A stretch of 64,000 nt of DNA, taken from a virus. The position numbers and the translations under genes are program-made. The notes below the pieces were generated by a model. The model saw nothing but the letters and a program-made list of their open reading frames with translations, was not told the DNA's origin and searched no databases. The stretch is from the IMG/VR virus record IMGVR_UViG_3300031453_000081, one strand, 5' to 3'. Below, piece by piece: positions 1 through 64,000 of this stretch (the stretch's first letter is position 1; the number at the start of each line of letters is the position of its first letter).

Positions 1-1029
1 TACGCTTCGGACTCCTTCGTCGAGAAGCTACAGGGCCTCATCTCCGCCTCCTACGGACGCTTCGCCGACTACTCCAACAACTCCCAGAACTTCCTCGTCG
101 GCCATCCCTGGTCCGGTCCCCTAAACGCTGCCACCTTCACCAGCAACGTCAACTTCGGCTGGCACACCACCAACTACAGCCCGACGCTGACCGCGGTCAG
201 CTACCAGCGATACACCACGCCCTACGCCTGCACAGCCTTCGATGTGCACTACCTCGATGCCTTCGGCGGACGCTGGTCATACTCCGTGGATGGGGCTGCG
301 CCCATCCAGATCATCAACACCGCCGCCGCCTCACCCGATGTTGCCAACTCCCAGGTGAAACGACTGCGCTTCACCGGACTGCCGTCGGCCGTCCACACCT
401 TCGACTGGGGCTGGCAGACCAACACCGCCACCGCCTACGTCCATGGCGCCACCGCCTACACCGGATCCCCAGGGGGATTAGCTCTGGCCCGCTTCGCAGT
501 CGCCGGCGATGCCATGCAATACCTCGCATCAACCCAGGGACCGGCCGATCGCCTCTCTCTCTACACCAACAAAAGTCCCCAAAACGACGCTACCGCGTCG
601 GGCGTCGGCGCCTACGGCTTCCCCATGGGGCCGCATCTCCTCATCTGCCAGATGATCGTCAACGACACCAACATAGACGGCACCGGCAATCCCGTGAACA
701 ACCTGAACGGCTTCACCCAGCAGTACTACCGTCTGCTGCACGCCGTGCGGCGTGCTCGCCCCGGCTGTTCCGTCCTGTTCGTCATCCCCTGCTACCCGCT
801 GGCCACCACCGACGACTGCAACTCAGGCTTCGCCAACCAGCTCCTCTTTGCCAACTACGTCCAGGCTGTCTACACGCTGGCACGATCCTTCAACGCAGCC
901 ATCTGCAACGTCAACTCGCGCTGGGGTTCCACCCCAGTCGCCCAGGGATACATGATCGCCAACAACCTCCACCCCACCATCGCCGGCCAGGCGGATATGG
1001 CCGCCTTCATCCAGCAAGCGCTGCTCTAG
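1..1029 (+). CDS. SGNH/GDSL hydrolase-domain protein (5' truncated), probably tail-associated, outer element
   Basis: Frame open from base 1; block III-like MIVND and block V-like NNLHPTIAG motifs. Confidence 0.7.
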   Translation, partial: YASDSFVEKLQGLISASYGRFADYSNNSQNFLVGHPWSGPLNAATFTSNVNFGWHTTNYSPTLTAVSYQRYTTPYACTAFDVHYLDAFGGRWSYSVDGAAPIQIINTAAASPDVANSQVKRLRFTGLPSAVHTFDWGWQTNTATAYVHGATAYTGSPGGLALARFAVAGDAMQYLASTQGPADRLSLYTNKSPQNDATASGVGAYGFPMGPHLLICQMIVNDTNIDGTGNPVNNLNGFTQQYYRLLHAVRRARPGCSVLFVIPCYPLATTDDCNSGFANQLLFANYVQAVYTLARSFNAAICNVNSRWGSTPVAQGYMIANNLHPTIAGQADMAAFIQQALL

Positions 1030-1043
1030 GAGGGCACACGCCC

Positions 1044-1298
1044 ATGCGTGAACCAGACCTCGAACTGGATCGCGACAGCATGGAGCTGCTACGCAACAAC
1101 ACCCGCGCCGAGCTCGTCACCGAGTTCCACAAGCAGAAGATGCTTTCCCGTGCGGCCCGCAAAGCGGGCCACCCGGCCCGAGCCGGCACCCATTCACTCC
1201 AAGCCGATCTCTACTACAAAATGATCGTCGCGCTCGAAGTGCCCACCAACGAGGATCCCTACGCCGGCAGCGATCACCTCAAGGAGGCAACGCCATGA
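1044..1298 (+). CDS. Hypothetical protein (84 aa)
   Basis: AGGAGGG RBS, ATG, ATGA overlap with the next gene. Confidence 0.7.
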   Translation: MREPDLELDRDSMELLRNNTRAELVTEFHKQKMLSRAARKAGHPARAGTHSLQADLYYKMIVALEVPTNEDPYAGSDHLKEATP

Positions 1299-1444
1299 CC
1301 ACCAACATCATTTTTCTGGTCATCCTGCTCAGCGTCTCCCTCGCCGCCGGCCTAATCGCCGGCAAAATCATGGACAAAAGCTATGAAGACGACGACGTCG
1401 TCGTCGACGACAACCTGTGCATCTATCTCAAGAGAAACGAGTAA
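1295..1444 (+). CDS. Small membrane protein (49 aa, MTTNIIFLVILLSVSLAAGLIAGKIMDKSYEDDD...)
   Basis: AAGGAGG RBS; one hydrophobic helix followed by an acidic tail; translated by hand. Confidence 0.6.
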   Translation: MTTNIIFLVILLSVSLAAGLIAGKIMDKSYEDDDVVVDDNLCIYLKRNE

Positions 1445-1447
1445 GCC

Positions 1448-1660
1448 ATGCCCATCATCGGAACCGACTCCCAGCTCGCCCTGGATGGCTTCGGCTACTT
1501 CATCGAGCCGCACTCCTACCAGGTCATCCGACCACGCGTCCGCCGCACCGATCTCCTCGGCCAGTCCGCCAACCCAGTCGCCCCAGGCGCCGGCTCAGGA
1601 GAACGCTACGTCGACCGCGGTCCCGCCAAGCGTGAGTGGAAGTTCATCATCGTGGCCTTC
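1448..1660 (+). pseudogene. 5' part (codons 1-71) of a split Dit/minor-tail-like gene of the outer element
   Basis: MPIIGTDSQ...KREWKFIIVAF ends exactly at the att core and joins in frame to NNLTTY... at 58990. Confidence 0.85.
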
Positions 1661-1683
1661 GACACCCTGTGGGCCATGAACTC
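1634..1683. other. Left hybrid attachment site (attB arm / TT core 1658-1659 / attP arm)
   Basis: ...ATCGTGGCC TT CGACACCCTGTGGGCCATGAA; the arm 1660-1683 is the inverted repeat of 58963-58986. Confidence 0.9.
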
Positions 1684-3116
1684 TGTTCCTCTGCCCGCTG
1701 GGTCAGAATGGCGCCCAGTCCGGGCAACGGACGCAACGCCACGACCTCCTGGTTGTCAATCAGCAGTTCGCGGAACACTCGCCGCACCAACCGATTCCGC
1801 GTCGCCTCGTCCTCAGCACGTTCGTACACCACCGCCAGGTTGGTGAGCATCTGGGCCAGCTCTCGCGCCTGGGAGCCGCCGGCGTGCGTGCGGAGTGCCT
1901 GCAACCGACCCTGGAGGTGGCGGACCTGGTTGCGGTACTGCAGCTCCGACATCTGGCCGTACTCAACGTAGACCGCCTCCAGCCGCTTCAGCTGCGCGGC
2001 GATCCGCGTCTGTTCGTCGCTGGTGTCGTGGGACTGATGCTCCGCGGCGGCGGCGTAGCGTTCGGCTAGTGCCTCGGTCAGGGAGTACGCGGCGAGCGCG
2101 TCGACCACCTGCTGCTCAATCCGGGCGCTGAACACCGAGACCTGCCGGCATTCGCCACCGTAGAGGCGGGTCGAGCAATGCAGACGCACCTGGCCGCGCT
2201 GCGTCTGGGTATGGAACCGGCCGCCACATTTTCCGCAGGTGCCGAGACCGGAGAGGATATGAACGGTGCCACGGCTAATCACGGCGGGGCCACGTCGGTT
2301 CTCATGGCCGGCTACCTGCGCCCGGTTGAACGTCTCCTGGTCAATCAGTGCCGCGTGGAGCCCGGGCAGCCACTGCGTCGCTCCCTGGCTGCTGTTGTTC
2401 CGCCCCACTCCGATCTGGCCGACGTAAAAGCGATTGTGCAGAATGCTGTGCAGCAGTCCCGGCCCCATGTCATGAACGCTGTGCTGGTGAAGCGTCGCCA
2501 TGGTCTGCCGACGGGGTGTGCCGGCTGCGGTGAGCGCGAACACCTCGAGCACCACATCCGCACGCGAGAGGGCGCCATACGCCGGCGTGTCGTCGAACAC
2601 CGGCGCCAGTCTCGATTTGTCGTCTCCCTCTTGCCGCCGATAGCCGTAGGGCAGCCGACCGGCCCACAGCCCCGCCTCTATCCGCTCCGTCTTCCCCTTC
2701 CGCGTCTCGACCGCCAGATTGCGGCTGAAAAATTGCGCCGATTGCGCCAGAATCCCGGCCACCAGCTCGCCGGTTGGTGTCGTGGGGTCGATGCCCTCCT
2801 TCACGAAAATCACGCGGTTGTTGAGCCGGTGCAGCACGTCGTGGAACACGCGAGCATTGCGGGCCAGGCGGTCCAACTTGTCCACGATGATGGCGTCGGC
2901 GCCGCCGGCGAGTACCATATCGATCGCGCGACGCAACTCCGGGCGTTTGGTGAGCGTGTCGCTGTAGGCGCTGCGACCCTCGTCCGCGCAGATGTCGATC
3001 AACTCGTGCCCCTGGTACTCGCAGTGGTGGCGGATTGCACGCCGCTGCCCATCCAGAGAGTAGTTGTCGATCTGCTGCTCGCTGCTCACTCGTACATAGC
3101 CCACCACCCGTGTCAT
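1647..3116 (-). CDS. int: Large serine recombinase (integrase), 489 aa in the prophage state
   Basis: GYVRVSS catalytic Ser, DKLDRLAR, recombinase domain (PYGY), zinc ribbon CGKCG...HCSTR, coiled coil. GAGGGGG RBS before ATG 3116. Stop codon is supplied by the flanking attB arm. Confidence 0.95.
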   Translation of the reverse strand: MTRVVGYVRVSSEQQIDNYSLDGQRRAIRHHCEYQGHELIDICADEGRSAYSDTLTKRPELRRAIDMVLAGGADAIIVDKLDRLARNARVFHDVLHRLNNRVIFVKEGIDPTTPTGELVAGILAQSAQFFSRNLAVETRKGKTERIEAGLWAGRLPYGYRRQEGDDKSRLAPVFDDTPAYGALSRADVVLEVFALTAAGTPRRQTMATLHQHSVHDMGPGLLHSILHNRFYVGQIGVGRNNSSQGATQWLPGLHAALIDQETFNRAQVAGHENRRGPAVISRGTVHILSGLGTCGKCGGRFHTQTQRGQVRLHCSTRLYGGECRQVSVFSARIEQQVVDALAAYSLTEALAERYAAAAEHQSHDTSDEQTRIAAQLKRLEAVYVEYGQMSELQYRNQVRHLQGRLQALRTHAGGSQARELAQMLTNLAVVYERAEDEATRNRLVRRVFRELLIDNQEVVALRPLPGLGAILTQRAEEQSSWPTGCRRPR

Positions 3117-3268
3117 GCATCCCCCCTCGTTCGTTTCGGCGCCTTGTCGCGCTGCATAATCTCGCGAACCAGCAGCGTCAGCTCCCACATCTCGCGATCT
3201 GCCTGCGGGTTGCCGGTGATCGCCGGTGGCTGCATTGTAGTGGTGGTGCGCTGCTCAAGCTGTGCCAT
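3113..3268 (-). CDS. Small protein (51 aa) coupled to the integrase; candidate recombination directionality factor
   Basis: MAQLEQRTTT...KAPKRTRGDA*; ATGA overlap with the int start; function inferred from position only. Confidence 0.5.
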   Translation of the reverse strand: MAQLEQRTTTTMQPPAITGNPQADREMWELTLLVREIMQRDKAPKRTRGDA

Positions 3269-3623
3269 GATCCTCGCCTCGCCGATCTACGTGCAGTTGC
3301 AGCAGCACCATTTCCAGCCGTCGCAGCCGATCCGTAACCCGCAACTCTCGTTCCCGCCTGGCGACCACTTCGGATGCATGGCGGTTCGCCCTGGACAGCG
3401 TTTGATACCGCTCGTCCTCTATCAGCCGGGCCACTAGCCATGCCAGCCGTTGCTTCTCGTTTGCCCCCTCCAGGCCACCCAGAATGTAGCGACCCTCGAT
3501 TTTCTCCTGTTCCTCTCGTCGCTCGACTATCCCCTGCTGGAAGAGATAAATCTGCATCTCGTTCGCTCCCGCCTGCGCAATGTGGGACCGGATGGACTGC
3601 TCGAGCTCGTCGGTGGTCGTCAT
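3255..3623 (-). CDS. Hypothetical helical protein (122 aa)
   Basis: ATG at 3623 overlaps the stop of the upstream ORF. Confidence 0.65.
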   Translation of the reverse strand: MTTTDELEQSIRSHIAQAGANEMQIYLFQQGIVERREEQEKIEGRYILGGLEGANEKQRLAWLVARLIEDERYQTLSRANRHASEVVARRERELRVTDRLRRLEMVLLQLHVDRRGEDHGTA

Positions 3624-3841
3624 GGCTGCACCAGCCTGGGCTGGGACTGTTCGCCGATCTCCTCGGCCAATTTCACCTGCTCGACAATCTGCTCGCACAC
3701 CAACTCCTGCACTCGCTGCTTGACCCTTGCAGGCCAGGCAGCTGGGTACACGACGCCAATGGTAATCGCGACCTCATCAAATGCCGCATTAACGATCTTA
3801 GAAACGGTTTTGCAGGTCTCTTTCGCGCTTGCAGTGGCCAT
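3620..3841 (-). CDS. Hypothetical protein (73 aa)
   Basis: GAGGGG RBS; coupled stop/start. Confidence 0.6.
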   Translation of the reverse strand: MATASAKETCKTVSKIVNAAFDEVAITIGVVYPAAWPARVKQRVQELVCEQIVEQVKLAEEIGEQSQPRLVQP

Positions 3842-3849
3842 ACTTCCCC

Positions 3850-4707
3850 TCACTCACTCAGCCGCGAGACGGCGGCGTGTTGTCTATCTGCTCGGTATGG
3901 CTCCGAGAATCCCACCAATTGGCAGTTCCCATCGTCGAATATGCGCGGCGTTAGCCGGGGCATCATGGTGTCCATGTCGTCAAAATCGAGGTTCGTGGTC
4001 ACCACGGTCGGCAGGCGATGCTCCAGGCGATGCTGGCAGATGGTGAACCGCTGCTCCTCAACCCATGCCGATGATTTTGCTTTGCCGAAATCGTCCAGGA
4101 TCAACAGCGGCGAATGGAGTAGCTCGGACAGCTGGCGGGTAAACGTCTGCTCACTGCCGGCGTCAAACGTCGAACGCAACTCGATCATCAGCACTGGCTC
4201 AACCCGGTAGAGTACGGGCTTTCGCGCTCCCAACCAGTAGTTGCCGAGCATTTTTGCCATCGACGTTTTCCCCGAGTGATAGACGCCGTACAGCCACATC
4301 CAGCCCCTCGGGCAGCCCCCAAACGTCTGCACCGCATCATACTGCGACGCTTGCGCCGCAGTCGGCCTGAACGACCCAAATGTCACATCGCCAAAATCTT
4401 CTAGGCCGCTCCCGCCGATCAGGTTCGCGTGCTGCCTCTGCTCGACTGCCATACCCATCGGGCATCGGGTGCAGGTTACCAGCTCCGGCGTGGGATCCTC
4501 GCCAGGGATCCAGCTTTGGGCGTAGACCAGGCCCGAGCCATGGCAGTGCGAGCAGGGAGTGGGCCGGTCGTCAGGGATAGCCGGGAGGCCGCCCGCCACA
4601 CGCTCCGCCATCCTCGATTCGGCCGCCTCGAACCGCGCTCGAACCGCAGCCGGCAGATTTGATTTGAACGACTCCAGCCCCCCGGAAATGTGCCGGAATC
4701 CGGTCAC
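3850..4707 (-). CDS. DnaC/IstB-like helicase-loader ATPase with N-terminal zinc finger
   Basis: CSHCHG...CTRC; Walker A GVYHSGKT; Walker B LLILDDFG; VVTTN; directly downstream of the initiator. Confidence 0.88.
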   Translation of the reverse strand: MTGFRHISGGLESFKSNLPAAVRARFEAAESRMAERVAGGLPAIPDDRPTPCSHCHGSGLVYAQSWIPGEDPTPELVTCTRCPMGMAVEQRQHANLIGGSGLEDFGDVTFGSFRPTAAQASQYDAVQTFGGCPRGWMWLYGVYHSGKTSMAKMLGNYWLGARKPVLYRVEPVLMIELRSTFDAGSEQTFTRQLSELLHSPLLILDDFGKAKSSAWVEEQRFTICQHRLEHRLPTVVTTNLDFDDMDTMMPRLTPRIFDDGNCQLVGFSEPYRADRQHAAVSRLSE

Positions 4708-5843
4708 GATGCCACCGCCGCGTCCATCTCCTCAGCGAGCCGGTCCAGCTCGTCACGATCTCGCCAGTACCGATCGCGTTGCTCCGAAGCCTTTGCCGTC
4801 GCCTCGCTATCACCTTGCTCCTCGGCGGCGACACGCCGCTCCTCCGCCCGGTTGCCTTGAGTGTGGGCATTATCTCCCAGCACCCGGGCGTATTTGGGCG
4901 CCGTGACCTGCCATCGATTGGGAATGATGCAGGGCTTCGGGACAATGGCGAGCGTCGGATGACCTCGCGCTGTATGCCGTTGCTCCAACGGAAACTTCGC
5001 TTGTCTCACCCAGCGATCAAACGTTGCCGCCGTCGCCGCCGTCAGTTGCCGATCCTGCCGGTGCTGCACGCATTTCCGAGCCTCGGCCACCAAATCCACG
5101 GCGGGATAGGCAGCCAGGAGCGCCAGCAGCGTCTGCTCTGTGACCGGAGGATTGCCCGACGGGAAGAGCGGTACCAGCGCGTCGAACGCTGCCCGGTCTT
5201 CGGTTGACAGAGTGACTTGAACTGTTTGTAACGTCGCCGCCGTCGTTGGTTTCTCGACGGGAGGTGGTTGAGGAGACTCCTCGCGTGCGCGCGCGACGTC
5301 GGCGTCGTTGACAGATGGTGAGGTGATTTCTTTAGAGACGGTATGGTTTCGGTACGGTTTCGGTACGGTTTCGGTTACGACGGACTCTGCGCGTTGTCCG
5401 TTGGACGTCCCCTGGACACTGCCTGATGTCTCACTGAGGTCCGGCAGACATTCCTTATATACGCCATTGTCACTTGGAGAGCTGCTGGCCTGACTCCGGT
5501 AGTCTCGTTTGCGTTCGGCGTCTGTCCGCCGACGCTCAATGAGTTTGCCGGCGTAATCGTACCAGTCATGCAGGCAGAGTGAGCCGTCCTCCGAGCGGTC
5601 TATGAATCCAGCGCTCACGATCGCGTCGGTGAACAACTGAGGATCACCGTCCCATTCCGCAGCTGCGGCCAGGTCGAACGCATCGTATCGGGATAGATCG
5701 CCCTGCTGGGCGTGATCGAGCCCGAAGTACCACAGCGCGTGGAGGTGGCCAACGGCGTGGACGCGCTGTATTCCGAGCAGGCGCGCCATTCGGCTCGTTT
5801 TTGGATGGTGCAGCAACGTCTGATTTGATTCAATCCACGCCAT
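4704..5843 (-). CDS. Phage replication initiator / replisome organiser
   Basis: N-terminus MAWIESNQTLLHHPKT...GHLHALW typical of phage initiators; low-complexity linker with internal repeats; sits before the loader. Confidence 0.75.
   Translation of the reverse strand: MAWIESNQTLLHHPKTSRMARLLGIQRVHAVGHLHALWYFGLDHAQQGDLSRYDAFDLAAAAEWDGDPQLFTDAIVSAGFIDRSEDGSLCLHDWYDYAGKLIERRRTDAERKRDYRSQASSSPSDNGVYKECLPDLSETSGSVQGTSNGQRAESVVTETVPKPYRNHTVSKEITSPSVNDADVARAREESPQPPPVEKPTTAATLQTVQVTLSTEDRAAFDALVPLFPSGNPPVTEQTLLALLAAYPAVDLVAEARKCVQHRQDRQLTAATAATFDRWVRQAKFPLEQRHTARGHPTLAIVPKPCIIPNRWQVTAPKYARVLGDNAHTQGNRAEERRVAAEEQGDSEATAKASEQRDRYWRDRDELDRLAEEMDAAVAS
5345..5377. repeat. Three tandem 11-bp repeats GGTTTCGGTAC in the initiator gene (candidate iterons)
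   Basis: 5345-5355, 5356-5366 and 5367-5377 (last copy ends TA). Confidence 0.45.
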
Positions 5844-5845
5844 GG

Positions 5846-6862
5846 CTACGCACTCCCCCGAGCGCGGTTGCCGCGCATCTCGTTGTAGGCGCGAGACAAA
5901 TCCGTGATTGTGTCGCTCGCCTCGGTGGTCGTTCGGTCGCAGTTCATGTCGATGTCCCGGCCGAGGAGCCTCGCGAGTTTTTCTATGGTTGCGAGCTGGT
6001 TGGCCGTCGCCGGTTTTTCGGTGGCCCCTGGGCCAGTCCGGGCCACGCCGTCCGCGACGTCGTCTGAGTCCTCGTCGTCAAGCGAGAACGTCATGGATTC
6101 CTGCGATTGCATCACCACGCCGTCTGTCCCGTTGCTGGAGGCAAACAGTGCCCCGTTTGCCTCCTCGATGATCTCCCCGGTCTCCGTGTCGACCGATCGC
6201 TGTGCTGGTAGGGTGGCGTCTGACGCAGGTAGCGCGTCGTAGTCGATCACGATGTCACCGGAGGGCGAAACCGTAACCGGCACGCCCATTTCCTCGGGCA
6301 GGTAGAGGCCGGCGATGGTGTCGGCAAAATAAACTCGCGCCCCCTCGGCCACAGCACGCCAGTAGAGCATCGCTCGCGGGTACTGGCTCCACGGTCCCGT
6401 TTTGTTGGCGAGTCCGGCTTTTTGCGCGTCCGCCATGGTCCACTGAAACCGGCATGGCTCCTGGCCGTCCCGTCGCATCTCCACGATTGCATGCTCGTTC
6501 GTGCGTTCAATCGGACGAATAGCGCCGGCGCCGTGCGCCGCCTGGATGATCGCCGTGAGTCCCTGGCTCTGCACCACGGGCTTCCCGTTGACGAGTCCAA
6601 TTTGCTCTAGGGAGTACATGGGGGATAGACCCAGTTCGTATCCCTTCATCACGACCGCCGCGATTTGATAGCGGTTTGTGATGCCCTTGGGCAGGATCCC
6701 GGTGCCTTTTCCGGCGGCCTCCAGGACCATGGACTGCTCCGAGATCATGCGCCAGGTCGCAAGCGTCATCTGTCGCGTTGCCCGTGACGGCGCCGCGAGC
6801 GGCGGCGAGACGTTGGTCAACTCCAGGGACGGCCTTTCTGCGAGTGCGGTTTGTTCAGCCAT
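5846..6862 (-). CDS. recT: RecT-family single-strand annealing protein (338 aa)
   Basis: GGAGGAG RBS; IGLVNGKP, WSQYPRAMLYWRA...R..FAD..AGLYLPEEM. Confidence 0.8.
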   Translation of the reverse strand: MAEQTALAERPSLELTNVSPPLAAPSRATRQMTLATWRMISEQSMVLEAAGKGTGILPKGITNRYQIAAVVMKGYELGLSPMYSLEQIGLVNGKPVVQSQGLTAIIQAAHGAGAIRPIERTNEHAIVEMRRDGQEPCRFQWTMADAQKAGLANKTGPWSQYPRAMLYWRAVAEGARVYFADTIAGLYLPEEMGVPVTVSPSGDIVIDYDALPASDATLPAQRSVDTETGEIIEEANGALFASSNGTDGVVMQSQESMTFSLDDEDSDDVADGVARTGPGATEKPATANQLATIEKLARLLGRDIDMNCDRTTTEASDTITDLSRAYNEMRGNRARGSA

Positions 6863-7175
6863 TGCTGCTCCTCCGGGATAACGCCGCCTGTGCGGCCAGA
6901 CGATCGCGAGGGGTGGCGGCCTGGAGCTGCGCTTCGAGCTGTGCGATTCGATCATCCTGCGCGAGTTCGATGCACTCCATGGCGCGAACGCATTCCTCGG
7001 CGATCCTAATGCGGGTGAGCATGGCGCGGAGAACGACCATCAGATCCGCTAGGGCGATGGAGTCCTGGTCAGCGAGGTGGGCGAGAGCCATATCGATCTC
7101 CGGAATTGTGTAGGGAGGCGTGGGGAGCGGCTGCGGGGAATCGGCGGTAACGACGTGCAGCACGGCGGGGCTCAT
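6855..7175 (-). CDS. Hypothetical coiled-coil protein (106 aa)
   Basis: Overlapping start/stop with neighbours. Confidence 0.6.
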   Translation of the reverse strand: MSPAVLHVVTADSPQPLPTPPYTIPEIDMALAHLADQDSIALADLMVVLRAMLTRIRIAEECVRAMECIELAQDDRIAQLEAQLQAATPRDRLAAQAALSRRSSNG

Positions 7176-7342
7176 GACGCCACCACCTGAAGCGCCAGAT
7201 AGAGGATGAATCCCCAGAATGCCGCCAGTGCCAGGACCACCGTGATCCATAGCGAAACGACAATCCACCGCGTGCGTCCGGGCGCGTCGAGCCGGGTCAG
7301 GACGACGTGATGTGTGTGCAGGCGTCCGATAACAGCTTTCAT
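7172..7342 (-). CDS. Small membrane protein (56 aa, MKAVIGRL...WITVVLALAAFWGFILYLALQVVAS)
   Basis: GGAGG RBS; long hydrophobic segment; translated by hand. Confidence 0.55.
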   Translation of the reverse strand: MKAVIGRLHTHHVVLTRLDAPGRTRWIVVSLWITVVLALAAFWGFILYLALQVVAS

Positions 7343-7463
7343 GACGATTGACGACCTCCGTTGATGTAAAATGCGATACGGGCAGCATTTTTGCAGGTGC
7401 GACTCGTGGCTTGACTCAGGCCCTGGAGCTGACGCTCTGGGGCCTTCTCTTATTTCAGGCGGT

Positions 7464-7502
7464 GGAAAGGCGCGCCGTGATTGGAGAACGGCGCGCCTTT
7501 CC
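7464..7502. terminator. 15-bp perfect inverted repeat, terminator-like
   Basis: GGAAAGGCGCGCCGT-9 nt-ACGGCGCGCCTTTCC; short T tails. Confidence 0.55.
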
Positions 7503-7514
7503 TGTTACCCGCTC

Positions 7515-7838
7515 CTAGCGTTTCCCCGGCTCTCGCTCCGGACGGTGCTCGGGTCGATGTTCCGGGCGCTCCGTCGGTCGTTCCGCCGGGCGATGCTCAG
7601 GGTGCTCTGGGGACTGTTCCGGCCGCCGCTCTGGCGTGTGCTCGGGGCGTCCAGCGGGCTGCCGTGTGCCGGGAACGTGCGGTGGCGCATGTTCTGGCGC
7701 ATGCTCGGGCGCATGCTCGGGCGCGTGCTCGGGACTGTGACCGGGCGGGTGCTCATGCACATGCTCCGGCCGGTGGTCCTGTTTCTCGCGGGATTTGTGG
7801 TCCGGGTGATACTCCGGGTTCTGGTTCACGCCTTCCAT
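7515..7838 (-). CDS. Pro/Glu/His (PEH)-repeat low-complexity protein
   Basis: AAAGGA RBS before ATG 7838 (alternative GTG 7934); PEHA/RPEH repeats. Confidence 0.55.
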   Translation of the reverse strand: MEGVNQNPEYHPDHKSREKQDHRPEHVHEHPPGHSPEHAPEHAPEHAPEHAPPHVPGTRQPAGRPEHTPERRPEQSPEHPEHRPAERPTERPEHRPEHRPEREPGKR

Positions 7839-7933
7839 GTCAGTTCCTTTCTCGTGATGAGTGTTGAAAATTCTGTGCCAGGGTGCTACATCCCTCCTCT
7901 CAGTTGGTTTCGGTTCGGGGTCGAGCCAGTCCA

Positions 7934-8107
7934 CTAGGACGGCTCTTTGTCTGCATGCATCAGTGCCACGATCTCAGTGCGGTTTGCTGCCTGGCGCGCG
8001 TCGTACGCCGCCTGTTCCTCGACTGTCATCAAGCGGAAGAGCTCCGGTTCGCTGTCGATAATCTCCTGGCAGATTTGGCGCGTGGCCTCGGCGTAGGTCA
8101 GGGTCAT
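7934..8107 (-). CDS. Hypothetical protein (57 aa)
   Basis: ATGA overlap with 8104-8919. Confidence 0.55.
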   Translation of the reverse strand: MTLTYAEATRQICQEIIDSEPELFRLMTVEEQAAYDARQAANRTEIVALMHADKEPS

Positions 8108-8919
8108 GACGTGATACCCCCTGTCAGATATGCAGCGAGTCGTCCCCGCTGCCATTGGCGTTCAGCGCCCCAGGCAGCGTCCCCGGCAGCGTTCCCGGCA
8201 GCGTCCCAGGCAGCGTCCCAGGCAGCGTTCCCGGCAGCGTCCCAGGCAGCGTCCCAGGCAGCGTCCCCGGCAGCGTTCCCGGCAGCGTTCCCGGCAGCGT
8301 CCCCGGCAGCGTTCCCGGCAGCGTTCCCGGCAGCGGCCCCGGCAGCGGTCGAGGCAGCGTTCCTGGCAGCGGTCCAGGCAGCGGCCCCGGCAGCGTTCCA
8401 GGCAGCGTTCCCGGCAGCGTTCCCGGCAGCGGCCCCGGCAGCGGCCCCGGCAGCGTTCCTGGCAGCGGTCCTGGCAGCGTCCAATTCGGTCCGCGTTGCC
8501 TCGCCATTTGCAAATCGACGCGCCGTTTCGATTGCCAGTCGCGGCCGCCGGTCAGCAGGCATAGCAGCCTGCACGACATGCAGCACGCGCTCCGCGCAGT
8601 CGCAGGCAAACAGCCGCAGATTGCGCTCATTCCATGTTTCGATGTGCCGGATTGTGCGCGCTCTACGGCAGACGCATTTGTCACCAGCATCGAGCACCTT
8701 GCCTGCAGTTTCGACCTCGTACAGGTGCTCGCCGCGCCACGTCAACGCGAGCACCTGATCCCATGTGAGGATATGGTAGCCGTTTGCGCAGGCTATTAGC
8801 GCCCCCTCAGCCGGGTTTAGCCACACGCCCGGCTGGTTGCCGTCTGGCAGCGACCATCTCCCGTACCCCATCGGCGTGATACCGTCAGCGCTGAGCAGCT
8901 TGTAGTACGCCTCGCTCAT
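8104..8919 (-). CDS. Phage protein with Imm5-like helical domain and AA(G/W/R)(N/D/A/T) tandem repeats
   Basis: CAERVLHV...[25 protein letters not shown] motif followed by 25 four-residue repeats. Confidence 0.7.
8173..8472. repeat. 25 tandem 12-bp units GGCAGCG(T/G)(T/C)CC(C/A/T)
   Basis: Counted directly. Confidence 0.95.
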
Positions 8920-9104
8920 AGCCCGGTCTCCACATGGGCATCCACGCTGTGGGTACGTTCGGCGTTCTCCGCGAGTTGGAGCGTGAGGGCATGGATGGCC
9001 AGCACGATTGCCTCTGCACCGGCTGCGATCTCATACGTTGACTCACTAGCCGTGCGGCGCGCCCTCTGGAGCAGTTTCGCGACCTCGGGCGATAACTCGC
9101 CCAT
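8916..9104 (-). CDS. Hypothetical protein (62 aa)
   Basis: TGATG coupling; GAGGTGG RBS. Confidence 0.55.
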   Translation of the reverse strand: MGELSPEVAKLLQRARRTASESTYEIAAGAEAIVLAIHALTLQLAENAERTHSVDAHVETGL

Positions 9105-9442
9105 CACGCCACCTCGATCTGGGCGTTGCTCGGGATGTAATATCCCCGAAACGCCCATCTGTGAGAGCACCACGGGTTGCTGCGGCGCTGCGACCCCTCG
9201 CAGCTACAGTCCAGGTGGTAGCGATTCTGGCCGCGGCTGATGCAGTGCAGCTCGTGCCGGACATCGGCGCGACTGTGACTCTGGACCTCGTAGACGTAGA
9301 CCAGTTCGCGGGCCTCGTTGAAGTAGGTGCCCGTGAGCCGGAATAGGTGCTGCGTGCCGTGCGCCGTGTACGCCTCGGTGGCGCGCAGGACGTGGAGACT
9401 GGGGGCTGGGGCGGCGTGCGGTGCAGGTGCGAGTATCGCCAT
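9104..9442 (-). CDS. SWIM-type zinc finger protein
   Basis: CSCEGS...WCSH (CxC...CxH). Confidence 0.7.
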   Translation of the reverse strand: MAILAPAPHAAPAPSLHVLRATEAYTAHGTQHLFRLTGTYFNEARELVYVYEVQSHSRADVRHELHCISRGQNRYHLDCSCEGSQRRSNPWCSHRWAFRGYYIPSNAQIEVA

Positions 9443-9454
9443 GTGGGACTCCTC

Positions 9455-9658
9455 TTACCAGGGCCTTCGGTACTTGGTTTCTGGCCATTCGATGCGGCGG
9501 CGCGTGAAAAACTCCCGCAGTGCGTCCTCTACCAAACGGGTAAGCGTGGACCCCTGCAATTCGAGGTGCGCGACGATTACTCGATCTTGAGAAGGCGTAA
9601 CGCGGAAGCTTTTGCCGACATCTGGCTTCTCCATCTCGGTCGCTGTTGGGGCGTCCAT
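9455..9658 (-). CDS. Ribbon-helix-helix regulator in the Cro position (67 aa)
   Basis: AGGAGG RBS; KSFRV strand + two helices (..LTRLVEDALREFF); first gene of the leftward operon. Confidence 0.65.
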   Translation of the reverse strand: MDAPTATEMEKPDVGKSFRVTPSQDRVIVAHLELQGSTLTRLVEDALREFFTRRRIEWPETKYRRPW

Positions 9659-9819
9659 CGGGCCTCCTATTTCTGATCTCACAGTAATCATACCAGAACT
9701 TATAGCAGAAGTCAACGCTCTATGGCAATTTTAATGTCGATTTCTGTGAATAATTATTGGGCTATTACTGCCGTAATTACTGTGGTACGGTAGGGCTACA
9801 TGGGCCGAGGAGAGTTCAA
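9659..9819. promoter_or_regulatory. AT-rich divergent switch region with candidate operators
   Basis: CACAGTAAT (9680-9688) and ATTACTGTG (9776-9784) are inverted copies; a further ATTACTG at 9764-9770. Confidence 0.55.
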
Positions 9820-10263
9820 ATGTCGGGGGTTCTGACCATCGAAAACGAGCAGGACACTGCGAACGAAGGGCTTGCAGAACGGGTGCGCGCCCTGCGTGTT
9901 AGTCGCGGGTTGTCTCAGGCAGAACTAGCTGAGCTGGTCGGCGTCACACCGAATCAGGTGCATCTGGTTGAGTCAGGGAAAACGAGGAAGCTCCAGCGCC
10001 AGACGTTGCGCGCATACGCAGAGCAACTCGGGGCGACTCCCGACTACATCCGCTTTGGTAGCGGACCCGGCCCAAATGCGACAAGGGAGGATTCGCCTCT
10101 CTGGACGGAAGGGCAACACCCTCCCATTGACGTGTATCTGCGCCAGACATCGAATCTCGGTGAGGCGGAAATAGTACAGGTCGCGAGAATCGTGCGCCTG
10201 TTGGAAGAGGAGCAGAGACGGCTCATTGAGGAAGAGGGGCAGCCATCGGATGAGAATGATTAG
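9820..10263 (+). CDS. XRE-family HTH immunity repressor (147 aa)
   Basis: RVRALRVSRGLSQAELAELVGVTPNQVHLVESG; GAGGAG RBS. Confidence 0.88.
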   Translation: MSGVLTIENEQDTANEGLAERVRALRVSRGLSQAELAELVGVTPNQVHLVESGKTRKLQRQTLRAYAEQLGATPDYIRFGSGPGPNATREDSPLWTEGQHPPIDVYLRQTSNLGEAEIVQVARIVRLLEEEQRRLIEEEGQPSDEND

Positions 10264-10751
10264 TGGACTACGAGCAGATTCGCGAGCAGGCGGTCACGCT
10301 CGCGCGGCAGTCAAGCCTGTGTGGTGCGCCGGTTGATATCGCGCAAGCTGCGCAGTACCTCGGAATCGAGATACGGTCATTCCCCATGCTCGCGTCTATT
10401 CCTGGGTTTCTGATGCGCGGCCCCCATCATCCTGTCATCGTCGTTAATGCGTCCGACTCGCTGGTGAGGCGACGTTTCACCGTTGGCCATGAGTTGTGGC
10501 ACTTCTTCCGCGACGAGGGTCACGGGCGTGTAAGCGCGCATCGAGTCGAGTTCACCGATGAAGCGCCGTGGGAAGAGCGCGCGGCGAACATGTTCGCCGC
10601 TGAGTTGCTCATGCCAGCAGAACACCTACATGATCATGTCTACGCTGGCGAGACGCTGGGGCGGCTTTGCGACACCTTTATCGTCAGTCGGGCGGCCATG
10701 ATACGCCGCCTGCGTCAGTTCGATTTGCTGGTGCCTGAAGGGGCTATGTAG
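10263..10751 (+). CDS. ImmA/IrrE-family metallopeptidase (anti-repressor protease)
   Basis: RRRFTVGHELWH (HExxH) and ERAANMFAAELLMP; coupled to the XRE gene. Confidence 0.9.
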   Translation: MDYEQIREQAVTLARQSSLCGAPVDIAQAAQYLGIEIRSFPMLASIPGFLMRGPHHPVIVVNASDSLVRRRFTVGHELWHFFRDEGHGRVSAHRVEFTDEAPWEERAANMFAAELLMPAEHLHDHVYAGETLGRLCDTFIVSRAAMIRRLRQFDLLVPEGAM

Positions 10752-10779
10752 AAAACCGGATGGGAGGGATGGAGGCGAC

Positions 10780-11181
10780 GTGAAGCAGCAAACGGTGGTT
10801 AAGACCTATACCGGAAGGAAAGCGCCGCAGGTCACGGGGAAGTTTCAGCGGGATTCGCAGAATATGGCGCAGCAAGGATACCGCGTGACGAATCAAAGCG
10901 TGATCCCGCAGCGTGCTGGTTGTTTAAAGAAACTCTTTACGGCAGGCTATGGGGCGGGCGAAACAACGCTGACGGCCACCTATGAGTTAACCGAAGCGGA
11001 GATGGTGCGAGAGCAGGAACAGCTAAACCGATTCAACGAAGAGAATGTTCGAAAAGCAGCAGATAAGGCTCGATTGAAAGCAGAAAACGACGCGCGAAAA
11101 CGGGAAGAGAAGATTCTAAAGTTGCAAGAAAAGGACCGGAAACGAGAGCAACAGGCGCGTGATCGGGAGGATCAGTCATGA
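10780..11181 (+). CDS. Hypothetical protein with charged coiled-coil C-terminus
   Basis: GGAGG RBS; lower GC than neighbours. Confidence 0.65.
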
Positions 11182-12074
11182 GAAAAGCAATGGTGCTTTT
11201 TGTAACGATCTGCCTGGCTCTGATTGCCGGGTGGGTTCTGCAACCCTCTACTGCCACCGGGGCGCATGCGACCAGGCATCAGAAAATGCCCCATCAAACG
11301 ATCTATGTGCCGGCCAGGAGTGCCGGCGAGAATGGGCGGTTTTTACAGACGGGATTTGTGCTTAAAAAGGGGCTAAGCGTCACCATCAAGGCCACGGGTA
11401 CGGCGTACACGACTATTTGCAGTCCCGCCTGTGGAACGGACCCAAACGGTAATGCCAGTATTATCTGCCCAATAATCTGCGCCGGTCCTGGTTTATTTGC
11501 CTTCAGCCTCATCGGCAAGGTTGGTCGTGGGCATTTGGTCTTCATCGGAACCGGTCCTCGTACGGTGTCCGGTCGTGGTCGGCTCGCGTTGGCGTACAAC
11601 GATGGAAACTACACCGACAACAGCGGCGGGTATACGGTGCGGCTAACCTATCGATGCGCGCTCGGCAACGTCGCTTGTGCAACGGTGCGAATCTCCCGAC
11701 CAGTGGCGGGCAAGGCTTTCACTCCGACGCCAACGAATACGCCCACGAGCACGCCAACGGCAACGCCCACCGCCACGCCAACCAGTACGCCAACAGCGAC
11801 GGCGACCAGTACGCCGACACCAACCGCTACCTTTACTGCGACACCCACCGTTACGCCGAGTCCCGTGCCGATGCCTACCGCTACATCGACCAGTACGCCA
11901 TTTGACACGCCGACGCCTGTCGATACGGTAACGATCGCGCCGAATCCGATACCAGTCAACACCCCGGCGCCGGTATACGTGCAGCCCACCTATTGCATCC
12001 CAAAAGAGGGCGATGACGATAACGACGATAAAGGTAAGCCGCCAGGAGGAAATGACCATGATGGCTGCCCGTGA
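11178..12074 (+). CDS. Exported lectin-like (LecA/PA-IL-like) protein with Pro-Thr linker
   Basis: Signal/TM N-terminus; [16 protein letters not shown]...SLIGKVG...[19 protein letters not shown]; (PT)n tract. Confidence 0.6.
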
Positions 12075-12217
12075 GTGAGCGCGCCTTCCTGCTCTCCTGT
12101 TGTTGGATTCTGATGGCTGCCCATGAGCGAGAATGAAGCCGAGCGGTAGGCGTGGGCACCATTCCTCCACGGAGCCGTACGGTATCCATTCGCGCCGAAC
12201 AAGAGGAGAGCTTCTCC

Positions 12218-12586
12218 GTGAACATCGCGGCTCATCATATTGTCATCTCCGAAGATCGTCTCCGTGTGGCGTTAGCACGGTACAAGGATGCATTCGCGCC
12301 GTCCAGCGATGTGGTAGCCCCGTTTACGACGCTGGTGACGTTGCTGCTTACGCTGGCCACGGCGGACTTCAAGGCGGTTGTCTGGTTCAATCTGTTTCTC
12401 CTGTTGACGGGCGCCGTTTTTGCATGGCTGCTTGTTGCTCTAACGCGGCACGGTTCCCACCCCAAGCCCGACGTCGAACAGTTACTCAGCGACATAAAAG
12501 GCATGTCGCCGGAAAGCGTGACGGGCAACATGCGCCCCATCTCTGACGGTCATAGCCAATCACCCAGTTCACAGAAATTGACATGA
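12218..12586 (+). CDS. Two-TM membrane protein (moron; exclusion/defence candidate)
   Basis: GAGGAG RBS before GTG 12218; ISEDRLR...two hydrophobic helices; flanked by direct repeats. Confidence 0.6.
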   Translation: MNIAAHHIVISEDRLRVALARYKDAFAPSSDVVAPFTTLVTLLLTLATADFKAVVWFNLFLLLTGAVFAWLLVALTRHGSHPKPDVEQLLSDIKGMSPESVTGNMRPISDGHSQSPSSQKLT

Positions 12587-12717
12587 GCGAGCACGAGCGC
12601 GCCTTCCTGCGCTACTGCATCGAGTATCAGGCACGAATTGACCGGCTGCTGGCGTGGATGCAATGCGACCCACGCATCCATGCCGAGTGGGTTACGGAGT
12701 GGCAACGGAGGAGATAG
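12583..12717 (+). CDS. Small hypothetical protein (44 aa)
   Basis: ATGA overlap; translated by hand. Confidence 0.35.
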   Translation: MSEHERAFLRYCIEYQARIDRLLAWMQCDPRIHAEWVTEWQRRR

Positions 12718-12750
12718 ACTGAGGCGCCTGCTCGCAGACGCTCCATCGCG

Positions 12751-12803
12751 CAGAAACCGCCAGTCGTTGGCCCTTTGGGTCTAGCGGCTGGCGGTTCTGT
12801 TTT
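12751..12803 (+). terminator. Intrinsic terminator ending the repressor/moron operon
   Basis: AACCGCCAGTCG...CGGCTGGCGGTT stem followed by CTGTTTT. Confidence 0.6.
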
Positions 12804-12837
12804 ACGTCGCCGCCGCCCTGTTTCCGCTCTAACACTC

Positions 12838-12874
12838 GTCACATTTGACACTTGTGACAGTATGGCACGATACT
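12838..12874 (+). promoter_or_regulatory. Sigma70-like promoter overlapped by an inverted-repeat operator
   Basis: TTGACA 12845-12850, GATACT 12869-12874; GTCACA-9 nt-TGTGAC 12838-12858. Confidence 0.55.
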
Positions 12875-12944
12875 CTGGCAGCACTCCACAGCGAGTGCTG
12901 ACGCGGGAGGCGCGTCTGTTGGCAACAACGCCAGGAGGTGGCTA

Positions 12945-13277
12945 GTGGCTCCAGCAGAGAAACAGTACGACCAGGCGGAGGAGTACGGGGAGACGGATGC
13001 ATCGCTCTACCCGATCACGATGCGGCTGAATCAGGACGAGCAGAACCTCATCACGGAGTCTCGGCTTTGGACTGAACCGAACATGCTGACGCATCTCAGC
13101 GCGTTTGTGAAACTCGCGCGGGACTACGGCGAGCCGGGTTTCCTCGGCCGCCTTGTGCGTCAATGGCCGAAAATTATCGCCGGCAAAATCCCCGGCGTGT
13201 GCATCGAGAAAAACGCTGAGGGAGTCGTGGCGCTCGCTCAGAACGTTCCGGCGGCTATGAGCCGCACGCCAGCCTAG
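12945..13277 (+). CDS. Hypothetical protein, possible DNA-binding regulator
   Basis: GGAGGTGG RBS; first gene after the promoter. Confidence 0.6.
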   Translation: MAPAEKQYDQAEEYGETDASLYPITMRLNQDEQNLITESRLWTEPNMLTHLSAFVKLARDYGEPGFLGRLVRQWPKIIAGKIPGVCIEKNAEGVVALAQNVPAAMSRTPA

Positions 13278-13378
13278 ACTCTCGGGTTTCTTCATTCAGC
13301 GCCGGGCAGTTGTTGACGCGCGACCGCCCGGCGCTCCTCTGTATTGGTGGTACGCCATGACTGCCCATCAGCCCGCTC

Positions 13379-13981
13379 GTGCCTAAATCTGACCGCCCAG
13401 AGCGTTCGCCTGACCTCGATGTGCTGCATGAACGCGCGGATAGGGGGTTGGTGACGCATCGCATTGGACACGCTGGCATCCAGGCCGCACTCAATGATCG
13501 AGCACGTCAAGGCGAGCTGTCCCCTGGTTCGGGCGAACACCTAGCTGAGCCGTTCGAGGTTCGCTATGCCCGGTCGCATCGAAATGGGCTGCGTCTGGTC
13601 GAGGCGGCAAACCTCTGGACCTCTGGCGACTGGTCAGACCGCACAGACCTCGAGCTGAGTGGCGAGCGCGAATCCGCCGCGGTGGTCCATCTGCTGGAGG
13701 CGCTGGAGAAGGATCCGTTATTCGCGCCCTTTCGTCAACTCATCATTGACAGTCTGATTTTTCATGAGGTGTGCGCGACGGATGAAGATCGTGATCTGGC
13801 CCGCATCTGGTCCCTGCTTCGCATGCATCTCCGCGCCATGGATCGCCACGCCTTCCGGCGCGCGGTCCTGTTTTTCCCGCTGATCGAGGTGGCAAACAGC
13901 GGCGTCGCCATTTGGCGCGATGCCAACGGCCATCAGCAGGTAACGCCGTATACGCCGGGTGGCGCCGAACGGGCGAGTTGA
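13379..13981 (+). CDS. Hypothetical protein (200 aa)
   Basis: ORF coupled to the next small ORF; start uncertain. Confidence 0.55.
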   Translation: MPKSDRPERSPDLDVLHERADRGLVTHRIGHAGIQAALNDRARQGELSPGSGEHLAEPFEVRYARSHRNGLRLVEAANLWTSGDWSDRTDLELSGERESAAVVHLLEALEKDPLFAPFRQLIIDSLIFHEVCATDEDRDLARIWSLLRMHLRAMDRHAFRRAVLFFPLIEVANSGVAIWRDANGHQQVTPYTPGGAERAS

Positions 13982-14058
13982 TGCATCCGCTGTGGTACGT
14001 GCTCCTGATCCTCGCCGGCGTGTTGGTCGTCCTGATTGACGTCATGGACCGCGAGTGA
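13981..14058 (+). CDS. 25-aa single-TM peptide
   Basis: TGATG coupling; MHPLWYVLLILAGVLVVLIDVMDRE. Confidence 0.4.
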   Translation: MHPLWYVLLILAGVLVVLIDVMDRE

Positions 14059-14093
14059 TGCAGGCATAGACGCCGGTCTTCTATAATCACCAC

Positions 14094-14345
14094 GACAACC
14101 GCATGAGCCGGTGTGGCACCGGCGCCGGGCCCGCAGGGTCCGGGTTGACACCCAGATAGTCCCGCTTGCGGGCGGGAATCATCCTATCTGAGCCGCCTGA
14201 TCTGTTTGGAACGCGGGGGGATGCGAGTCTCCTGCCGCGGCGCTGCGTCGCCGTGGATGCGCCGTCTGGGCAGACAGGCGGTTTGTTGCCTCAATCGAAA
14301 CGACCAACGAGTCGCCTGAAGATCAGGCGGCTCGTTCTCGTTTCA
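14094..14345 (+). ncRNA. Highly structured intergenic leader / candidate sRNA or attenuator
   Basis: TATAAT at 14082-14087, several hairpins, 14-bp long-range inverted repeat, terminator-like hairpin 14306-14336. Confidence 0.4.
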
Positions 14346-14357
14346 GGAGGCAGCCCC

Positions 14358-14558
14358 GTGAACACCTCTCGGTCCTCTCTCGTCCACCATGACGCCGGCG
14401 ACGAAAACGACGTCAGTCCGCCAATGTCCACCGCCGAACGCTCGTACCACCCGGCCGACGTGGACGAATGCTGCCAACGAGCTGGCCACCGCTACGCTCG
14501 CACACTCAGCGGCCACGTCTACTGCCTGTCGTGCGGCGCTACGGGGCACCAGTCATGA
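14358..14558 (+). CDS. Small zinc-finger-like protein (66 aa)
   Basis: CAGGAGG RBS; CC..GH...YCLSCG. Confidence 0.6.
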   Translation: MNTSRSSLVHHDAGDENDVSPPMSTAERSYHPADVDECCQRAGHRYARTLSGHVYCLSCGATGHQS

Positions 14559-14947
14559 GCTACGGGGGAAACCCAGTCATGAGAGGCTGCTGTTTGGTCT
14601 GCCGCTCCGAGATCCCCGACTGGCGCCAGTGGAAAGATGGCCCAGTCTGCTCGGTCAAATGCCAGACGGCCTACGAGGCGCAGAGTTGGGCAGAGCGGAT
14701 CGTGACGATTTATCGCGATCCCCGACGGTTCGAGGTGCTGCGGCTGAGGATCGCATCCGGTTCGCTCCACCCTGATGCTCGCGGTGAGAAGGCATGGGTG
14801 GCGAAGATGGATGAAAATCCTCTGCCGGCGTGCTCGCATTTCGCCGACGAGCGAAACTCGGCCGAACTCAAAAAGCGGTGTGACGAGTGCCGTCTGTACA
14901 TGCTGACATGGCGTGAGCTCGTCTACGAGACGGCGGCGGCGTCATGA
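14555..14947 (+). CDS. Cys-rich zinc-binding protein (130 aa)
   Basis: CLVC...CSVKC...CSHF...CDEC; ATGA overlaps. Confidence 0.65.
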   Translation: MSYGGNPVMRGCCLVCRSEIPDWRQWKDGPVCSVKCQTAYEAQSWAERIVTIYRDPRRFEVLRLRIASGSLHPDARGEKAWVAKMDENPLPACSHFADERNSAELKKRCDECRLYMLTWRELVYETAAAS

Positions 14948-15339
14948 TCTGCTACCAGGGTTTTCATCTCCCGCTGCCAGAGGTGATTATGCGCTGCCCC
15001 ATCTGTAAGCGCGGCGCGTTGCGCTGGGACGGCTGCAATGCCTGGCGCTGTACCGGCAAACGATGCTATGAGGGGCGGTCGCTGGCGGCGTTTTTTGACG
15101 TGGAGGACATCGAATTTAGGCTGCAATGCGGCTACCGGCTTGATCAGTTCCCGCTCACTGACCACGCGCTGGACCTGTTGCGGCTGGGGGTGATCGCGTT
15201 CGACTGGGTGACTCAGGAGCAGGCCCAGCACATGTTCGAGCGCTTCCACAGTGTCGCTCGCCGTGGTGAGGAGCACCAGGACCTGGCGCACCTGGCGTGG
15301 CTGATGCGCGAGATACCGGCACGACGGTCGGTGAGCTGA
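14944..15339 (+). CDS. Zinc-ribbon protein (131 aa)
   Basis: CPICK...WRCTGKRC; coupled. Confidence 0.6.
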   Translation: MICYQGFHLPLPEVIMRCPICKRGALRWDGCNAWRCTGKRCYEGRSLAAFFDVEDIEFRLQCGYRLDQFPLTDHALDLLRLGVIAFDWVTQEQAQHMFERFHSVARRGEEHQDLAHLAWLMREIPARRSVS

Positions 15340-15527
15340 TGCTGGTCGAACAACGTTACCGGGTGACGGTCCACAACCAAGAAACGGAAGCGATACGGTG
15401 TACCGACGTCGTGGCGTGCAATCGACTCAGTGCGGCGCAGATAGCGGTGATAGTCGCGTTTCGTGAGGTTGGCTGGCGTCATGTGCGGTGTCACCTGGTA
15501 ACGGATGTTGGGGAGGCGGGGAGATGA
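15339..15527 (+). CDS. Hypothetical protein (62 aa)
   Basis: TGATG and ATGA coupling. Confidence 0.55.
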   Translation: MLVEQRYRVTVHNQETEAIRCTDVVACNRLSAAQIAVIVAFREVGWRHVRCHLVTDVGEAGR

Positions 15528-16255
15528 GCAGCCCCTCTATCCCCATGCACATGACGATTGGCAAAGCCCCGTTCGAGGGAGCAATGCCCGGCGCCCAGCT
15601 TGCCATCATTGGGCCGGAGCTAACTCGTGAGATGCTGCACTATCTCGATCATCGTTGGAATCCCGAGGAACGGCTGGAACAACTCCGAGAGATCGATCCA
15701 CGTGTGCATTGCGCCTACACGCTGAGCCGTGGTCACCTGAGCGAGGCGCAGATAGCCGAGATTCGCCCGCGCGTATTCCGCGTCCCTCAGCCGCATGGAC
15801 CCGGATATACCACGGCACAAATCGCGGCCGCCATGCGCGTGTCACCACAGACTGCTCAGCGGTTGGTGCGAGCTGGAGAGAGCTTCCTGGCCCCGGAGGA
15901 GTGGCGGCAGGCGCGAGCAGACGACATGCGGCTGGCCTGGCTGCGGGTCCATGCGCCGGACGTGTCCACGGTGCTGGAGTTACGAGAGTACGGCTACCGC
16001 CAAGAGCAGATAGCGGAGATGCAGAGATTGACGCTGCTTCAGGTGAAGGGGCTGGCGAAACGTGGCCAGGCCGTCATGGGTGATAGTTATTGGCGTGCGG
16101 TACGCCGCCGTCGCCGTCAGGTACACGAGGATAACCGCGAGGAGGTGCCGACGGAGGTGATCGCCGAACGGATGCGCGAGCGAGAGGCAGCAGCCAAACA
16201 AGCTGTAGAAACTCGCGATGACGTTTCTGACGCTCTAAGCGGCGTGGTAGTATAG
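15524..16255 (+). CDS. Tandem-HTH (sigma70 region 4-like) transcription regulator; candidate late activator
   Basis: GYTTAQIAAAMRVSPQTAQRLV and GYRQEQIAEMQRLTLLQVKGL; last gene before the late region. Confidence 0.65.
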   Translation: MSSPSIPMHMTIGKAPFEGAMPGAQLAIIGPELTREMLHYLDHRWNPEERLEQLREIDPRVHCAYTLSRGHLSEAQIAEIRPRVFRVPQPHGPGYTTAQIAAAMRVSPQTAQRLVRAGESFLAPEEWRQARADDMRLAWLRVHAPDVSTVLELREYGYRQEQIAEMQRLTLLQVKGLAKRGQAVMGDSYWRAVRRRRRQVHEDNREEVPTEVIAERMREREAAAKQAVETRDDVSDALSGVVV

Positions 16256-16379
16256 GTGGTTGAGCTATAGGCTCACGAAAGCGCGTCGAATACCGGCGCG
16301 CTATTTTCATGTCGCGAAACTAGGCCCGGTTGAGGATTCCTCGCCGGGCCTTCGCTATTTCGTGACGTTGGAGATCTCT

Positions 16380-16865
16380 ATGCGTTCACGTCTACGGCGC
16401 GGCGCGCTGACAATTGCGCTGCTCCTGGCGATGCTCATGCCTGGTCGGGCGGATGCTCACGGACGGGTCGGCTACCGCTACAGCTCGTTGCCCCACTGGG
16501 CACACTACCAGCCGGCGAAACGGAACCATGCACATCACGTCGTGCGCCAGATTGTTCGTCAGCCTGTGCGCAGAGTAGTTCACCCGGCGCCGACGCGATC
16601 GTATGGCTACCAAACGGTGATGCTCGTGACCGGCTATTGCGACTATGGGACGATGGCTGATGGCGTCTACACCTACAGCGGCGCCGCGGCGGGAGGATAT
16701 GAACTGTCATTTGGGACGAGAGTTGTCGTGCCTGGCTTTGGCGTGGTCACGATTCACGATCGAGAAGGGTATCATCCGTATTCCCACGTCGATCTTTGGA
16801 TGCCCTCATGCTCGCAGGCTATCGCCTGGGGAAGCCGTTCCCTGACCGTCACGGTCTACCACTAA
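16380..16865 (+). CDS. Exported 3D-domain (MltA/YocH-like) cell-wall enzyme
   Basis: Signal peptide; VTGY...GTMADG...FGTRVVVPG...IHDREG...HVDLWM..C..AIAWG.R...V.V. Confidence 0.8.
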   Translation: MRSRLRRGALTIALLLAMLMPGRADAHGRVGYRYSSLPHWAHYQPAKRNHAHHVVRQIVRQPVRRVVHPAPTRSYGYQTVMLVTGYCDYGTMADGVYTYSGAAAGGYELSFGTRVVVPGFGVVTIHDREGYHPYSHVDLWMPSCSQAIAWGSRSLTVTVYH

Positions 16866-17117
16866 CAAAACTCGTGTGAAATGGCGGTGCCTTTGTAGGC
16901 GCTGCTCGTTGGCTATCGGGCAGTACGGGGTAGCTCCCGTCTGGGTATTACTCCCAGCGCCTTTCACTCTGCCCCGGCGGGTTGCCTTCCGGCCTGCCGG
17001 GGCGCCTCCTGCGATAGTTCAATGAGCGTTCAATTACCGCCTTATTCCGCGCGGAATATAGGGAATGGGAATCGTCATTTACAGCACTTGGGGTGTGTTT
17101 CCGAAAGCTGGGCGGTC

Positions 17118-18077
17118 ATGGACAACCTCGCGATCATTGCCGCCGATCAACTGCCGGCCAATCGAACGCCGGCGGATCGAAACCCCGTTCTGATTTATCT
17201 CGCCCGGCTCGCCCCAGGCAGCCGGCGCACACAATCCCAGGCGCTCCGTGTGATCGCGACGATGGCCCACCCTGGCGCCGATCCGCTCACCTTTCCTTGG
17301 CAGGCTCTGGACTATCAGCACACCAGCGCTATCCGGTCGCAGCTCGCCGCCCGGTATGCGCCGGCGACGGCCAACAAAATGCTGTCCGCTCTACGCGGCG
17401 TTCTGACTGAGTGCCGCCGCCTGCAATTGATGCCTGCAGATCAATGTGAACGCGCTCGCGACGTCGCCGTCGTACGCGGCACTCGACTCCCAAAAGGACG
17501 TGCCCTTGGAACCGCAGAACTCACCGCCCTTTTCGCCACCTGCGTCGAGCCGACGCCAGCGAACCTCCGAGACGCCGCGTTGTTGTCCACCTTATACAGT
17601 GGAGGACTCCGGCGTGCTGAGGCCGTGGCGCTGGACGTTGCCGACTATAACGTCGGGGAGCAGTCCATCGCCATCCGAGCCGGCAAGGGAAACAAGGGAC
17701 GAGTCGTGTATCTCTCCGACAGCGCCGCCGTCAAGCTCGGAGCATGGCTCTGGCGTTGCACATCCGGGTCCGCCGTATCCGGTAGCACCGCTCCGGCGCT
17801 GTTTGTTCGAATCCGCCGAGGCGGGCACATCACCGCCGACCGGCTGACCGATCAGGCGGTGCGGTACATCCTGCTGCAACGCTGTGAACAGGCGGGCATC
17901 GCCGCCGCGGCGCCGCATGACATGAGACGTACGATGATCTCGCACCTGCTCGACGCCGGCATTGACATCAGCACGGTTCAGCAGATCGCCGGCCACAGTA
18001 GCGTGACGACCACCCAACGGTACGACCGCCGCGGTGAGGGACGGAAAAAGCGTGCGGCGCAGGCGTTGAACCTGTGA
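17118..18077 (+). CDS. Tyrosine recombinase (XerC/D-like, 319 aa)
   Basis: R (GLRRAE), K (GKGNK), HDMRR, GH, Y (TTQRY) catalytic set intact. Confidence 0.92.
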   Translation: MDNLAIIAADQLPANRTPADRNPVLIYLARLAPGSRRTQSQALRVIATMAHPGADPLTFPWQALDYQHTSAIRSQLAARYAPATANKMLSALRGVLTECRRLQLMPADQCERARDVAVVRGTRLPKGRALGTAELTALFATCVEPTPANLRDAALLSTLYSGGLRRAEAVALDVADYNVGEQSIAIRAGKGNKGRVVYLSDSAAVKLGAWLWRCTSGSAVSGSTAPALFVRIRRGGHITADRLTDQAVRYILLQRCEQAGIAAAAPHDMRRTMISHLLDAGIDISTVQQIAGHSSVTTTQRYDRRGEGRKKRAAQALNL

Positions 18078-18091
18078 ACGGATAGAGCACT

Positions 18092-18562
18092 ATGGCGGAA
18101 AATGGCGGAAAATGGCAGGCAAACCGGCGACAGCAGGCGTTAATCGACCGTTTGAGTCGATCACCGTATATCACTGTCTCTGAAGCAGCTCGAGAACTCG
18201 GCATTCCAATCGACACAGCCGGAAAATGGCACTGCCTCCCCGAGTTTCGATCCGCGCTAGAGAATCAGCGTCGAACCGAGGGTGACCAAACCCGGCTCGA
18301 GCTCGAGGCGCGGATACTGGCCCAGGGACAGGCGGCAATCGCCGCCAAGATTGAGAATCTTGCTGCTAGCAGTGAACACGTGCGACACCTCGAGTCGTCG
18401 TACATCCTCGATCGCATCCTGGGCAAACCGACCGAACGCAGTGAGCAGGCGCATACCGTCGACGCGCGGGTGAACATCGTGGCAGAAATTGACGCATTGC
18501 TCAACCGGCCCATCGAGGTGCGTCATGTCCCCGACACCAGCGACTCTGGCGAGTCGCCCTGA
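18092..18562 (+). CDS. terS: Terminase small subunit (HTH)
   Basis: N-terminal HTH (VSEAARELGIPIDTAGKW), LDRILGKP; directly upstream of TerL. Confidence 0.75.
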   Translation: MAENGGKWQANRRQQALIDRLSRSPYITVSEAARELGIPIDTAGKWHCLPEFRSALENQRRTEGDQTRLELEARILAQGQAAIAAKIENLAASSEHVRHLESSYILDRILGKPTERSEQAHTVDARVNIVAEIDALLNRPIEVRHVPDTSDSGESP

Positions 18563-19874
18563 TCTCTTCGCCCAGGTCTTGCTCGGGGTTGAACTTCATC
18601 CCGGCCAGGCCGAATGGCTCCAGTGCCGAGCGCGTATCAAGATCGCCTGCTGCGGCCGGAGGTGGGGAAAGAGCTACAGCGAGGCTGCCGACCTCATCTG
18701 GTTCGCCGTCACGCATCACGACACTCAGCAGTTCCTGGTGGCGCCGACCCATGACCAGTCGACCATCATTTTTCAGTACGTCGTTCGGATGCTCCACGAG
18801 AGTCCGCTCTCGAGCTACATCGAGAAAATCGTCTACTCGCCGTTCCCGGAGATTCGGCTCAAGAACGACAGTATCATTCGGGCGCGATCAACCGGCAACG
18901 ATGGGACCAACCTCCGCGGGCACGGTGCCGACCGGATCATTCTGGATGAGGCGGCGTTCATCGGTGGCGAGGTGTTCACGACCATCTCGCCGCTCCTGGC
19001 CACCAGTCGATTCGGCGAGCTGGTGCTTATCTCCACACCCTTCGGGCGAAACACATTCTGGGAGTACTGGCAACGTGGCCAGGGTGATGACCCCGACGTT
19101 CAGAGTTTTCGCTATCCATCGTCCTCGAACCCCTATCTATCGCAGGCATATCTGGAGGGGGAACGGCGAGACCGAACATCTCTGGCCTACGCCGTTGAAT
19201 ACGAGGCGGAGTTCCGTGAGGATCAGAACAACGTTTTCCCGTACACATTGGTCGAGTCCTGTGTGCGCCCCGGATTGGAGAGCGAGCCGGTCTACGGTCA
19301 TCGCTACGTCATTGGCTACGACCCGGCGAAATGGGCCGACCGATCTGGCGTGGTGGTGCTCGATGTCTCGACCAAACCCTGGCAGGTGGCTCGATGTTTT
19401 GACCTGTCTGGTCGCGATTATCTGGTCCAGGCCCCCCAGATCGGCCTCCTCTCGCAGCACTACGGCTATCGACCGGCGGTGCTCCTGGATGCAACAAGTC
19501 ACGATCAAATGCTGGAGCAACTCCTCGCCGATGGCGTCAACGCCGAGGGTTTCCAGTTCACCAATACCTCCAAACAGGAACTGATCAACGGTTTGGTGAT
19601 CGCCATGGAACAGGGTGAGGTGGTGATTCCCAACCATCATGACCTCATGACCGAACTGGCCTACTACCGTTACGAACTCACCGCGGCCGGCAACGTCAAA
19701 CTCGGCGCGGATAGCAAACACCATGACGACCTGGTCACGGCTCTGGCCCTGGCGGTGCACTGTGCCAAACAGCCCCATGGCGGCGGCATGTTGCTCGCTA
19801 CGCCGTCGTCCGCAGCGTCTGCCCCTGGTGCCTTCAGCACTCGATTGAACAAGCACTCCAAGCGCTCTTTTTAG
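18525..19874 (+). CDS. terL: Terminase large subunit
   Basis: Walker A CGRRWGKS, Walker B IILDEAAF, STP, nuclease GYDPA and HDDLVTALALA. Confidence 0.93.
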   Translation: MSPTPATLASRPDLFAQVLLGVELHPGQAEWLQCRARIKIACCGRRWGKSYSEAADLIWFAVTHHDTQQFLVAPTHDQSTIIFQYVVRMLHESPLSSYIEKIVYSPFPEIRLKNDSIIRARSTGNDGTNLRGHGADRIILDEAAFIGGEVFTTISPLLATSRFGELVLISTPFGRNTFWEYWQRGQGDDPDVQSFRYPSSSNPYLSQAYLEGERRDRTSLAYAVEYEAEFREDQNNVFPYTLVESCVRPGLESEPVYGHRYVIGYDPAKWADRSGVVVLDVSTKPWQVARCFDLSGRDYLVQAPQIGLLSQHYGYRPAVLLDATSHDQMLEQLLADGVNAEGFQFTNTSKQELINGLVIAMEQGEVVIPNHHDLMTELAYYRYELTAAGNVKLGADSKHHDDLVTALALAVHCAKQPHGGGMLLATPSSAASAPGAFSTRLNKHSKRSF

Positions 19875-19883
19875 GACACCATC

Positions 19884-21611
19884 GTGGGTTTATTCCGCCG
19901 ACAACCGAATGCGAGCCAGACTGAGGTTGTCTCACTCCGCGAGGAAGTGGCCACGCTCCGTACGCAGGTGACGGAGACCGCGGGCATGCGTATGACGCAG
20001 ACGCAGTCCTCGGGCGACGTGCGGGAGAGCCGCTCTGCATTGCTCACCGGGCACTATGAGCACGAGCTGGCCACGCTCTACGACGCCTACAAAGCGTGTC
20101 CGTGGATATCCGCGCCCATCGACACCATCGCCAAACGGATGACCAGCGGCGGCATCGAGTTCGAGCCGGCGCACAAAGGAGCCGATCCCGCGAACCTGGC
20201 TCGGCTCCAGAACCTGTTTCTGTACTGCAATCTGTACGAGGACATTGTCGAAATCACGCAGTTGGCCATCATCGCGATGCTGATCTTTGGCGCAGGCCAT
20301 TGGGAGGTTGGCTGGGCTGCGGGGATCCCGATATCGCTGTTTTACGCCGATCCGGTGACGATCCAACCAGTCACTGATGAGTTTGGCAACGTCACCGGCT
20401 ATGCACAACGACTGGGCGGCGGAAAAAAGATCGACCTGGATGCCGACCAGATTGTGCGGTTTGCACTGCGTGGGCCACGCGGCGAAACCCTGTCCCCGAT
20501 CTACAAAATTATGAACAGCGCTGTACTCTACACGCACATGATGAGTTACGGCCAGAAGTTCTTTGAGAACGGCGCTCGTCCGACACTGAACCTAGAACTA
20601 CCCGAGAAATCAGACGAGGTTATGGCCAGCCGGCACCGTGAATGGGCGCAGGAGCATCTGGCCGGCGTGGAGAACGCCTACGGCATACAGGTGACGTACG
20701 GCGGCGCGAAACTGACCAACTTAGGAAACAATCACTCCGACCTCGAGTTCCTCAACGGGCTGAAATATCTCCGTGAGGAGTTCCTGGCGGTGCTGGGTGT
20801 GCCGCCCTCCGCAGTGGCTGTTTCGGACAACGGCAACCGGCTGACAGATCTGTCCGATTCAGCAGATAAGCAGTTTCGGTACAACACGATCAACCCGATC
20901 CGGCGGCTGTTCGAGGAGAAGATCAATTTCGGCATCGTGCAGCAGGGGTTCGGCATTCGAGATTGGGTGGTGCGACTGCGTGAGGCCGACTACCGGTCAG
21001 ATCAGCTGCTGGTCCAGACTATTGTCCAGCAGGTTCAGGAAGGTGTGCTGACCAGGGACGAGGCCCGGAAAGAACTGGGTTCAATTGGGCGCGTGCCAGG
21101 TTCTGGCGGCAACATCGCCACGGTTACGCTGCGAAACCAGCTCATCCCTGTGTCCGATATCGCCACGATCCATAGCGACCAATTTGTGACCGCCCAGCAG
21201 GCCGCCGCGACCACCGGCATGGATCCACACGCCAAGCCTAAGCAGCTCGCCAAAGCGTCGCCGGCGAATCCAACCGACCCGCCGCCAGAGCCGCCGCCCC
21301 CAACGACACCCGCCACCAAGGAAGCGCTCGGCGATCTCGCTCAGTGGCAGCGGCAGGCACTCAAGGCCGTGCGTGAGGGGAAGCCGGCGCGGCCGTTCAC
21401 CTCAGACGCCCTAAGCGAGCATCTGCGCGGCGGACTCCAGGCATTCCTGGCCACCTGCGACACGGCAGACCAGGTGCGCGAGGTGTTCGACCAGGCATTC
21501 ATCAGCGTGCGTGAGGCGGACGCGCCGCCGCCGGCGTCTGACGACGACGCCCGGGCGCTCACCAGCGCCTTCGAGGCCATCATGGACGACGTGCTCGCGG
21601 GACGTGCGTAA
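19884..21611 (+). CDS. Portal protein
   Basis: YKACPWISAPIDTIA, FFENGARP, LAVLGVPP, GVLTRDEAR; follows TerL. Confidence 0.88.
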   Translation: MGLFRRQPNASQTEVVSLREEVATLRTQVTETAGMRMTQTQSSGDVRESRSALLTGHYEHELATLYDAYKACPWISAPIDTIAKRMTSGGIEFEPAHKGADPANLARLQNLFLYCNLYEDIVEITQLAIIAMLIFGAGHWEVGWAAGIPISLFYADPVTIQPVTDEFGNVTGYAQRLGGGKKIDLDADQIVRFALRGPRGETLSPIYKIMNSAVLYTHMMSYGQKFFENGARPTLNLELPEKSDEVMASRHREWAQEHLAGVENAYGIQVTYGGAKLTNLGNNHSDLEFLNGLKYLREEFLAVLGVPPSAVAVSDNGNRLTDLSDSADKQFRYNTINPIRRLFEEKINFGIVQQGFGIRDWVVRLREADYRSDQLLVQTIVQQVQEGVLTRDEARKELGSIGRVPGSGGNIATVTLRNQLIPVSDIATIHSDQFVTAQQAAATTGMDPHAKPKQLAKASPANPTDPPPEPPPPTTPATKEALGDLAQWQRQALKAVREGKPARPFTSDALSEHLRGGLQAFLATCDTADQVREVFDQAFISVREADAPPPASDDDARALTSAFEAIMDDVLAGRA

Positions 21612-22198
21612 TGTCAGACGCTGCTCCACAGGCGCCCCGGGTCAACGACCGCCACCGTAAAGAGTTAGCGGCGGCGCTGCTCATCGCACTGCTCGCCCTC
21701 TACCGCCGGCGAACCCGGCAGACACTGGACGCTCTGGGCCTGACCACGACACCGGTGGTGGTCTCGGCGTCGACCATGGCGTGGCTCACGGCGTTCGCCA
21801 ACGATCGCGCCGCCAAAGCGCAACGGGGGATCAATCTGCGTCTGGGGCAGGCGGTTACGGAGTTACCGGACGGCGCTGACGCCGGCGTCCAACGTGCCGC
21901 ACTGCAGCAGGCACGAACCGAGATGCGGGACTACAACGGCACCTGGCTGGTGCCGTTTCTCATCTCCACCGTGGTACATCAGGAACTGGTTGATACCTAT
22001 CGCGACCTACCGAGCAGCATGCCCGGTGTCTCGCTGGCTGATGCCGTGCCTTGGACGTGGGAGCAATTCACTTCAAATCCTGATGACTGCGCAGAAGCAG
22101 CGGCGGCAAGTCCAGCATCGCTCGATACACTACTGGGAATCACCGGTAGCCCTCCTCCTGTTCATGAACGATGCCTCTGCCAACTGTCTCCGACGTAG
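21611..22198 (+). CDS. Minor head protein (Mu gpF/SPP1 gp7-like)
   Basis: C-terminal PPVHERCLC motif; follows portal. Confidence 0.6.
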   Translation: MSDAAPQAPRVNDRHRKELAAALLIALLALYRRRTRQTLDALGLTTTPVVVSASTMAWLTAFANDRAAKAQRGINLRLGQAVTELPDGADAGVQRAALQQARTEMRDYNGTWLVPFLISTVVHQELVDTYRDLPSSMPGVSLADAVPWTWEQFTSNPDDCAEAAAASPASLDTLLGITGSPPPVHERCLCQLSPT

Positions 22199-22201
22199 CC
22201 C

Positions 22202-22798
22202 TCAATCCTTGATGTGCCGCCAACTGGTGCGGTTCAGGACTCGCCGGATCGCGCCCCTTGTGACGTGGTACTCGCTGGCCAGTTTCCGCTCTGATGTCGA
22301 TTCGGTTGCATATCGTCTGCGAATATCGCGAACCGAGCCTGCCGTCAACTTTGCTAGAACGTGCAATTCGCCCTGTTGAGTCGGTCGGGAGGAGCCTAGT
22401 ACTCCGCCACCTCGGGTCCGGTATTTACGCTGAGCGTCATGCACATTGTCAGCAGATGTTCCGAGGAACAGATGATCCCAACGAACGCATGAACGAATAT
22501 CGCAATGGTGACAGATGAGCATGCCTGCAGGGACTGGCTTGCCATGGTGTTGTGACCAAGCCCAGCGATGCGCTGCATGTTTCACCCGATCCCGCGTAAA
22601 AGTTCCGTACCCCGTTGCGGCTATGCTCCCGACCCAAATCCAGCATGGCGAAGGATAGCCGCGCTCCTCGGCCCGGTATGCCAGTGGCTTCCGGTTTTGA
22701 TGCCCGTTAATAAATCTTTGCGGTTTACCTGTCCTCACGTGGGGAGTGGTCATTCCACCACAGCCGCACCGACAAGCCTCGTCCGGAATATCATTCAT
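22202..22798 (-). CDS. Free-standing HNH homing endonuclease
   Basis: CRCGCG; HRWAW...CHHCDIRSCVRWDHLFLGTSADN; C-terminal HTH; antisense within the head operon. Confidence 0.85.
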   Translation of the reverse strand: MNDIPDEACRCGCGGMTTPHVRTGKPQRFINGHQNRKPLAYRAEERGYPSPCWIWVGSIAATGYGTFTRDRVKHAAHRWAWSQHHGKPVPAGMLICHHCDIRSCVRWDHLFLGTSADNVHDAQRKYRTRGGGVLGSSRPTQQGELHVLAKLTAGSVRDIRRRYATESTSERKLASEYHVTRGAIRRVLNRTSWRHIKD

Positions 22799-22933
22799 CA
22801 GCTATCACTCCTCGTTAGTGGTGGCTCACGCCCTGGAGTGTTTCCCGCACTGCCAGGGCATTTGTATGCCCTAGTTTACCGCCATCCACGAACGCTGCCA
22901 GTGTAAATGTACGCCTGGCAGGGAGGAGTAACC

Positions 22934-23158
22934 ATGCCCGTCTATGAGTTTGCCTGCCGCAGCTGCGGCGCCCGGTTCGACAAACGCGTCCTCGTGGATC
23001 ATCGGGATCATCAGCAGGCGCATCACTGCCACGTCGACAGCGATGGTACGAACCATTTCGGCGTCGGCGAACGCGTGTTCACGGCCGATTTTGCGTTTCG
23101 TATTGGCTCGGGCGGGTTCCTCAACGGGCGGAACAATGTGCCCGGCGGGAACGTCTGA
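22934..23158 (+). CDS. FmdB-family zinc-ribbon protein
   Basis: GGAGGAG RBS; MPVYEFACRSCGARF. Confidence 0.75.
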   Translation: MPVYEFACRSCGARFDKRVLVDHRDHQQAHHCHVDSDGTNHFGVGERVFTADFAFRIGSGGFLNGRNNVPGGNV

Positions 23159-23286
23159 TGCTGGTTGCTCTTGAGGTGTTCATGGGATTCCTGGCACTGT
23201 CAACGCTCATTGTTTGCGCCCTGTTGCTCGCCCTACTGCTTGCCACCCTCGTCGACCACGCGTTCAACTGGCTCGACTACCACTAA
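23158..23286 (+). CDS. Small membrane protein (42 aa)
   Basis: TGATG coupling; hydrophobic; translated by hand. Confidence 0.45.
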   Translation: MLVALEVFMGFLALSTLIVCALLLALLLATLVDHAFNWLDYH

Positions 23287-23299
23287 ATCTGGAGTTCTT

Positions 23300-23488
23300 A
23301 TGAAGACCAATTCCAATGACGACATCCAGAAAGCGCTCGCCGCCGTAGACGAGGAGATTCAACGGACCATCCTGGCCATGGGCAACTGTCGCGGTGAAGA
23401 TTTAGAAACACTCGCCCGACGCCTGGACCGCATGGACAGCGCCTATATCTACTTCTCGCAGGCTCGCGCTAGCGATTCCTGGATCTAA
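23300..23488 (+). CDS. Hypothetical protein (62 aa)
   Basis: GGAG RBS. Confidence 0.5.
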   Translation: MKTNSNDDIQKALAAVDEEIQRTILAMGNCRGEDLETLARRLDRMDSAYIYFSQARASDSWI

Positions 23489-23505
23489 CACCCCCTGGAG
23501 CACCT

Positions 23506-24915
23506 ATGCATACCGAGATATTTGACGCCCCGCAGGTCATCGAAACGCACGCCGCAGCTGATTCGCCCCACTTGGCCACGATTCGCGGCCATTTCATGAG
23601 TGAGGGTGCGCGCTCCGCGAACAAGCGCCTATACGTGAACACCGCGTCGTGGCTGGCCAAGGCCCAGGCGAAGCTGGCCGCCGGCGGCACGATCGACATG
23701 CGCACTCATCATGAGGCCGGCGACGATACCACCCGTGTCTTTGGCCGCGTGTCCAAGATCGGCACCGATGGCACCTATGAGGCCACCATCGTTAATAACA
23801 CGCTCGGACGAGAAATTCTGCCGGCCATCAGAGGCGGCTATCTCAACCATGTCAGTCTGCGTGCCAGCCGTGCTACCGCGGCGCCCATGGAGTCGAAGGG
23901 TGAGCCCGGGTGGGTAAAAATCACCGACGTGGAGAACCTGGTCGGCATTGACCTGACCAACTCCCCCGGCATTGCCGAGGCGTCGGTCAGCGTGATGGAG
24001 AGCGCCGGCGACGGCGAGATCGTGCTGGAGTCGTTTGAGCTACAGCCACTCGATGCCGAGGAGCGTTTTGAGACGGTGGCTGTTGAGGCTGTCGCCCAGG
24101 CCGCTGCTCACTTTGAGCGCGAGTACTCCGCGGCAGAGCGAAAAAAGGCGGGACGCGACGGTACGGCACTGCCCGACGGTAGTTTCCCAATCTACACCCC
24201 GGCCGACGTGGGTCACTCTGGGCGACTCTGGAATCACTCCTCCAACCCCAAGGCCGCGAAGGCCCACATTATCCACCGTGCCAAGGCGCTGGGCGCCGTG
24301 ACTGAACTCCCCTACGACTGGCGAACTGACGACAACGGCAATCCGATTAACACTGACAGTACCGAGTCCATCAAGGGAGCAGAGATGAAGCCCAAGACTG
24401 AAACCGACAGCTCGAAGCCCGGCATCGCCGGAGCCATCGCCCAGGCCGCGGAGAGCACCCCGCCTGCTGGCGCCACGAGCACGCCTGCGGCGACGCAGCC
24501 TGCCGCTGGTGTGGCTGGTAGCATCGCCACCGCCGTTGAGTCGCTGAAAACGGACGCGACCGAGGGCGAAACGGTGGAGTCACTGAAGGCTCGGATCGCC
24601 GCGCTGGAGGGCAAGCCAACCGAGACGCCGGCTGGAACCGCGCCGGCAGCCACAGAGAGCACCACCACATCGTCCGGGAGCGCATCGCTCACCGAGGCGT
24701 CGCTCGCAACAGCCGTGGAGGCTGTTATGGAGCGCGAACGCCGGCGGTTCGAGGATCGCGTCCAGGAGATGGAGACCAAGCACAAGAGCGACATCGAGGA
24801 GATCCTCGCCTCGCGTCGCAAAACGGTTGCCGTGTCCGAGACGGAGGCAGCCGACGCCGTCGAGAAACTGAGTCTCGGCCAGGCCGTCGCCGCCTACCTC
24901 GGAGCCAAACGCTAA
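23506..24915 (+). CDS. Prohead protease (T4 gp21-like) fused to a central conserved domain and a scaffold-like C-terminus
   Basis: NKRLY, HH, VSLRA, GIDLTNSPG motifs; ALPDGSFPI...AHIIHRAKALG domain; coiled-coil end; precedes MCP. Confidence 0.75.
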   Translation: MHTEIFDAPQVIETHAAADSPHLATIRGHFMSEGARSANKRLYVNTASWLAKAQAKLAAGGTIDMRTHHEAGDDTTRVFGRVSKIGTDGTYEATIVNNTLGREILPAIRGGYLNHVSLRASRATAAPMESKGEPGWVKITDVENLVGIDLTNSPGIAEASVSVMESAGDGEIVLESFELQPLDAEERFETVAVEAVAQAAAHFEREYSAAERKKAGRDGTALPDGSFPIYTPADVGHSGRLWNHSSNPKAAKAHIIHRAKALGAVTELPYDWRTDDNGNPINTDSTESIKGAEMKPKTETDSSKPGIAGAIAQAAESTPPAGATSTPAATQPAAGVAGSIATAVESLKTDATEGETVESLKARIAALEGKPTETPAGTAPAATESTTTSSGSASLTEASLATAVEAVMERERRRFEDRVQEMETKHKSDIEEILASRRKTVAVSETEAADAVEKLSLGQAVAAYLGAKR

Positions 24916-24956
24916 CACTCCCGCCCCCCCCCCCCATCCCAATCACTCGCCGCACG

Positions 24957-24979
24957 AAGCCGCCGCACTAGGCGGTTTT
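24957..24979 (+). terminator. Terminator-like hairpin between protease and MCP
   Basis: AAGCCGCC-GCACTA-GGCGGTTTT, preceded by a C12 run at 24924-24935. Confidence 0.45.
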
Positions 24980-24998
24980 CATCATTTCGGAGTACTAC

Positions 24999-26429
24999 AT
25001 GGCCACCATTGCCGACCTCGCCGAGGCGTTGACCTCGTCGCAAACCGCAGCTCTGCTGCAAAAGCGGATCGACGCCTCCCTCCTGGACGTGTTCAGGAAG
25101 GAAGACCCGCTCAAAGGCGCGCTACCCACCAAAGACTGGAACGCCGCCGTCTTCTACTGGAACACTCGGAACCGCCTGCCCTATGCGCAGGCCGTGGTCG
25201 AAGCGCCGCCCACCAGTGGAACCGGATCGGTTTCCCCGACTCAGAGCAACTACATCCAGAGCCAGGTGCCCATCGCGCACTACCAGGTCAACGGCGACCT
25301 GTCGAAGTTCAATATCAAAGTCGCGCATGCCAGTATCGAGAACCTGCTCGACGAGGAAATGACGGCGGCCACCCAGTCCATGGCTTGGATGCAGTCCATG
25401 TTCCACATCTACGGCTCGGCTGGGGCAACCGTTGCCAGCGTCCGGCCGCAGTGGGACGGATTTGACCGCCTGATCTCGAACACCAACAGGCTGGTGCCGA
25501 ATGCCGGTGCAGGTACATCGCTGACCTTTCTCGATCTCGACAACATGATTGACGCCGTGCGCACCAAGATCGCGGCCCCGCTGCCGGGCGAGGATTTCTT
25601 CTTCCTGACCAGCGAGCCCATGCTGTCGAAGATTGGCCGGCTGATGCAGCCCGAGGTACGCCAGGGCGCTACCGCGATCCTCAAGCCGCGCCGGATGGAC
25701 GGCATCACCGGCCAGGTCGTCACGGCTGAGGGCGGCGTCGAAGTGCCGGCCTATCGGGGTATCCCGATTCTCGGCACGTCGTTCCTGACGCCCACCGGGA
25801 CCATGACCGTCGTCACTGCAACGGCAACCGGCGCCGATGGCGCCACGACCCTGGCTGCCCGCTACTACGCGGTGGAAGCGATCACGCAGTACGGTCCCAT
25901 GTACTGCGCTACGGCTACCGTGACCCCTGCTGCTGCCACCAATCACGTCGATCTGACCTTCGCTACGCCGGCTGCGACGGACATCTTCGGCAACAACCAG
26001 CCGATCCTCCAATACCGGGTGTACGAGGGCGCTACGGCCAACAGCCTGAGCCTGTATGCAGTGGTCGCCGCAACTGATACCGTAGACCTGGCCGTGACCA
26101 CCATCCGTGATCTGGGCTCCAATGGCGTCCTGGCCAACCCTGGCGCCAATCAGGTGCTCGGCGTGGTGACCGGCGCGTCCAACGTCGCCGGCGACGGCGT
26201 CAACATCGCACCGCCCTCCGTTGCGCCTGCCGTGGGATACGACGAGTGCATGTGGCTCGCCACGCGCAAACCCGAGTTCGTGTGCGTCCCGACGGTGACG
26301 GAGATCGAGAGCGAGATTCTGGCCAACGTCAACGCGCGTACTGTCCAGTACGCGCTGGTCGGCGACTGCGCCCTGGCCATGCGTGCTCCAGCCTTCGCCG
26401 CGAAACTGATGCGTGTCGCCACGGCGTAA
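24999..26429 (+). CDS. Major capsid protein with an inserted Ig/Fn3-like domain
   Basis: HK97-fold hallmarks (FDRL, LDLDNMIDAV, YRGIPIL, final GDCALAMRAP.FAA); beta-rich insert near aa 270-400. Confidence 0.85.
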   Translation: MATIADLAEALTSSQTAALLQKRIDASLLDVFRKEDPLKGALPTKDWNAAVFYWNTRNRLPYAQAVVEAPPTSGTGSVSPTQSNYIQSQVPIAHYQVNGDLSKFNIKVAHASIENLLDEEMTAATQSMAWMQSMFHIYGSAGATVASVRPQWDGFDRLISNTNRLVPNAGAGTSLTFLDLDNMIDAVRTKIAAPLPGEDFFFLTSEPMLSKIGRLMQPEVRQGATAILKPRRMDGITGQVVTAEGGVEVPAYRGIPILGTSFLTPTGTMTVVTATATGADGATTLAARYYAVEAITQYGPMYCATATVTPAAATNHVDLTFATPAATDIFGNNQPILQYRVYEGATANSLSLYAVVAATDTVDLAVTTIRDLGSNGVLANPGANQVLGVVTGASNVAGDGVNIAPPSVAPAVGYDECMWLATRKPEFVCVPTVTEIESEILANVNARTVQYALVGDCALAMRAPAFAAKLMRVATA

Positions 26430-26452
26430 AGCCGCTTGTCAATAGATAGCGA

Positions 26453-26488
26453 GAGCCGGAGCGAGTCCATCGAGGCACGCTCCGGCTC
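26453..26488. terminator. Hairpin after MCP
   Basis: GAGCCGGAGCG...CGCTCCGGCTC. Confidence 0.45.
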
Positions 26489-26508
26489 CACACTCCCAGG
26501 AGCGAATC

Positions 26509-26793
26509 ATGTTATTGCACTATGAGCACCCCGGCCCGGGTTCGGTCCTGGGCCTGGACTTTGAGCAACATTTCCTCGATGTGCCGGATCACCTGACGGC
26601 CGCCGTCCTCGAAAACCCGCACTGGCGACCAGCGACGGACGAGGAGCAGGCGACGTATTCAGCACCATTACACGACGCCGACAATGATGATGCTGGCAGC
26701 GACGGCGGCGAGACGTGCGCCGTAACGACCGAGGGTGTCGATCGGCGGTCAATCCGGTCGACACGTCGCACTCGCGCACAGGTGACTGAGTAA
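26509..26793 (+). CDS. Hypothetical virion-assembly protein
   Basis: CAGGAG RBS; follows MCP. Confidence 0.6.
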   Translation: MLLHYEHPGPGSVLGLDFEQHFLDVPDHLTAAVLENPHWRPATDEEQATYSAPLHDADNDDAGSDGGETCAVTTEGVDRRSIRSTRRTRAQVTE

Positions 26794-27194
26794 TGGCCGG
26801 CCAACTCTATCCCACGAACGTGTGCGTCAAGACTGTCACTGAGGATAATGTCAACGGTTTGCAGGTGCGGCTCGTTGACCAGACTGGCGCCAGCATGACC
26901 ACCAGTGCCGGCCTGCCGACCAAAGATGGCCAGGTGACCCCGAAGGGCTTCCAGCAAATCACAGCGCTCGGCGGCGCCGTCGCTCTCACGCCGCCTGCAG
27001 GCGCCACAATCGCGGTGGTGGTCGCCGAGACGAGTAGCGTGCGGTGGCGTGATGACGGGGTAGCGCCGACGGCGACCGTCGGCATGCTGCTCGCTGCGGG
27101 GACGTATTTGACCTTCACGGACACGAATCTGGCGGCGGTGCAGTTCATCCAGACCGCTGCTGGGGCCGTGCTCGACGTGGCGTACTACGCGTAA
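26793..27194 (+). CDS. Small beta-rich structural (decoration-like) protein
   Basis: PKGFQQIT...VRWRDDGVAPTATVG motif; head region. Confidence 0.6.
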   Translation: MAGQLYPTNVCVKTVTEDNVNGLQVRLVDQTGASMTTSAGLPTKDGQVTPKGFQQITALGGAVALTPPAGATIAVVVAETSSVRWRDDGVAPTATVGMLLAAGTYLTFTDTNLAAVQFIQTAAGAVLDVAYYA

Positions 27195-27309
27195 TGGCCG
27201 CCACGAAACCGATCCGCGTAGGCCGCGGGAAACCCGACGCACACGTACACATCGGCAAAAAAACGCTGACCCTGTTCTCTCACGCCTCCGCGCAGGCAAT
27301 GGAACCGCT

Positions 27310-28221
27310 ATGCCTACCTGCTACACCAGCCTGACCGCGTTTCAGAACAGCGCCATCGGATATGACTTGGCTTCCTACAGCGCCAGCAAACCCGCTGGCG
27401 CGATCGATCGGGCCATATTTGAATCCTCCGCCGTCGTCTCGCGTCACTGCGGTCGCGAACTTCTCGCGTCACCCACGACGACGGTCGGTGGTTCGGGCGT
27501 CACAGGTGTGGGATCGCTCACCATCCTCCTGGGTGCGGCGGTCAACATCCACCAGATGGACGTTCTGGTGTTTCCCCGTACCGGTGAGGTGGTCGAGGTT
27601 GCGGGTTGCTCGGTCAACGACCCCGCCACTTCCCCCTATCCAGGTGTGGCGCAGCTCGTCACACCGACGGCCAATATCTACAACCCCGGCGATGTTGTGC
27701 AGGTGTACCGCCAGGAACGATACACCGTACGCGGACGGCGCACAGGCGGCGCAGGCGATTCCACCGTCACGCAGTCGCAATCCGGCCAGGTGGCGCAGAT
27801 GCATGCGCCCAAAGGCGGCACCGGGTCCAGCCGCCTTATTTTTCTTCGCCAGTACCCCGTGCTCGCCCTGTTCGCGTGCTACGAGTCGCTGCCCTGGAGC
27901 AACACCGAGACGGCTGTCGACCTGAGCAGTTCCTACCTCAACCGTGAGGAGGGTTGGTATCGTCTTCCGGTGGGATTTTTCAACCCTGTGGCCTCCATCT
28001 GGCGGACACAGTACCGCGCTGGCTATGGGGTGATCCCGGACGACGTGCAGGACGCGGTGCATAACCTCGTCGCCGAGCGCCTGGTACGCGGCCAAAACCC
28101 GATTGGCGCGACTGCGTTTCGCCAGGATGTCCAATCATTCACCAATCCGGGCCTCCAGTACCGCCAGCGTGCCTATGAAATCCTAGAAGCCGGGAGCTAC
28201 GTCCGGCAGGGCATGCTGTGA
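27310..28221 (+). CDS. Head-tail connector/adaptor (gp6/gp15-like) with insertion
   Basis: Helical N-terminus, Y.AGY..IPDDVQDAV C-terminus. Confidence 0.7.
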   Translation: MPTCYTSLTAFQNSAIGYDLASYSASKPAGAIDRAIFESSAVVSRHCGRELLASPTTTVGGSGVTGVGSLTILLGAAVNIHQMDVLVFPRTGEVVEVAGCSVNDPATSPYPGVAQLVTPTANIYNPGDVVQVYRQERYTVRGRRTGGAGDSTVTQSQSGQVAQMHAPKGGTGSSRLIFLRQYPVLALFACYESLPWSNTETAVDLSSSYLNREEGWYRLPVGFFNPVASIWRTQYRAGYGVIPDDVQDAVHNLVAERLVRGQNPIGATAFRQDVQSFTNPGLQYRQRAYEILEAGSYVRQGML

Positions 28222-28520
28222 TCGGCAATACCGTCGTCACCTTCCGCCGCACCGACCCATCCGGCACCATCACCTCCACCGCCCCGGTGCAGGTGTATAT
28301 TCGCCCACTCCGTCATGACGAATTGATCGAGGCGTACGGCACGGAGTTTCAGTGGCGCATCAACTATTCGAGCGCGTTATCCATCAATGGCAGCGTGCTC
28401 GCCGAAGAAGACGAGATCGTGTGGTTGGGCCTGCGAGCTGGCAGCGCTCCCTTGCATCGTCCGGTGATCCACTTCGGGCCAATGGGTTTCGCGAGCGCCG
28501 TCTTTGTCGAGAAGCAATAG
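28218..28520 (+). CDS. Head-closure/stopper-like protein
   Basis: Size, position, beta-rich. Confidence 0.5.
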   Translation: MIGNTVVTFRRTDPSGTITSTAPVQVYIRPLRHDELIEAYGTEFQWRINYSSALSINGSVLAEEDEIVWLGLRAGSAPLHRPVIHFGPMGFASAVFVEKQ

Positions 28521-28522
28521 CG

Positions 28523-28966
28523 ATGAGCGCTGAAACGCCCACCCTCACCGTGCTGATTGGCATGCCCGGCAGTGGCAAAACCACCTACGCCGAATCCCAT
28601 TTCCCGATCCAGTCCATCATCTCCATGGATGAGTGTTGGGAACGGTCGTGCAGCGCGCCAATGGGCGATTCCATGTTCTGGATGCTCATTGAAACGTGTC
28701 TGGAGCGTCGCCGCTCAATCGTCATTGATCGCACCTGCCTCAATCCCGCGACCCGGCAGCGCTTGCTGGCACGTGGGGACGCATACGACTACGCCGTCCA
28801 TGCCATCCTGCTCGATCCGCCATTTGCGACCGCGGTTGCACGTGACGCCCAGCGGGAGACACCATTTCCGCTAGCAACGCTCCAGCGCTGCTACGAGAAA
28901 GTCACCGAGACACGCGGCAGCCTGCTCGATGAGGGGTTCGACCGGGTGACCATTCTCACCAGCTAA
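28523..28966 (+). CDS. AAA_33 / polynucleotide-kinase-like P-loop protein (147 aa)
   Basis: VLIGMPGSGKTT, IISMD, IVIDRT.L....R, AVARDAQR lid. Confidence 0.8.
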   Translation: MSAETPTLTVLIGMPGSGKTTYAESHFPIQSIISMDECWERSCSAPMGDSMFWMLIETCLERRRSIVIDRTCLNPATRQRLLARGDAYDYAVHAILLDPPFATAVARDAQRETPFPLATLQRCYEKVTETRGSLLDEGFDRVTILTS

Positions 28967-29056
28967 CTCATTCGCTTGATAACACGTTCGCGCCCGGCGG
29001 GGTTACCTCCTCCCCTGCCGGGCCGTCCTCCATTCGCTCTCTACTAGGAGCCGCAT

Positions 29057-32000
29057 ATGGCACAACCTGCCAACACTATGGCGCTGACCGGCTACTTCCT
29101 CGATGCCAATGGCAACTCCCCCTACGAGGGGTCGATTGTCACGTCCGCACCAGCGGCTGGTTTTTTTGAGAAGAATTTGGCAGGCAGTCCCTATTTTCAG
29201 GCCATCTCGATTAACGGGCCGTTTCCGTCCGGTGCAATTTCCGGTGGCGTGTACACGCTCTATCTACCCTGGCCATCTCAAACGAATTTCGGTGGACAAT
29301 CGTTGACCTGGGAAGTGTTCTTCCCCGACGGGACTGTGTGGGCAGGCGTGGTGCTAGAGGGCGTTGCAACTGCCCAGCTCCCCGACCTTGCGACTCCAAC
29401 CAATGGCTGGAGTCGCGTGCAAGTGGGGAGCAGCCCGCCAGTGCTGCAAGGCACACAGGGGATTCAGGGCATACAGGGGGTGATAGGGCAGACTGGCCCG
29501 CAAGGTGCGCCGTTCAACTGGCGTGGACAGTGGTCTAGCACCTCCGCCTTTGCCGTAGGCGATGCTGTGCAAGATGGTGGATCAGCCTGGGAATGCTATG
29601 CCACCGTCGCTGCAGGTGGCACGAATCCAGGGAATGATAGCGCTCACTGGACGCTGGTTGCCGCAAAGGGTGCAACGGGAGCGACTGGATCGACAGGATC
29701 GACAGGCCCTCAAGGGCCAACCGGTGCACCCGGTGCCGCAGGCTCCGGGACGACGGTCCCCACGCTGCAAGTCACCTACGGGGCACGTGGCGATGGTGTC
29801 ACCGACGACTATCAGGCAATTGGCAATTACCTCGCAGACTTGGCGGCAGGCAGACCAACCGTTGCTATCCCTCGCGCCAATTACTACATCAGCAAGCCGT
29901 TTGCGGTCCCTATGAGCACGGATCGACCTGGGGCACTTGCTACGACCATCAAGCTCACCGGCGTTGGAAACGGTGGCTCAACCAACGGTCACTACCCCAT
30001 CGGCCCCAGTGGGCGCGGCAGTGTCTTCGACTTCCACTGCGATGGCAACTATAACCCCTACCTCAATGATTACGCGATTGTCGCTGGCGGCGATCTGACA
30101 GTCACACCAGGAGCGGCAGGAGCGGTAACGCTCTCTCTATCGCCGGTCAAGGCGTTCATCAACAACACCACCGTCACTGATGTGGTTACCGCAACCCAAA
30201 TCGGGACCAATGGGACGAGTGGAAGCGCACTGACCATACCGGTTATCCCCAATGGCTGGTACTGGCTCGATATCAGTCGCGATGGTCACGTGTACCTGGG
30301 ATATTTGGGCACCAGCGGCGACCAGAACACCTACTGGGTCAAAAGCGTGGGCGGCGCGGGGACATCTGGCAGTCCCCGACAATTGAGTGGAGGCGCTGCC
30401 ACTGGCGCGGCCTACTGCACCACGCAGGGGACACGGCCAGATACGATTCGGCTCTACGAAATCTTTATGCAGAATAGCGCGCCGTCCATCACCCGTGACG
30501 CCCGGTGCTATCTTGGCTGCTTCAATCATCGCGGCAACGGGACGCTACTGTTTCAGGACATCTGCCTGGCGCGTCTTGACGGCGTGGCCAATGCAATGCC
30601 CTTTATCGTCGCCAATGGCACCTTAAAAACGCAAGATGTGCAGTTCTGGGGCGGTATCTCCGCCAACTTCAAGGGCAATCCGGGCATCCCATCACAGGAT
30701 GCCATTCACATCGGCGGCTCCGGCTCGTGGTACTACCCTGGCGGGAGTGATAGCTACTCGAACTACTCCATTATGGCCGGGTATGGCTCCCGGCTCCGCA
30801 ATGACCTGGCCCAAAACATCCGTAAGTATTTCTGGATTCGCGGCAATGGCCAGGATGTTGTCGTTGAAAACCCCTATCTCATGGGGAACTGCGGTAACAA
30901 CAAGGACGGCACGATATCCGGTATCGAGTTGTCTGGCTCGTTGGCCTCTCCTGCCACGGGCATCCACATTGTCAATCCTGAGTTCGAAATGTCCAGCTAT
31001 GCGCACGCCATACGCATCGGCGGCGCGTTAATCACGCAGGTCATTTCTCCGGTCGTCTCTGACGCGAATAACGGATGGTTAGCTGCGAATATCGCTGCCC
31101 ATGTGTCAACGATTTCTGTGGCAAGCGCCACTCTGTCCTACCCAACGGATATTACGAACTGGCTGGGACAGGAAGTACTGCTCGATGCAAATCTAGCGAC
31201 GGAAGAAGTTGTACCGCTGGCCACCACGCCGGCCACTGCCGGGGGAGCAGCACTGCCCGCCGTAACCGGGACCGCAGGTCAGCTGCAGATAACGTTTGCG
31301 ACCAGTACCACTCGTGCTGTCGGCGATTACGTGCTCGTGGGAACAGGGCAGGCGGTGCAAGAAGTGGTTCAGCTGGGCAGTGGCGGGACCGGCACCGTCT
31401 TCACCCTGTCCTATCCACTGGGCTATTCCTACTCTGCGGCTCCTGCTGGACTGGGACCATGGGTGCTGACCTTTGGCGCGACAAACAACGCCTATGCACA
31501 TGCCGTCACCGCTCAGGGCCCCACGGTGTCGCGCACCATTGGCACGGTTAAATATGTCACCGGTGAAAACGGCAACAGCAATCTGCTCGTCGGAGGGTCA
31601 ACGCTGGGCGGCACCATGCGACTGGTCACTGACCCAACGCCGGCAGGGACGAATGGGATGCTGTCGGGCACTGCTGTGAATACTCGCGCTGTGACGGTTA
31701 GCGCCAAAGCTGCACTCGGTGCAGCTGGACCAGTGCCCGTAATCGTGAACGATAGTGCTGGAACCACGGTGATGACGCTGGGGCAGCGTACCCTCAACGG
31801 CAATATTGCTGCATCGATTGACGTGCCGTATGGGCAGGGGCTGGCCCTGCAAGCCAATGCTGGGAGTATTTTTCTCGGCACCGATGGCGGGACAACGCTG
31901 TACGCCCAAACACGCGCCGGAAGCGGGTTCAGAAGTAGTGCCGGCGATACCAATCCGAGTTTCTTTTTTCAAAACTTCAGTCCGACCTTCGTTAGCGACC

Positions 32001-32221
32001 ATACCCAATGGCTCAGTAGCACCGGAACCGTGCTGGCTCGGGTTCGCTATGACGGTCTGATTACCGCCGCTGGCGTTGTACTCACCCCCGCTGCAACGAC
32101 AGGCAAGCCACTAACCGGAACCTACGTCGTCGGACAAATGTACATGGATAGTGCCGGAACACTCTATATCTGCACGGTCGCTGGCACCCCCGGCACGTTC
32201 AAGACTGTTACGGCAACGTAG
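29057..32221 (+). CDS. Fibre/spike protein: collagen-like GXY, CBM-like motif, pectin-lyase-like beta-helix (1054 aa)
   Basis: QGIQGIQG and GATGATG repeats; WRGQWS..AFAVGDAV; YGARGDGVTDDYQAI. Confidence 0.75.
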   Translation: MAQPANTMALTGYFLDANGNSPYEGSIVTSAPAAGFFEKNLAGSPYFQAISINGPFPSGAISGGVYTLYLPWPSQTNFGGQSLTWEVFFPDGTVWAGVVLEGVATAQLPDLATPTNGWSRVQVGSSPPVLQGTQGIQGIQGVIGQTGPQGAPFNWRGQWSSTSAFAVGDAVQDGGSAWECYATVAAGGTNPGNDSAHWTLVAAKGATGATGSTGSTGPQGPTGAPGAAGSGTTVPTLQVTYGARGDGVTDDYQAIGNYLADLAAGRPTVAIPRANYYISKPFAVPMSTDRPGALATTIKLTGVGNGGSTNGHYPIGPSGRGSVFDFHCDGNYNPYLNDYAIVAGGDLTVTPGAAGAVTLSLSPVKAFINNTTVTDVVTATQIGTNGTSGSALTIPVIPNGWYWLDISRDGHVYLGYLGTSGDQNTYWVKSVGGAGTSGSPRQLSGGAATGAAYCTTQGTRPDTIRLYEIFMQNSAPSITRDARCYLGCFNHRGNGTLLFQDICLARLDGVANAMPFIVANGTLKTQDVQFWGGISANFKGNPGIPSQDAIHIGGSGSWYYPGGSDSYSNYSIMAGYGSRLRNDLAQNIRKYFWIRGNGQDVVVENPYLMGNCGNNKDGTISGIELSGSLASPATGIHIVNPEFEMSSYAHAIRIGGALITQVISPVVSDANNGWLAANIAAHVSTISVASATLSYPTDITNWLGQEVLLDANLATEEVVPLATTPATAGGAALPAVTGTAGQLQITFATSTTRAVGDYVLVGTGQAVQEVVQLGSGGTGTVFTLSYPLGYSYSAAPAGLGPWVLTFGATNNAYAHAVTAQGPTVSRTIGTVKYVTGENGNSNLLVGGSTLGGTMRLVTDPTPAGTNGMLSGTAVNTRAVTVSAKAALGAAGPVPVIVNDSAGTTVMTLGQRTLNGNIAASIDVPYGQGLALQANAGSIFLGTDGGTTLYAQTRAGSGFRSSAGDTNPSFFFQNFSPTFVSDHTQWLSSTGTVLARVRYDGLITAAGVVLTPAATTGKPLTGTYVVGQMYMDSAGTLYICTVAGTPGTFKTVTAT

Positions 32222-32371
32222 GTCACAATGCGCCTTATTCCTGGCTTCGGAGGTTCCGCCTATGCCCATGTCCATTGATACCGCTGGCCTGGACGCCGCC
32301 ACTCTCCACGTGGAGCGTCTAGCCGGTCAAGCGCCTGCTATGCTCCGCGCTCTACTGGGGATTCTGTAGCC

Positions 32372-32899
32372 GTGCCATCCACTTCCATTGATGCTGCTGG
32401 CATCATCGTCGCCGCTCGCGCCCTGTCGGCAACCGCTGGGGCCGTGGCGCCGATGCTCGCAACACGCATGGCCACATTGGGCGAACTCACCAAAGATACC
32501 GTCGCCATCCCGATCATGCAACGCCACACCCCGGTGGTCAGTGGGGCTCTACGCGACTCAACCACCGGGCAGGTGATTCCCACCGGGCTCGCGGTGGACA
32601 TTCTCATTCGCCAGCCTGCAACCAGCCTGCCCAATCAGGACGGCTCCGGTGGCGGCCATTCCTACGTGGGCTGGGTCATCCACGGACGGGGTGAGATATT
32701 CGCGCCCTCTGATGGGCCATTCTCCACCGGCAAGCAAGCGCTACGTACCCCATGGGGACCACGCAAACACGTTGCCGCCAGTAAGCCCAACCTCTACAAC
32801 ACCGAGGCCGTAGCCGAGATGGTTGCGCCGCTGGAAACCCTGGTGGCCACTGAGGCTACAAAACTCACCGAGGAGGTGGCCGCATTGCTCAAGCCGTGA
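32372..32899 (+). CDS. HK97 gp10-like neck/tail-completion protein
   Basis: TPVVSGALRDS motif; KPN. Confidence 0.7.
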   Translation: MPSTSIDAAGIIVAARALSATAGAVAPMLATRMATLGELTKDTVAIPIMQRHTPVVSGALRDSTTGQVIPTGLAVDILIRQPATSLPNQDGSGGGHSYVGWVIHGRGEIFAPSDGPFSTGKQALRTPWGPRKHVAASKPNLYNTEAVAEMVAPLETLVATEATKLTEEVAALLKP

Positions 32900-33630
32900 C
32901 CACGCCCTTTGATCTCCAACTGGCCCATGCCGCTTGTGCCCTGGTGCAGCAGATCACTCCGGCCATCGTACCCCAATTCTCGCTCGCCGCGGCCAGCACC
33001 GTCGGCGCAACCACTCTCACCGCCCCCACCGGGACCAACCTACTGGTGCTAGGGTTCCGTCCCGGCGGGATTATCTCCTTCTGGGACGACTCCGGCGAAC
33101 AACCGTTGGCCATTGCACCGGGTGGCGTGGCTGCCAACGTGCTGACGCTCGACTTCAGCGGGCAGCCCTTCACCGGCATCCAACACGCACACGCGCTCGG
33201 GTCGATTATCGCCACCAATCTGCTCGACTCGCCGCCGCTGGACACGTTTATCATGCGCGGGAGTGGGCCGGTGATCTCATGTTTCGTGCTCGATGAAGAA
33301 CTGACCGTGGAGGCCACACAGCAGTTTCGCGTGGCCGTGAACCCGCTGTCGTTTGTCTATGAGATTAACGATATCCAGCCGCCGGGCACGCAATTGAACG
33401 CGCAACTGTGGAGCCGGCAGCAACTCCACCGCGCCACGTCTGACGTGGCGACCATCGTGGCCGCCATTGCCAACAACCATAAATTCAACACCACCAGTGC
33501 GGGCCAGCTCACCATCAGCGTGTCGCGTCTGGCCAAGTCGCTGCGCAGAGTAGAGGACACCGACACGATTCACCACTACCAGTTGACGCTGGAAGTCGAA
33601 ACTCGTACCATTCAGCCCTTCAGCCCGTAG
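32896..33630 (+). CDS. Tail terminator-like protein with insertion
   Basis: Position before tail tube; beta-rich C-terminus. Confidence 0.5.
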   Translation: MTTPFDLQLAHAACALVQQITPAIVPQFSLAAASTVGATTLTAPTGTNLLVLGFRPGGIISFWDDSGEQPLAIAPGGVAANVLTLDFSGQPFTGIQHAHALGSIIATNLLDSPPLDTFIMRGSGPVISCFVLDEELTVEATQQFRVAVNPLSFVYEINDIQPPGTQLNAQLWSRQQLHRATSDVATIVAAIANNHKFNTTSAGQLTISVSRLAKSLRRVEDTDTIHHYQLTLEVETRTIQPFSP

Positions 33631-33657
33631 CCTCTCCGACACCAACCCGCACCCATC

Positions 33658-33683
33658 GCCATCCCGCTCGGGGTGGCTTTTTT
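33658..33683 (+). terminator. Intrinsic terminator
   Basis: GCCATCCC-GCTC-GGGGTGGC-TTTTTT. Confidence 0.65.
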
Positions 33684-33706
33684 CTTCCCCTTTTGGAGTA
33701 CGACCT

Positions 33707-34063
33707 ATGCGCACTTTTGTCCAGTATGTGGGCGATCCACGGTATCCGAATCAAACCGAACGGCAGATTGACGGCATGACTCCCTGGGCGGTGGGTGAAG
33801 AGCGTGAGTTCTCCGAGGACTACGTGGCCCACTTCGGTCGGAGCAACGGGTCGGACTTCGCTCTGCTGTTCTGTGACACCTACAACGCCAATGTCAAGCC
33901 CAAATTATTCGTCATCACAGAACGAGACGACCCGGCAGTGAGTGCACCCAGCACGGACGAACCGGCCGCCGGCGCACCGCCCGCGGCGAGTACCCCGACC
34001 TCGACCTCGACCGACACCCCCACCACATCGCCGGCGGCAACCACGCCCGGCACAGGAGTCTAA
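33707..34063 (+). CDS. Hypothetical protein with P/T-rich tail
   Basis: GGAG RBS. Confidence 0.6.
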   Translation: MRTFVQYVGDPRYPNQTERQIDGMTPWAVGEEREFSEDYVAHFGRSNGSDFALLFCDTYNANVKPKLFVITERDDPAVSAPSTDEPAAGAPPAASTPTSTSTDTPTTSPAATTPGTGV

Positions 34064-34066
34064 ACA

Positions 34067-35329
34067 ATGGCAAACACAGGAATCTCCGGCGGCGATAGTG
34101 GCTTTGTCGGCATTGCCACCGAATCCATCCCCAGCGGAACGGGTACTCGTGGCGCGTTCGTCGTTCCCACCGATTTCCCCCCGGTTGAGGCCAAAAAGGT
34201 GACACGCAAGCCGGATAAAACCGCGCTCAAGGTCCATACGGGCAGTCGAGATACCACGGCGATTCAGCGCAACACCAAATACAAACGCGCCATGACCTTC
34301 AACCTGGCCCTGCTCGGCAACACCGGCTCACTCCTGCATCCGGCGGCTCTGGGTGGCTGTGTATGGATACCTGCCGTGGCCAGCGATACCATCGCCAGTA
34401 TTACCACGGTTAATGGCATCAGCACCCTGGTGCTCACCGGCGGCACGGGATCCTACACCCTGAACGCCTGGACGACCCTCGATACCGGGCCGCTCTGGGA
34501 AGCGCGTCAGATCCTCTCCTGGACACCGGCGAGCAAAACCATGACGGTTGCCGCCCTCAAGTTCGCCCACGGTGCTCTGCCAGCCATTGTGCAGCCTGGA
34601 CAGAATAAAATCTCCCCGCTCTCCAGCACCGGCGGCTACAGCAACGCGCTGCGATCAGTCTCCATCGAAAACAACGTGGGTGGACTGTACAGCCAGCAGT
34701 ACCCCGACGCGCTCATCACCAAACAGACCTTCAAGGCCTCCAAGGACAAGATCGACGTCGCCTACGATTTCAACTTCTCGGCGACGCCAACCCGTCCCGC
34801 CATCCCCACGGCCTATGTCCGTCCCGCCGACCTCGATTTCAGGACGCCGTACAGTTATAACGACGGATTCATCGTGGTCAACGCCGACACCCTGGCCTCT
34901 GGCGCCAGCGCCTTCCAGCAGGTGCTCGTCTCAACCGACTGGACGGTCACGCTGATGAACAAGCTGGACGAGCACGCGCTCAACGACAACACCGATACCT
35001 ACCGCTACTGGCCGGTGGGAGAGCGTACCGTCACGGTGGATTACTCGCTGCTGCAAGCGGCCAACCGTCCGGCGGGCTATGAGGACACCCTGATCAAAAA
35101 TGTGGAGTCGCCGTTTATGGCCTCCTACGCCCAGAACGTCGGCACGGTAGCAACCCCGGTGCTCCAGGCATTTGGCCTGGTTATCCCCAACGTCCACTGG
35201 GAAGACGCCGACGAGATAGACACCCTAGATGTCTCTATTGCGGAGAAGTTGCCGGGTACCGCGCGATCCAACGGCTCGCAGGATATTCTCGACTACTTCA
35301 TCGTCAACAACGCAACCGCTGCCTTCTAG
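34067..35329 (+). CDS. Major tail tube protein (420 aa, with beta-domain insert)
   Basis: SGFVGIATES..GT..VPT N-terminus typical of tube proteins; precedes chaperone and TMP. Confidence 0.75.
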   Translation: MANTGISGGDSGFVGIATESIPSGTGTRGAFVVPTDFPPVEAKKVTRKPDKTALKVHTGSRDTTAIQRNTKYKRAMTFNLALLGNTGSLLHPAALGGCVWIPAVASDTIASITTVNGISTLVLTGGTGSYTLNAWTTLDTGPLWEARQILSWTPASKTMTVAALKFAHGALPAIVQPGQNKISPLSSTGGYSNALRSVSIENNVGGLYSQQYPDALITKQTFKASKDKIDVAYDFNFSATPTRPAIPTAYVRPADLDFRTPYSYNDGFIVVNADTLASGASAFQQVLVSTDWTVTLMNKLDEHALNDNTDTYRYWPVGERTVTVDYSLLQAANRPAGYEDTLIKNVESPFMASYAQNVGTVATPVLQAFGLVIPNVHWEDADEIDTLDVSIAEKLPGTARSNGSQDILDYFIVNNATAAF

Positions 35330-35482
35330 TCCACACGTGAGCCGTTGGTGGGAGGGCTGATACTTCCACCACACAACCCCGTCTCGGCTAAGAGAAGCCG
35401 CTCCCCCTGGGGAGAGATGCTGTTTCCGGCGACACCGGCGCGGCGGGGTGCTGGGCAGACCGCCTGGCTGGAGACTGTTTCC

Positions 35483-36220
35483 ATGAACGAACTGATCAGT
35501 TTCATTCCATCCCGAACACATGTCGCGACCCTAGCAGTGCGTGACGACGGCGCCGAGACAACCGGCGAATCAGACGCGGTAGAACGTGTCATCGCCGCCT
35601 TCAACGCCTACCGTGAAGGTGTTGAGCAACACGCCGAGAACCTGCCCGCCCTGCGAGCCGAGTGTGTTGCCGCAACCTCCGCTCCGCTGGGCACGACAGG
35701 ACGGCGAGCCTGGCCAGCCGATTCGCACGTGCTGGTCAAGCGCCACCGTGCATCCGGTGATAGCATCGACACCCAGGCCCTGATACAGCGCGGTGGCGTC
35801 AACGTCAAAGGCGAGGCCATCAGCGAAAACGCCGAGATGGTCTGGTATTACGGCGCGTTGATGGAATGCGCCGTGATGATCGTAGGCTTCGAGGGCAGCG
35901 CCTTTGAGGACCCGGAGACCTGCGACAAGGATGAGGATGACAACCCGATTCCCGGTACTGGTGAGGCATTTCGTATTCCGGCACTGCCGCCCACCAGCAT
36001 GGACGACATGGGGCAACGCAAAAAGGTCTACTACAAGCGGATTGAGGCCATGCGCATTCTGCCCGATGCAGTGATTGCCCTGGTCGTCGAAAAGCTGCGC
36101 GAGATTCCTGCAGACCCTTTCGGACTCCCGAAGCCCGGCAACGATTCCGCCAACGCGTCTACGGCGCGCTCGCCCCGAAAGGCTACCCCGAAGCTCAAAG
36201 AGCACGCGACCTCGGAGTAG
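35483..36220 (+). CDS. Tail assembly chaperone (G form, 245 aa)
   Basis: Between tube and TMP; contains a slippery heptamer. Confidence 0.7.
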   Translation: MNELISFIPSRTHVATLAVRDDGAETTGESDAVERVIAAFNAYREGVEQHAENLPALRAECVAATSAPLGTTGRRAWPADSHVLVKRHRASGDSIDTQALIQRGGVNVKGEAISENAEMVWYYGALMECAVMIVGFEGSAFEDPETCDKDEDDNPIPGTGEAFRIPALPPTSMDDMGQRKKVYYKRIEAMRILPDAVIALVVEKLREIPADPFGLPKPGNDSANASTARSPRKATPKLKEHATSE

Positions 36221-36444
36221 AGGGTGTTCCCCGTCACCTGATCGTCGGCTGGCTCGCCGAGCATTTTCGATGCAGCTGGTTCGACATGTCGGACCGGTAC
36301 GACTCACTCGATTCGTTGATTCGCGAAGAAGCCATGATCGTGATTGAGATTCAGGGCCAGCTCGCAGCTCAGGCGTCCAAACGAGCCGGCACGCCATCAG
36401 CCGACTCACCGGACGGCGGCGAGATCGAACTCCCACCCGATTAG
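35483..36444 (+). CDS. Tail assembly chaperone GT form via -1 frameshift at C-CCT-TTC (36115-36121), ~320 aa
   Basis: X XXY YYZ heptamer in the correct frame; -1 frame open for 107 codons to TAG 36442-36444 (..LIVGWLAEHFRCSWFDMSD..). Confidence 0.72.
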
Positions 36445-36518
36445 CAACGTCCATCTGGCAACCGGGATACAGTCAATGTGCTGTGTCCCGGTTGCTGTTT
36501 TCTGCAGAGGTAGCCGGT

Positions 36519-39500
36519 ATGTCGATGGTTTCAGATGTGGTCGCGTCTCTGAGGCTGGTGGGCGTCGATGAACTCAGTGCGCCGCTGGCTGCTGGCGGCG
36601 CTTCCCTCCAGGGAGTTGGTGAAAAGGCAACGGCGACTGGTGGCGTAGTTGATAGCGCCTTCAAAACCATGTCGGAATCGGTGCAAACCGTCGCCGCTAA
36701 GTTCGACCTGTTTGCTGCTGCGGCTCAAGCGGCGGGTAAGAAGGCCGGTGCCGCGCTGGACTCCTCTGCTGGCATGTCGGCTGGAGCCGCCTCCAAGATC
36801 GAAGCGGCCATGACATCAGCCGCCGCTGCAATGGAACGATTCGCGGCGGCAACGGAAGCCGCTGGAGCCAAGGCGTCGAGTTCCCTCGGTCGTGTTTCAG
36901 CATCAGCTGCTGGGACCAGCGCCAGAGTCTCGGAGGCAGACAAGCTGATCGAAGAGCGGAACCTGAAGGCCGCCGAGAGCTTCAAACTAATCGGCGACGC
37001 CGCGGCTTCGGCAGGCGTGAAAACCGGTGAAGCGGGCGCCATGATGATGAAAGGCCCGCTGGGTCTGGCTCTGGGCGTCGGTCTGGCGGTGGGCGAAACC
37101 ATCCACATGGCCGACAAGATGGAAACTACTTTCGCGTTGATCCGTGGGAATACAGGAGCCACGACCGGCGAGATTTCCAAGATGCGCGCCGAAACCATGA
37201 AGCTCGGCAGCGAAACCCCGGCCAAGCTGGACGATATCGCTAAAGGCTTTGAACGCGCCGCCAACATGGGATTCCATGGAGCGGATGCCATGAAACTGGT
37301 ATCCGCTTCGGTCAAGGCCGCCGTCGCAACCGGAGCAGATGTGGCTGGTGTGACCAACACCGTAGCGCTGGCCATGTCCAACTTCCACATCCCGGCTCGA
37401 AACGCCGCGCTGGCTGTCTCAACACTGCTTGCCGGAGCGCAGAACGCCAATACCCGATTGCCGGACATGGCCGCCCACATGAGCAAGCTTGGGATCATCG
37501 CGTCTGGTATTCATATGCCGTTGCAAGACGCTGTAGCCTCCTTTTCGGCGCTAACTCGGGCCACCGGTGACGCGGCACAGGCGCAGACCTTGTGGACCGG
37601 AATGACCACCCACATGATCAACGTCACCAAGCCGGCACACGCGGCATTGGTGCAACTAGGCCAAGTTTCAGGCATCGACCTGGTCGGGGCATTTAAAAAG
37701 TTCAGCGATGGCGCAATGAGCCAACACGATGTTCTGGCGCTAACACGCAAGGCCCTCGGACTCAACTCGTCTGCCGCAAACAAGCTCCAGGAAGACTACG
37801 CCAAATTAGGCGCTGGCACCATGTCTCAGACTGCCTTTATGAAGGAAGCTAACACCGTTTCTCACGGACAAGCGGCGGCCATTATGACCATCTTCGGCGG
37901 GCTACGTGGCGGAGTCGGTGCGCTGAACCTGATGACCTCCGGTTGGTCTGGCTACAACGACATCATGAAGAAGACCCATGCCGGGACCACGGCGCTGAAC
38001 GAAGCGTTCAAGGGCATGATGGAGACCAGCGGCGCGAAGTTCGAGACATTCAAAAATAAGGTCGAGATTGGCGCAATTGCCCTGGGCACGAAGATGCTGC
38101 CAGCCGTGGGCGCGGTGCTCGACAAGCTGTCGGCATTCTCTGATTGGGTCGGCTCCAAGGGCGGCGTCATTCAGGGATTCTTCGACAAAATCGGCTCGGT
38201 AGTCGGCAAGGTATTCTCGGCGCTGACACCTGGATTTACGCTGCTCAAAAATATGGTGGAAAAGGACTTGGTGGCGGCGTTTGACAAATTCAAACCAGTC
38301 ATCGCCAATGTCTCCGCAATTTTCGACAGTCTCGGGACAAAAGCAACCTCATTTTCAAAGGGCGGCGGGAAAGATCTATCAGGCGTCTTCCGGGAAATCG
38401 GCACAGTCGCAGGCATCGTTATCTCAGCCATCGCTACGCTCGAAGCCGGATTCTATACCTTTGCGACTGCCGTTATCAAGGGTGTGATCCAGAGTAAGGC
38501 CCTAGGTGATGTATTCGGCAAGCTGGGTACGGCGCTCCAACCAGTATTCACGGCAATCGGTCAGGTGGTTAATTCTCTCGGATCATTCACCAAATCGACC
38601 AATGACGGCGGGAAAAGCGCGACTGATATGGCGGGAATTGTCACCAATCTGCTGGTTGGCGCAATCTCTGTGCTGGCCAAGGTCATCGAGGCCGCTGTGC
38701 CCACCATCGTGGCCGCCATCCATGTCATCGGCGACGTTATCAAAGTTGTGGCTGGCATCATCAAGGACCTCGTACCCATCGTGCAAGATACGTGGAAGCT
38801 GATTACTGACATATTCCACGGAAACGGTCAAAAGATCGGCGCAGACCTGGGGGCGCTGGGCTCAAAAATCGGCACGCTGTTCACTGATCTCGTCAAGAAT
38901 CTGGGGCCGCTGGTCAAGGATTTGTGGGCGCTGATTCAAGCCGCCTTCAGCGCCGGGGTGACTCTGGTACTGGCAAAGCTGGGTGATTTCGGGCATGCCT
39001 TCGTGGCCTTTGTGGAGGGCCTGCCCTCGCGTCTGGATACTGGTTGGAACGACCTGGCTCAGAAGGGCGTCGATGCGCTAGGCCGACTAGCAACCGCCGG
39101 TATGGACAAGCTCAACGAGTACGCCGCGAAAATAACCGGCTGGATTAGTGACCGAGCAGGGGACTTCGGCAATGCCGCTGTTTCCTGGATCGGTGGCTTG
39201 CTGGGCGGCCTCGGCTCCCAAATCGGCCATCTATGGTCCTGGTATACCGACGTCACCAATCGCATGACTGGCTGGGTAGCAGACCGTGTCGGGGACATGC
39301 TCAAAGGCGGCGCGAACTTCGTTACATCGCTGGTGTCGGGTCTGGTCTCGAAAATCGGCGATATCGCGGGTTGGCTCCTGGCACGAGACGTGGCGCTAGC
39401 AACCTGGATCACTACAACCGCTGGGAATATGCTGTCCGGCGGCGCGTCATTCGTGACTAATCTGGTCAGTGGGCTGGCGAACAAAGTCGGTGATTTGTGG

Positions 39501-42500
39501 GCCTGGTACTTGGAAGCCAACCATCGAATCATCACGTGGATCGAAGACCGAGCTAAGGACATGCTGTCCGGTGGCGAGAGCTTCGTCACCAACATCGTGA
39601 CCGGTCTGACTAACAAAATCGGCGATCTACTGGGCTGGTTCGGCAATCTCACAGTTAAAATCGGAACCTGGGAGAGGGAGCGCGCGACACAATTCCTCAA
39701 CGCCGCGCATGATTGGATCGCTTCCATGGTCACCGGGCTAGGCGACAAAATCCAGTCGCTGATATCCGAAGCCTCGAAAATCGCCACGGCCATATTCGAC
39801 ACCATCAAGACCTTCTTCACCAGCCATAACCCGTTTTCGGGGCTAGTTTCACAGGCCAAAGACGCCGTAGGTGCCATTACTGGGTTCCTGGGCGGCATTG
39901 GCAACGGCATCAGCGGCGCGCTCGGCGGCGGACATCCTCTGGGCCATGGTGGCGGTAACGGTCCATTCGGGCTATCTGGTGTTACCGGCACTGTGCAATC
40001 CGGCGCGGCGGGCGCAGCGGCAGAGGGCGAGGCGAGCCTCCTCGGCGGACGTGCTCCAGCCAATGACCTCGACTATCTGCTGCCGAGTGGCGCAACACAG
40101 GGCGTCCAACTGCCCGGCGGCAAAAACGCCGTCTACACCCTCATCAAGAGCTACATCGAAAAGGGCATTGGCGGGATTGAAGAGTGGGCGGGCCCATCTG
40201 GCAACCGCTTCGCTTTCCTGCACATGTCACAAGTAGCCCAGACTGGCACGTATCATGGCGGCGATGTCGTCGGCAAAACAGGCTGGCCACAGGACCCAAA
40301 ATATGGCAACGGGTTAGCTGGGCCGGGCAACTCTCAACTCTGCGTCGTTTACGACTCCTCCGGCAATCCCATGGTCTTGAGCACCTCGCAGCTAGCGGCG
40401 GCTCAGACTAGGGGGCACGGCGGCGGCTACGCCAACTATGGACAGCGCAGCGGGGCCGGGCAGTCCGCGCCATTGGGTGGCGAGCACAACCTACCAGGCG
40501 CACGAGCGGATTACGCCTTCTCCATGCCTCGAAGTGGCGAGCACTACGCCGGTGGCGTGCAGACCGATTACAACACCGCTCAGCGTAACCAGTACATGGG
40601 CGGCTTCATCGGCACGAATACCAGCGCCGGCGCATTAGGCGCGCTGGCCGCCCAGTCTCCTCAGCACAAGTACGGCTCGTTTGGCGCAGCACAGGCGGAT
40701 ACCGGCAATCTCTCTGCAAGCATTGTCAAGCTCACCGGCTCGCTGGATAAGCTCTCGCCAGAAGTCGCCAAGACCATGAAGGCGGCAATCGTCGCTGAAG
40801 CCGCCCAGATGCAGGGATACACCAGCAAGTACAACAGCGACTATGCAACTGAGAACAGCCGTCACGTCACGGCGGTAGCCAAAATCTACCACGACAATGC
40901 CTCCCAGACTGTCAAGCAGGAGGGCATCTATCACGCTGCCATCGCGGCAAATAACCAAGCCGCAATCACCTCAACGGCCGCGGCGCATGACAAGTTTCTG
41001 AAGGCCCAGGGCAAAATCAACGACCGCTTCCAGACCGCCCAGATCAACGAGGGTACGTCCCTGCAAACGGCCCGGACTAATGCGGATCGTGCCCAGACCC
41101 AAGCGCTGGCTCGTCTATCTCAGACCGAAGCCACCCGGCAGGCCAATAACAATTCAGCCCTGGCCCGATCCAACGCAGCGGCGAACAGCAAGTTTACACA
41201 GGACACGAAAAAAGAGAATGACCGCTACAACGGCATCCTCAAGGATCATGGTTCGGCCACCGATGCCCAGTTGCGTGCCCATACCGCTCGACTGAAGGCT
41301 ATCACCCAGACCCATAGCGACAAGCTAGCCCATGACCTGGCCCTTCACCCAGTCAAAATGGCCTCTGTCACCGGCTCCCATGTTTCCGCCTTGGGCAGGA
41401 TTACGCAGGCTCACGCCACTGCCTGGGAGAAGGCCGCCCACGCACATGTGACCTCATTTGACAAAGCGACACGCCAGCATACCCTCCAGATGGGGTACTT
41501 GACGCAGGCCCACGTGAAGGACTACGGCGCGGCCAATCAGAAGTTGACTGATGCCAACAACAAATGGCTGACCCAGCACAAGACCAATCTGCAAACCAAC
41601 CTGGACAAATCGCAGGCGGGCTTTGATAAGCATATCGCCGGGCTGAAGGCTGGCTTGACCGCGCACCTCAACGGGCTGAGTGCCGCCAATGCCGCGCTAG
41701 TCGCCAAAATGCGCGAGGCGCTGACCGACCACGCGCTGTGGGACGGGCTGGCCGCGCATGTGTCCAACGTCATCGGGCAGGGGACCAAGGACCTGGCCTA
41801 TCAGATTCTCAAGGGGACCGCGGACCAGACCCATGCGGTACGTCCTGGCGGCATGAATACCGACGGTGGGACCGGCAACACTATCACCCAGGTAGCCAAT
41901 AATGCGCCGCTGATGGCGTCCCTGGCCGACTCGATCCGCAAGCAAAAGGCCATGTCCGACGCCATGACCGAAGCCACCGCCCGAGCCGCCGCTGCTGCTG
42001 GAGACTTCGGCAAGAGCTTGGCGGCGACCACCGCACTGCTGGCTGGCAAAGTCAACGACGCGTTGAACAAATTCATCTATGATTCGCTCCACCCCAAGGG
42101 CGGGCCGGGCGGAAAGGGTGGTGGCACTGGAGCACTTGCCGGCGATTTGGCCGCATACGACGCGTACTATGCCAAGCACCAGGGCAATGCCAACAGAACC
42201 ACGCAGGCCAAGCTAGGAGCGGACCGTTCGGTGGGCATCTACTCCACCAGTCAGTCCGAACTCTCGAAGACGGATGCAACCGCCGTGGGCGAAGCCTCCG
42301 CCAAATTGGCCTACGATTTTCTGCATAACAGCCAAGCGGTCGCGCTGGATACCGCAGACCTCAAAACGAAGACGGCCAAGCAAAAAACTGATACCGAATC
42401 GGATACGCAAGCAAGGCTCGTTGGTGATCGCGCTCTGGGCATCTTTGCCACCAGCCTGACCGACCTCGCCTCGAAGACCTCTGGACCGGCAAAAATGGCC

Positions 42501-44150
42501 ATGGACGCCTTTACCTGGGGACTAGTCACTGGAACCGGCGATACCAAGATGCTGGCCGCGACCATGGTATCAACCGCTCAGGCAGACAAGGCGGCTGTCG
42601 AGCGAACCACCCAGGCCCACCTCCAGTCTGACCGGCTACTCGGCAACTTCGGCACCAGCCTGGCCGATTCTCAGAAAAAAGTCAGCGAAGCCTACACCAT
42701 GGCCAGTGACAAGTACCTCTACGATTCGACCCAGGTGGGTGGTGCGACCCAGCAGGATATCTCCGACCTACTCGCATCGAGTCAGGCGCTCAAAGAGCAT
42801 GCCGCCAGTGTCACCGCCAACGTCGATTCCCAGAACCGAATCACGGGCAGTTACACCTCCAGCGTGGCCACCTTTACCGCTCAAATCAATGGGCCGCTAA
42901 CGGATGCGAATGCGAAATACGCCTACGACCTGCACAACCATACCGGCGACCTGGTGGCGGATTCATCGGCAATTCGGGATGCCACAGTCGGGGTAACAGC
43001 GCTGGGCGAGGAGGCCAGAAAGACCGCTGAAGCTGGCATGGGCTCCTATAACGCTGCCATCTCCAACGCGCAGGCGCTGGCCGCATCTACCGCCGCCACA
43101 TACGAAAACGCCAAACAGGACGGAGTAACAGGCCAGGCGCTCGCCGATCTCTTCCAGAAAGCCGTTGACGCCGGCGTCTCGCTGTTCGATTTAGGCAAAA
43201 CCGCATCCGGACTCGCTACCGCCATATCCACCATCACCTCAGCCGCGGCTGCTTCTCCTCTCGCCTCGGGCGGCCCACCCCCCGGCTATGCCGGATTCGG
43301 CACTGTTGGCAGTGGCCCCAATGCCGGCATGCAAGGTGGCGCACCCGGCAGTCCCGGCGCCGTGCTCAGCGGTATGGCAGCCCATCCCGGCTCGACCGCA
43401 GGCCAGTATCAGGCCGCGAGCACCGGAACCATGCCCGGTGGCCCAACTGGGAGCGGCGGCACCATCCAGGGATTGCCCTACATCAATGGCTCGTCAGCGC
43501 CCAGCGGGACGCCGTACTACGATCCCGCCACCAAACTGTTCAACTCGAACGGCGGCTCGCTGTCGATTGACATGATTAACAACAACTCGTCAATCGCCAA
43601 CGGCGGCGGCGGGTACTACCAGAATCCGGCGCTGCCTCAGGGCGCATACCTGGGTCAGGGTCCAAACTTCGGCCAGACCATTTTCGGCGGGTCAGCGCCA
43701 CCAATGATGGGCAGTGCGGGTGGTGGTGCGAATGCCCAAACCGCGCCGGGCAACCTCTCGCAGGCGTTTCTCAATTCCCGCCTGCATCCGATCGCTGCCG
43801 GTCCTGGCAGTACGACTACTCAACCGATCTACGTGCAACCCGTCGCGCCATCACCAGCCCAGCAGCAGGCCAATACACAGGCGGCAACCACCAGCGCCTC
43901 CCAACTCTCCACGCAGCAGGCACAGTTGACCCAGTTGCAGCAGGCCAACACCACGCTCACCGCGAGCAATGCGGCGCTGACGAGCCAGGTGCAAGCGCAG
44001 ATGGAGCAAATGAGACAGCTAACCGAACTGGTCAAGCTGTCCAATCTCGGGTTAGACGGTATGGGCGGCGGCGGCAGTGGTGGCGGCGGCATGGACACCC
44101 AAACGCTGATGAATCAACTCGGCGTGGCACGCATGGCGAACAGGGGATAA
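36519..44150 (+). CDS. Tape measure protein (2543 aa) with internal degenerate M23-like domain
   Basis: TP901-type core (IRGNTGAT..EI.KMRAE, AANMGF), Trp-periodic repeats, M23-like segment ~40050-40360. Confidence 0.92.
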   Translation: MSMVSDVVASLRLVGVDELSAPLAAGGASLQGVGEKATATGGVVDSAFKTMSESVQTVAAKFDLFAAAAQAAGKKAGAALDSSAGMSAGAASKIEAAMTSAAAAMERFAAATEAAGAKASSSLGRVSASAAGTSARVSEADKLIEERNLKAAESFKLIGDAAASAGVKTGEAGAMMMKGPLGLALGVGLAVGETIHMADKMETTFALIRGNTGATTGEISKMRAETMKLGSETPAKLDDIAKGFERAANMGFHGADAMKLVSASVKAAVATGADVAGVTNTVALAMSNFHIPARNAALAVSTLLAGAQNANTRLPDMAAHMSKLGIIASGIHMPLQDAVASFSALTRATGDAAQAQTLWTGMTTHMINVTKPAHAALVQLGQVSGIDLVGAFKKFSDGAMSQHDVLALTRKALGLNSSAANKLQEDYAKLGAGTMSQTAFMKEANTVSHGQAAAIMTIFGGLRGGVGALNLMTSGWSGYNDIMKKTHAGTTALNEAFKGMMETSGAKFETFKNKVEIGAIALGTKMLPAVGAVLDKLSAFSDWVGSKGGVIQGFFDKIGSVVGKVFSALTPGFTLLKNMVEKDLVAAFDKFKPVIANVSAIFDSLGTKATSFSKGGGKDLSGVFREIGTVAGIVISAIATLEAGFYTFATAVIKGVIQSKALGDVFGKLGTALQPVFTAIGQVVNSLGSFTKSTNDGGKSATDMAGIVTNLLVGAISVLAKVIEAAVPTIVAAIHVIGDVIKVVAGIIKDLVPIVQDTWKLITDIFHGNGQKIGADLGALGSKIGTLFTDLVKNLGPLVKDLWALIQAAFSAGVTLVLAKLGDFGHAFVAFVEGLPSRLDTGWNDLAQKGVDALGRLATAGMDKLNEYAAKITGWISDRAGDFGNAAVSWIGGLLGGLGSQIGHLWSWYTDVTNRMTGWVADRVGDMLKGGANFVTSLVSGLVSKIGDIAGWLLARDVALATWITTTAGNMLSGGASFVTNLVSGLANKVGDLWAWYLEANHRIITWIEDRAKDMLSGGESFVTNIVTGLTNKIGDLLGWFGNLTVKIGTWERERATQFLNAAHDWIASMVTGLGDKIQSLISEASKIATAIFDTIKTFFTSHNPFSGLVSQAKDAVGAITGFLGGIGNGISGALGGGHPLGHGGGNGPFGLSGVTGTVQSGAAGAAAEGEASLLGGRAPANDLDYLLPSGATQGVQLPGGKNAVYTLIKSYIEKGIGGIEEWAGPSGNRFAFLHMSQVAQTGTYHGGDVVGKTGWPQDPKYGNGLAGPGNSQLCVVYDSSGNPMVLSTSQLAAAQTRGHGGGYANYGQRSGAGQSAPLGGEHNLPGARADYAFSMPRSGEHYAGGVQTDYNTAQRNQYMGGFIGTNTSAGALGALAAQSPQHKYGSFGAAQADTGNLSASIVKLTGSLDKLSPEVAKTMKAAIVAEAAQMQGYTSKYNSDYATENSRHVTAVAKIYHDNASQTVKQEGIYHAAIAANNQAAITSTAAAHDKFLKAQGKINDRFQTAQINEGTSLQTARTNADRAQTQALARLSQTEATRQANNNSALARSNAAANSKFTQDTKKENDRYNGILKDHGSATDAQLRAHTARLKAITQTHSDKLAHDLALHPVKMASVTGSHVSALGRITQAHATAWEKAAHAHVTSFDKATRQHTLQMGYLTQAHVKDYGAANQKLTDANNKWLTQHKTNLQTNLDKSQAGFDKHIAGLKAGLTAHLNGLSAANAALVAKMREALTDHALWDGLAAHVSNVIGQGTKDLAYQILKGTADQTHAVRPGGMNTDGGTGNTITQVANNAPLMASLADSIRKQKAMSDAMTEATARAAAAAGDFGKSLAATTALLAGKVNDALNKFIYDSLHPKGGPGGKGGGTGALAGDLAAYDAYYAKHQGNANRTTQAKLGADRSVGIYSTSQSELSKTDATAVGEASAKLAYDFLHNSQAVALDTADLKTKTAKQKTDTESDTQARLVGDRALGIFATSLTDLASKTSGPAKMAMDAFTWGLVTGTGDTKMLAATMVSTAQADKAAVERTTQAHLQSDRLLGNFGTSLADSQKKVSEAYTMASDKYLYDSTQVGGATQQDISDLLASSQALKEHAASVTANVDSQNRITGSYTSSVATFTAQINGPLTDANAKYAYDLHNHTGDLVADSSAIRDATVGVTALGEEARKTAEAGMGSYNAAISNAQALAASTAATYENAKQDGVTGQALADLFQKAVDAGVSLFDLGKTASGLATAISTITSAAAASPLASGGPPPGYAGFGTVGSGPNAGMQGGAPGSPGAVLSGMAAHPGSTAGQYQAASTGTMPGGPTGSGGTIQGLPYINGSSAPSGTPYYDPATKLFNSNGGSLSIDMINNNSSIANGGGGYYQNPALPQGAYLGQGPNFGQTIFGGSAPPMMGSAGGGANAQTAPGNLSQAFLNSRLHPIAAGPGSTTTQPIYVQPVAPSPAQQQANTQAATTSASQLSTQQAQLTQLQQANTTLTASNAALTSQVQAQMEQMRQLTELVKLSNLGLDGMGGGGSGGGGMDTQTLMNQLGVARMANRG

Positions 44151-44153
44151 CAC

Positions 44154-46628
44154 ATGGCAGCAGTCGGACAGTTAGTTGACAATGTTAATATCCCCGCCGA
44201 TCCGTTCTCGCCAGATGTCACCCACCACCTCTGCACGTTTAGCGACGGCGCGAAGCTGCTGGTGTACTCGCGAACCACCGGAACCTACTACGCGCTGAGG
44301 AACAGTAGCGGCGTGTGGCAGGCTCCGGTCTCGTTGCTGACCAGTCCGCTGTCCAGCTACGACTCCAACACCATCGCCCAGAACGGCAACACCGTAGCCG
44401 TGTGGTATTCGCAGGGATCGGTTATCAGCAAGACCAACCTGTCGTATGCCTCTGGAGCAGTGTCCGCCACTGTCAACTCCACAACGCAACCGCAAATCAC
44501 ACGAATCACCGCACTCGATGCGGCATGGAGTTCAACCAACGCCTACTGGCTGCTGTTAACATTCCAACCCGGCGGCACCAGCTCCATCACCCTCTATTCG
44601 GCCCCAGACACACTATCTGGGTTGACCTATCTGGGTAGCGCATACACCGGCGGGTCAACCATTCTCCGGGCACATGTTGCACTGGCGTCGCCAACCAGCA
44701 CCACCCAGTACATCACCGTTGCCGATCCCACCGCGGGGCGGATCACGCTGTACTCAAACAACATTGGCGCATCGTTCGGTACCGCCGAAACCGCCTACCA
44801 CACCAGCTGTGAACACACCGTCGAGTTCGATGTCAACGGCAACCTCGATTTGCTGATCTACGACCCGGCAGTCAACGCGCTGCTTGATGTCAAACGCACC
44901 GGGACCGCGACCTACGCCGCCGCCGTCACGCTCTACAGCGCCCCGGCCATCGGGACGTCCATCCCCGCCACTGCCTACAACAATTCGACCGGCGCGCTCT
45001 CCGTGTTTTTCGAGACGGCGGCGAACCAACCCAACGATGAACTTTACATAGCGCAACAAGTTAGTGGCCGTTGGAGCACGGCGACCCTCGCAGTAGGCGG
45101 TGATGCCAGCGGCTATCACGCCGCCACCACCGGGCGTTACGTCGACGGCGTCAACCGTGATATCGTCTACGTCTACGGAACCGCTGCGCCCTACGCGATC
45201 TACCATTTTCAACTCGGCACCGGATCAGCCCCCAACACCCCGGTGATGACCTCCCCGACGGCGGGCAACGGCGGGAGCACCAGCCCGGCATCGTCTTTTA
45301 ACTATTCCAACCCGATTCCCGGCGACCTGCAGGGTGCCTACGAGCTGCTCTATACCCGATCATCGGACAACGTGGTCATGTGGGATAGCGGCTGGGTTGC
45401 AAGTAGCGCATCAAGTGGCATCGCCTACGCTGGTACCACACTCGTCTACGGCATTCAGTATCAGGCCCAGGTCCGGGTCAAAGATGCGCAACTCGGTAGC
45501 GCCTCAGCGTACAGCACCGCCGTGGTGTTCACGGCGACCCGGCCGGGTGTGGCCACCATCACGAATGTGCTCGATAACGGCGTCAATGTGGTGGCAGGCG
45601 GCGACATCACATCCGCTATCGCCACGCTGACCTACTCCTGGTCGCAGCCCGACGGCAACACGAATGTGTCCTACCAAGAGTTGCTGTATGCGGATGACGG
45701 CGTGACACTCGTCAATAGTCTGGGGACTGCCACGTTTATCAATCCAGTTGCCAGCGGCTCCAGCATCACGCTCGGCACATTCACCATTACCGATGGGGCA
45801 ACCCCGCCTATCACGAACCTCACCTACTACCGTTTCCAGATTCGCGCCACCGACTCTCAGGGCGGGGTCACCCTCTCGCCACAATATCGTGTACGCACCA
45901 ACTGGACACCGCCGGGAACGCCCTACGACATCGGCATCAGCCCGAACCCCAACACCGGCGTGGTCACCGTCTCGTGGGTCAACGCCTCCGGCGTCAGCAG
46001 CATCAACGTGTTTACGCGTCCCACCGGGACGGCAACGTGGCAGCAACTCCCATTACCCAACCCGCTCGCCACCAGCATCCATGTGTTCCCACCCCCGGGC
46101 ATCCCCTACGATTACGGGTTTCAGAGCGTCGGCAGTACCGGGATTCTGTCCGGTATTGCTATCGAACGGGCAGTTACCCTGCCGCTCAAACTCGGCTACT
46201 ACACGGCATGGCTCAGAGACACCACGGCGCCGCTCACCGCCGCCGTGCCGTTGGGCATCCCCGGTCAGGCGCTCTCCTCCAACGCCTGGACCCAGGCCGA
46301 GGATAAATCCAGTTTCGTGCCCCAGGGCCTCTCCAAACCCAAAACCGACTACGGCCCCACCAACTGGCACATGCTCAAGGGTGCAAAGTACCTGATCTTC
46401 GCCCAGGACGGCCATGGGCCTAGTCTCGTCACAGCCCCCTCGATCATCGCTATCCTGCAGGCTATGTACGCCACACGGAACACACTCCAGTACTGCGACA
46501 ACGAGGGGCGGTCGTACTTTGTGCGACTCGGCAACTTCTCAACGCCACTAGCCGACGATGCAATCAACCATCTGGCGACCTTTGACCTAGAGGAAACCAT
46601 TACGCCCTTGACGATCCTGATCGCCTGA
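44154..46628 (+). CDS. Minor tail protein with beta-propeller/Fn3-like domains and Dit-like C-terminus
   Basis: Directly after TMP; APNTPVMTSP, YQAQVRVKD, PPGTP Fn3 signatures. Confidence 0.7.
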   Translation: MAAVGQLVDNVNIPADPFSPDVTHHLCTFSDGAKLLVYSRTTGTYYALRNSSGVWQAPVSLLTSPLSSYDSNTIAQNGNTVAVWYSQGSVISKTNLSYASGAVSATVNSTTQPQITRITALDAAWSSTNAYWLLLTFQPGGTSSITLYSAPDTLSGLTYLGSAYTGGSTILRAHVALASPTSTTQYITVADPTAGRITLYSNNIGASFGTAETAYHTSCEHTVEFDVNGNLDLLIYDPAVNALLDVKRTGTATYAAAVTLYSAPAIGTSIPATAYNNSTGALSVFFETAANQPNDELYIAQQVSGRWSTATLAVGGDASGYHAATTGRYVDGVNRDIVYVYGTAAPYAIYHFQLGTGSAPNTPVMTSPTAGNGGSTSPASSFNYSNPIPGDLQGAYELLYTRSSDNVVMWDSGWVASSASSGIAYAGTTLVYGIQYQAQVRVKDAQLGSASAYSTAVVFTATRPGVATITNVLDNGVNVVAGGDITSAIATLTYSWSQPDGNTNVSYQELLYADDGVTLVNSLGTATFINPVASGSSITLGTFTITDGATPPITNLTYYRFQIRATDSQGGVTLSPQYRVRTNWTPPGTPYDIGISPNPNTGVVTVSWVNASGVSSINVFTRPTGTATWQQLPLPNPLATSIHVFPPPGIPYDYGFQSVGSTGILSGIAIERAVTLPLKLGYYTAWLRDTTAPLTAAVPLGIPGQALSSNAWTQAEDKSSFVPQGLSKPKTDYGPTNWHMLKGAKYLIFAQDGHGPSLVTAPSIIAILQAMYATRNTLQYCDNEGRSYFVRLGNFSTPLADDAINHLATFDLEETITPLTILIA

Positions 46629-46662
46629 ATCTGTCCAACGGCGGTTTCGACTGGAGCAGCCT

Positions 46663-47949
46663 ATGCAGAGCACAACCATACCGGCTGCGCACAATCCGGC
46701 CAACTACTCGCCGCAGCAGGTGATCGATACCATTAACCGGATGAGTGGCAGCGCACACCCCACCACACGCTATGCCGTGCTGGATGAACGAACGCAGCAG
46801 CCGGTCGTATTGCCCTCGCCCCTGCTGGTCGATACAGGCAAAATCACCAACGACACCACGCAGAATACGCACCGATCGCTGGCCATCACGCTGCTCGAAC
46901 CTGTAGGGCTCAACACACTCCAGCACCTCATTCAGCCCTGGTTCGGCTTCAACGATAACGCGGGGAATCTCCTGTTTGAAGTACCGCTCGGAGTTTTCCG
47001 CCCGGTGCTGCCGGATCGTCTACTCCAGGACTCTCAGAACATCTGGACCATTGCCGGGCTGGACCGAACCGTTGATATCACCATCATCCCCTTTGCAAAC
47101 GACTATGCCATTCCCTCGGGCAACAATGTGATCGGGGCGGTAGTAGCCATGATGATGATGGACCAAAACCCTCGCAGTGAGGCCGGCGCACGGCAGCCAA
47201 TCTCCTCGCCCTACGTCTGGCCGGACGCCAACAACCCCGGCATGACCCCCAGCGGCCTGGACGATGAAGGGCCGAACTTCCCGGCCGCGCGTATCCGAGC
47301 CACACCCACCACCTTCACCACTATCGGCCCGGTGATCGGCACCCGGCAAGATAAAAAGTCGGACATCGCCAATACCATGTTGGACACCATCTCCTACTAT
47401 CCGCTCTGGGTCGATGAGGGAGGATCACTGAGGCTTCAGCCCAAACCGTACTACAACGGTAGTACGCCGGCAGTCGAGTGGACCTATGCCACCGACGCCA
47501 CCTCCATTATCCGGCCGGGCGTGCAGCAGCAACTCTCCAATCAGGCGGACCTGGTGAACTGCGTGGGCCTGGAGTGCGCGCCCAGCGGCGGCCCAGTGAT
47601 CTACTCCGAGCAGAAAAATCACTCCACCGACTCCGCCATCAGTATCCCCAATCGGGGTAAAACCGTCCGGCGCAATCTCCAGAACAACCTAATCGCGACC
47701 CAGGCGCAAGCTGACCTAGCCGCCTACATCGCGCTCGTCGAGTTTGCACTGCAAACCGATACTGTCTCCTGGTCAACCGCCATCAACCCACTGCATCAGA
47801 GTCACGACATCGTGGCCCTCAATGTCCGCAACCGAGACGGGAAACCAGAAATATCGAGTTCGGCACATCCCTACATTATGATCTCCCATTCATGGGATCT
47901 GAACACCTACGTCCAAACCAATGTGGCCGGCAGGCTGGTGCTGGTCTAG
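46663..47949 (+). CDS. Tail tip hub (Tal-like) protein
   Basis: EVPLGVF, LWVDEGG.LRLQP, N.VG, STAINPLH motifs; position. Confidence 0.65.
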   Translation: MQSTTIPAAHNPANYSPQQVIDTINRMSGSAHPTTRYAVLDERTQQPVVLPSPLLVDTGKITNDTTQNTHRSLAITLLEPVGLNTLQHLIQPWFGFNDNAGNLLFEVPLGVFRPVLPDRLLQDSQNIWTIAGLDRTVDITIIPFANDYAIPSGNNVIGAVVAMMMMDQNPRSEAGARQPISSPYVWPDANNPGMTPSGLDDEGPNFPAARIRATPTTFTTIGPVIGTRQDKKSDIANTMLDTISYYPLWVDEGGSLRLQPKPYYNGSTPAVEWTYATDATSIIRPGVQQQLSNQADLVNCVGLECAPSGGPVIYSEQKNHSTDSAISIPNRGKTVRRNLQNNLIATQAQADLAAYIALVEFALQTDTVSWSTAINPLHQSHDIVALNVRNRDGKPEISSSAHPYIMISHSWDLNTYVQTNVAGRLVLV

Positions 47950-47960
47950 GAGGCATCCGA

Positions 47961-48377
47961 ATGACACTCCCTCAATTCGCCCGTAGAGGCGGCGCCGCGA
48001 ACACTGGCGGCGATCCTGGTCACAGCAGCGATGCTCCCAGCGGCGGCAATTCCAGCAACGCTCCCAGCGGCGGCGCGGCAGCTCTCACGCCACTGCTCGG
48101 CGGCCTGGTGAATCAAATTGCCGATCATGTCGCCGACGTGCAGGCCCCAATCCTCCAGCCACTGAGACGCGCCATCATCCGAGGGCAGGGAGCGAAGTCC
48201 ACCTCAGTGCTGGTCAGCGGAGCGGGGCAGGGGGCGGCAACTATTGATCTGCCCGTCTACACCGCGTACACCTCAACCATGGTCAACATGCCAGGTGGTC
48301 CGCAGGTCGGGGATGACGTGCTCCTCTCCTCCAACGGGGAGGGAAATCGGATGGTGCTGATGAAGGTCAATTACTGA
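47961..48377 (+). CDS. Minor tail protein (small, OB-like C-terminus)
   Basis: AGGAGG RBS; PQVGDDVLL. Confidence 0.55.
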   Translation: MTLPQFARRGGAANTGGDPGHSSDAPSGGNSSNAPSGGAAALTPLLGGLVNQIADHVADVQAPILQPLRRAIIRGQGAKSTSVLVSGAGQGAATIDLPVYTAYTSTMVNMPGGPQVGDDVLLSSNGEGNRMVLMKVNY

Positions 48378-48460
48378 CTCGCGCTATTCCGATGCTCTCG
48401 CCCAAGGTCGTCTCTGTGAAATGAGGCGACCCTTCTACCCGCTCCGTGGAGGCGACCCGT

Positions 48461-49453
48461 ATGCCCGAAATCACACCCGATGCCACGCCACGCCACGCAA
48501 GAAACGCGAGTGCGGCGAATGAGATTGCATCACTCGAAGCCGCCTGGATTCGTGACTACTTCGCCGCTCAAATTAAAGACCTGCACCAACTCTCTGCCGA
48601 ACGGGAGATACGTTACGAGCAGCGGTTCCTGTCGCAGGAGACCACCGTTCGCGAAAAGGCCGAAACGCTGCGCAGCAGTGTGGAAGCGGCAGCAGCTGCC
48701 CTCGCCATTCAGACCTCATCAACTGACAGGGGGCTGATGGACCACATCACCGCCCAGGAAAAATCGACCCGTTTGGCCCAGGAATCCCTCAAAGAGATAC
48801 TGGCCGAAAAAGACAAAGCGGTCAACATGGCCGCGACGAATGCGGCCATGGCACAACAAGAGTTCAAAAGCTCTATGCTGACCCGACTGGACATCCTCAA
48901 CGGTCACAAAGTCGAGATAGGCACCCTCACTGCTACTTTTGCGGCAAAAGATCAGATAGTCGCCATCCGGGATCAAGTCCTGATCATCGAGACCCGTCAA
49001 GCTGAAAATACTCGTGTAATCGCCTCACTGGCCACCAATCCAGTAGACCAGACCACTATCCGGCTCCGTATCGAAGCACTGGAAATGCGCCCCGTGGCTC
49101 TATCTCCAGAAGAGCAGGGGAAGTTCCTGACTCAGATTGCCGAACTGAAGACCGAAACGCAATCGCTCCGCACCAACGAGCATGATCTGCGCAACAAGTT
49201 TCAGATGGTCAAGGATCGTCCTGGCGCGTTGCTGCAACCGGAGATTGACGAGGTGCGACGTTTACTCCGGCTCGCCATCAAGGCTGATGTATCTGATCCG
49301 CTCACTAATGCCGAGGTCGTCGAAGTGCGGAGCGTGCTGAGCCGCAATTCTGCACGGAGCAGACGGTTGACCACATGGGAAGCCGCGTTAATCAGCGCCA
49401 TCAGCCTTGCAGTGATTGCCGCTATCGTGACGTTTATTACGCATTTTCACTAG
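48461..49453 (+). CDS. Coiled-coil protein with C-terminal TM helix (holin/spanin-like position)
   Basis: Heptad-rich; WEAALISAISLAVIAAIVTFITHFH end. Confidence 0.65.
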   Translation: MPEITPDATPRHARNASAANEIASLEAAWIRDYFAAQIKDLHQLSAEREIRYEQRFLSQETTVREKAETLRSSVEAAAAALAIQTSSTDRGLMDHITAQEKSTRLAQESLKEILAEKDKAVNMAATNAAMAQQEFKSSMLTRLDILNGHKVEIGTLTATFAAKDQIVAIRDQVLIIETRQAENTRVIASLATNPVDQTTIRLRIEALEMRPVALSPEEQGKFLTQIAELKTETQSLRTNEHDLRNKFQMVKDRPGALLQPEIDEVRRLLRLAIKADVSDPLTNAEVVEVRSVLSRNSARSRRLTTWEAALISAISLAVIAAIVTFITHFH

Positions 49454-49580
49454 CCATAAAAATGAGGGGCCAGCTCTGATGCCCGACTGTTCCCTCGAAG
49501 CGTTTGAGCGCGGGCCATGTCAAAACCCGCGCTAGAGAGTGTTTTCGCCACACGGGGAATCGTCCCCAAGGAGTCCACAT

Positions 49581-50057
49581 ATGCACCGCTGTGATATCGT
49601 CCTTTTCCGTGGCCACGCATTCGGCGATTGGCTGATACGGCTCGGTCAATCTCTCCGCTATGGCCGGCGATCCGGCTATTTTCGCTTCACCCACTGCGGC
49701 CTGGTGGTTGACGGCCACGGCGGAACCATCGAGGCCACCAGCCGCGGCGTCCATCGTGGCGCACTAGCGGGACGGTCGGATTACGTGGTGATTCGTGTGG
49801 ACGGCTCGGAGGAGGACCGTCGCCACGCCATTGCGTTTGCCGAGAGTTGCGTCCAGGCCCACCAGACATATGGCTGGCTCACAATCACTGGCATTGCGCT
49901 CTCGTTGGCCACGAACCGCCGGCTAACACTCGGTATCGACACCACGAAAATCTGTAGCGGCCTCGTCGGTGAAGCGCTGACCCGACTGGGCGTCATTTGG
50001 CCCAGCGAGCCGGAGAGCCTGTGCCCGGCCGATATCGCAGCGTTCTATTGCGTCTAG
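49581..50057 (+). CDS. Permuted papain-like NlpC/P60 enzyme (YaeF/YiiX, C92)
   Basis: DIVLF...FTHCGLV (His)...IEAT..GV...Y...ICSGLV (Cys)...PADI. Confidence 0.8.
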   Translation: MHRCDIVLFRGHAFGDWLIRLGQSLRYGRRSGYFRFTHCGLVVDGHGGTIEATSRGVHRGALAGRSDYVVIRVDGSEEDRRHAIAFAESCVQAHQTYGWLTITGIALSLATNRRLTLGIDTTKICSGLVGEALTRLGVIWPSEPESLCPADIAAFYCV

Positions 50058-50074
50058 GAGTCGCGACGTTTACG

Positions 50075-50245
50075 TTAGCTTCGGCGCTCAACGCGCACCA
50101 CGCGCTTTACGAGCCGCCACCACACTTTCTCGGGCAGCCATCGCGGCTTGGGCTGAATAAGCGCTCTGAACCGAGTTTCCGTGATGACATGCTCATTAAA
50201 AGTGACCCGTTGAACCCATTCTTGAATCGGATCGTCAGTCGTCAT
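50075..50245 (-). CDS. Small hypothetical protein (56 aa)
   Basis: GGAGG RBS; ATGA coupling. Confidence 0.45.
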   Translation of the reverse strand: MTTDDPIQEWVQRVTFNEHVITETRFRALIQPKPRWLPEKVWWRLVKRVVRVERRS

Positions 50246-50607
50246 GTCGCCTCCGCATACATCGCAGCTATCTCTTCCGGCGACGGCTGGTGCTCGATGA
50301 ACTCTAGATTCCCAAAACGAGCATAGGTGTAGCACCGCGCCTCTGGGATTGCAACCACGAACCACGCATACCCTAATCCCTCATCTCTCAAGATTCGAGG
50401 CCACCAATCACACAGTTTTATAACGCCTTCCGTGCCTGGAGGAATCGTCATGAGCGGCTCTACAGATCGAGCGCGGATTGGATCAGCAGAAGTCCACGCA
50501 TAGTGCATCTCCCTCAACCTGACCACATCCCCCACCCGAAACTCTGCTGGCGGCGGCGTACTTCCCCAATAGACGTTAAATCCCATGCCTTGTCCCTCTG
50601 TTTCCAT
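50242..50607 (-). CDS. SH3/KOW-like hypothetical protein, antisense moron
   Basis: FRVGDVVRL...IPPGTEGVI. Confidence 0.5.
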   Translation of the reverse strand: METEGQGMGFNVYWGSTPPPAEFRVGDVVRLREMHYAWTSADPIRARSVEPLMTIPPGTEGVIKLCDWWPRILRDEGLGYAWFVVAIPEARCYTYARFGNLEFIEHQPSPEEIAAMYAEAT

Positions 50608-50627
50608 GCCCCATTGTAGGAGTCACC

Positions 50628-51899
50628 ATGCATCGTATCCGTCTACTCACGCGCCTCGTCTGGAACACGCTCAACCCGTTTAACCATCGCGCCGGTGGCG
50701 CCGCGCCGCTCACTCTGTTGACTGCGATCATCCTCGTTATCGGCAAGGTGATCGTCCTGGCTGGCGCGATCACCGCCGGCATTCTGATCGACCATCACCT
50801 CAACCACGAGACCGCAGGCGGCGGCGCCGTGAATCCCGCACAACAGGCGCCGCTCCCAACGGTCCGTATCTCTGGCGGCAGCTCGCCGGCGACATGGAGC
50901 CTCGATGGGTATGTGGTACGAGTCCACAACCAAGGCGACTCCTCGTCCTGCGTCGGACAAACGCTGGCCACCATCGAGGAGATCACCAACGCCGAACGCG
51001 GCCGGCGCATCTCGTTTAGTTCGGGCTTCATCTGGAACGCGCTCAACGGGGGCATCAACCAGGGATTGACGTATCAGTCTGCGTTTGATTTCCTCCAGAA
51101 CTACGGCGATGCCCCGCTGTGGGCCGACCCAAACGACGGTCTGAACTACCAGGCCGGGTATGGCGTCCCCGCCGCCGCCTACGCCCAGGCCGCGCCCTAC
51201 CGCGCCACTGGATGGCACGCACTCTACAACTGGGACCAGAACACGATGCGGGCCTACATCTCCAGTGGGATCCCGATCGCCTTCACTATCCACGTGTTCG
51301 ATTCGTTCTACCAGCAGTGGGGTGTCGGGTACGTGCCCTCGTTCACGAGTCAGTACGGCTACGCCCACTTCTGGCACTCCATGACCATCATCGCCTACGA
51401 TCCGACGGGCGTGACTGGCCTCAACTCGTGGGGCGGCGGTCCGTATGGTTGGGGCGGGAACGGTCGGTTCCATATGACCTGGCAGTTCCTGGTCGACAAC
51501 GGCGCCTACATCGTGGCCCCAGACCTACCGCTCAAGCCGTATTTCCATCGGGTCATCACCCACCCGAAGCCGCGGCATGTTGTGTTCCCAGCAAAACTCT
51601 GGAACGCCTACACCACCGGCCATCACCAGCGAGCGATTCCCTACCGCTCCCACGGCCGGCTCACCTACGCCGCCACACTCTGGGTGCGACACGGACCCAA
51701 ACGAGCGGGCGCAATCACCCACACCGAGACCTGGCACCCGGCCGGAAGGCACGGCGTCGACGGGTACGAGCAAGACACGTTCCGCTACCAGCAACTGTAC
51801 TTCTCGCCGGGTCGTCCCAAGTGGGCGGTGAAGTGGGCCGGGTATGCAGTGCATCATACGGCTCGCCACAAGACCGCCAAACACAGGAGCCACCATTGA
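50628..51899 (+). CDS. Membrane-anchored papain-family (C1A) cysteine peptidase
   Basis: TM near N-terminus; QGDSSSC (Gln, Cys), WHSMTIIAY (His), NSWG (Asn). Confidence 0.88.
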   Translation: MHRIRLLTRLVWNTLNPFNHRAGGAAPLTLLTAIILVIGKVIVLAGAITAGILIDHHLNHETAGGGAVNPAQQAPLPTVRISGGSSPATWSLDGYVVRVHNQGDSSSCVGQTLATIEEITNAERGRRISFSSGFIWNALNGGINQGLTYQSAFDFLQNYGDAPLWADPNDGLNYQAGYGVPAAAYAQAAPYRATGWHALYNWDQNTMRAYISSGIPIAFTIHVFDSFYQQWGVGYVPSFTSQYGYAHFWHSMTIIAYDPTGVTGLNSWGGGPYGWGGNGRFHMTWQFLVDNGAYIVAPDLPLKPYFHRVITHPKPRHVVFPAKLWNAYTTGHHQRAIPYRSHGRLTYAATLWVRHGPKRAGAITHTETWHPAGRHGVDGYEQDTFRYQQLYFSPGRPKWAVKWAGYAVHHTARHKTAKHRSHH

Positions 51900-52801
51900 A
51901 ATCATTCTCTGCCGCTCTCGCTGGTATCCTGCTGATCGTTGCGGCCAGCATCGCTATAGTGCGCGTCCGAACAGCCCGGGCACCCCACGCGCCTGCCAAC
52001 ATCGGTCGGACCGCGACCTACACTTCGGCCATGCCAACCATGCGTATCGGCGGCGGCGCCTCCATCTCACGTGCCTGGCAGCCCTACCCCACGCGCGGTA
52101 CAACCCATTTCGCGCAACTGTGGCGCGATCATCCCGAGTGTGGTCGCCCAATCGATCGCGAACGGCGCCTCGGCTTACTCTGGTTTCAGCGGTTTCGCCA
52201 CTGCGTGATGCACGACACGGTGAGCGTTATCAGCGACCGCCCGGTACAACCCACGCCATACATTCCGCCGACTGCACTCCCAATTGCACAGTCCACAGTG
52301 ACGCCAGTTCAGCCAACAGACATCCCGGTTCAGCCGACGAACCCACCGACGTCTGCGCCGCCTTCAACTCCCTGCGCCCCCGATTGCTCCCAGTGGGTAC
52401 TGGGGCAGATTAACGCCGAGCGCACGCAATACGGTGAGGCGCCGCTCACGCTGTCCCCGCTGCTCTCCAACGGTGATGGATCGTGCATCGGCGCGATCGG
52501 CCACGCCGATCACATGGCAAACGATCTCCACACCATCGCCCACGACCAGTTCCCCACCGATGTCTGTGGCTCCTACTCAACTGCAGGGGAAAACGTCGGC
52601 GTTTCGGCCTACGGGTCGATTGCCGCGGACGTGCAACAGATCCACATCTCGATGAAGTCCGAGCCATTCAGCCTCGGCTGCTCGGGGAACCATCACTGCG
52701 ACTGGATGAATCCCTCGTTCACCAGGATCGGCATCGCCATTGTTCCCGGCGCGTATGCGGGACTCCCCGCGCACTACCTCAGTGAGGAGTTCGCCGGATA
52801 A
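51896..52801 (+). CDS. Exported CAP/SCP-domain protein (301 aa, TTG start)
   Basis: CAGGAG RBS; INAERTQYGEAPL, HADHMA, GENVG, H..WMNPSFTRIGIAI; P/T linker. Confidence 0.8.
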   Translation: MKSFSAALAGILLIVAASIAIVRVRTARAPHAPANIGRTATYTSAMPTMRIGGGASISRAWQPYPTRGTTHFAQLWRDHPECGRPIDRERRLGLLWFQRFRHCVMHDTVSVISDRPVQPTPYIPPTALPIAQSTVTPVQPTDIPVQPTNPPTSAPPSTPCAPDCSQWVLGQINAERTQYGEAPLTLSPLLSNGDGSCIGAIGHADHMANDLHTIAHDQFPTDVCGSYSTAGENVGVSAYGSIAADVQQIHISMKSEPFSLGCSGNHHCDWMNPSFTRIGIAIVPGAYAGLPAHYLSEEFAG

Positions 52802-52803
52802 CT

Positions 52804-53193
52804 ATGCATCTCATGTCTCACCGTCTCCGCGCCGTCCTCTCTACCATCGGCCTCGTCGCCCTCTTGATCTACGCCATATACCGTGGCAGCAACAACGCCA
52901 GCCTGGCCGTATTCACCGGCGTGGCGGCGCTAGCGCTGTCCCAGACCATGAGCGCCTATCTACTCGCCGTACTTGATGCGAAAACCTTACGCGCCGAGCG
53001 CTGGCTGCTGCCCGGTCGGTGGATAGAGTCACCCGTGCCGTTCGCCGGCGAGATCGTCGCGCTGCAAGGCAGATTCTTACTGCTGAAAACGGCGGACGGC
53101 GGCGACCAGCGCATCCCGGCACAGGTAGTGTTTACCAGTCCGACGACCATCTACGACGCCAAGCCACCACCACCCACACAGGAGACAGCATGA
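52804..53193 (+). CDS. Two-TM protein with MscS-like beta-domain
   Basis: Two TM helices then PGRWIE..GEIVAL..RFLLLKTADG..IP..VFTS. Confidence 0.55.
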   Translation: MHLMSHRLRAVLSTIGLVALLIYAIYRGSNNASLAVFTGVAALALSQTMSAYLLAVLDAKTLRAERWLLPGRWIESPVPFAGEIVALQGRFLLLKTADGGDQRIPAQVVFTSPTTIYDAKPPPPTQETA

Positions 53194-53645
53194 CCCCGCT
53201 CGTTAATGCCTCATCCCTGATCGACCTGACGGCAGCTGCTTTCGCGGTGGCCGCTGTAGTCCAGATTTCGAAGTTCGGCCTGGACTACCTCATCAAGCCG
53301 ACCAGCCCGAATCACACGAACATCGTCAGGTTGTACGTCTATATCATCGCGACTGGTGTCGTCGTGCTCTACTCTTCGGCCAACACCGTCGTGGCATTCA
53401 CCGGCCAGTTTGTCACTGGCGTCCTGACTGCGGTGCTAACCGTGGGCACCGGTGCCATCCTCCAATACAACCTGCTGAACGGATTGAGTACCACCCCCGG
53501 CTCCATCGCTGCGAGCTCGCCTGCCACCGTATCCGATCTTCCAACCCAAACACCGCCCACGCCATCCGTCGCCGCTGTCCTCGTTCAGCCCGCTCCAGTC
53601 GAAGCCATGAGCACTCCGACATCCGACCCGGCCCAGCGCATTTAG
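53190..53645 (+). CDS. Holin-like three-TM protein
   Basis: CAGGAG RBS; three hydrophobic helices; last gene of the late operon. Confidence 0.65.
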   Translation: MTPLVNASSLIDLTAAAFAVAAVVQISKFGLDYLIKPTSPNHTNIVRLYVYIIATGVVVLYSSANTVVAFTGQFVTGVLTAVLTVGTGAILQYNLLNGLSTTPGSIAASSPATVSDLPTQTPPTPSVAAVLVQPAPVEAMSTPTSDPAQRI

Positions 53646-53923
53646 GCCGGGTCGACTTCTGCCTCTGGCCGAGACAACAGATTGAACTCCTTCAGGGTCT
53701 CGATCAAATCTGACGCGTGAATGACAATAGCGGCGGTCTTGCCCTCTGTAGGAGCGACAGTTATCCGCAGCACGTATTCACCGCCCAGTGATTCACGATC
53801 GATGTCGACAATGCCATCCGTTTCACCGTAGCCAAGCACCTGCCCTTCGAAACCGAATAGCAACGTTGGCTCCTCATGCACCCCAGTGATTCGGGCATGG
53901 AGCCTATACGTCACATCACTCAT
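53642..53923 (-). CDS. Hypothetical protein (93 aa)
   Basis: AAGGAG RBS; last gene of the leftward right-end operon. Confidence 0.6.
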   Translation of the reverse strand: MSDVTYRLHARITGVHEEPTLLFGFEGQVLGYGETDGIVDIDRESLGGEYVLRITVAPTEGKTAAIVIHASDLIETLKEFNLLSRPEAEVDPA

Positions 53924-53949
53924 CTCATTCTCCTTTTTCTCCCGCCAAT

Positions 53950-54456
53950 TCAAACTTGCTTTTGCGCTTGAATTGGCGGGAGATCATCAACGGTCATGAT
54001 TCGCGGTATGCCAGGGCAATCAAAAATATCATGATGAAACCTCCAGGAACCGCCAGGCGGGGAATCGCGAGGGGGCGGGTGATATGGCTCCCTCCAAACG
54101 TCACACGAATCGCACACCCAACGCACTGGAAACAACGGCTCGCCGGAAGCCGTAACGGCATCGGCAAAAAGGAGATGTCCGAAGGGTCGGTAAAACATGC
54201 GATAGAGGTTTTCGCTCTCTTCTGATCCGGCTTCAGCATCATATCCAACCTCACGCACAACTGCATCGGCCATCGCCATCGCCGTCCCGCCAGTACCTTG
54301 ATCGGCCCAAAACACAGAACCAGCATCGCCGACTTGCAGCAAGGACAATGCCCCGCGCGCGTTGCTTAGCGCATAGTAGGACCGCTGGGCAAACCGCACG
54401 AGCTGCTCCCGAGTCCAACGGTCAAATGGACTCTCTCCATAATCTAAGGTCTTCAT
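53950..54456 (-). CDS. Hypothetical protein (168 aa)
   Basis: GAGGAG RBS; CDSC...CPG. Confidence 0.6.
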   Translation of the reverse strand: MKTLDYGESPFDRWTREQLVRFAQRSYYALSNARGALSLLQVGDAGSVFWADQGTGGTAMAMADAVVREVGYDAEAGSEESENLYRMFYRPFGHLLFADAVTASGEPLFPVRWVCDSCDVWREPYHPPPRDSPPGGSWRFHHDIFDCPGIPRIMTVDDLPPIQAQKQV

Positions 54457-54481
54457 CTTATCTCCTCTCTCTGCCGTCGTC

Positions 54482-54682
54482 TCAGTCTTCGGGCTGGGCG
54501 GCGGCTTTTTTGCGTTCAGTGAGTTCATCGAAGACGCCAATAGCATCCCGCATGGCCTGTAATTCAGCGTTCGAGAGTCGGGCGTTCTGGCGTATTCGAG
54601 CCGAATGGCTTTCCCACAATTGGGCGGTTCGTAACGCTCTCATCACCAAACGGGACAACAGGGGCAGTCTCTCATTCAACAT
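54482..54682 (-). CDS. Hypothetical protein (66 aa)
   Basis: GGAGG RBS. Confidence 0.55.
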   Translation of the reverse strand: MLNERLPLLSRLVMRALRTAQLWESHSARIRQNARLSNAELQAMRDAIGVFDELTERKKAAAQPED

Positions 54683-54713
54683 GCGCTATCCTCCGTTCCA
54701 ACTCATTCATCAC

Positions 54714-55304
54714 TCAGTCCCAATACAGCGCAATCATCGACTCCTCCGGCAACTCGCGCAGATATGCCCACACCGCCCGATTCTGCGGTTCCTCGTACAC
54801 GCCAGGATGGTCGCTGAAGCGTAGCAACTCCCGAACAGGCCCCATTCTGAGCGGATCCCCGGTGCCGGTCTTCTGTGTATTGCCGTAGTGTTCATCCCGG
54901 ACGTTCAGGCCGCTTAAATAGGTGTTGAACATCGCCGGTACCGGGATCTCGAATTGGCGACTAAAATCTGACAGAAAGCAAAACAGGTCAGGGCATTGCT
55001 CTAGTGTTAGAACTGTCTGAGAATACCCCTCTTTCTCCCAGTCGCCTTCAACTGGCAGCAGCTTCAAATTTAGCCCCATATCCTCAACCTCCTCAATGCT
55101 CACCTCAGGCAGCGTAGGCGAAACATTCTCCGGCCACGGAATCATGATAGAGCCGCTATCGTCAACAGCTCCGAATACTTGATGCATGGCGGCGCCATGC
55201 TCGTTGGTGCAGGTGACGTCGATGCCATAGTTAGCGACGCCGTGCCGTTGCGCCTCAATACGCGCCTCGACGCACTCTGCGATTACTCTATCAACGAAGT
55301 TCAT
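54714..55304 (-). CDS. Hypothetical protein (196 aa)
   Basis: GAGGAG RBS. Confidence 0.6.
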   Translation of the reverse strand: MNFVDRVIAECVEARIEAQRHGVANYGIDVTCTNEHGAAMHQVFGAVDDSGSIMIPWPENVSPTLPEVSIEEVEDMGLNLKLLPVEGDWEKEGYSQTVLTLEQCPDLFCFLSDFSRQFEIPVPAMFNTYLSGLNVRDEHYGNTQKTGTGDPLRMGPVRELLRFSDHPGVYEEPQNRAVWAYLRELPEESMIALYWD

Positions 55305-55509
55305 GCCCGCTCCTCTCGACATCCCGCTCATCCAACGCTGTGAGTAACGGCTCAAGCTCGCTCCACACGTCGAACAGGCACTCCTCACAGAGCAGGAAGC
55401 TAGCAACTCCGTACAGTTGGAGTTCATTTATGGACCGGCAGTTTCTACACACCCCATAATCGCGAGCGTGGGCAGCAATCCTATCCACGCCGGTCAGGTG
55501 CAGGCTCAT
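55291..55509 (-). CDS. Small zinc-finger protein
   Basis: CRNC...CEEC. Confidence 0.55.
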   Translation of the reverse strand: MSLHLTGVDRIAAHARDYGVCRNCRSINELQLYGVASFLLCEECLFDVWSELEPLLTALDERDVERSGHELR

Positions 55510-55706
55510 GGCTCCTCCGATGGCACTGGCTCCGCTGTCTCAATGGATATCGCTAGGCCATGCAGCGGGCAATTCTCGTTGAAAACATAGGAGCTTTCTC
55601 CGGCTATCTGCACGTAGCCCCGCCCATAGTGGTTATCCATAACCGGACAGAGACAGCCGAGACGCACCGCCTCGTCACTGCCCGGTGGCGGCGTGTCCGT
55701 GGTCAT
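55506..55706 (-). CDS. Small Cys/His phage protein (66 aa)
   Basis: PGSDEA..GCLCPVMDN..G.G...CPLHG motif recognised from other phages. Confidence 0.6.
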   Translation of the reverse strand: MTTDTPPPGSDEAVRLGCLCPVMDNHYGRGYVQIAGESSYVFNENCPLHGLAISIETAEPVPSEEP

Positions 55707-55871
55707 GGCTTCATGAGCCAGGCCGCCATGAGCAACAGCACCGAGATCGTCAGAACCACACGGCACCGGCTTTATAGTCCGCCAGTGAAGCCGCCGCGCC
55801 CGCCATGCCTATGGCAACCCCGAACACAAATAGGATTTGAGAGCCAACCATCCACCCTCTGTCGTCAATTT

Positions 55872-56981
55872 TCATCTCTGCCCCCGTTGTGGCAAACGAA
55901 ACCCGGCAGACGATGCGGGAATCGGCTCAGCCCGCCCTTCAGCAATGCCGTACAGCTCCGCGAGCGTATGACTGCCGACTCTCTGCGGCACATTTCGCGC
56001 AGCAAGCCATGCGGCTGACTCAGGAGCAGTCAGCGACGTAAAGGTAATCCTGCCGGCACACCGTCCTGGCCGCGTTACCGCCGGATGCAACATCCCCAAT
56101 TCCTCATTCGTACTGATCAGCACCAGCACGCGCAGCCCTTGTCCAAGCAGCCCGTCGGTGACGTTGAGCAGTCGTGAGAGCGCCTGTCCGACATGTTCCT
56201 TGGCATCGACCGTCAGCATCTCACCTGTATCCTCCAGCACCAAGAGACGCCACTTCTGCTCTGGAGGAGGACCGGAGGACACAGGCGCGAATCCATCCTG
56301 CTCGTCATCAAAGAGCACGTTCAACAAGTAGGCTGAGCTATCACCAAACAACGTTTCCGGATCGACGATGTAGTGCACCGTGCACCACGTCCGCCACTCC
56401 CACCCAAGCGCGCGCAGAGCAAAACTTTTGCCAGTGCCTGGTGGCCCGTTCCAGAGGATGATACGCCCCGACTCCGGGCGGGTATGAATCAGGGCGCCGA
56501 GTTCAGCCCGGACAGACCGACTGTAGTTCTCCTCGATTTGACCCCATGCAGGGATGTCAATCATGCGCCGCATTTTGCGTGGCCCTTGCGGGGTCAACGT
56601 CCAGAGCCACAAGGGAATGCGCTGTTCATCGGTCAAGACCGGCGTGGGGAACAAGTCACGGAGCGCGCTCAGCACTGAATCGCGACCAAAGACCGACAGA
56701 GCAGCGATCCTCACACTGATCGAGCCGTCCACAAGCGAGACGTGCGCCGCTCCGCCTTCAAGTTCGATAATTGCAGATTGAAAACCGTCGGAAACGTATT
56801 GGTAGCGAATCTGATCCGTGAGGCAATCAAGCGACTCCGCCGATGTGGCCCAACTACCATCTTTCATGTAGGGTGTCCGTTTTGCCATGGCATACCTGGT
56901 AAAGAGGTCGCTCGTGAAGTCTCGTCCCGTTTGCGTGTCGATAGTCAATTCGGTCAAAACCTGGTCAAATGTGTCGATCAT
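55872..56981 (-). CDS. AAA+ ATPase with N-terminal accessory domain
   Basis: GPPGTGKS, LLVLED, LSRLLNVTDG, STN, RPGR. Confidence 0.88.
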   Translation of the reverse strand: MIDTFDQVLTELTIDTQTGRDFTSDLFTRYAMAKRTPYMKDGSWATSAESLDCLTDQIRYQYVSDGFQSAIIELEGGAAHVSLVDGSISVRIAALSVFGRDSVLSALRDLFPTPVLTDEQRIPLWLWTLTPQGPRKMRRMIDIPAWGQIEENYSRSVRAELGALIHTRPESGRIILWNGPPGTGKSFALRALGWEWRTWCTVHYIVDPETLFGDSSAYLLNVLFDDEQDGFAPVSSGPPPEQKWRLLVLEDTGEMLTVDAKEHVGQALSRLLNVTDGLLGQGLRVLVLISTNEELGMLHPAVTRPGRCAGRITFTSLTAPESAAWLAARNVPQRVGSHTLAELYGIAEGRAEPIPASSAGFRLPQRGQR

Positions 56982-57522
56982 AGATTCTTCTCTCCGCCCT
57001 TCTGCTGAAAACGGTCATTCTCGCTCCTTACTTTCCCGTCAATAGCAACTGCTGTATATCCGCGACCCCATTCCGTTGCGCCGCTTCGTAGACCATCGTG
57101 CTGTGCTCCCCCGACCACCGACCCATCCTGCAGCATCAGGTAGGGCAGCATCTCACGAGCAAATCCTTCGGTGGCTTCAGCCCTGCTCTTCTCGCTATCG
57201 TCCAGCCCCTCGACTGTTGCGATGATTTTCGCCTTCAGCAGATAGACGAGCACACGCCAACGACGCTGGCGTTCCAACGTTGCCAGAGCCTGCACCTGCG
57301 CATCCGTGCGGTGGTCCCGACGCGAAAACTCTCCGGGTCCGGCTGCTCGATGGCAAATGAGTACCAGCGGGCGCCGATCTCGGCCATCAGCTGATACGAC
57401 GTGTCCGACTCGTGCGTGCTGAACCGAACTGCGCCGGCCTGTTTAAGCAACTGACGCATCTCAGCAACAGACTGACTGACTTCGACGGACGTGTTCTCGG
57501 CGTAGCGGCGTTTCTTCGCCAT
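56978..57522 (-). pseudogene. Conserved phage hypothetical gene split by a -1 frameshift at 57325-57328 (~181 aa if fused)
   Basis: YAENTSV..S.AE N-half and RQRRWR.L..LLKAK...LPY.ML.DG C-half are in different frames; AGT TTT CGC vs TCG. Confidence 0.65.
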
Positions 57523-57761
57523 TACTCATGCTCCCCCGTCTTTTCGGGGGTCGCGCCCCACTCCTGTTCCGCCGCCAGAATATCCCGCGTCTCCCGTAGC
57601 ATTCGCAGCGCATGGTCCAGTTGCTCGATATGGCACTCAATCAACACCTGCGTCGCTGGACTCTGGGTCACCACATGCCGGTCGCAGTACTCGGCATGGA
57701 GGGCTTCGGTCCGGTCGATCACGTCATCAACAACCAGAGACAACGGACGGGAGGAGATCAT
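57522..57761 (-). CDS. Hypothetical helical protein (79 aa), homologue of 60489-60764
   Basis: LHAEYCDRH...QVLIECHIEQLDHA...E..D.L.AE..W. Confidence 0.65.
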   Translation of the reverse strand: MISSRPLSLVVDDVIDRTEALHAEYCDRHVVTQSPATQVLIECHIEQLDHALRMLRETRDILAAEQEWGATPEKTGEHE

Positions 57762-58198
57762 GAAACAACCACATTGGTCTTGAGTGCTGCGATAATCACC
57801 GGCCAATCCCAGCCCGGTTGCGCGTCGGTACGCTCGCCAAGGGCATTCAGCAGTTCACCGGTCTGGACAGCGTCGAGTTCTCTGGTCTTGACGATGGAGA
57901 AGCCATGCTTGCGCAGGTACCGCCAGGTGGCTAACCGCGCGTCGTCGGTCGACATCGTCGCGGACTCTGTCGCAACGGCAGATGCCGATTTCTTCGACAG
58001 TCGGACCGCCTTCAGCCGTTCCCCTCCCACAAGCGCCTGGAATCGTTTCGGTTCCGCTTCAATCTCGGCCACGGTCGGGTCCAGCATCGCCGCCAGCGCC
58101 TCCAGTCCAGCCTGGCGCACACTATCCCGCCCGGCATTGGACAGCGGAACATTACGCGGCGCGTCAGGGTCGGGCAGTAATTCTTCCTGGCGGTTCAT
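57758..58198 (-). CDS. Hypothetical protein (146 aa)
   Basis: Coupled; starts MNRQEELLPDPD. Confidence 0.6.
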   Translation of the reverse strand: MNRQEELLPDPDAPRNVPLSNAGRDSVRQAGLEALAAMLDPTVAEIEAEPKRFQALVGGERLKAVRLSKKSASAVATESATMSTDDARLATWRYLRKHGFSIVKTRELDAVQTGELLNALGERTDAQPGWDWPVIIAALKTNVVVS

Positions 58199-58421
58199 GT
58201 CGTCACACTTGATCCCGCTGTATGGATAGGCGAGTGCCCACACTCGCCGTCGTTCTCCCAACAGGCGAAGCAGAGATGGCCACCACAGCGCCAGCAGCGC
58301 TCATATTGGTCTTCTGGGATAGCAATGCCGCACCGGCCACAGTAGTCAATCGTCACCGTGGTCATCTGAGAAGCGGGCGGCGAGTCAGGGTCGGGCAGTA
58401 ATTCTTCCTGGCGGTTCATGT
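58163..58421. repeat. 38-bp perfect direct repeat (58163-58200 and 58384-58421)
   Basis: GTCAGGGTCGGGCAGTAATTCTTCCTGGCGGTTCATGT twice. Confidence 0.95.
58195..58419 (-). CDS. Small zinc-finger protein (74 aa)
   Basis: GAGAGGAGG RBS; CGRC...CWRC...CFAC...CGH; starts MNRQEELLPDPD. Confidence 0.65.
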   Translation of the reverse strand: MNRQEELLPDPDSPPASQMTTVTIDYCGRCGIAIPEDQYERCWRCGGHLCFACWENDGECGHSPIHTAGSSVTT

Positions 58422-58733
58422 TGACGCCTCCTCTCGTTGTTTCGCCGTCATGACGGGGCTTTCCAGTACACTCGAATCCTGATCAAGCGGGAATATCAGC
58501 ACGCCATCGACCGCATGCCAAACATCCGACAAGCGCTCAATCACCGACTCGATCCGGGTCTGGCATCTCCGCACCTCTAGATAGAGCCAGCGGGACTCTC
58601 TGGCAGCGTCCGCATGCCCAAGCCCTGCCAGACGATCCGCCATGGCGTTGAGGTTGTCCATCGCGCAATACTGATCGCCTAGAAAGTCGGCAGCCTCTTT
58701 GCAATACAGATACTCATAGCTGCCGCCGCTCAC
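58416..58733 (-). CDS. Conserved phage hypothetical protein (105 aa)
   Basis: MSGGSYEYL...MADRLAGLG..DAARE...LSDVWHAV; GTGA overlap with the upstream stop. Confidence 0.65.
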   Translation of the reverse strand: MSGGSYEYLYCKEAADFLGDQYCAMDNLNAMADRLAGLGHADAARESRWLYLEVRRCQTRIESVIERLSDVWHAVDGVLIFPLDQDSSVLESPVMTAKQREEAST

Positions 58734-58987
58734 AACTGCACCGCCTGTTCCTCGTAGCGTTTCAGCACGGCACGAAGCGCGCTCTCCGACACATGCCACT
58801 CTGCCGCCAACGCCCGCGCCGGCGTACCCGCCGCCCGCTCTCGTGCAATCTGCGGCCAGAACGCGACCGGGATTTTCGGGAATGTGCGTTGCCCGGTCCC
58901 GGTGATTGGCACCGCCCACCACCCGTCGGCGAGTGGTTTCAGATAGGGCGCAACGACATCACGACTTCGTGGCTCACAGTCCGACGT
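58730..58987 (-). CDS. Detached C-terminal segment (85 aa, HTH) of the integrase; in frame with int across attP
   Basis: No stop between 58987 and 58733; KIP..WPQIAR..AAG.PARALAAEWHVSESALRAVL HTH. Confidence 0.8.
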   Translation of the reverse strand, partial: TSDCEPRSRDVVAPYLKPLADGWWAVPITGTGQRTFPKIPVAFWPQIARERAAGTPARALAAEWHVSESALRAVLKRYEEQAVQL

Positions 58988-59010
58988 TCAACAATCTCAC
59001 CACCTACACC
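58963..59010. other. Right hybrid attachment site (attP arm / TT core 58987-58988 / attB arm)
   Basis: TTCGTGGCTCACAGTCCGACG TT CAACAATCTC. The rebuilt attP is symmetric at 17/24 positions around TT (12/14 at positions 8-21). Confidence 0.9.
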
Positions 59011-59217
59011 GGCACCGTCGAGACCGCCAGCGGCGAGCAGCTGCACGACCAGCTCCAGACCTCATACAACAAGGTGAACGTCACCATCCCCTTCATCGAC
59101 CCCAACAACACCACCTGGAACGTCCACTTCGATGACATGGTCGAGGAGCTGGTAGACGTGCGATCTCAGGTCGACGGCCTCCAGTGGTATATACACTGCA
59201 CCCTCTACGAAGGCTAG
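58987..59217 (+). pseudogene. 3' part of the split Dit/minor-tail-like gene (FNNLTTY...IHCTLYEG*)
   Basis: No RBS or start of its own; in frame with 1448-1660; the join is a 146-aa ORF. Confidence 0.85.
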
Positions 59218-59220
59218 ACC

Positions 59221-60123
59221 GTGACACGACCACCATCCGGCCACCTCAGCGGCCAGGACGAGTCAGGCTTCGGCGGGATCTCCCTCGACTCAGTCAATCC
59301 CATCACCAACTCCAAACCATCCGCCAGCCTCTACCACTCGCTCTACCACGCACTCCACCAGAAACACCACAAAGCGCCCAAAGCGCCCGCCGTCCACAAA
59401 GTCCACAAAGCCCACGTCCCCGTACCTAAAAAGCCCCACGTCGTCCACCCGCCCAAGCCCAAGGCCCCCAAGAAGCCCCACGCCGTCCACGTGGTCAAGG
59501 CCAAGGCTCCCAAGAAGCCCCACGCCGCCAAGGCGGCGAAGGCGACTACGGCGCCTCACGTAGCCAAGACCCACCTCGGCGCAGTCCGGATCAAGAGCCA
59601 CGGTGGCAAGAACCACCTCGGCTCGGCCGCCCAGGGCGGCCTCACCAATACCGGCGTGCCCAGGGACCAGGTAAACGCCGATGGCAGCGTAACCAGGCTC
59701 AACAAGGACGGCACCAAGGGACCAGGGCACATCGGCAAACACGACGGTCCAAACCCGTACCACTGGAGCAACCACCCAGCCGCCACCACCATCGACAGCC
59801 GAGGACATCGGTCCTCGGCCGCCGGCGCGGCAGCTACCGCTGCCAACGCCTCGGCTCCAGCCCACAGCGGCAGCAGACACAAGGGAGCGGGCGGAGGAGC
59901 TGTCGCTCCTCACGCCAGCCACGCCAGCCACGCCAGCCACGCTTCTCACTCTCCTCACGCGCCCCACACCCCACACGCGCCACAGGCGCACAAGGCGCCA
60001 AAACCCCCGTTGCAGCTCAACACCGATTCTTTTCTCGGCACCGACTCCCACGTCGAGTCACACCGTCCAACCCCGCTGGCCCCAGCCACCCAGCACCGAA
60101 TGCCCAAACCCCACTACCGATAG
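59221..60123 (+). CDS. His/Lys/Pro/Ala-rich low-complexity basic protein (300 aa), outer element
   Basis: KAPKKPH, HKAPKAP and SHASHASH repeats. Confidence 0.65.
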   Translation: MTRPPSGHLSGQDESGFGGISLDSVNPITNSKPSASLYHSLYHALHQKHHKAPKAPAVHKVHKAHVPVPKKPHVVHPPKPKAPKKPHAVHVVKAKAPKKPHAAKAAKATTAPHVAKTHLGAVRIKSHGGKNHLGSAAQGGLTNTGVPRDQVNADGSVTRLNKDGTKGPGHIGKHDGPNPYHWSNHPAATTIDSRGHRSSAAGAAATAANASAPAHSGSRHKGAGGGAVAPHASHASHASHASHSPHAPHTPHAPQAHKAPKPPLQLNTDSFLGTDSHVESHRPTPLAPATQHRMPKPHYR

Positions 60124-60132
60124 GAGGACACC

Positions 60133-60492
60133 ATGCAACAGCAGCTCCTCTACGGCGTCGCCGTAGTCCCCGCCGTCATCGGACTCACCCAGATAGCCAA
60201 GACTGCTGGCCTTCCAGGCCAGCTCGCGCCGATCCTCGCCGTCCTGCTCGGGATCCTCGCCGGCCTCGGCGAAATGTACGGCGCTCAGTGGCCCATCATC
60301 CAGACCATCATCGTCGGCATCGGCCTCGGCCTATCGTCCGTCGGCCTCTACTCCGCCGGCAACACCGCCTACACCCACATCACCAGCAAGAACGACCCAG
60401 CCCCAGGGCCAACTCCCATGGCTCCGGCACCGCCAGGAGCAGGCATCACCCTCACCCCCACCCCCACACCACCCGATAACACCACGAAATGA
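60133..60492 (+). CDS. Holin (three TM), outer element
   Basis: AGGAGG RBS; VPAVIGLTQIAK.AGLP...P.LAVLLG...GLGLSSVGLYS. Confidence 0.75.
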   Translation: MQQQLLYGVAVVPAVIGLTQIAKTAGLPGQLAPILAVLLGILAGLGEMYGAQWPIIQTIIVGIGLGLSSVGLYSAGNTAYTHITSKNDPAPGPTPMAPAPPGAGITLTPTPTPPDNTTK

Positions 60493-60764
60493 CTCCAGAA
60501 TCCACAGAATCGCACAAAATGGCGTCGCCTGACCCGCTAAACGCCGCATGTGACGTTAATGGTTACCTGCTCGGCCTAAAGGCCGCATATACACAACGGC
60601 ACCAGCGTTCCGACAGCTCACACGAGCAATTCCTCATCGAGTTCCACGCCGGCCAGCTCGAACACGCCATCGAGCTCATGGAAGAGGTTCACGACATGCT
60701 CAGAGCCGAGATCAAATGGGAGGCACTTTGTGCCCCCCTGAAGGGGGGCACACGTGCCCCTTGA
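60489..60764 (+). CDS. Hypothetical helical protein, homologue of 57522-57761
   Basis: LKAAYTQRH...QFLIEFHAGQLEHA...E..D.L.AE..W. Confidence 0.65.
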   Translation: MTPESTESHKMASPDPLNAACDVNGYLLGLKAAYTQRHQRSDSSHEQFLIEFHAGQLEHAIELMEEVHDMLRAEIKWEALCAPLKGGTRAP

Positions 60765-61152
60765 CGCCCGCAAGATCGCCCACATCACACACAAGTGGCC
60801 TTTCGTCGTGCTTGGCCGGCAGCAGCAGCTCATCCTCACCTTCCGCACCGCAGCCGGCAACACCACCGCCTCCATACCCGTTCTCTGGAAGGTCATGGAC
60901 GACCGTGACCCAACCCTCACCCAGGAGAACCACACCCTGCCCGCCGGGCTGGGCGGCCAGTCAGATGCCATAGGCATCTTCCTCCAGAGCGATGTCACCT
61001 ACCAGCAGCTTCGCTCCTGCATCTTCGCCCAGCTCGCGCCGGGCTCACCCGCACCCGACATCGCCAACAAATTCATCCTCGCCGGCATCGAGCCATACGG
61101 CATGATCCCGGGAGAGGGTCGCTACTACACCGCTTGGATGAGGCAACACTGA
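60754..61152 (+). CDS. Head-tail joining-like beta protein
   Basis: GAAGGGGG RBS, GTG; size and fold impression. Confidence 0.5.
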   Translation: MPLDARKIAHITHKWPFVVLGRQQQLILTFRTAAGNTTASIPVLWKVMDDRDPTLTQENHTLPAGLGGQSDAIGIFLQSDVTYQQLRSCIFAQLAPGSPAPDIANKFILAGIEPYGMIPGEGRYYTAWMRQH

Positions 61153-62111
61153 TGAAGAATCACGTCACAAGCTACTGGCACTACCACACGGCCGTGTGGT
61201 TCACCGTCCTGGCCGGCATCATCGCCTTCGCCGGTACATCCGCCACCGTCCACTACATCCATCGTGGCGGCCTCAAGCTGGCACCGTTGCCCCCGCCCAT
61301 ACACATCAGTGGGGGACGCGTCCCAGCCTACTTCTCGCTCGCCAACTTCATCGTGCGCGTCCACGACCAGGGCAACTCATCCTCATGCGTCGGCCAAACC
61401 CTCGCCGCCATCGAGGAGATAACCTACCGAGAAAGCCACCCGCACCAGCACCCGGGTTTCTCCAGTGGCTTCATTTGGAACCAGCTCAACGGTGGCGCAG
61501 ACCAGGGCATCACCTACGACGCCGCGTTCTCCCTCCTTGACCGGGAAGGGGATGCCCAGCTCCACGTCTTCCCCCATGATGGTCAGGCGTCCGATCTCTG
61601 GATTCAACCCGACGTCGCAGTACTCCGCGAGGCGCGTCAGTACACCACCACCAGATGGCAGTCCATCAGCCCCTATGACATCCACACGGTTGAGTACGAG
61701 ATAGCGCACGGACGGCCCGTGGCCGTCGCAATCCCGGTCTACAGCAGCTTCTTCAACAACTTCGGCATCCATTACCTGCCCACCATCTCCTCTGAATCCG
61801 GCCAGTTCGAGTTCTGGCACTCCATGACCATCGTCGGCTACAACCAAACCGGCCCACTCATCCTCAATTCCTGGAGCACCAACTTCGGCCTGAACGGCCT
61901 CTGGCGTGCTACCTGGTCCATGCTCCCAGCCTACTCCGCCGGCCTCGTCGTATCCACCCCTCACCACTACTACCAGCCACCTGCCAGGAGACACCATGCC
62001 GGCCACCTACCAGCTCGTCATAAACGACTTCCTCACGGCGCTACGCGCCGATCTGTTCGACACACTCACCCCACCCACCGCTCCACGGTGGTCCGACGCG
62101 GATCTCACTAG
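61152..62111 (+). CDS. Membrane-anchored papain-family (C1A) cysteine peptidase, outer element
   Basis: TM; QGNSSSC, WHSMTIVGY, NSWS; C-terminus overlaps the next gene by 116 nt. Confidence 0.88.
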   Translation: MKNHVTSYWHYHTAVWFTVLAGIIAFAGTSATVHYIHRGGLKLAPLPPPIHISGGRVPAYFSLANFIVRVHDQGNSSSCVGQTLAAIEEITYRESHPHQHPGFSSGFIWNQLNGGADQGITYDAAFSLLDREGDAQLHVFPHDGQASDLWIQPDVAVLREARQYTTTRWQSISPYDIHTVEYEIAHGRPVAVAIPVYSSFFNNFGIHYLPTISSESGQFEFWHSMTIVGYNQTGPLILNSWSTNFGLNGLWRATWSMLPAYSAGLVVSTPHHYYQPPARRHHAGHLPARHKRLPHGATRRSVRHTHPTHRSTVVRRGSH

Positions 62112-63057
62112 AGCACTCGATCGCTCCCTCAATCGCTACTCCCAGGTTTCGCCCAACCTCCAAGCCGTCCAGATCGCAGCATCACCCCAGATCAACCAGT
62201 ACCCGCTCCCTGCGGGAGCGTGGTACGTCGACGCCGTCGAGTACCCCTTCAACCTCTTCCCCAAGGTCTACTGCCCCTTCGTTCAGAAAAAGACACCCCA
62301 GATCTCAAACCCTGTAAATAATGTCGCCATCACACTGGCCGCTACCGCGGGCGGACTCGTCCCAGCTTCGCTGGCCTCGTTCTCGCCCACGCAGTACACC
62401 TACACGTGGCTCACAGCTGGTGGCGGCGAGTCACTACCGTCCCCCAGCCCGTACTCCAGCGTCGTCGTCGGCGTGCCCAGTACAGTTGTTCTAAGCGGAA
62501 TACCGATCGGCCCCTACGGGACCGTTGCCCGCAACATCTACCGCTCCCGCGTCACCGGAGGACTGGCCCTGGCGGGCCAGATCCCCGACAACACCAGCGC
62601 AACCTTCACCGACAACACACCCGACTCGCAGCTGCTCGGCCCACTGCCCATCCAGAACACCACCGCCGGCCAGGACATCATCGAGCTAACGCTCGATCCG
62701 TCCGCCTACCCCACCCAGCAGACCGACATGCTCGAGCTGCTGTATGCCACCAAGCACACCTTGGACGTATCGGGGACTAGCGTCCCCGAGCGCCACTGGC
62801 GTGTCATCTACCAGGGCGCCAACGCCTACGCCGTCCAGGCCTACGTCCACGCCGTCGCCGACAACTTCGAGTGGGTCGATGGGCATCTTCGAGACCGCGT
62901 AGACGACACCAAATCCGCCATCCTTTGGCAGAAGAACGCCTACGGCCTCATGGAGGCGTACGACCACACCATCAAGCTCGTCAAGGAAGAGTCAAATGCC
63001 TTCATCAGCAGCCGCATGCAGTGGGGCGACACCCCGCTACGCTGGAACTGGACGTAG
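61996..63057 (+). CDS. Head-tail connector-like protein with inserted Fn3-like domain (353 aa)
   Basis: CAGGAG RBS; RWSDADLTRALD helical N-terminus; GGESLPSP...RNIYRS...TFTDN insert. Confidence 0.6.
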   Translation: MPATYQLVINDFLTALRADLFDTLTPPTAPRWSDADLTRALDRSLNRYSQVSPNLQAVQIAASPQINQYPLPAGAWYVDAVEYPFNLFPKVYCPFVQKKTPQISNPVNNVAITLAATAGGLVPASLASFSPTQYTYTWLTAGGGESLPSPSPYSSVVVGVPSTVVLSGIPIGPYGTVARNIYRSRVTGGLALAGQIPDNTSATFTDNTPDSQLLGPLPIQNTTAGQDIIELTLDPSAYPTQQTDMLELLYATKHTLDVSGTSVPERHWRVIYQGANAYAVQAYVHAVADNFEWVDGHLRDRVDDTKSAILWQKNAYGLMEAYDHTIKLVKEESNAFISSRMQWGDTPLRWNWT

Positions 63058-63308
63058 AGCTATCACTTCTCATGCGGCGGCTCGGGTTGCCGCTAGGGCA
63101 TACGCGGGCCCTTACGGCCCGCGTAGCCCATCGCGCCCACCCGCCCCCGCTAAAGCGCGTCCAATGGCTCACGCAAACACCGTCTCAAATAGCACAGGGC
63201 TGGACATGCCGACAACGCAGCATCTCCAGCCCCCAGCCGGCCGACCCGGGAAACCCAAGCCCACTCGCTGACAAAGCCCGTACGGCTTTCTAGCCAAAGG
63301 ATACACCG

Positions 63309-64000
63309 ATGCGCACCATGCCAGCCAACATGATCGCAGCCGTCAGCAGCTCAAACCAGCAGCTCGCCATGTCCGTCGTCGTCCAGGACAACACACTCTC
63401 ATTTTCCCAGCTCACCACCGGACCCAATGCCGGCCACGTCACCAGCGTCCACAGCAACGTCGGCACCATCCTCCGAGCCGTGGTAACCAGCACCGGCGCC
63501 ATCTACGTCACCCGCATCACCGTCGCCAACAGCGCAGCCCAGTGGGCCGCCTCCGGCGTCCTAGCCGCCTCCGGCGCCCGCTACACATCCAGCTGCAACA
63601 TGTCCGCCACCACCAACCTAATACGCCTGTTCTTCATCCGAAACTCAGATGCAGCCGTCTGCTACGTTGACTCCACCGACGACGGCCTCACCTGGTCGGC
63701 CGTAAACGTGGCCGCCACAGCGCCCACCGGACTCACCTACTGTCACGGCATAGCCACACCCACCGTCGGCACCTGCTACGCATCCTACGCGCAGTACGAC
63801 GGAGGCACCAGCGGCCAGGGGCCGATCTACCAGACAACATTCAGCACCACCTGGTCACCACTCACACCATCAGGGCCAACCGGGAACTGGGGGCAGATAC
63901 GCGGCATGGACGTCACCCAGGCGGCCAAAATCCAGGTCGTAGCCGGCTTTATGCGCGTCCTGCAAGCAACCGGCTTCGCCGCGGGAGCCTACACCATCAA
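63309..64000 (+). CDS. Tail-associated protein with BNR/Asp-box (3' truncated)
   Basis: AAAGGA RBS; MRTMPANMIAAVSSS...; STDDGLTWS; frame open to the window end. Confidence 0.65.
   Translation, partial: MRTMPANMIAAVSSSNQQLAMSVVVQDNTLSFSQLTTGPNAGHVTSVHSNVGTILRAVVTSTGAIYVTRITVANSAAQWAASGVLAASGARYTSSCNMSATTNLIRLFFIRNSDAAVCYVDSTDDGLTWSAVNVAATAPTGLTYCHGIATPTVGTCYASYAQYDGGTSGQGPIYQTTFSTTWSPLTPSGPTGNWGQIRGMDVTQAAKIQVVAGFMRVLQATGFAAGAYTI

Follow-up and report, generated by a model that had tools for sequence, protein, structure and literature searches.

A phage attachment site inside the gene of a large serine integrase and the two C-termini that it encodes

In the 64,000-nucleotide stretch of viral DNA analyzed here (IMG/VR record IMGVR_UViG_3300031453_000081; hereafter the window), the gene for a putative large serine integrase crosses the left attachment junction of the prophage that carries it. 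This arrangement raises the question of whether the free phage and the prophage encode different forms of the enzyme and, if they do, what the difference might mean for recombination. The integrated element encodes terminase, portal, major head, tail fibre and tail proteins, together with a DnaC-like loader, a replication initiator and RecT. The coordinates of the features discussed below are collected in Table 1.

Table 1. Coordinates of the integrase locus, its attachment sites and the split target gene in the window
Feature	Position	Strand	Remarks
Large serine integrase gene, prophage (attL) form	1647..3116	-	489 aa + stop
51-aa ORF	3113..3268	-	Stop overlaps integrase start
attL core TTC	1658..1660		Crossover dinucleotide TT at 1658-1659; attL, attR and two intact attB aligned
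attR core TTC	58987..58989		Alignment of attL, attR and attB
P' half-site of attP	1660..1680		Within integrase codons ...SSWPTGCR; 15/21 dyad with P half-site
P half-site of attP	58966..58986		Dyad with P'
B half-site in target gene	1637..1657		TTCATCA motif
Target gene, 5' half	1448..1660	+	Split 147-aa gene of another phage-like element
Target gene, 3' half	58987..59217	+	Same split 147-aa target gene
Integrated 57.3-kb phage	1660..58986		Phage structural and replication genes
Tail, 85 codons + stop	58730..58987	-	Fused to integrase in attP only; translation, homologues, predicted fold
Target-derived TGA	58988..58990	-	Shuts tail frame immediately upstream of crossover in prophage
GTG	58910..58912	-	Sole in-frame ATG/GTG/TTG of the tail; 25 codons in, past most of the predicted docking segment
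Next gene, phrog_6724	58416..58733	-	GTG start overlaps tail stop as GTGA

Attachment sites and crossover

On translation, the 489-aa prophage frame occupies positions 1650-3116 of the minus strand, ends in ...SSWPTGCRRPR and is closed by a TGA at 1649-1647. The two crossover codons, CGA and AGG, lie at 1661-1656, and the target DNA supplies part of the AGG codon, the last two codons (CCA CGA) and the TGA, which confirms the proposal of the initial annotation that recombination takes place within the integrase ORF. The circle junction that the same annotation had predicted, with its crossover at a TT, is matched by a 57-nt Logan unitig of run X5, possibly the sample from which the window was assembled, that joins window positions 58960-58986 to 1658-1687. 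The depths in this run are 89 for the attP unitig, 143 for the attL contig and 218 for the phage-side contig, and the latter two contigs both end exactly at 1658.

The 147-aa target gene is uninterrupted in two IMG/VR contigs (L007, 5785-6228, and L009, 5788-6228), where its product reads ...IIVAF/NNLTTY. Because the gene is intact in both, the crossover can be placed at the TT of 1658-59 and 58987-88; an alignment of attL, attR and the two attB sequences leaves TTC as the only sequence common to the sites. A longer core, TCGTGGC (1650-56 and 58967-73), keeps the frames too, and was rejected because the intact attB reads ...GTGGCC TTC AACAAC and the attP unitig starts at 1658. A further candidate joint, at 1254/1388, involved pieces of 23-31 nt with mismatches and was taken as spurious. 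A relative (L001) is integrated at the same attB. Each of attB, attL, attR and attP has been observed, and both DNA forms that carry the integrase gene, attP and attL, exist in nature.

In the rebuilt attP, a dyad of 15/21 is obtained only with its centre on the TT, and a value of at least 15 is reached at 2 of the ~64,000 window positions. An mRNA hairpin formed from this dyad was predicted to be no more stable than those of shuffled sequences (z = -0.8). On the integrase strand, the TTCATCA of the B half-site reads TGA TGA and so closes the 489-aa form; on a reading of the sequence, it lies 6 bp closer to the centre than the TTCATGG of P'. The P half-site carries TTCGTGG as against this TTCATGG; its G keeps the integrase strand free of an in-frame TGA at this point, which may reflect selection.

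The integrase and its tail

The integrase matches the Pfam families Resolvase (PF00239), Recombinase (PF07508) and Zn_ribbon_recom (PF13408), all above their cut-offs. Its AlphaFold2 model is composed of a catalytic domain, helix E (114-147), the RD, the zinc-ribbon domain ZD (292-345 and 448-478) and a coiled coil (348-445) whose helices are inserted in the zinc ribbon, and cysteines C294, C297, C314 and C323 are invariant. By this predicted domain order (resolvase, recombinase and zinc ribbon with an inserted coiled coil), the protein is a large serine recombinase. Every recombinase domain lies upstream of the crossover in both the Pfam matches and the model, in which residues 479-489 are disordered. 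The element is a 57-kb temperate phage, and its attP is embedded in the integrase ORF where the chain is disordered, past the last ZD helix. Upstream, the integrase ATG at 3116 overlaps the stop of the 51-aa ORF as ATGA, and this ORF yielded no family match in Pfam and PHROG profile searches.

Joining 58730-58986, TT and 1660-3116 on the minus strand rebuilds the attP reading frame as an ORF of 571 aa with a single terminal stop, as had been anticipated, so that the free form is the longer one and the prophage form is truncated. Integration shifts the last 85 codons 57 kb from the integrase gene. In the tail that they encode, a linker leads into a conserved segment around PLADGWWAVP, which is followed by a predicted three-helix HTH. 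The proposal that the 571-aa form ends in an HTH receives modest support: matches to Pfam HTH_23 (19.8 bits, cut-off 24.6) and HTH_28 (18.2 bits, cut-off 25) are both below threshold, the AlphaFold2 model predicts three helices over residues 41-84 (pLDDT ~88), and Foldseek comparison returns generic HTH matches only (E ~1).

By itself, the open tail frame is weak evidence, since among the long ORFs of the window 8% would read on for at least 85 codons. The coupling of the tail stop to the next gene, whose product aligns from its residue 1 with position 1 of the phrog_6724 profile, was counted toward the tail frame being translated. Furthermore, the conserved tail block begins ~16 residues upstream of the sole in-frame start, and the conserved columns P18, L19, G22 and W24 all precede that start (V26). 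With the conserved block lying ahead of the only start and the frame shut by a TGA at attR, translation of the entire tail is possible solely as a fusion. The suggestion that the stranded piece is made by itself from the GTG at 58912, as a directionality factor (RDF), fared less well: the 60-aa product would lack most of the conserved segment predicted to contact the integrase and is a poor candidate.

A model of the tail-integrase complex scored 0.65, compared to 0.44 for the best of 3 controls, an unrelated protein, a margin of 0.21 where 0.20 was required; among reference complexes, 51 of 78 solved ones attained that mark, as did 2 of 108 mismatched pairs. In the modelled complex, tail residues 14-33 contact integrase residues 293-299, 336-343 and 450-475. 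The tail is thereby predicted to sit against the zinc-ribbon domain, next to the coiled coil and at the place bound by directionality factors, whose site is DBD2 and the coiled-coil base (PMC11722253, PMC12286644).

Tail homologues, a second element and alternative readings

A phmmer search of 1.84 billion cluster representatives revealed that the tail belongs to a small conserved family of 9 homologues. The same exhaustive search elicited no called serine recombinase ending in the tail. An integrase-tail fusion was likewise absent from a word-based protein search, from IMG/VR searched with the tail as query or with the integrase alignment (best match, 30% identity), from GenBank phages, and from IMG/VR searched with the attP DNA pattern, and a trimmed alignment in the related-locus search returned relics only. 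The tail motif is missing from 60 of 60 other serine recombinases retrieved, the close integrase homologues found are all prophage forms, and the window stretch occurs in no RNA run searched.

Two contigs from one sample preserve both halves of a divergent element: L004 carries attL and an integrase 49% identical to that of the window, and L011 carries attR and a tail 47% identical. Joined at their common TT, they yield an attP dyad that scores 14/21, restore a 705-aa protease-capsid target ORF seamlessly and place integrase and tail in frame in one ORF. The expectation that the tail frame would be conserved is thus borne out by the nine homologues and by this same in-frame fusion. The target of this element differs from that of the window and is likewise a gene of another phage; both complete examples interrupt structural genes that belong to other phages. 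By analogy with the window, the junctions of L002-L004 had been sought 21 nt downstream of TTCATGG; this placement was ruled out, the crossover being the TT of CATTCAT as set by PHROG coordinates and by the L004/L011 join. The integrases of L002-L004 end in SW...GRRR..W and a stop, and because this end comes from the antisense strand of the target, its likeness to ...SSWPTGCRRPR is coincidental.

One alternative is that the tail is in essence a small, independent HTH protein, such as an early regulator or the phage's directionality factor, that has lost its own start, the fusion being incidental and the integrase unaffected. All nine homologues in the protein library are indeed called as small ORFs of 73-194 aa, but the small called ORFs are located at att junctions or contig ends (further homologues lie 38-63 bp from contig ends), positions at which gene calling would miss a fusion. 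L011 has a TTG with GGAG ahead of it, from which a free protein of 73 aa, docking segment included, might be translated, and in relatives the tail might act as a free protein too; in the window, however, no ATG, GTG or TTG precedes the conserved block, and in the prophage the TGA shuts the frame. The absence of the motif from every other serine recombinase retrieved would suit a separate protein, as would a predicted docking site that coincides with that of directionality factors (PMC11722253), whereas the keeping of the in-frame junction in a second element, at 49% and 47% identity, would not. We consider this alternative unlikely, if a serious one.

The swap of C-termini could also be neutral, with an attachment site that happens to lie in the middle of a long early operon and an effect that is transcriptional, so that integration severs ~5 kb of right-end genes downstream of int from their promoter and confines their expression to the circle. 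RecT, the replication initiator, the loader, int and the tail share the minus strand with the small genes that follow, stop-start overlaps (ATGA, GTGA) continue across the rebuilt attP, and the crossover falls in a disordered stretch beyond all recombinase domains. Such a layout would still leave unexplained the in-frame tail segment in two divergent elements, the avoidance of an in-frame TGA by the P half-site and the predicted packing of the tail segment on the zinc ribbon. As an explanation in its own right it appears quite unlikely, yet it is compatible with a functional tail and does not exclude one. Finally, the metagenome origin of the window would allow an assembly chimera of two phages with no real integration, but this is hardly credible given that both junctions fall at one TT in a gene intact elsewhere, that attL, attP and attB occur as separate contigs with consistent depths, and that L001 occupies the same attB.

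Proposed explanation and related systems

Taken together, these data lead us to lean toward an explanation in which attP lies inside the integrase ORF, the enzyme exists as two isoforms, and the tail is a module that alters recombination behaviour. The parts of this explanation differ in strength. Two isoforms with a real tail module are very probable; that the tail affects recombination is somewhat less likely than not. The infecting genome can encode the 571-aa form alone, which must therefore be the integrating enzyme, and the lysogen can encode the 489-aa form alone, which must therefore be the excising one. The tail would be a genuine module at the C-terminus of the free-form protein. Its conserved segment would pack on the zinc ribbon by the coiled-coil base, on the surface used by directionality factors, and the HTH would provide a third DNA-binding element of the 571-aa form. 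The isoforms may then differ in the setting of the coiled coil or in their response to the directionality factor, the free form being biased to integration and the prophage form left open to factor-dependent excision.

To our knowledge, the att sites of canonical large serine integrases adjoin the gene and never lie inside it, and one protein serves both states. The window integrase otherwise resembles those of phiC31, Bxb1, LI/A118 and SPbeta in its domain order, in an attP of ~44 bp with dyad symmetry, in a 2-bp crossover and in a DBD2-type motif that is closer to the centre in attB than in attP. Myxococcus phage Mx8 reportedly has its attP in int, and integration is said to exchange the C-terminus (IntP/IntX) for a short host-derived peptide; the crossover in the integrase ORF and the different C-termini of free and integrated forms are shared with the window, but the Mx8 enzyme is a tyrosine recombinase, with other chemistry and directionality logic. 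In SSV1-type archaeal viruses, the recombination site is inside the integrase gene, which integration alters; these enzymes are likewise tyrosine recombinases, and integration breaks their gene into two parts that do not function, whereas the window prophage retains a complete recombinase. Mycobacteriophage BPs is also said to have its attP inside a gene, such that free and integrated forms encode different proteins, but there it is the repressor gene that is remodelled, and integration relies on a tyrosine recombinase.

The initial annotation had regarded the arrangement as unknown for large serine recombinases, which proved incorrect: in Dehalococcoides, dsiB always overlaps attL, with no stop inside the element, and DsiB was speculated to be fully functional on the circular form only (McMurdie et al. 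2011, PMC3146451). Like the window integrase, DsiB is a large serine recombinase whose ORF overlaps attL. It differs in being CcrB-like and in belonging to small genomic islands (ssrA islands) that target the tmRNA gene; its circle-form end was not reconstructed or shown as a conserved domain, whereas the 57-kb phage of the window swaps a conserved 85-aa HTH module. The att-spanning layout is real, conserved and noted once before in large serine recombinases.

Engineered integrase-RDF fusions, in which a small C-terminal protein reaches the zinc-ribbon/coiled-coil base and sets directionality, block integration (Olorunniji et al. 2017, PMC5737554; PMC12286644), so that a phage whose tail acted as a classical directionality factor could not be expected to form lysogens. 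The artificial fusions favour excision; the window fusion is natural and encoded by the form that must integrate, which argues against a tail of the classical directionality-factor type. The most specific version of the preferred explanation, a directionality module dependent on the DNA state in which the 571-aa form is locked into integration or blind to the factor while the 489-aa form, its surface exposed, can excise, is unlikely on present evidence. On this version, the enzyme encoded in each DNA state would be the one needed to leave it, and the arrangement would be a natural counterpart, with the sign reversed, of the engineered integrase-RDF fusions.

The database integrases of this clade represent the prophage form, with ends translated from target DNA (as many as 14 residues, in relatives, derive from the antisense strand of a capsid gene), and the true free-form integrase is missing from protein catalogues. 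Serine integrases are prized in genome engineering since a separate factor sets their direction. The analysis defines both proteins, the four att sites and the tail; if the explanation is correct, a C-terminal module gained or lost through the enzyme's own reaction would constitute a self-contained difference between forward and reverse enzymes.

Attachment sites and the circular form of the phage

Both its domains and its att architecture place the integrase of the inner phage among the large serine recombinases. In the AlphaFold2 model of the protein, a catalytic domain is followed by helix E (114-147) and a recombinase domain, with a zinc ribbon (292-345 and 448-478), an inserted coiled coil (348-445) and a disordered end (479-489). 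The gene starts at ATG 3116, which shares the letters ATGA with the stop of a 51-aa ORF and agrees with the start position of its homologues. The 57.3-kb insert is a bona fide phage, encoding terminase, portal, major head protein, tail fibre and tail proteins together with a DnaC-like loader, a replication initiator and RecT. Directly upstream of its terminase gene lies a tyrosine-recombinase-like gene (phrog_1 integrase, E = 1e-38); the att junctions are of the serine-integrase type.

Coordinates of the integrase, its tail, the target genes and associated features (window positions unless a contig is named)
Feature	Coordinates	Strand	Basis or remark
Large serine recombinase gene, 489 aa	1650-3116	-	Pfam Resolvase, Recombinase and Zn_ribbon_recom matches
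Integrase tail, 85 codons and stop	58730-58987	-	joined to the integrase only in attP
Split target ORF	from 1448, broken at 1660, continues at 58987	+	reading frame
Target of the window phage, 147-aa gene	1448-1660 and 58987-59217		intact in L007 and L009
Target of the second element, fused protease-capsid gene, 705 aa rejoined	L004 1971-3248 with L011 1495-2391		
Tyrosine-recombinase-like gene	17022-18077	+	
Distant integrase relatives in dprA	L005 5028-5936; L006 11457-11573		36-37% identity

The 147-aa target gene belongs to the outer element, the phage-like element that received the insert, and is found uninterrupted in two IMG/VR contigs, L007 and L009, where it reads ...KFIIVAF/NNLTTY.... 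Alignment of these contigs with both window junctions leaves TTC (1658-1660 and 58987-58989) as the sole common letters, and the rebuilt attP is symmetric at 15 of 21 dyad positions only with TT as its centre, a score reached at 2 of the approximately 64,000 window positions. The TTCATCA of the B half-site lies 6 bp closer to this centre than the TTCATGG of P', a motif shift between attB and attP that is expected of large serine integrases, in which it amounts to 4-5 bp (PMC11722253). An alternative core, TCGTGGC, is excluded by the intact attB. The same attB is occupied in L001, a contig that carries a 93% identical integrase and ends 23 bp past the integrase stop, approximately 35 bp past the crossover. 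Another IMG/VR outer-element contig, L008, begins 5 nt before the attB crossover (L008 1-20), as would fit an assembly break at an insertion-polymorphic site.

The circle junction predicted in the initial annotation was found when the Logan contigs of four rock-metagenome runs were compared with window 1000-4000. In run X5, which may be the source sample of the window itself, an attL contig (depth 143) stops at 1687 and a phage-side contig (depth 218) starts at 1658, and a 57-nt unitig (depth 89) joins 27 letters identical to 58960-58986 to window 1658-1687. This unitig is the predicted attP, the window showing the integrated form only. Since the depths of the attL contig and the unitig (143 + 89) sum to nearly that of the phage side, about two fifths of the phage copies in this sample are not integrated. 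Despite some 40% of the inner-phage copies being present as attP, X5 (window 1000-1687) yielded no contig with an empty attB, which hints that these free copies leave no visible repaired outer-element genomes, contigs being prone to drop rare variants. In run X7, from a different study, a related outer element is present with its attB empty.

Two integrases from two DNA states

The two DNA states encode different integrases, with a complete recombinase core in both. In the prophage, the protein ends ...GCR-RPR at a TGA that belongs to the B half-site (TGA TGA on the integrase strand), giving 489 aa; in attP, the same frame continues through 85 further codons and closes at 58730, for a total of 571 aa with a single stop. 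The two-form structure proposed in the initial annotation thus holds, the switch that it would form being putative, although the novelty claimed for large serine recombinases is overstated, given that McMurdie et al. (PMC3146451) described a serine-family precedent, Dehalococcoides DsiB, in which the stop codon is present only outside the island, and proposed that full function of the gene may be confined to the circular element.

Because 8% of the long ORFs in the window would also read on for at least 85 codons, the openness of the frame is by itself weak evidence. The P half-site departs from P' at the sole position where perfect symmetry makes an in-frame TGA, reading CCA CGA A and not CCA TGA A, and we infer from these sequences that the avoidance of TGA reflects selection. 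The stop of the tail overlaps, as GTGA, the GTG start of the next gene (phrog_6724), which matches its profile from residue 1, and this coupling argues that the tail frame is translated.

An exhaustive search yielded nine relatives of the tail, sharing a block (D-L-A-x-Y-F-R-P-L-P-D-G-Y-W-A-V-P ... PKIPRAWWP) that precedes the HTH, and this conservation indicates that the tail is a real protein segment. The block starts approximately 16 residues upstream of GTG 58912, the only in-frame tail start in the window, and in the prophage TGA 58990-58988 shuts the tail frame exactly at the crossover. In this phage the whole block is therefore translatable only from attP, within the integrase, which counts against the rival reading that the tail is a regulator or factor in its own right, accidentally fused here. 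That reading draws on L011, one of the contigs with a tail relative, where a TTG with GGAG upstream could start a free 73-aa tail protein.

The same contig provides a second instance of the fusion. One run supplied both L004, whose integrase is 49% identical and complete, gene calling having overlooked its true start, and L011, whose tail is 47% identical. PHROG matches identify the L004 gene next to the integrase as the protease-scaffold portion of a protease-capsid fusion (phrog_29592, positions 187-607) and the L011 gene next to the tail as the capsid portion of a gene of this kind (positions 603-886). Joined at their shared TT, the two contigs yield a seamless target ORF, an attP symmetry of 14/21 at that centre only, and an integrase frame that enters the tail in frame (...LDLTDAH/SSVCQVQG...YLKPLPDGYW...), strongly suggesting that they belong to one prophage. 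Further tail homologues are located 38 and 63 bp short of the end of their contigs, the position expected if assembly had broken at an att site. The conserved tail, the GTGA coupling, the stop avoidance, the second element and the homologues at assembly breaks make the fusion credible.

The remaining homologues are truncated relics in bacterial chromosomes. Copies retaining the first 40-60 residues and att-proximal DNA (L012-L016, L020-L025 and L106, a Chloroflexi MAG) occur at multiple sites in bacterial contigs from these metagenomes and in some cases are joined in frame with a host ORF, as with an alpha/beta-hydrolase end in L021. They resemble scars left by past integrations, and the relic in the Chloroflexi MAG hints at the host group. 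Searches of IMG/VR by integrase alignment and of GenBank phages found no cultured or catalogued relative.

Predicted structure and possible role of the tail

AlphaFold2 predicts a confident three-helix bundle at tail residues 41-84 but leaves the N-terminal part poorly defined. Foldseek returned generic HTH domains only (paired, Hin, IstA and KorA, E of approximately 1), and the Pfam HTH_23 and HTH_28 matches are under their cut-offs. When integrase residues 160-489 were modelled with the tail, the complex scored 0.65, compared to 0.44 for the best of three controls, a 0.21 margin that barely passes; 51 of the 78 solved complexes attained the mark applied, as did 2 of the 108 mismatched pairs. 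The predicted contacts run between the conserved segment of the tail (residues 14-33) and residues 293-299, 336-343 and 450-475 of the integrase, which in the model form zinc-ribbon strands and the helices flanking the coiled coil. Recombination directionality factors bind the same zinc-ribbon and coiled-coil surface (PMC11722253, PMC12286644).

An infecting genome can make only the 571-aa form, which must therefore integrate, and a lysogen can make only the 489-aa form, which must therefore excise. This layout argues against the tail being a classical directionality factor, engineered fusions of an integrase to such a factor being known to block attP x attB recombination (PMC5737554, PMC12286644). 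We tentatively favor a reading, somewhat short of an even chance, in which the conserved segment would occupy or shape the surface at the coiled-coil base and the HTH would supply extra DNA contacts, so that the free form would be biased to integration or insensitive to the factor, with that surface exposed in the prophage form. Under the other rival, the C-terminal swap would be a neutral consequence of where att cuts a long early operon, and what matters would be that the genes downstream, approximately 5 kb, fall silent in the lysogen.

Known systems and nested prophages

The layout works like that of Mx8 IntP/IntX, with the difference that the Mx8 enzyme is a tyrosine recombinase and that of the window a serine recombinase. 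What is new here is that the swapped piece is a conserved, putatively folded module with a predicted docking segment, that it is not producible any other way in this phage, that the in-frame fusion recurs in a second element, and that both DNA forms are present in a natural sample.

Distant integrase relatives in L005 and L006 are inserted in dprA, and their last five codons and stop are antisense to a conserved dprA segment (...SGALITADYAL); database sequences of the clade therefore end in target-derived residues. Such C-termini, from three unrelated targets, are all arginine-rich (RPR, RRRxxW, RSRR and RNRL; P0002 and P0005-P0011), which may reflect G+C-rich attB half-sites. Among the products of the outer element in the window are a papain-like peptidase (phrog_16701) and an SGNH-like protein that weakly matches a tail protein (61134-62111 and 244-1029).

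Also new is the location of both complete members of the clade, each of which interrupts a structural-region gene of another phage-like element. The arrangement is that of a prophage within a phage, and the outer element would be inactivated for as long as the insert stays in place.

Follow-up and report, generated by a model that had tools for sequence, protein, structure and literature searches.

A 64,000-nucleotide stretch of DNA from IMG/VR virus record IMGVR_UViG_3300031453_000081 (hereafter, the window) raises the question of whether, as an earlier note had proposed, a prophage sits in and reversibly splits a tail gene of another phage-derived element, and, if so, why it uses this site. 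Excision of 1661-58989 in silico yielded an open reading frame (ORF) of 146 aa with its frame intact, the join falling between codons 71 and 72 (REWKFIIVAF before it, NNLTTYTG after it). For six intact metagenome proteins of 146 or 147 aa (P0001-P0006), identity to the N half is 83-100%, and all read across the join as predicted; one of them, P0001, shares 100% aa identity with the N half (dS 0.24, dN 0) and 92% with the C half. The gene is also uninterrupted in seven empty-site contigs (L001-L005, L008, L009), with a dN/dS of 0.10-0.44 across the family and of 0.095 between the window and L005. In the integrated state, by comparison, the reading frame of the N half continues into the phage, forming a 132-aa chimera (1448-1846), and that of the C half opens with 28 phage-derived codons (ORF 58906-59217); a metagenome protein, P0009, is an attR-type fragment of the same kind. 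The gene is split exactly by the inserted phage, and the clean ORF expected by the earlier note was recovered together with its full-length homologues.

The attachment sites were located by aligning DNA of the empty-site contig L005 to window positions 1043-1664 and 58987-59760. The two alignments overlap by 7 bp, TTC[G/A]ACA, which places the crossover at a TT dinucleotide at either end (Table 1), 1-2 bp off the coordinates of the earlier note. The attP is an imperfect inverted repeat centred on this TT, with an arm complementarity of 17/24, compared with 5-8/24 at adjacent registers. The attB carries the same TT, and the junctions overlap by only 3-7 bp, with no target duplication, as in attachment sites of large serine recombinases (LSRs). 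The rebuilt attB is identical to the empty sites of relatives at 50-54 of 56 positions, and the P-arm of attR is identical in an independent lysogen (L007). In five public rock-metagenome runs, possibly the source samples, all sampled words (100%) of the attL stretch were present; the host belongs to the Chloroflexota and lives in a rock community. The attP 28-mer of the excised form was absent from the metagenome and viral contigs searched, and no same-strain empty attB was present among the contigs aligned to attL.

Judging from its genes, the inner element is a complete prophage. Its recombinase carries the motif VRVSSEQQ and matches PF00239 (3e-27), PF07508 (6e-6), PF13408 (5e-9) and phrog_95 (1e-81). 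It thus has a resolvase catalytic, a recombinase and a zinc-ribbon domain, and these domains, together with the full phage gene set, bear out the proposal of an LSR prophage. The stop codon of the LSR gene lies 12-14 bp past the junction, inside host DNA. In the attP form, the ORF is predicted to encode 595 aa with an extra HTH C-terminus, whereas the integrated form lacks the last 85 residues, a loss that could impair or alter excision. The inner phage also shares gene families with its surroundings: its C1 peptidase is 47% identical to that of the outer set, and the outer 91-aa protein (p91) has a 38%-identical paralogue at 57546-57749 on the minus strand. A search for a plus-strand promoter-like site leaving the right end of the prophage found none, which is weak evidence in favour of the explanation preferred below.

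Table 1. Features of the window, with the outer set, the split gene and its junctions, and the inner phage.
Feature	Position	Strand	Basis or context
GDSL/SGNH-type tail protein, C-terminal 342 aa of ~396 (continues past window start)	1-1029	+	phrog_15881 'tail protein'
Pair of small conserved ORFs (84 and 49 aa, the latter probably a membrane protein)	1044-1444	+	Synteny
Split gene, N half (residues 1-71), predicted tail-tube fold	1448-1660	+	Intact homologues
attL crossover dinucleotide TT	1658-1659		Shared core TTC, then G/A, then ACA; L005 alignment overlap
LSR, 513 aa as integrated	1647-3188	-	PF00239, PF07508, PF13408, phrog_95
Inner element, siphovirus-type temperate prophage, ~57.3 kb	1661-58989		Gene content
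DnaC-like loader	3850-4707	-	Inner phage
Replication initiator	4704-5843	-	Inner phage
RecT	5846-6955	-	Inner phage
TerL	18489-19874		Inner phage
Portal	19884-21611		Inner phage
MCP	24999-26429		Inner phage
Tape measure, 2555 aa	36483-44150		Inner phage
Tail proteins	44154-47949		Inner phage
C1 peptidase	50628-51899		Inner phage
attR crossover dinucleotide TT	58987-58988		L005 alignment overlap; attP repeat centre
Split gene, C half (residues 72-146)	58990-59217	+	Intact homologues
300-aa His/Pro/Lys/Ala-rich low-complexity protein	59221-60123	+	L001-L009 synteny, partial similarity
Holin	60133-60492	+	phrog_1299, 4e-17
Conserved 91-aa and 132-aa proteins	60489-61152	+	Synteny; 63-89% aa identity in L001, L007, L008
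Papain-family (C1) peptidase, likely lysis enzyme	61134-62111	+	PF00112 7e-8, phrog_16701
383-aa structural protein, p361 family	61906-63057	+	Adjoins target gene in other Chloroflexota
Tail/hub-like protein, N-terminal 230 aa of ~652 (continues past window end)	63309-63998	+	L001 homologue

Pfam and PHROG searches with the family of the split gene returned no match, and its class was approached through structure. An AlphaFold model (pLDDT 81, pTM 0.73) presents the 146-aa protein as a single domain with the beta-sandwich, one helix and long hairpin of the tail-tube-fold superfamily, which comprises tube proteins, tube initiators, Dit N-domains, gp27-like hub domains and Hcp. Foldseek searches of PDB, BFVD and Swiss-Prot gave significant matches to tail-tube-fold proteins only (hub, tube initiator, Dit N-domain and tube), with probability 1.00, E values of 1e-4 to 1e-2 and TM ~0.5. 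Partners included the hub proteins of Milano, 7-7-1 and Mu, diffocin 8v3w_G/T, FluMu gpN, XkdP and haloviral tube proteins, as well as SPP1 Dit (2x8k, E 0.03, N-domain fold only) and proteins with a 'Dit-like N-terminal domain'. The likeness to this superfamily lies in the predicted fold; nothing else matched. Because only tube folds matched in structure and no family matched in sequence, the label 'Dit-like tail gene' of the earlier note is valid at the superfamily level only: the phage-tail fold was supported, but membership of Dit itself was not, the protein having neither a Dit C-domain nor a Pfam family match and no tape measure being recognised in the outer set. Tube, tube initiator and hub adaptor are equally possible roles on this model. 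Two family members (P0007, P0011) carry three tandem copies of the domain in one chain, which is unusual for tube proteins.

The flanks are phage-derived, as had been supposed, and phage-type genes lie on both sides of the structural gene, so that attB sits inside a resident phage-derived element. All outer genes in the window, three upstream and seven downstream, are intact and 49-95% identical to those of relatives. For the truncated upstream tail protein, which shares 94% aa identity with L005, a full-length homologue (L001:8353-9543) matches PF13472 and phrog_15881, and genes of 82-84 aa and 41-50 aa are syntenic in the seven empty-site contigs. Downstream, homologues of the 300-aa protein measure 225-264 aa and have no family match in Pfam or PHROG, the C1 peptidase is intact in L001, L007 and L008, and the p361 homologue in genome G139 matches phrog_511 'internal virion protein'. 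The L001 homologue of the 652-aa protein (49-52% aa identity) matches phrog_177 (baseplate hub) and phrog_1887 (tail protein). Just upstream, relatives encode a major capsid protein fused to a protease, of the Phage_capsid_4 / Mu gpT type. Tail genes are few, with no sheath recognised either. The window itself stops short of the head module, portal and terminase of its host, so the outer set is seen there in part.

To place this set in a wider context, we surveyed 401 Chloroflexota species. The target gene was matched in 63 species, with about 52 of these matches strong and uninterrupted, and the TerL orthologue is single-copy in 136; overall, the set is single-copy in about 13-34% of the species. 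The capsid gene lies 3-10 kb from the target on the same contig, with one copy per genome. TerL is adjacent in some genomes, 20-76 kb off in others, and ~390-460 kb away in G076, G273 and G112, across which this distance is conserved; the portal is on a separate contig or inverted in some genomes. In the window's own clade, the contigs carry neither portal nor TerL, and inspection of ORFs in G139, G076 and G148 revealed no integrase beside the set. Vertical inheritance is read here from copy number and conserved gene distances, not from a tree. Because this conserved set occurs once per genome and appears to be under purifying selection, with terminase and portal often elsewhere, it most likely represents a domesticated, GTA-like system of predicted particles. 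Of the 'resident prophage, GTA or tailocin-like' options raised by the earlier note, the phage origin holds and a GTA-like pattern fits, whereas a conserved, partly dispersed single-copy set across Chloroflexota speaks against a competing, active resident prophage.

The window is not the only case. Two further lysogens, carrying related phages and coming from other runs, use the same TT (L007, seen at its attR junction, and L057, at attL), and an unrelated non-phage island occupies that TT as well (L047-L049). Related mobile elements also cut other genes of the set, making it a favourite landing pad: in L058 and L059, LSRs ~51% identical to that of the window lie against capsid residues 11-403, with the geometry seen in the window, and a 20.6-kb LSR element interrupts TerL in G139. 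In total, the set offers at least four different sites, occupied by at least five different elements, and the recurrence of LSR elements in it, which the earlier note had suggested counting for the split-gene family, is evident at the same TT, in the capsid and in the terminase gene. A stronger version, in which an LSR clade of phages, a defence island and mobilisable elements has specialised on tube, capsid and terminase genes of a host-owned GTA-like system as removable off-switches that keep the host from making lytic particles as long as they are resident, is a rather doubtful extension.

On balance, we favour, with reasonable though not high confidence, an LSR phage integrated in the coding sequence of a tube-fold gene that belongs to a domesticated GTA-like set rather than to an active rival prophage. 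On excision, every letter of the ORF would be restored, given that LSRs recombine conservatively and with a 2-bp crossover. In the lysogen, the tube-fold protein would not be made, since the model folds as one domain and the cut directly follows its fourth beta-strand (residues 64-71). The downstream genes (300-aa protein, holin, peptidase and two tail proteins) would in turn be parted by 57 kb from what drives expression of the upstream ones. With the protein split and the genes so far apart, the outer particle system would probably be off in lysogens. The main reason for using the site would be that it offers a safe landing pad common to the LSR clade, being conserved, single-copy and dispensable for growth, while shutting off a host-lysing particle system may bring the inserted element an extra benefit.

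Alternatively, the phage may have inserted neutrally into a cryptic prophage already in decay, with the outer cluster dead, the split without consequence and its restoration irrelevant. Such decay is suggested by close relatives that lack the head module (L004) or have it interrupted (L002, L008), by the capsid gene of G083, which is spread over several frames, and by stops in a few genomes, although these head-module and capsid defects fit decay as well as domestication. Three members of the split-gene family (P0035, P0043, P0044) are frameshifted, and the E. coli prophages reported to carry another prophage were all defective (PMC8112680). We nevertheless consider this reading fairly unlikely: the dN/dS values across the gene family and the intact outer genes of the window argue against it, and a remnant would have decayed instead of persisting as a single-copy set in ~50-136 of the 401 species with its long-range arrangement kept.

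Less probable still is the switch envisaged by the earlier note, in which the prophage holds the tail assembly of a competitor off and, on excision, restores the gene and couples the production of both particles, in a manner resembling active lysogeny. The precise split and an LSR mechanism that allows exact restoration agree with this idea, as do the insertion upstream of the outer holin and peptidase, the peptidase and p91 families common to both elements, and the precedents of SPbeta/spsM and skin/sigK (PMC4191935, PMC5499854). However, neither an attP form nor a same-strain empty attB was found in the contigs searched, and the outer set appears host-owned, unlike a competitor. Moreover, the non-phage island takes the same TT, and the conjugative or mobilisable LSR elements of G139 and L058, which enter other genes of the set, produce no virions; this excludes coupled virion production as the general reason for site choice. 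Finally, a 57-kb phage contig misjoined to host DNA might be suspected in view of the metagenome source and of the related contig L004, which changes context abruptly, but is hardly credible: the two junctions share one TT and, when joined, restore an ORF that is already known, an independent Logan contig spans 1-4000 with zero differences, and the same junctions recur on contigs from other runs (L007, L057). The junction is no assembly artefact.

Gene-splitting LSR prophages have been described chiefly in sporulation genes of Firmicutes, and phage-in-phage arrangements at captured chromosomal att sites in E. coli; here, the att sites are virion genes of an old, probably domesticated phage set in a poorly studied phylum. 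Should the set produce particles, it would be up to the resident mobile elements whether a cell can make them, which bears on the control and loss of GTA-like systems, and if the off-switch reading is true, it would place mobile elements and domesticated viruses in conflict at a new level. The locus also supplies natural LSR attB/attP pairs, and because integration truncates the integrase, control of LSR directionality becomes testable in a new system.

Several known systems share parts of this arrangement. The mycobacteriophages BPs and Brujita display integration-dependent immunity, with attP inside a phage gene. As in the window phage, attP lies inside a phage coding sequence and integration alters the C-terminus of the protein; however, they use a tyrosine integrase and cut the repressor gene, whereas here an LSR is used and the integrase gene itself is cut (595 to 513 aa). 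With GTAs of the RcGTA type, domesticated phage particle systems (PMC11841831, PMC5721377), the outer set shares a head-tail-lysis gene content, no adjacent integrase or replication genes seen, single-copy conservation in many species and parts scattered over the chromosome. It differs in its protease-MCP fusion capsid and few tail genes, and is a candidate system recognised by its genes; no GTA was described for Chloroflexota in the literature searched. Prophage-in-prophage cases of STEC/EPEC E. coli (Nakamura et al. 2021, PMC8112680) likewise have attB on a resident, non-infectious phage-derived element. There, attB consists of captured chromosomal fragments near prophage ends, for lambdoid phages, and no split virion gene was reported, whereas here attB lies within structural genes, LSRs are used and several unrelated elements have the same habit. 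The nearest parallel in mechanism is LSR-mediated gene splitting in Bacillus subtilis, by SPbeta in spsM and skin in sigK (PMC4191935, PMC5499854, PMC5025042): in both settings an LSR element lies inside a coding sequence, with a tiny shared att core and the integrase gene at the element end beside the junction, and excision rebuilds the ORF exactly, as is predicted here. SPbeta and skin, however, split host sporulation genes and undergo programmed, experimentally shown excision with a known RDF, whereas the window element splits a virion-type gene of another phage-derived element in a Chloroflexota host and would be released from it by a predicted excision.

Joining the 71 residues encoded to the left of the inner phage (ending ...REWKFIIVAF) to the 75 residues encoded to its right (NNLTTYTG... 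to the stop codon) yields a 146-aa ORF. With the N half as query against 5.8 billion proteins, six intact proteins of 146-147 aa were matched at 83-100% identity, and 6/6 read ...KFI[IV]VAF/NNLTTYTG... across the predicted join, marked here by the slash. DNA of L005, an empty-site contig (~90% identical), aligned to window 1043-1664 and 58987-59760 with a 7-bp overlap, and the attB rebuilt from the two flanks was identical to four empty sites at 50-54 of 56 positions. Intact homologues, the L005 alignment and the rebuilt attB thus all agree with the earlier note that the prophage splits one ORF exactly. Large serine recombinases (LSRs) recombine sites that are imperfect inverted repeats with a central dinucleotide. 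The predicted attP, the site on the circular phage, is such an imperfect repeat, with 17/24 arm positions matching about the TT at its centre compared with 5-8/24 at neighbouring registers; because the arms match best around this TT, as LSRs use, the crossover is placed there. An assembly artefact at the junction was considered and ruled out, as the attL stretch was present at 100% of sampled words in five rock-metagenome runs, one independent contig covered window 1-4000 with zero differences, and contigs from other runs bear matching junctions (attR in L007, attL in L057). No tRNA genes were found at any junction.

The 57.3-kb insert carries replication genes (DnaC-like loader, replication initiator, RecT), head and packaging genes (TerL, portal, major capsid protein), a 2555-aa tape measure, tail proteins and a papain-type peptidase, and is, as judged from this gene content, a complete siphovirus-type temperate phage. 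The integrase gene contains the attP and has its stop codon in host DNA: in the integrated form the integrase comprises 513 aa, the last three host-encoded, and in the circular form its predicted ORF continues into the phage's right end, reaching 595 aa with an HTH segment at the C-terminus. Relatives of this LSR were absent from IMG/VR and were found in JGI metagenome contigs at 25-28% only. A 351-aa tyrosine-recombinase-like gene (phrog_1, 1e-38) lies just upstream of the inner phage terminase. The inner and outer elements have a C1 peptidase (47% aa identity) and a 91-aa protein family (38%) in common, which points to a gene pool shared among Chloroflexota phages.

Coordinates of the features in the window and in the compared loci
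Feature	Location	Strand	Remarks
N half of split gene	window 1448-1660	+	
C half of split gene	window 58990-59217	+	
Crossover TT	window 1658-1659 / 58987-58988		
LSR	window 1647-3188	-	resolvase, recombinase, zinc-ribbon domains
attP-bearing integrase gene	window 1647-3188 with 58729-58989	-	
Tyrosine-recombinase-like gene	window 17022-18077	+	
C1 peptidase, inner	window 50628-51899		
C1 peptidase, outer	window 61134-62111		
91-aa family, inner	window 57522-57806	-	
91-aa family, outer	window 60489-60764		
383-aa structural protein	window 61906-63057		
Overlap of C1 peptidase and 383-aa ORFs	window 61906-62111		different frames
LSR abutting capsid gene	L058:859-2674		
LSR abutting capsid gene	L059:533-3248		
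Tyrosine-integrase element at capsid gene	L002:5386-6930		
Capsid 3' fragment locus	L008:102-1801		
Split TerL	G139:C1:4458537-4480676		L033/L034/L045
Island at tube gene	L047:1-10093		also L048, L049
Housekeeping genes in place of capsid module	L004:1-7709		
Protease-capsid gene in pieces	G083:C3:511192-513000		L031/L032
P0046 ORF	L042:333-977		

Neither half of the split gene was matched in Pfam or PHROG searches, and a profile run against 1.84 billion representatives retrieved just 48 relatives. An AlphaFold model based on 26 members of the family (pLDDT 81, pTM 0.73) was compared by Foldseek with PDB, BFVD and Swiss-Prot, and matched tail-tube-fold proteins exclusively (E 1e-4 to 1e-2, probability 1.00, TM ~0.5): baseplate hub N-domains of phages Milano, 7-7-1 and Mu, diffocin baseplate chains of 136-138 aa, SPP1 Dit, lambda gpV and gpM, FluMu gpN, PBSX XkdP, 'Dit-like N-terminal domain' proteins and haloviral tube proteins. 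The description of the target as Dit-like therefore holds at the level of the fold superfamily and no further, and since the 146-aa protein is a single domain without the Dit C-domain, its role could equally well be that of tube, tube initiator or adaptor ring. The cut falls immediately after strand 64-71 of the model, so that neither half would be able to fold alone. Across the family dN/dS ranges from 0.10 to 0.44. Between the split copy and the intact relative closest to it the value is 0.095, and the N half differs by synonymous changes only; the split copy shows no decay. Some family members are built differently, with three tandem tube-fold domains per polypeptide (P0007, P0011) or 100-aa inserts in loops (P0010, P0017), one of which resembles a repeat in the window's 383-aa protein. 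P0046, a 214-aa ORF on a 2.5-kb contig, combines a transposase-like N-terminus (by eye) with family residues ~64-146 and is possibly another insertion in the tube-fold family. P0028, considered as a further attR fragment, proved uninformative, its 3-kb contig lacking a recombinase and bearing pieces of RNase HII and RNA polymerase.

The genes flanking the prophage are all intact. A GDSL-type tail protein and a pair of small proteins precede the split gene; after it come a low-complexity 300-aa protein, a holin, another pair of small proteins, the C1 peptidase, the 383-aa structural protein and a 652-aa-type tail/hub-like protein. Upstream by 2.5 kb, related contigs carry a 696-aa prohead-protease/major-capsid fusion, and on the right they continue into host genes (cobW). 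This flank gene content, together with the protease/capsid fusion, confirmed the earlier note's proposal that the flanks are phage-derived. The C1 peptidase and 383-aa ORFs share ~200 nt, read in different frames, and full-length alignments of both are conserved in L001, L007 and L008.

What kind of element this outer set represents was assessed across 401 evenly sampled Chloroflexota species. Matches to the target family occurred in 63 of them (~52 strong), nearly all copies being single or two adjacent and 0 interrupted by a large insert. The capsid family occurs once per genome, on the same contig as the target and 3-10 kb from it. A TerL orthologue with a Terminase_6C domain was found as a single copy in 136 genomes, at 48-65% identity among genomes compared; in five genomes, Terminase_6C was matched and Terminase_6N, TerL_ATPase and Terminase_3 were not. 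TerL, portal, capsid and target lie inside ~10 kb in one genome group (e.g. G144), TerL is 20-76 kb away in other genomes, and in three species (G076, G273, G112) it is 390-460 kb away at a conserved distance; the far-placed TerL adjoins the same HEAT-repeat gene in both genomes examined. The portal is on a separate contig in G148 and inverted in G076, and in the window's own clade portal and TerL are not within reach of the contigs. None of the three complete regions inspected by ORF had an integrase beside the outer set.

The interpretation in the earlier note was supported in part. It had taken the outer element to be a competitor, in the form of a resident prophage, GTA or tailocin-like element; a rival prophage misfits the wider Chloroflexota distribution. 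We lean towards a domesticated, GTA-like set, known here from genes alone, because of its single copy, purifying selection and conserved dispersal. Signs of decay were also seen: the head module is absent in L004 and interrupted in L002 and L008. Right of position 7709, L004 is 99.9% identical to L001, and to the left housekeeping genes (DEAD helicase, IF-1, nitroreductase) replace the capsid module, so that the contig would be a Logan chimera or the product of a recent deletion or rearrangement. The nearest genome in GTDB is G083, where the protease-capsid gene falls into four aligned pieces in differing frames, its last 121 residues being 93% identical to L001 compared with 47-54% for the N part; it may be a pseudogene or reflect a low-quality MAG. 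The literature searched describes no Chloroflexota GTA or tailocin.

The most informative result is that, by the loci compared, mobile elements have struck this outer set repeatedly. The TT of the tube gene is used by the window's phage, by a mosaic relative with an identical P-arm (L007), and by an element with a 93% identical integrase, the contig of which ends in attL (L057). In three samples (L047-L049), a different island is joined at this same TT to ...F/NNLTTY... through a different arm; it carries a Multi_ubiq and ThiF/E1-like pair, an M78 peptidase, IS630 genes/transposase, a TPR protein and a PIN/DUF433 pair, and its recombinase is not on these contigs. In the capsid gene, a site near residue 403 is targeted in L058 and L059: residues 11-403 there border on opposite-strand LSRs that share 51% identity with the window's, and the integrase 3' end overlaps the junction as it does in the window; a Replic_Relax gene adjoins the LSR in L058, and the outer set's portal and small ORFs lie upstream in L059. 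Near capsid residue 598, a 289-bp fragment from the 3' end of the capsid gene borders in L002 on a tyrosine-integrase element (Int, HTH_17, Replic_Relax, DUF8128), and the same fragment lies behind an unannotated 394-aa gene in L008. This fragment is 96.5% identical between the lineages and its flanks only ~80%, as though the 3' end of the capsid gene travels with the element and is spread by it. Finally, TerL is split near residue 180 in G139, with its N part directly after the target and its C part 20.6 kb on; the intervening element encodes a 769-aa LSR, a T4 coupling protein, a relaxase, DUF6414 + AAA and a CHAT-NACHT-TPR protein.

From the anatomy of the insertion, lysogens would lack the tube-fold protein, and downstream genes including holin and peptidase would be cut off from upstream transcription. 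The prophage's right-end genes face the opposite way, and consensus scans, weak evidence either way, were negative for an outward promoter at attR and likewise negative at attL. Excision would rebuild the ORF exactly, given the conservative LSR mechanism with a 2-bp crossover established for SPbeta SprA/SprB (PMC5499854). An exact 28-mer across the predicted attP had 0 matches in metagenome_contigs and viral_contigs. Among public contigs aligned to window 1-4000, no same-strain empty site was seen; the likely source run covered the attL junction and the remaining runs yielded short pieces only. A 255-bp contig from a related strain (X8) matches 1466-1668 and diverges beyond, and would be compatible with an empty site. 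As to why these genes are chosen, the earlier note proposed that integration and excision couple the virion production of both elements. Because the same site serves elements making no virions, this coupling is less likely, and the general choice of a conserved, single-copy, dispensable 'safe harbour' is the more likely explanation; silencing a host-lysing system is possibly an extra gain for the inserted elements.

LSR prophages that split and restore genes are already known (SPbeta/spsM, skin/sigK, gin/gerE). New here is the use of virion genes of a probably domesticated set as att sites for an LSR family, a system and targeting habit of which the searchable literature yielded no description. 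In E. coli prophage-in-prophage arrangements, all host prophages were defective and the attB sites were captured chromosomal fragments (PMC8112680), whereas the att sites described here are virion genes of a probably domesticated Chloroflexota particle system. A family of related LSRs here uses several genes of that particle system.
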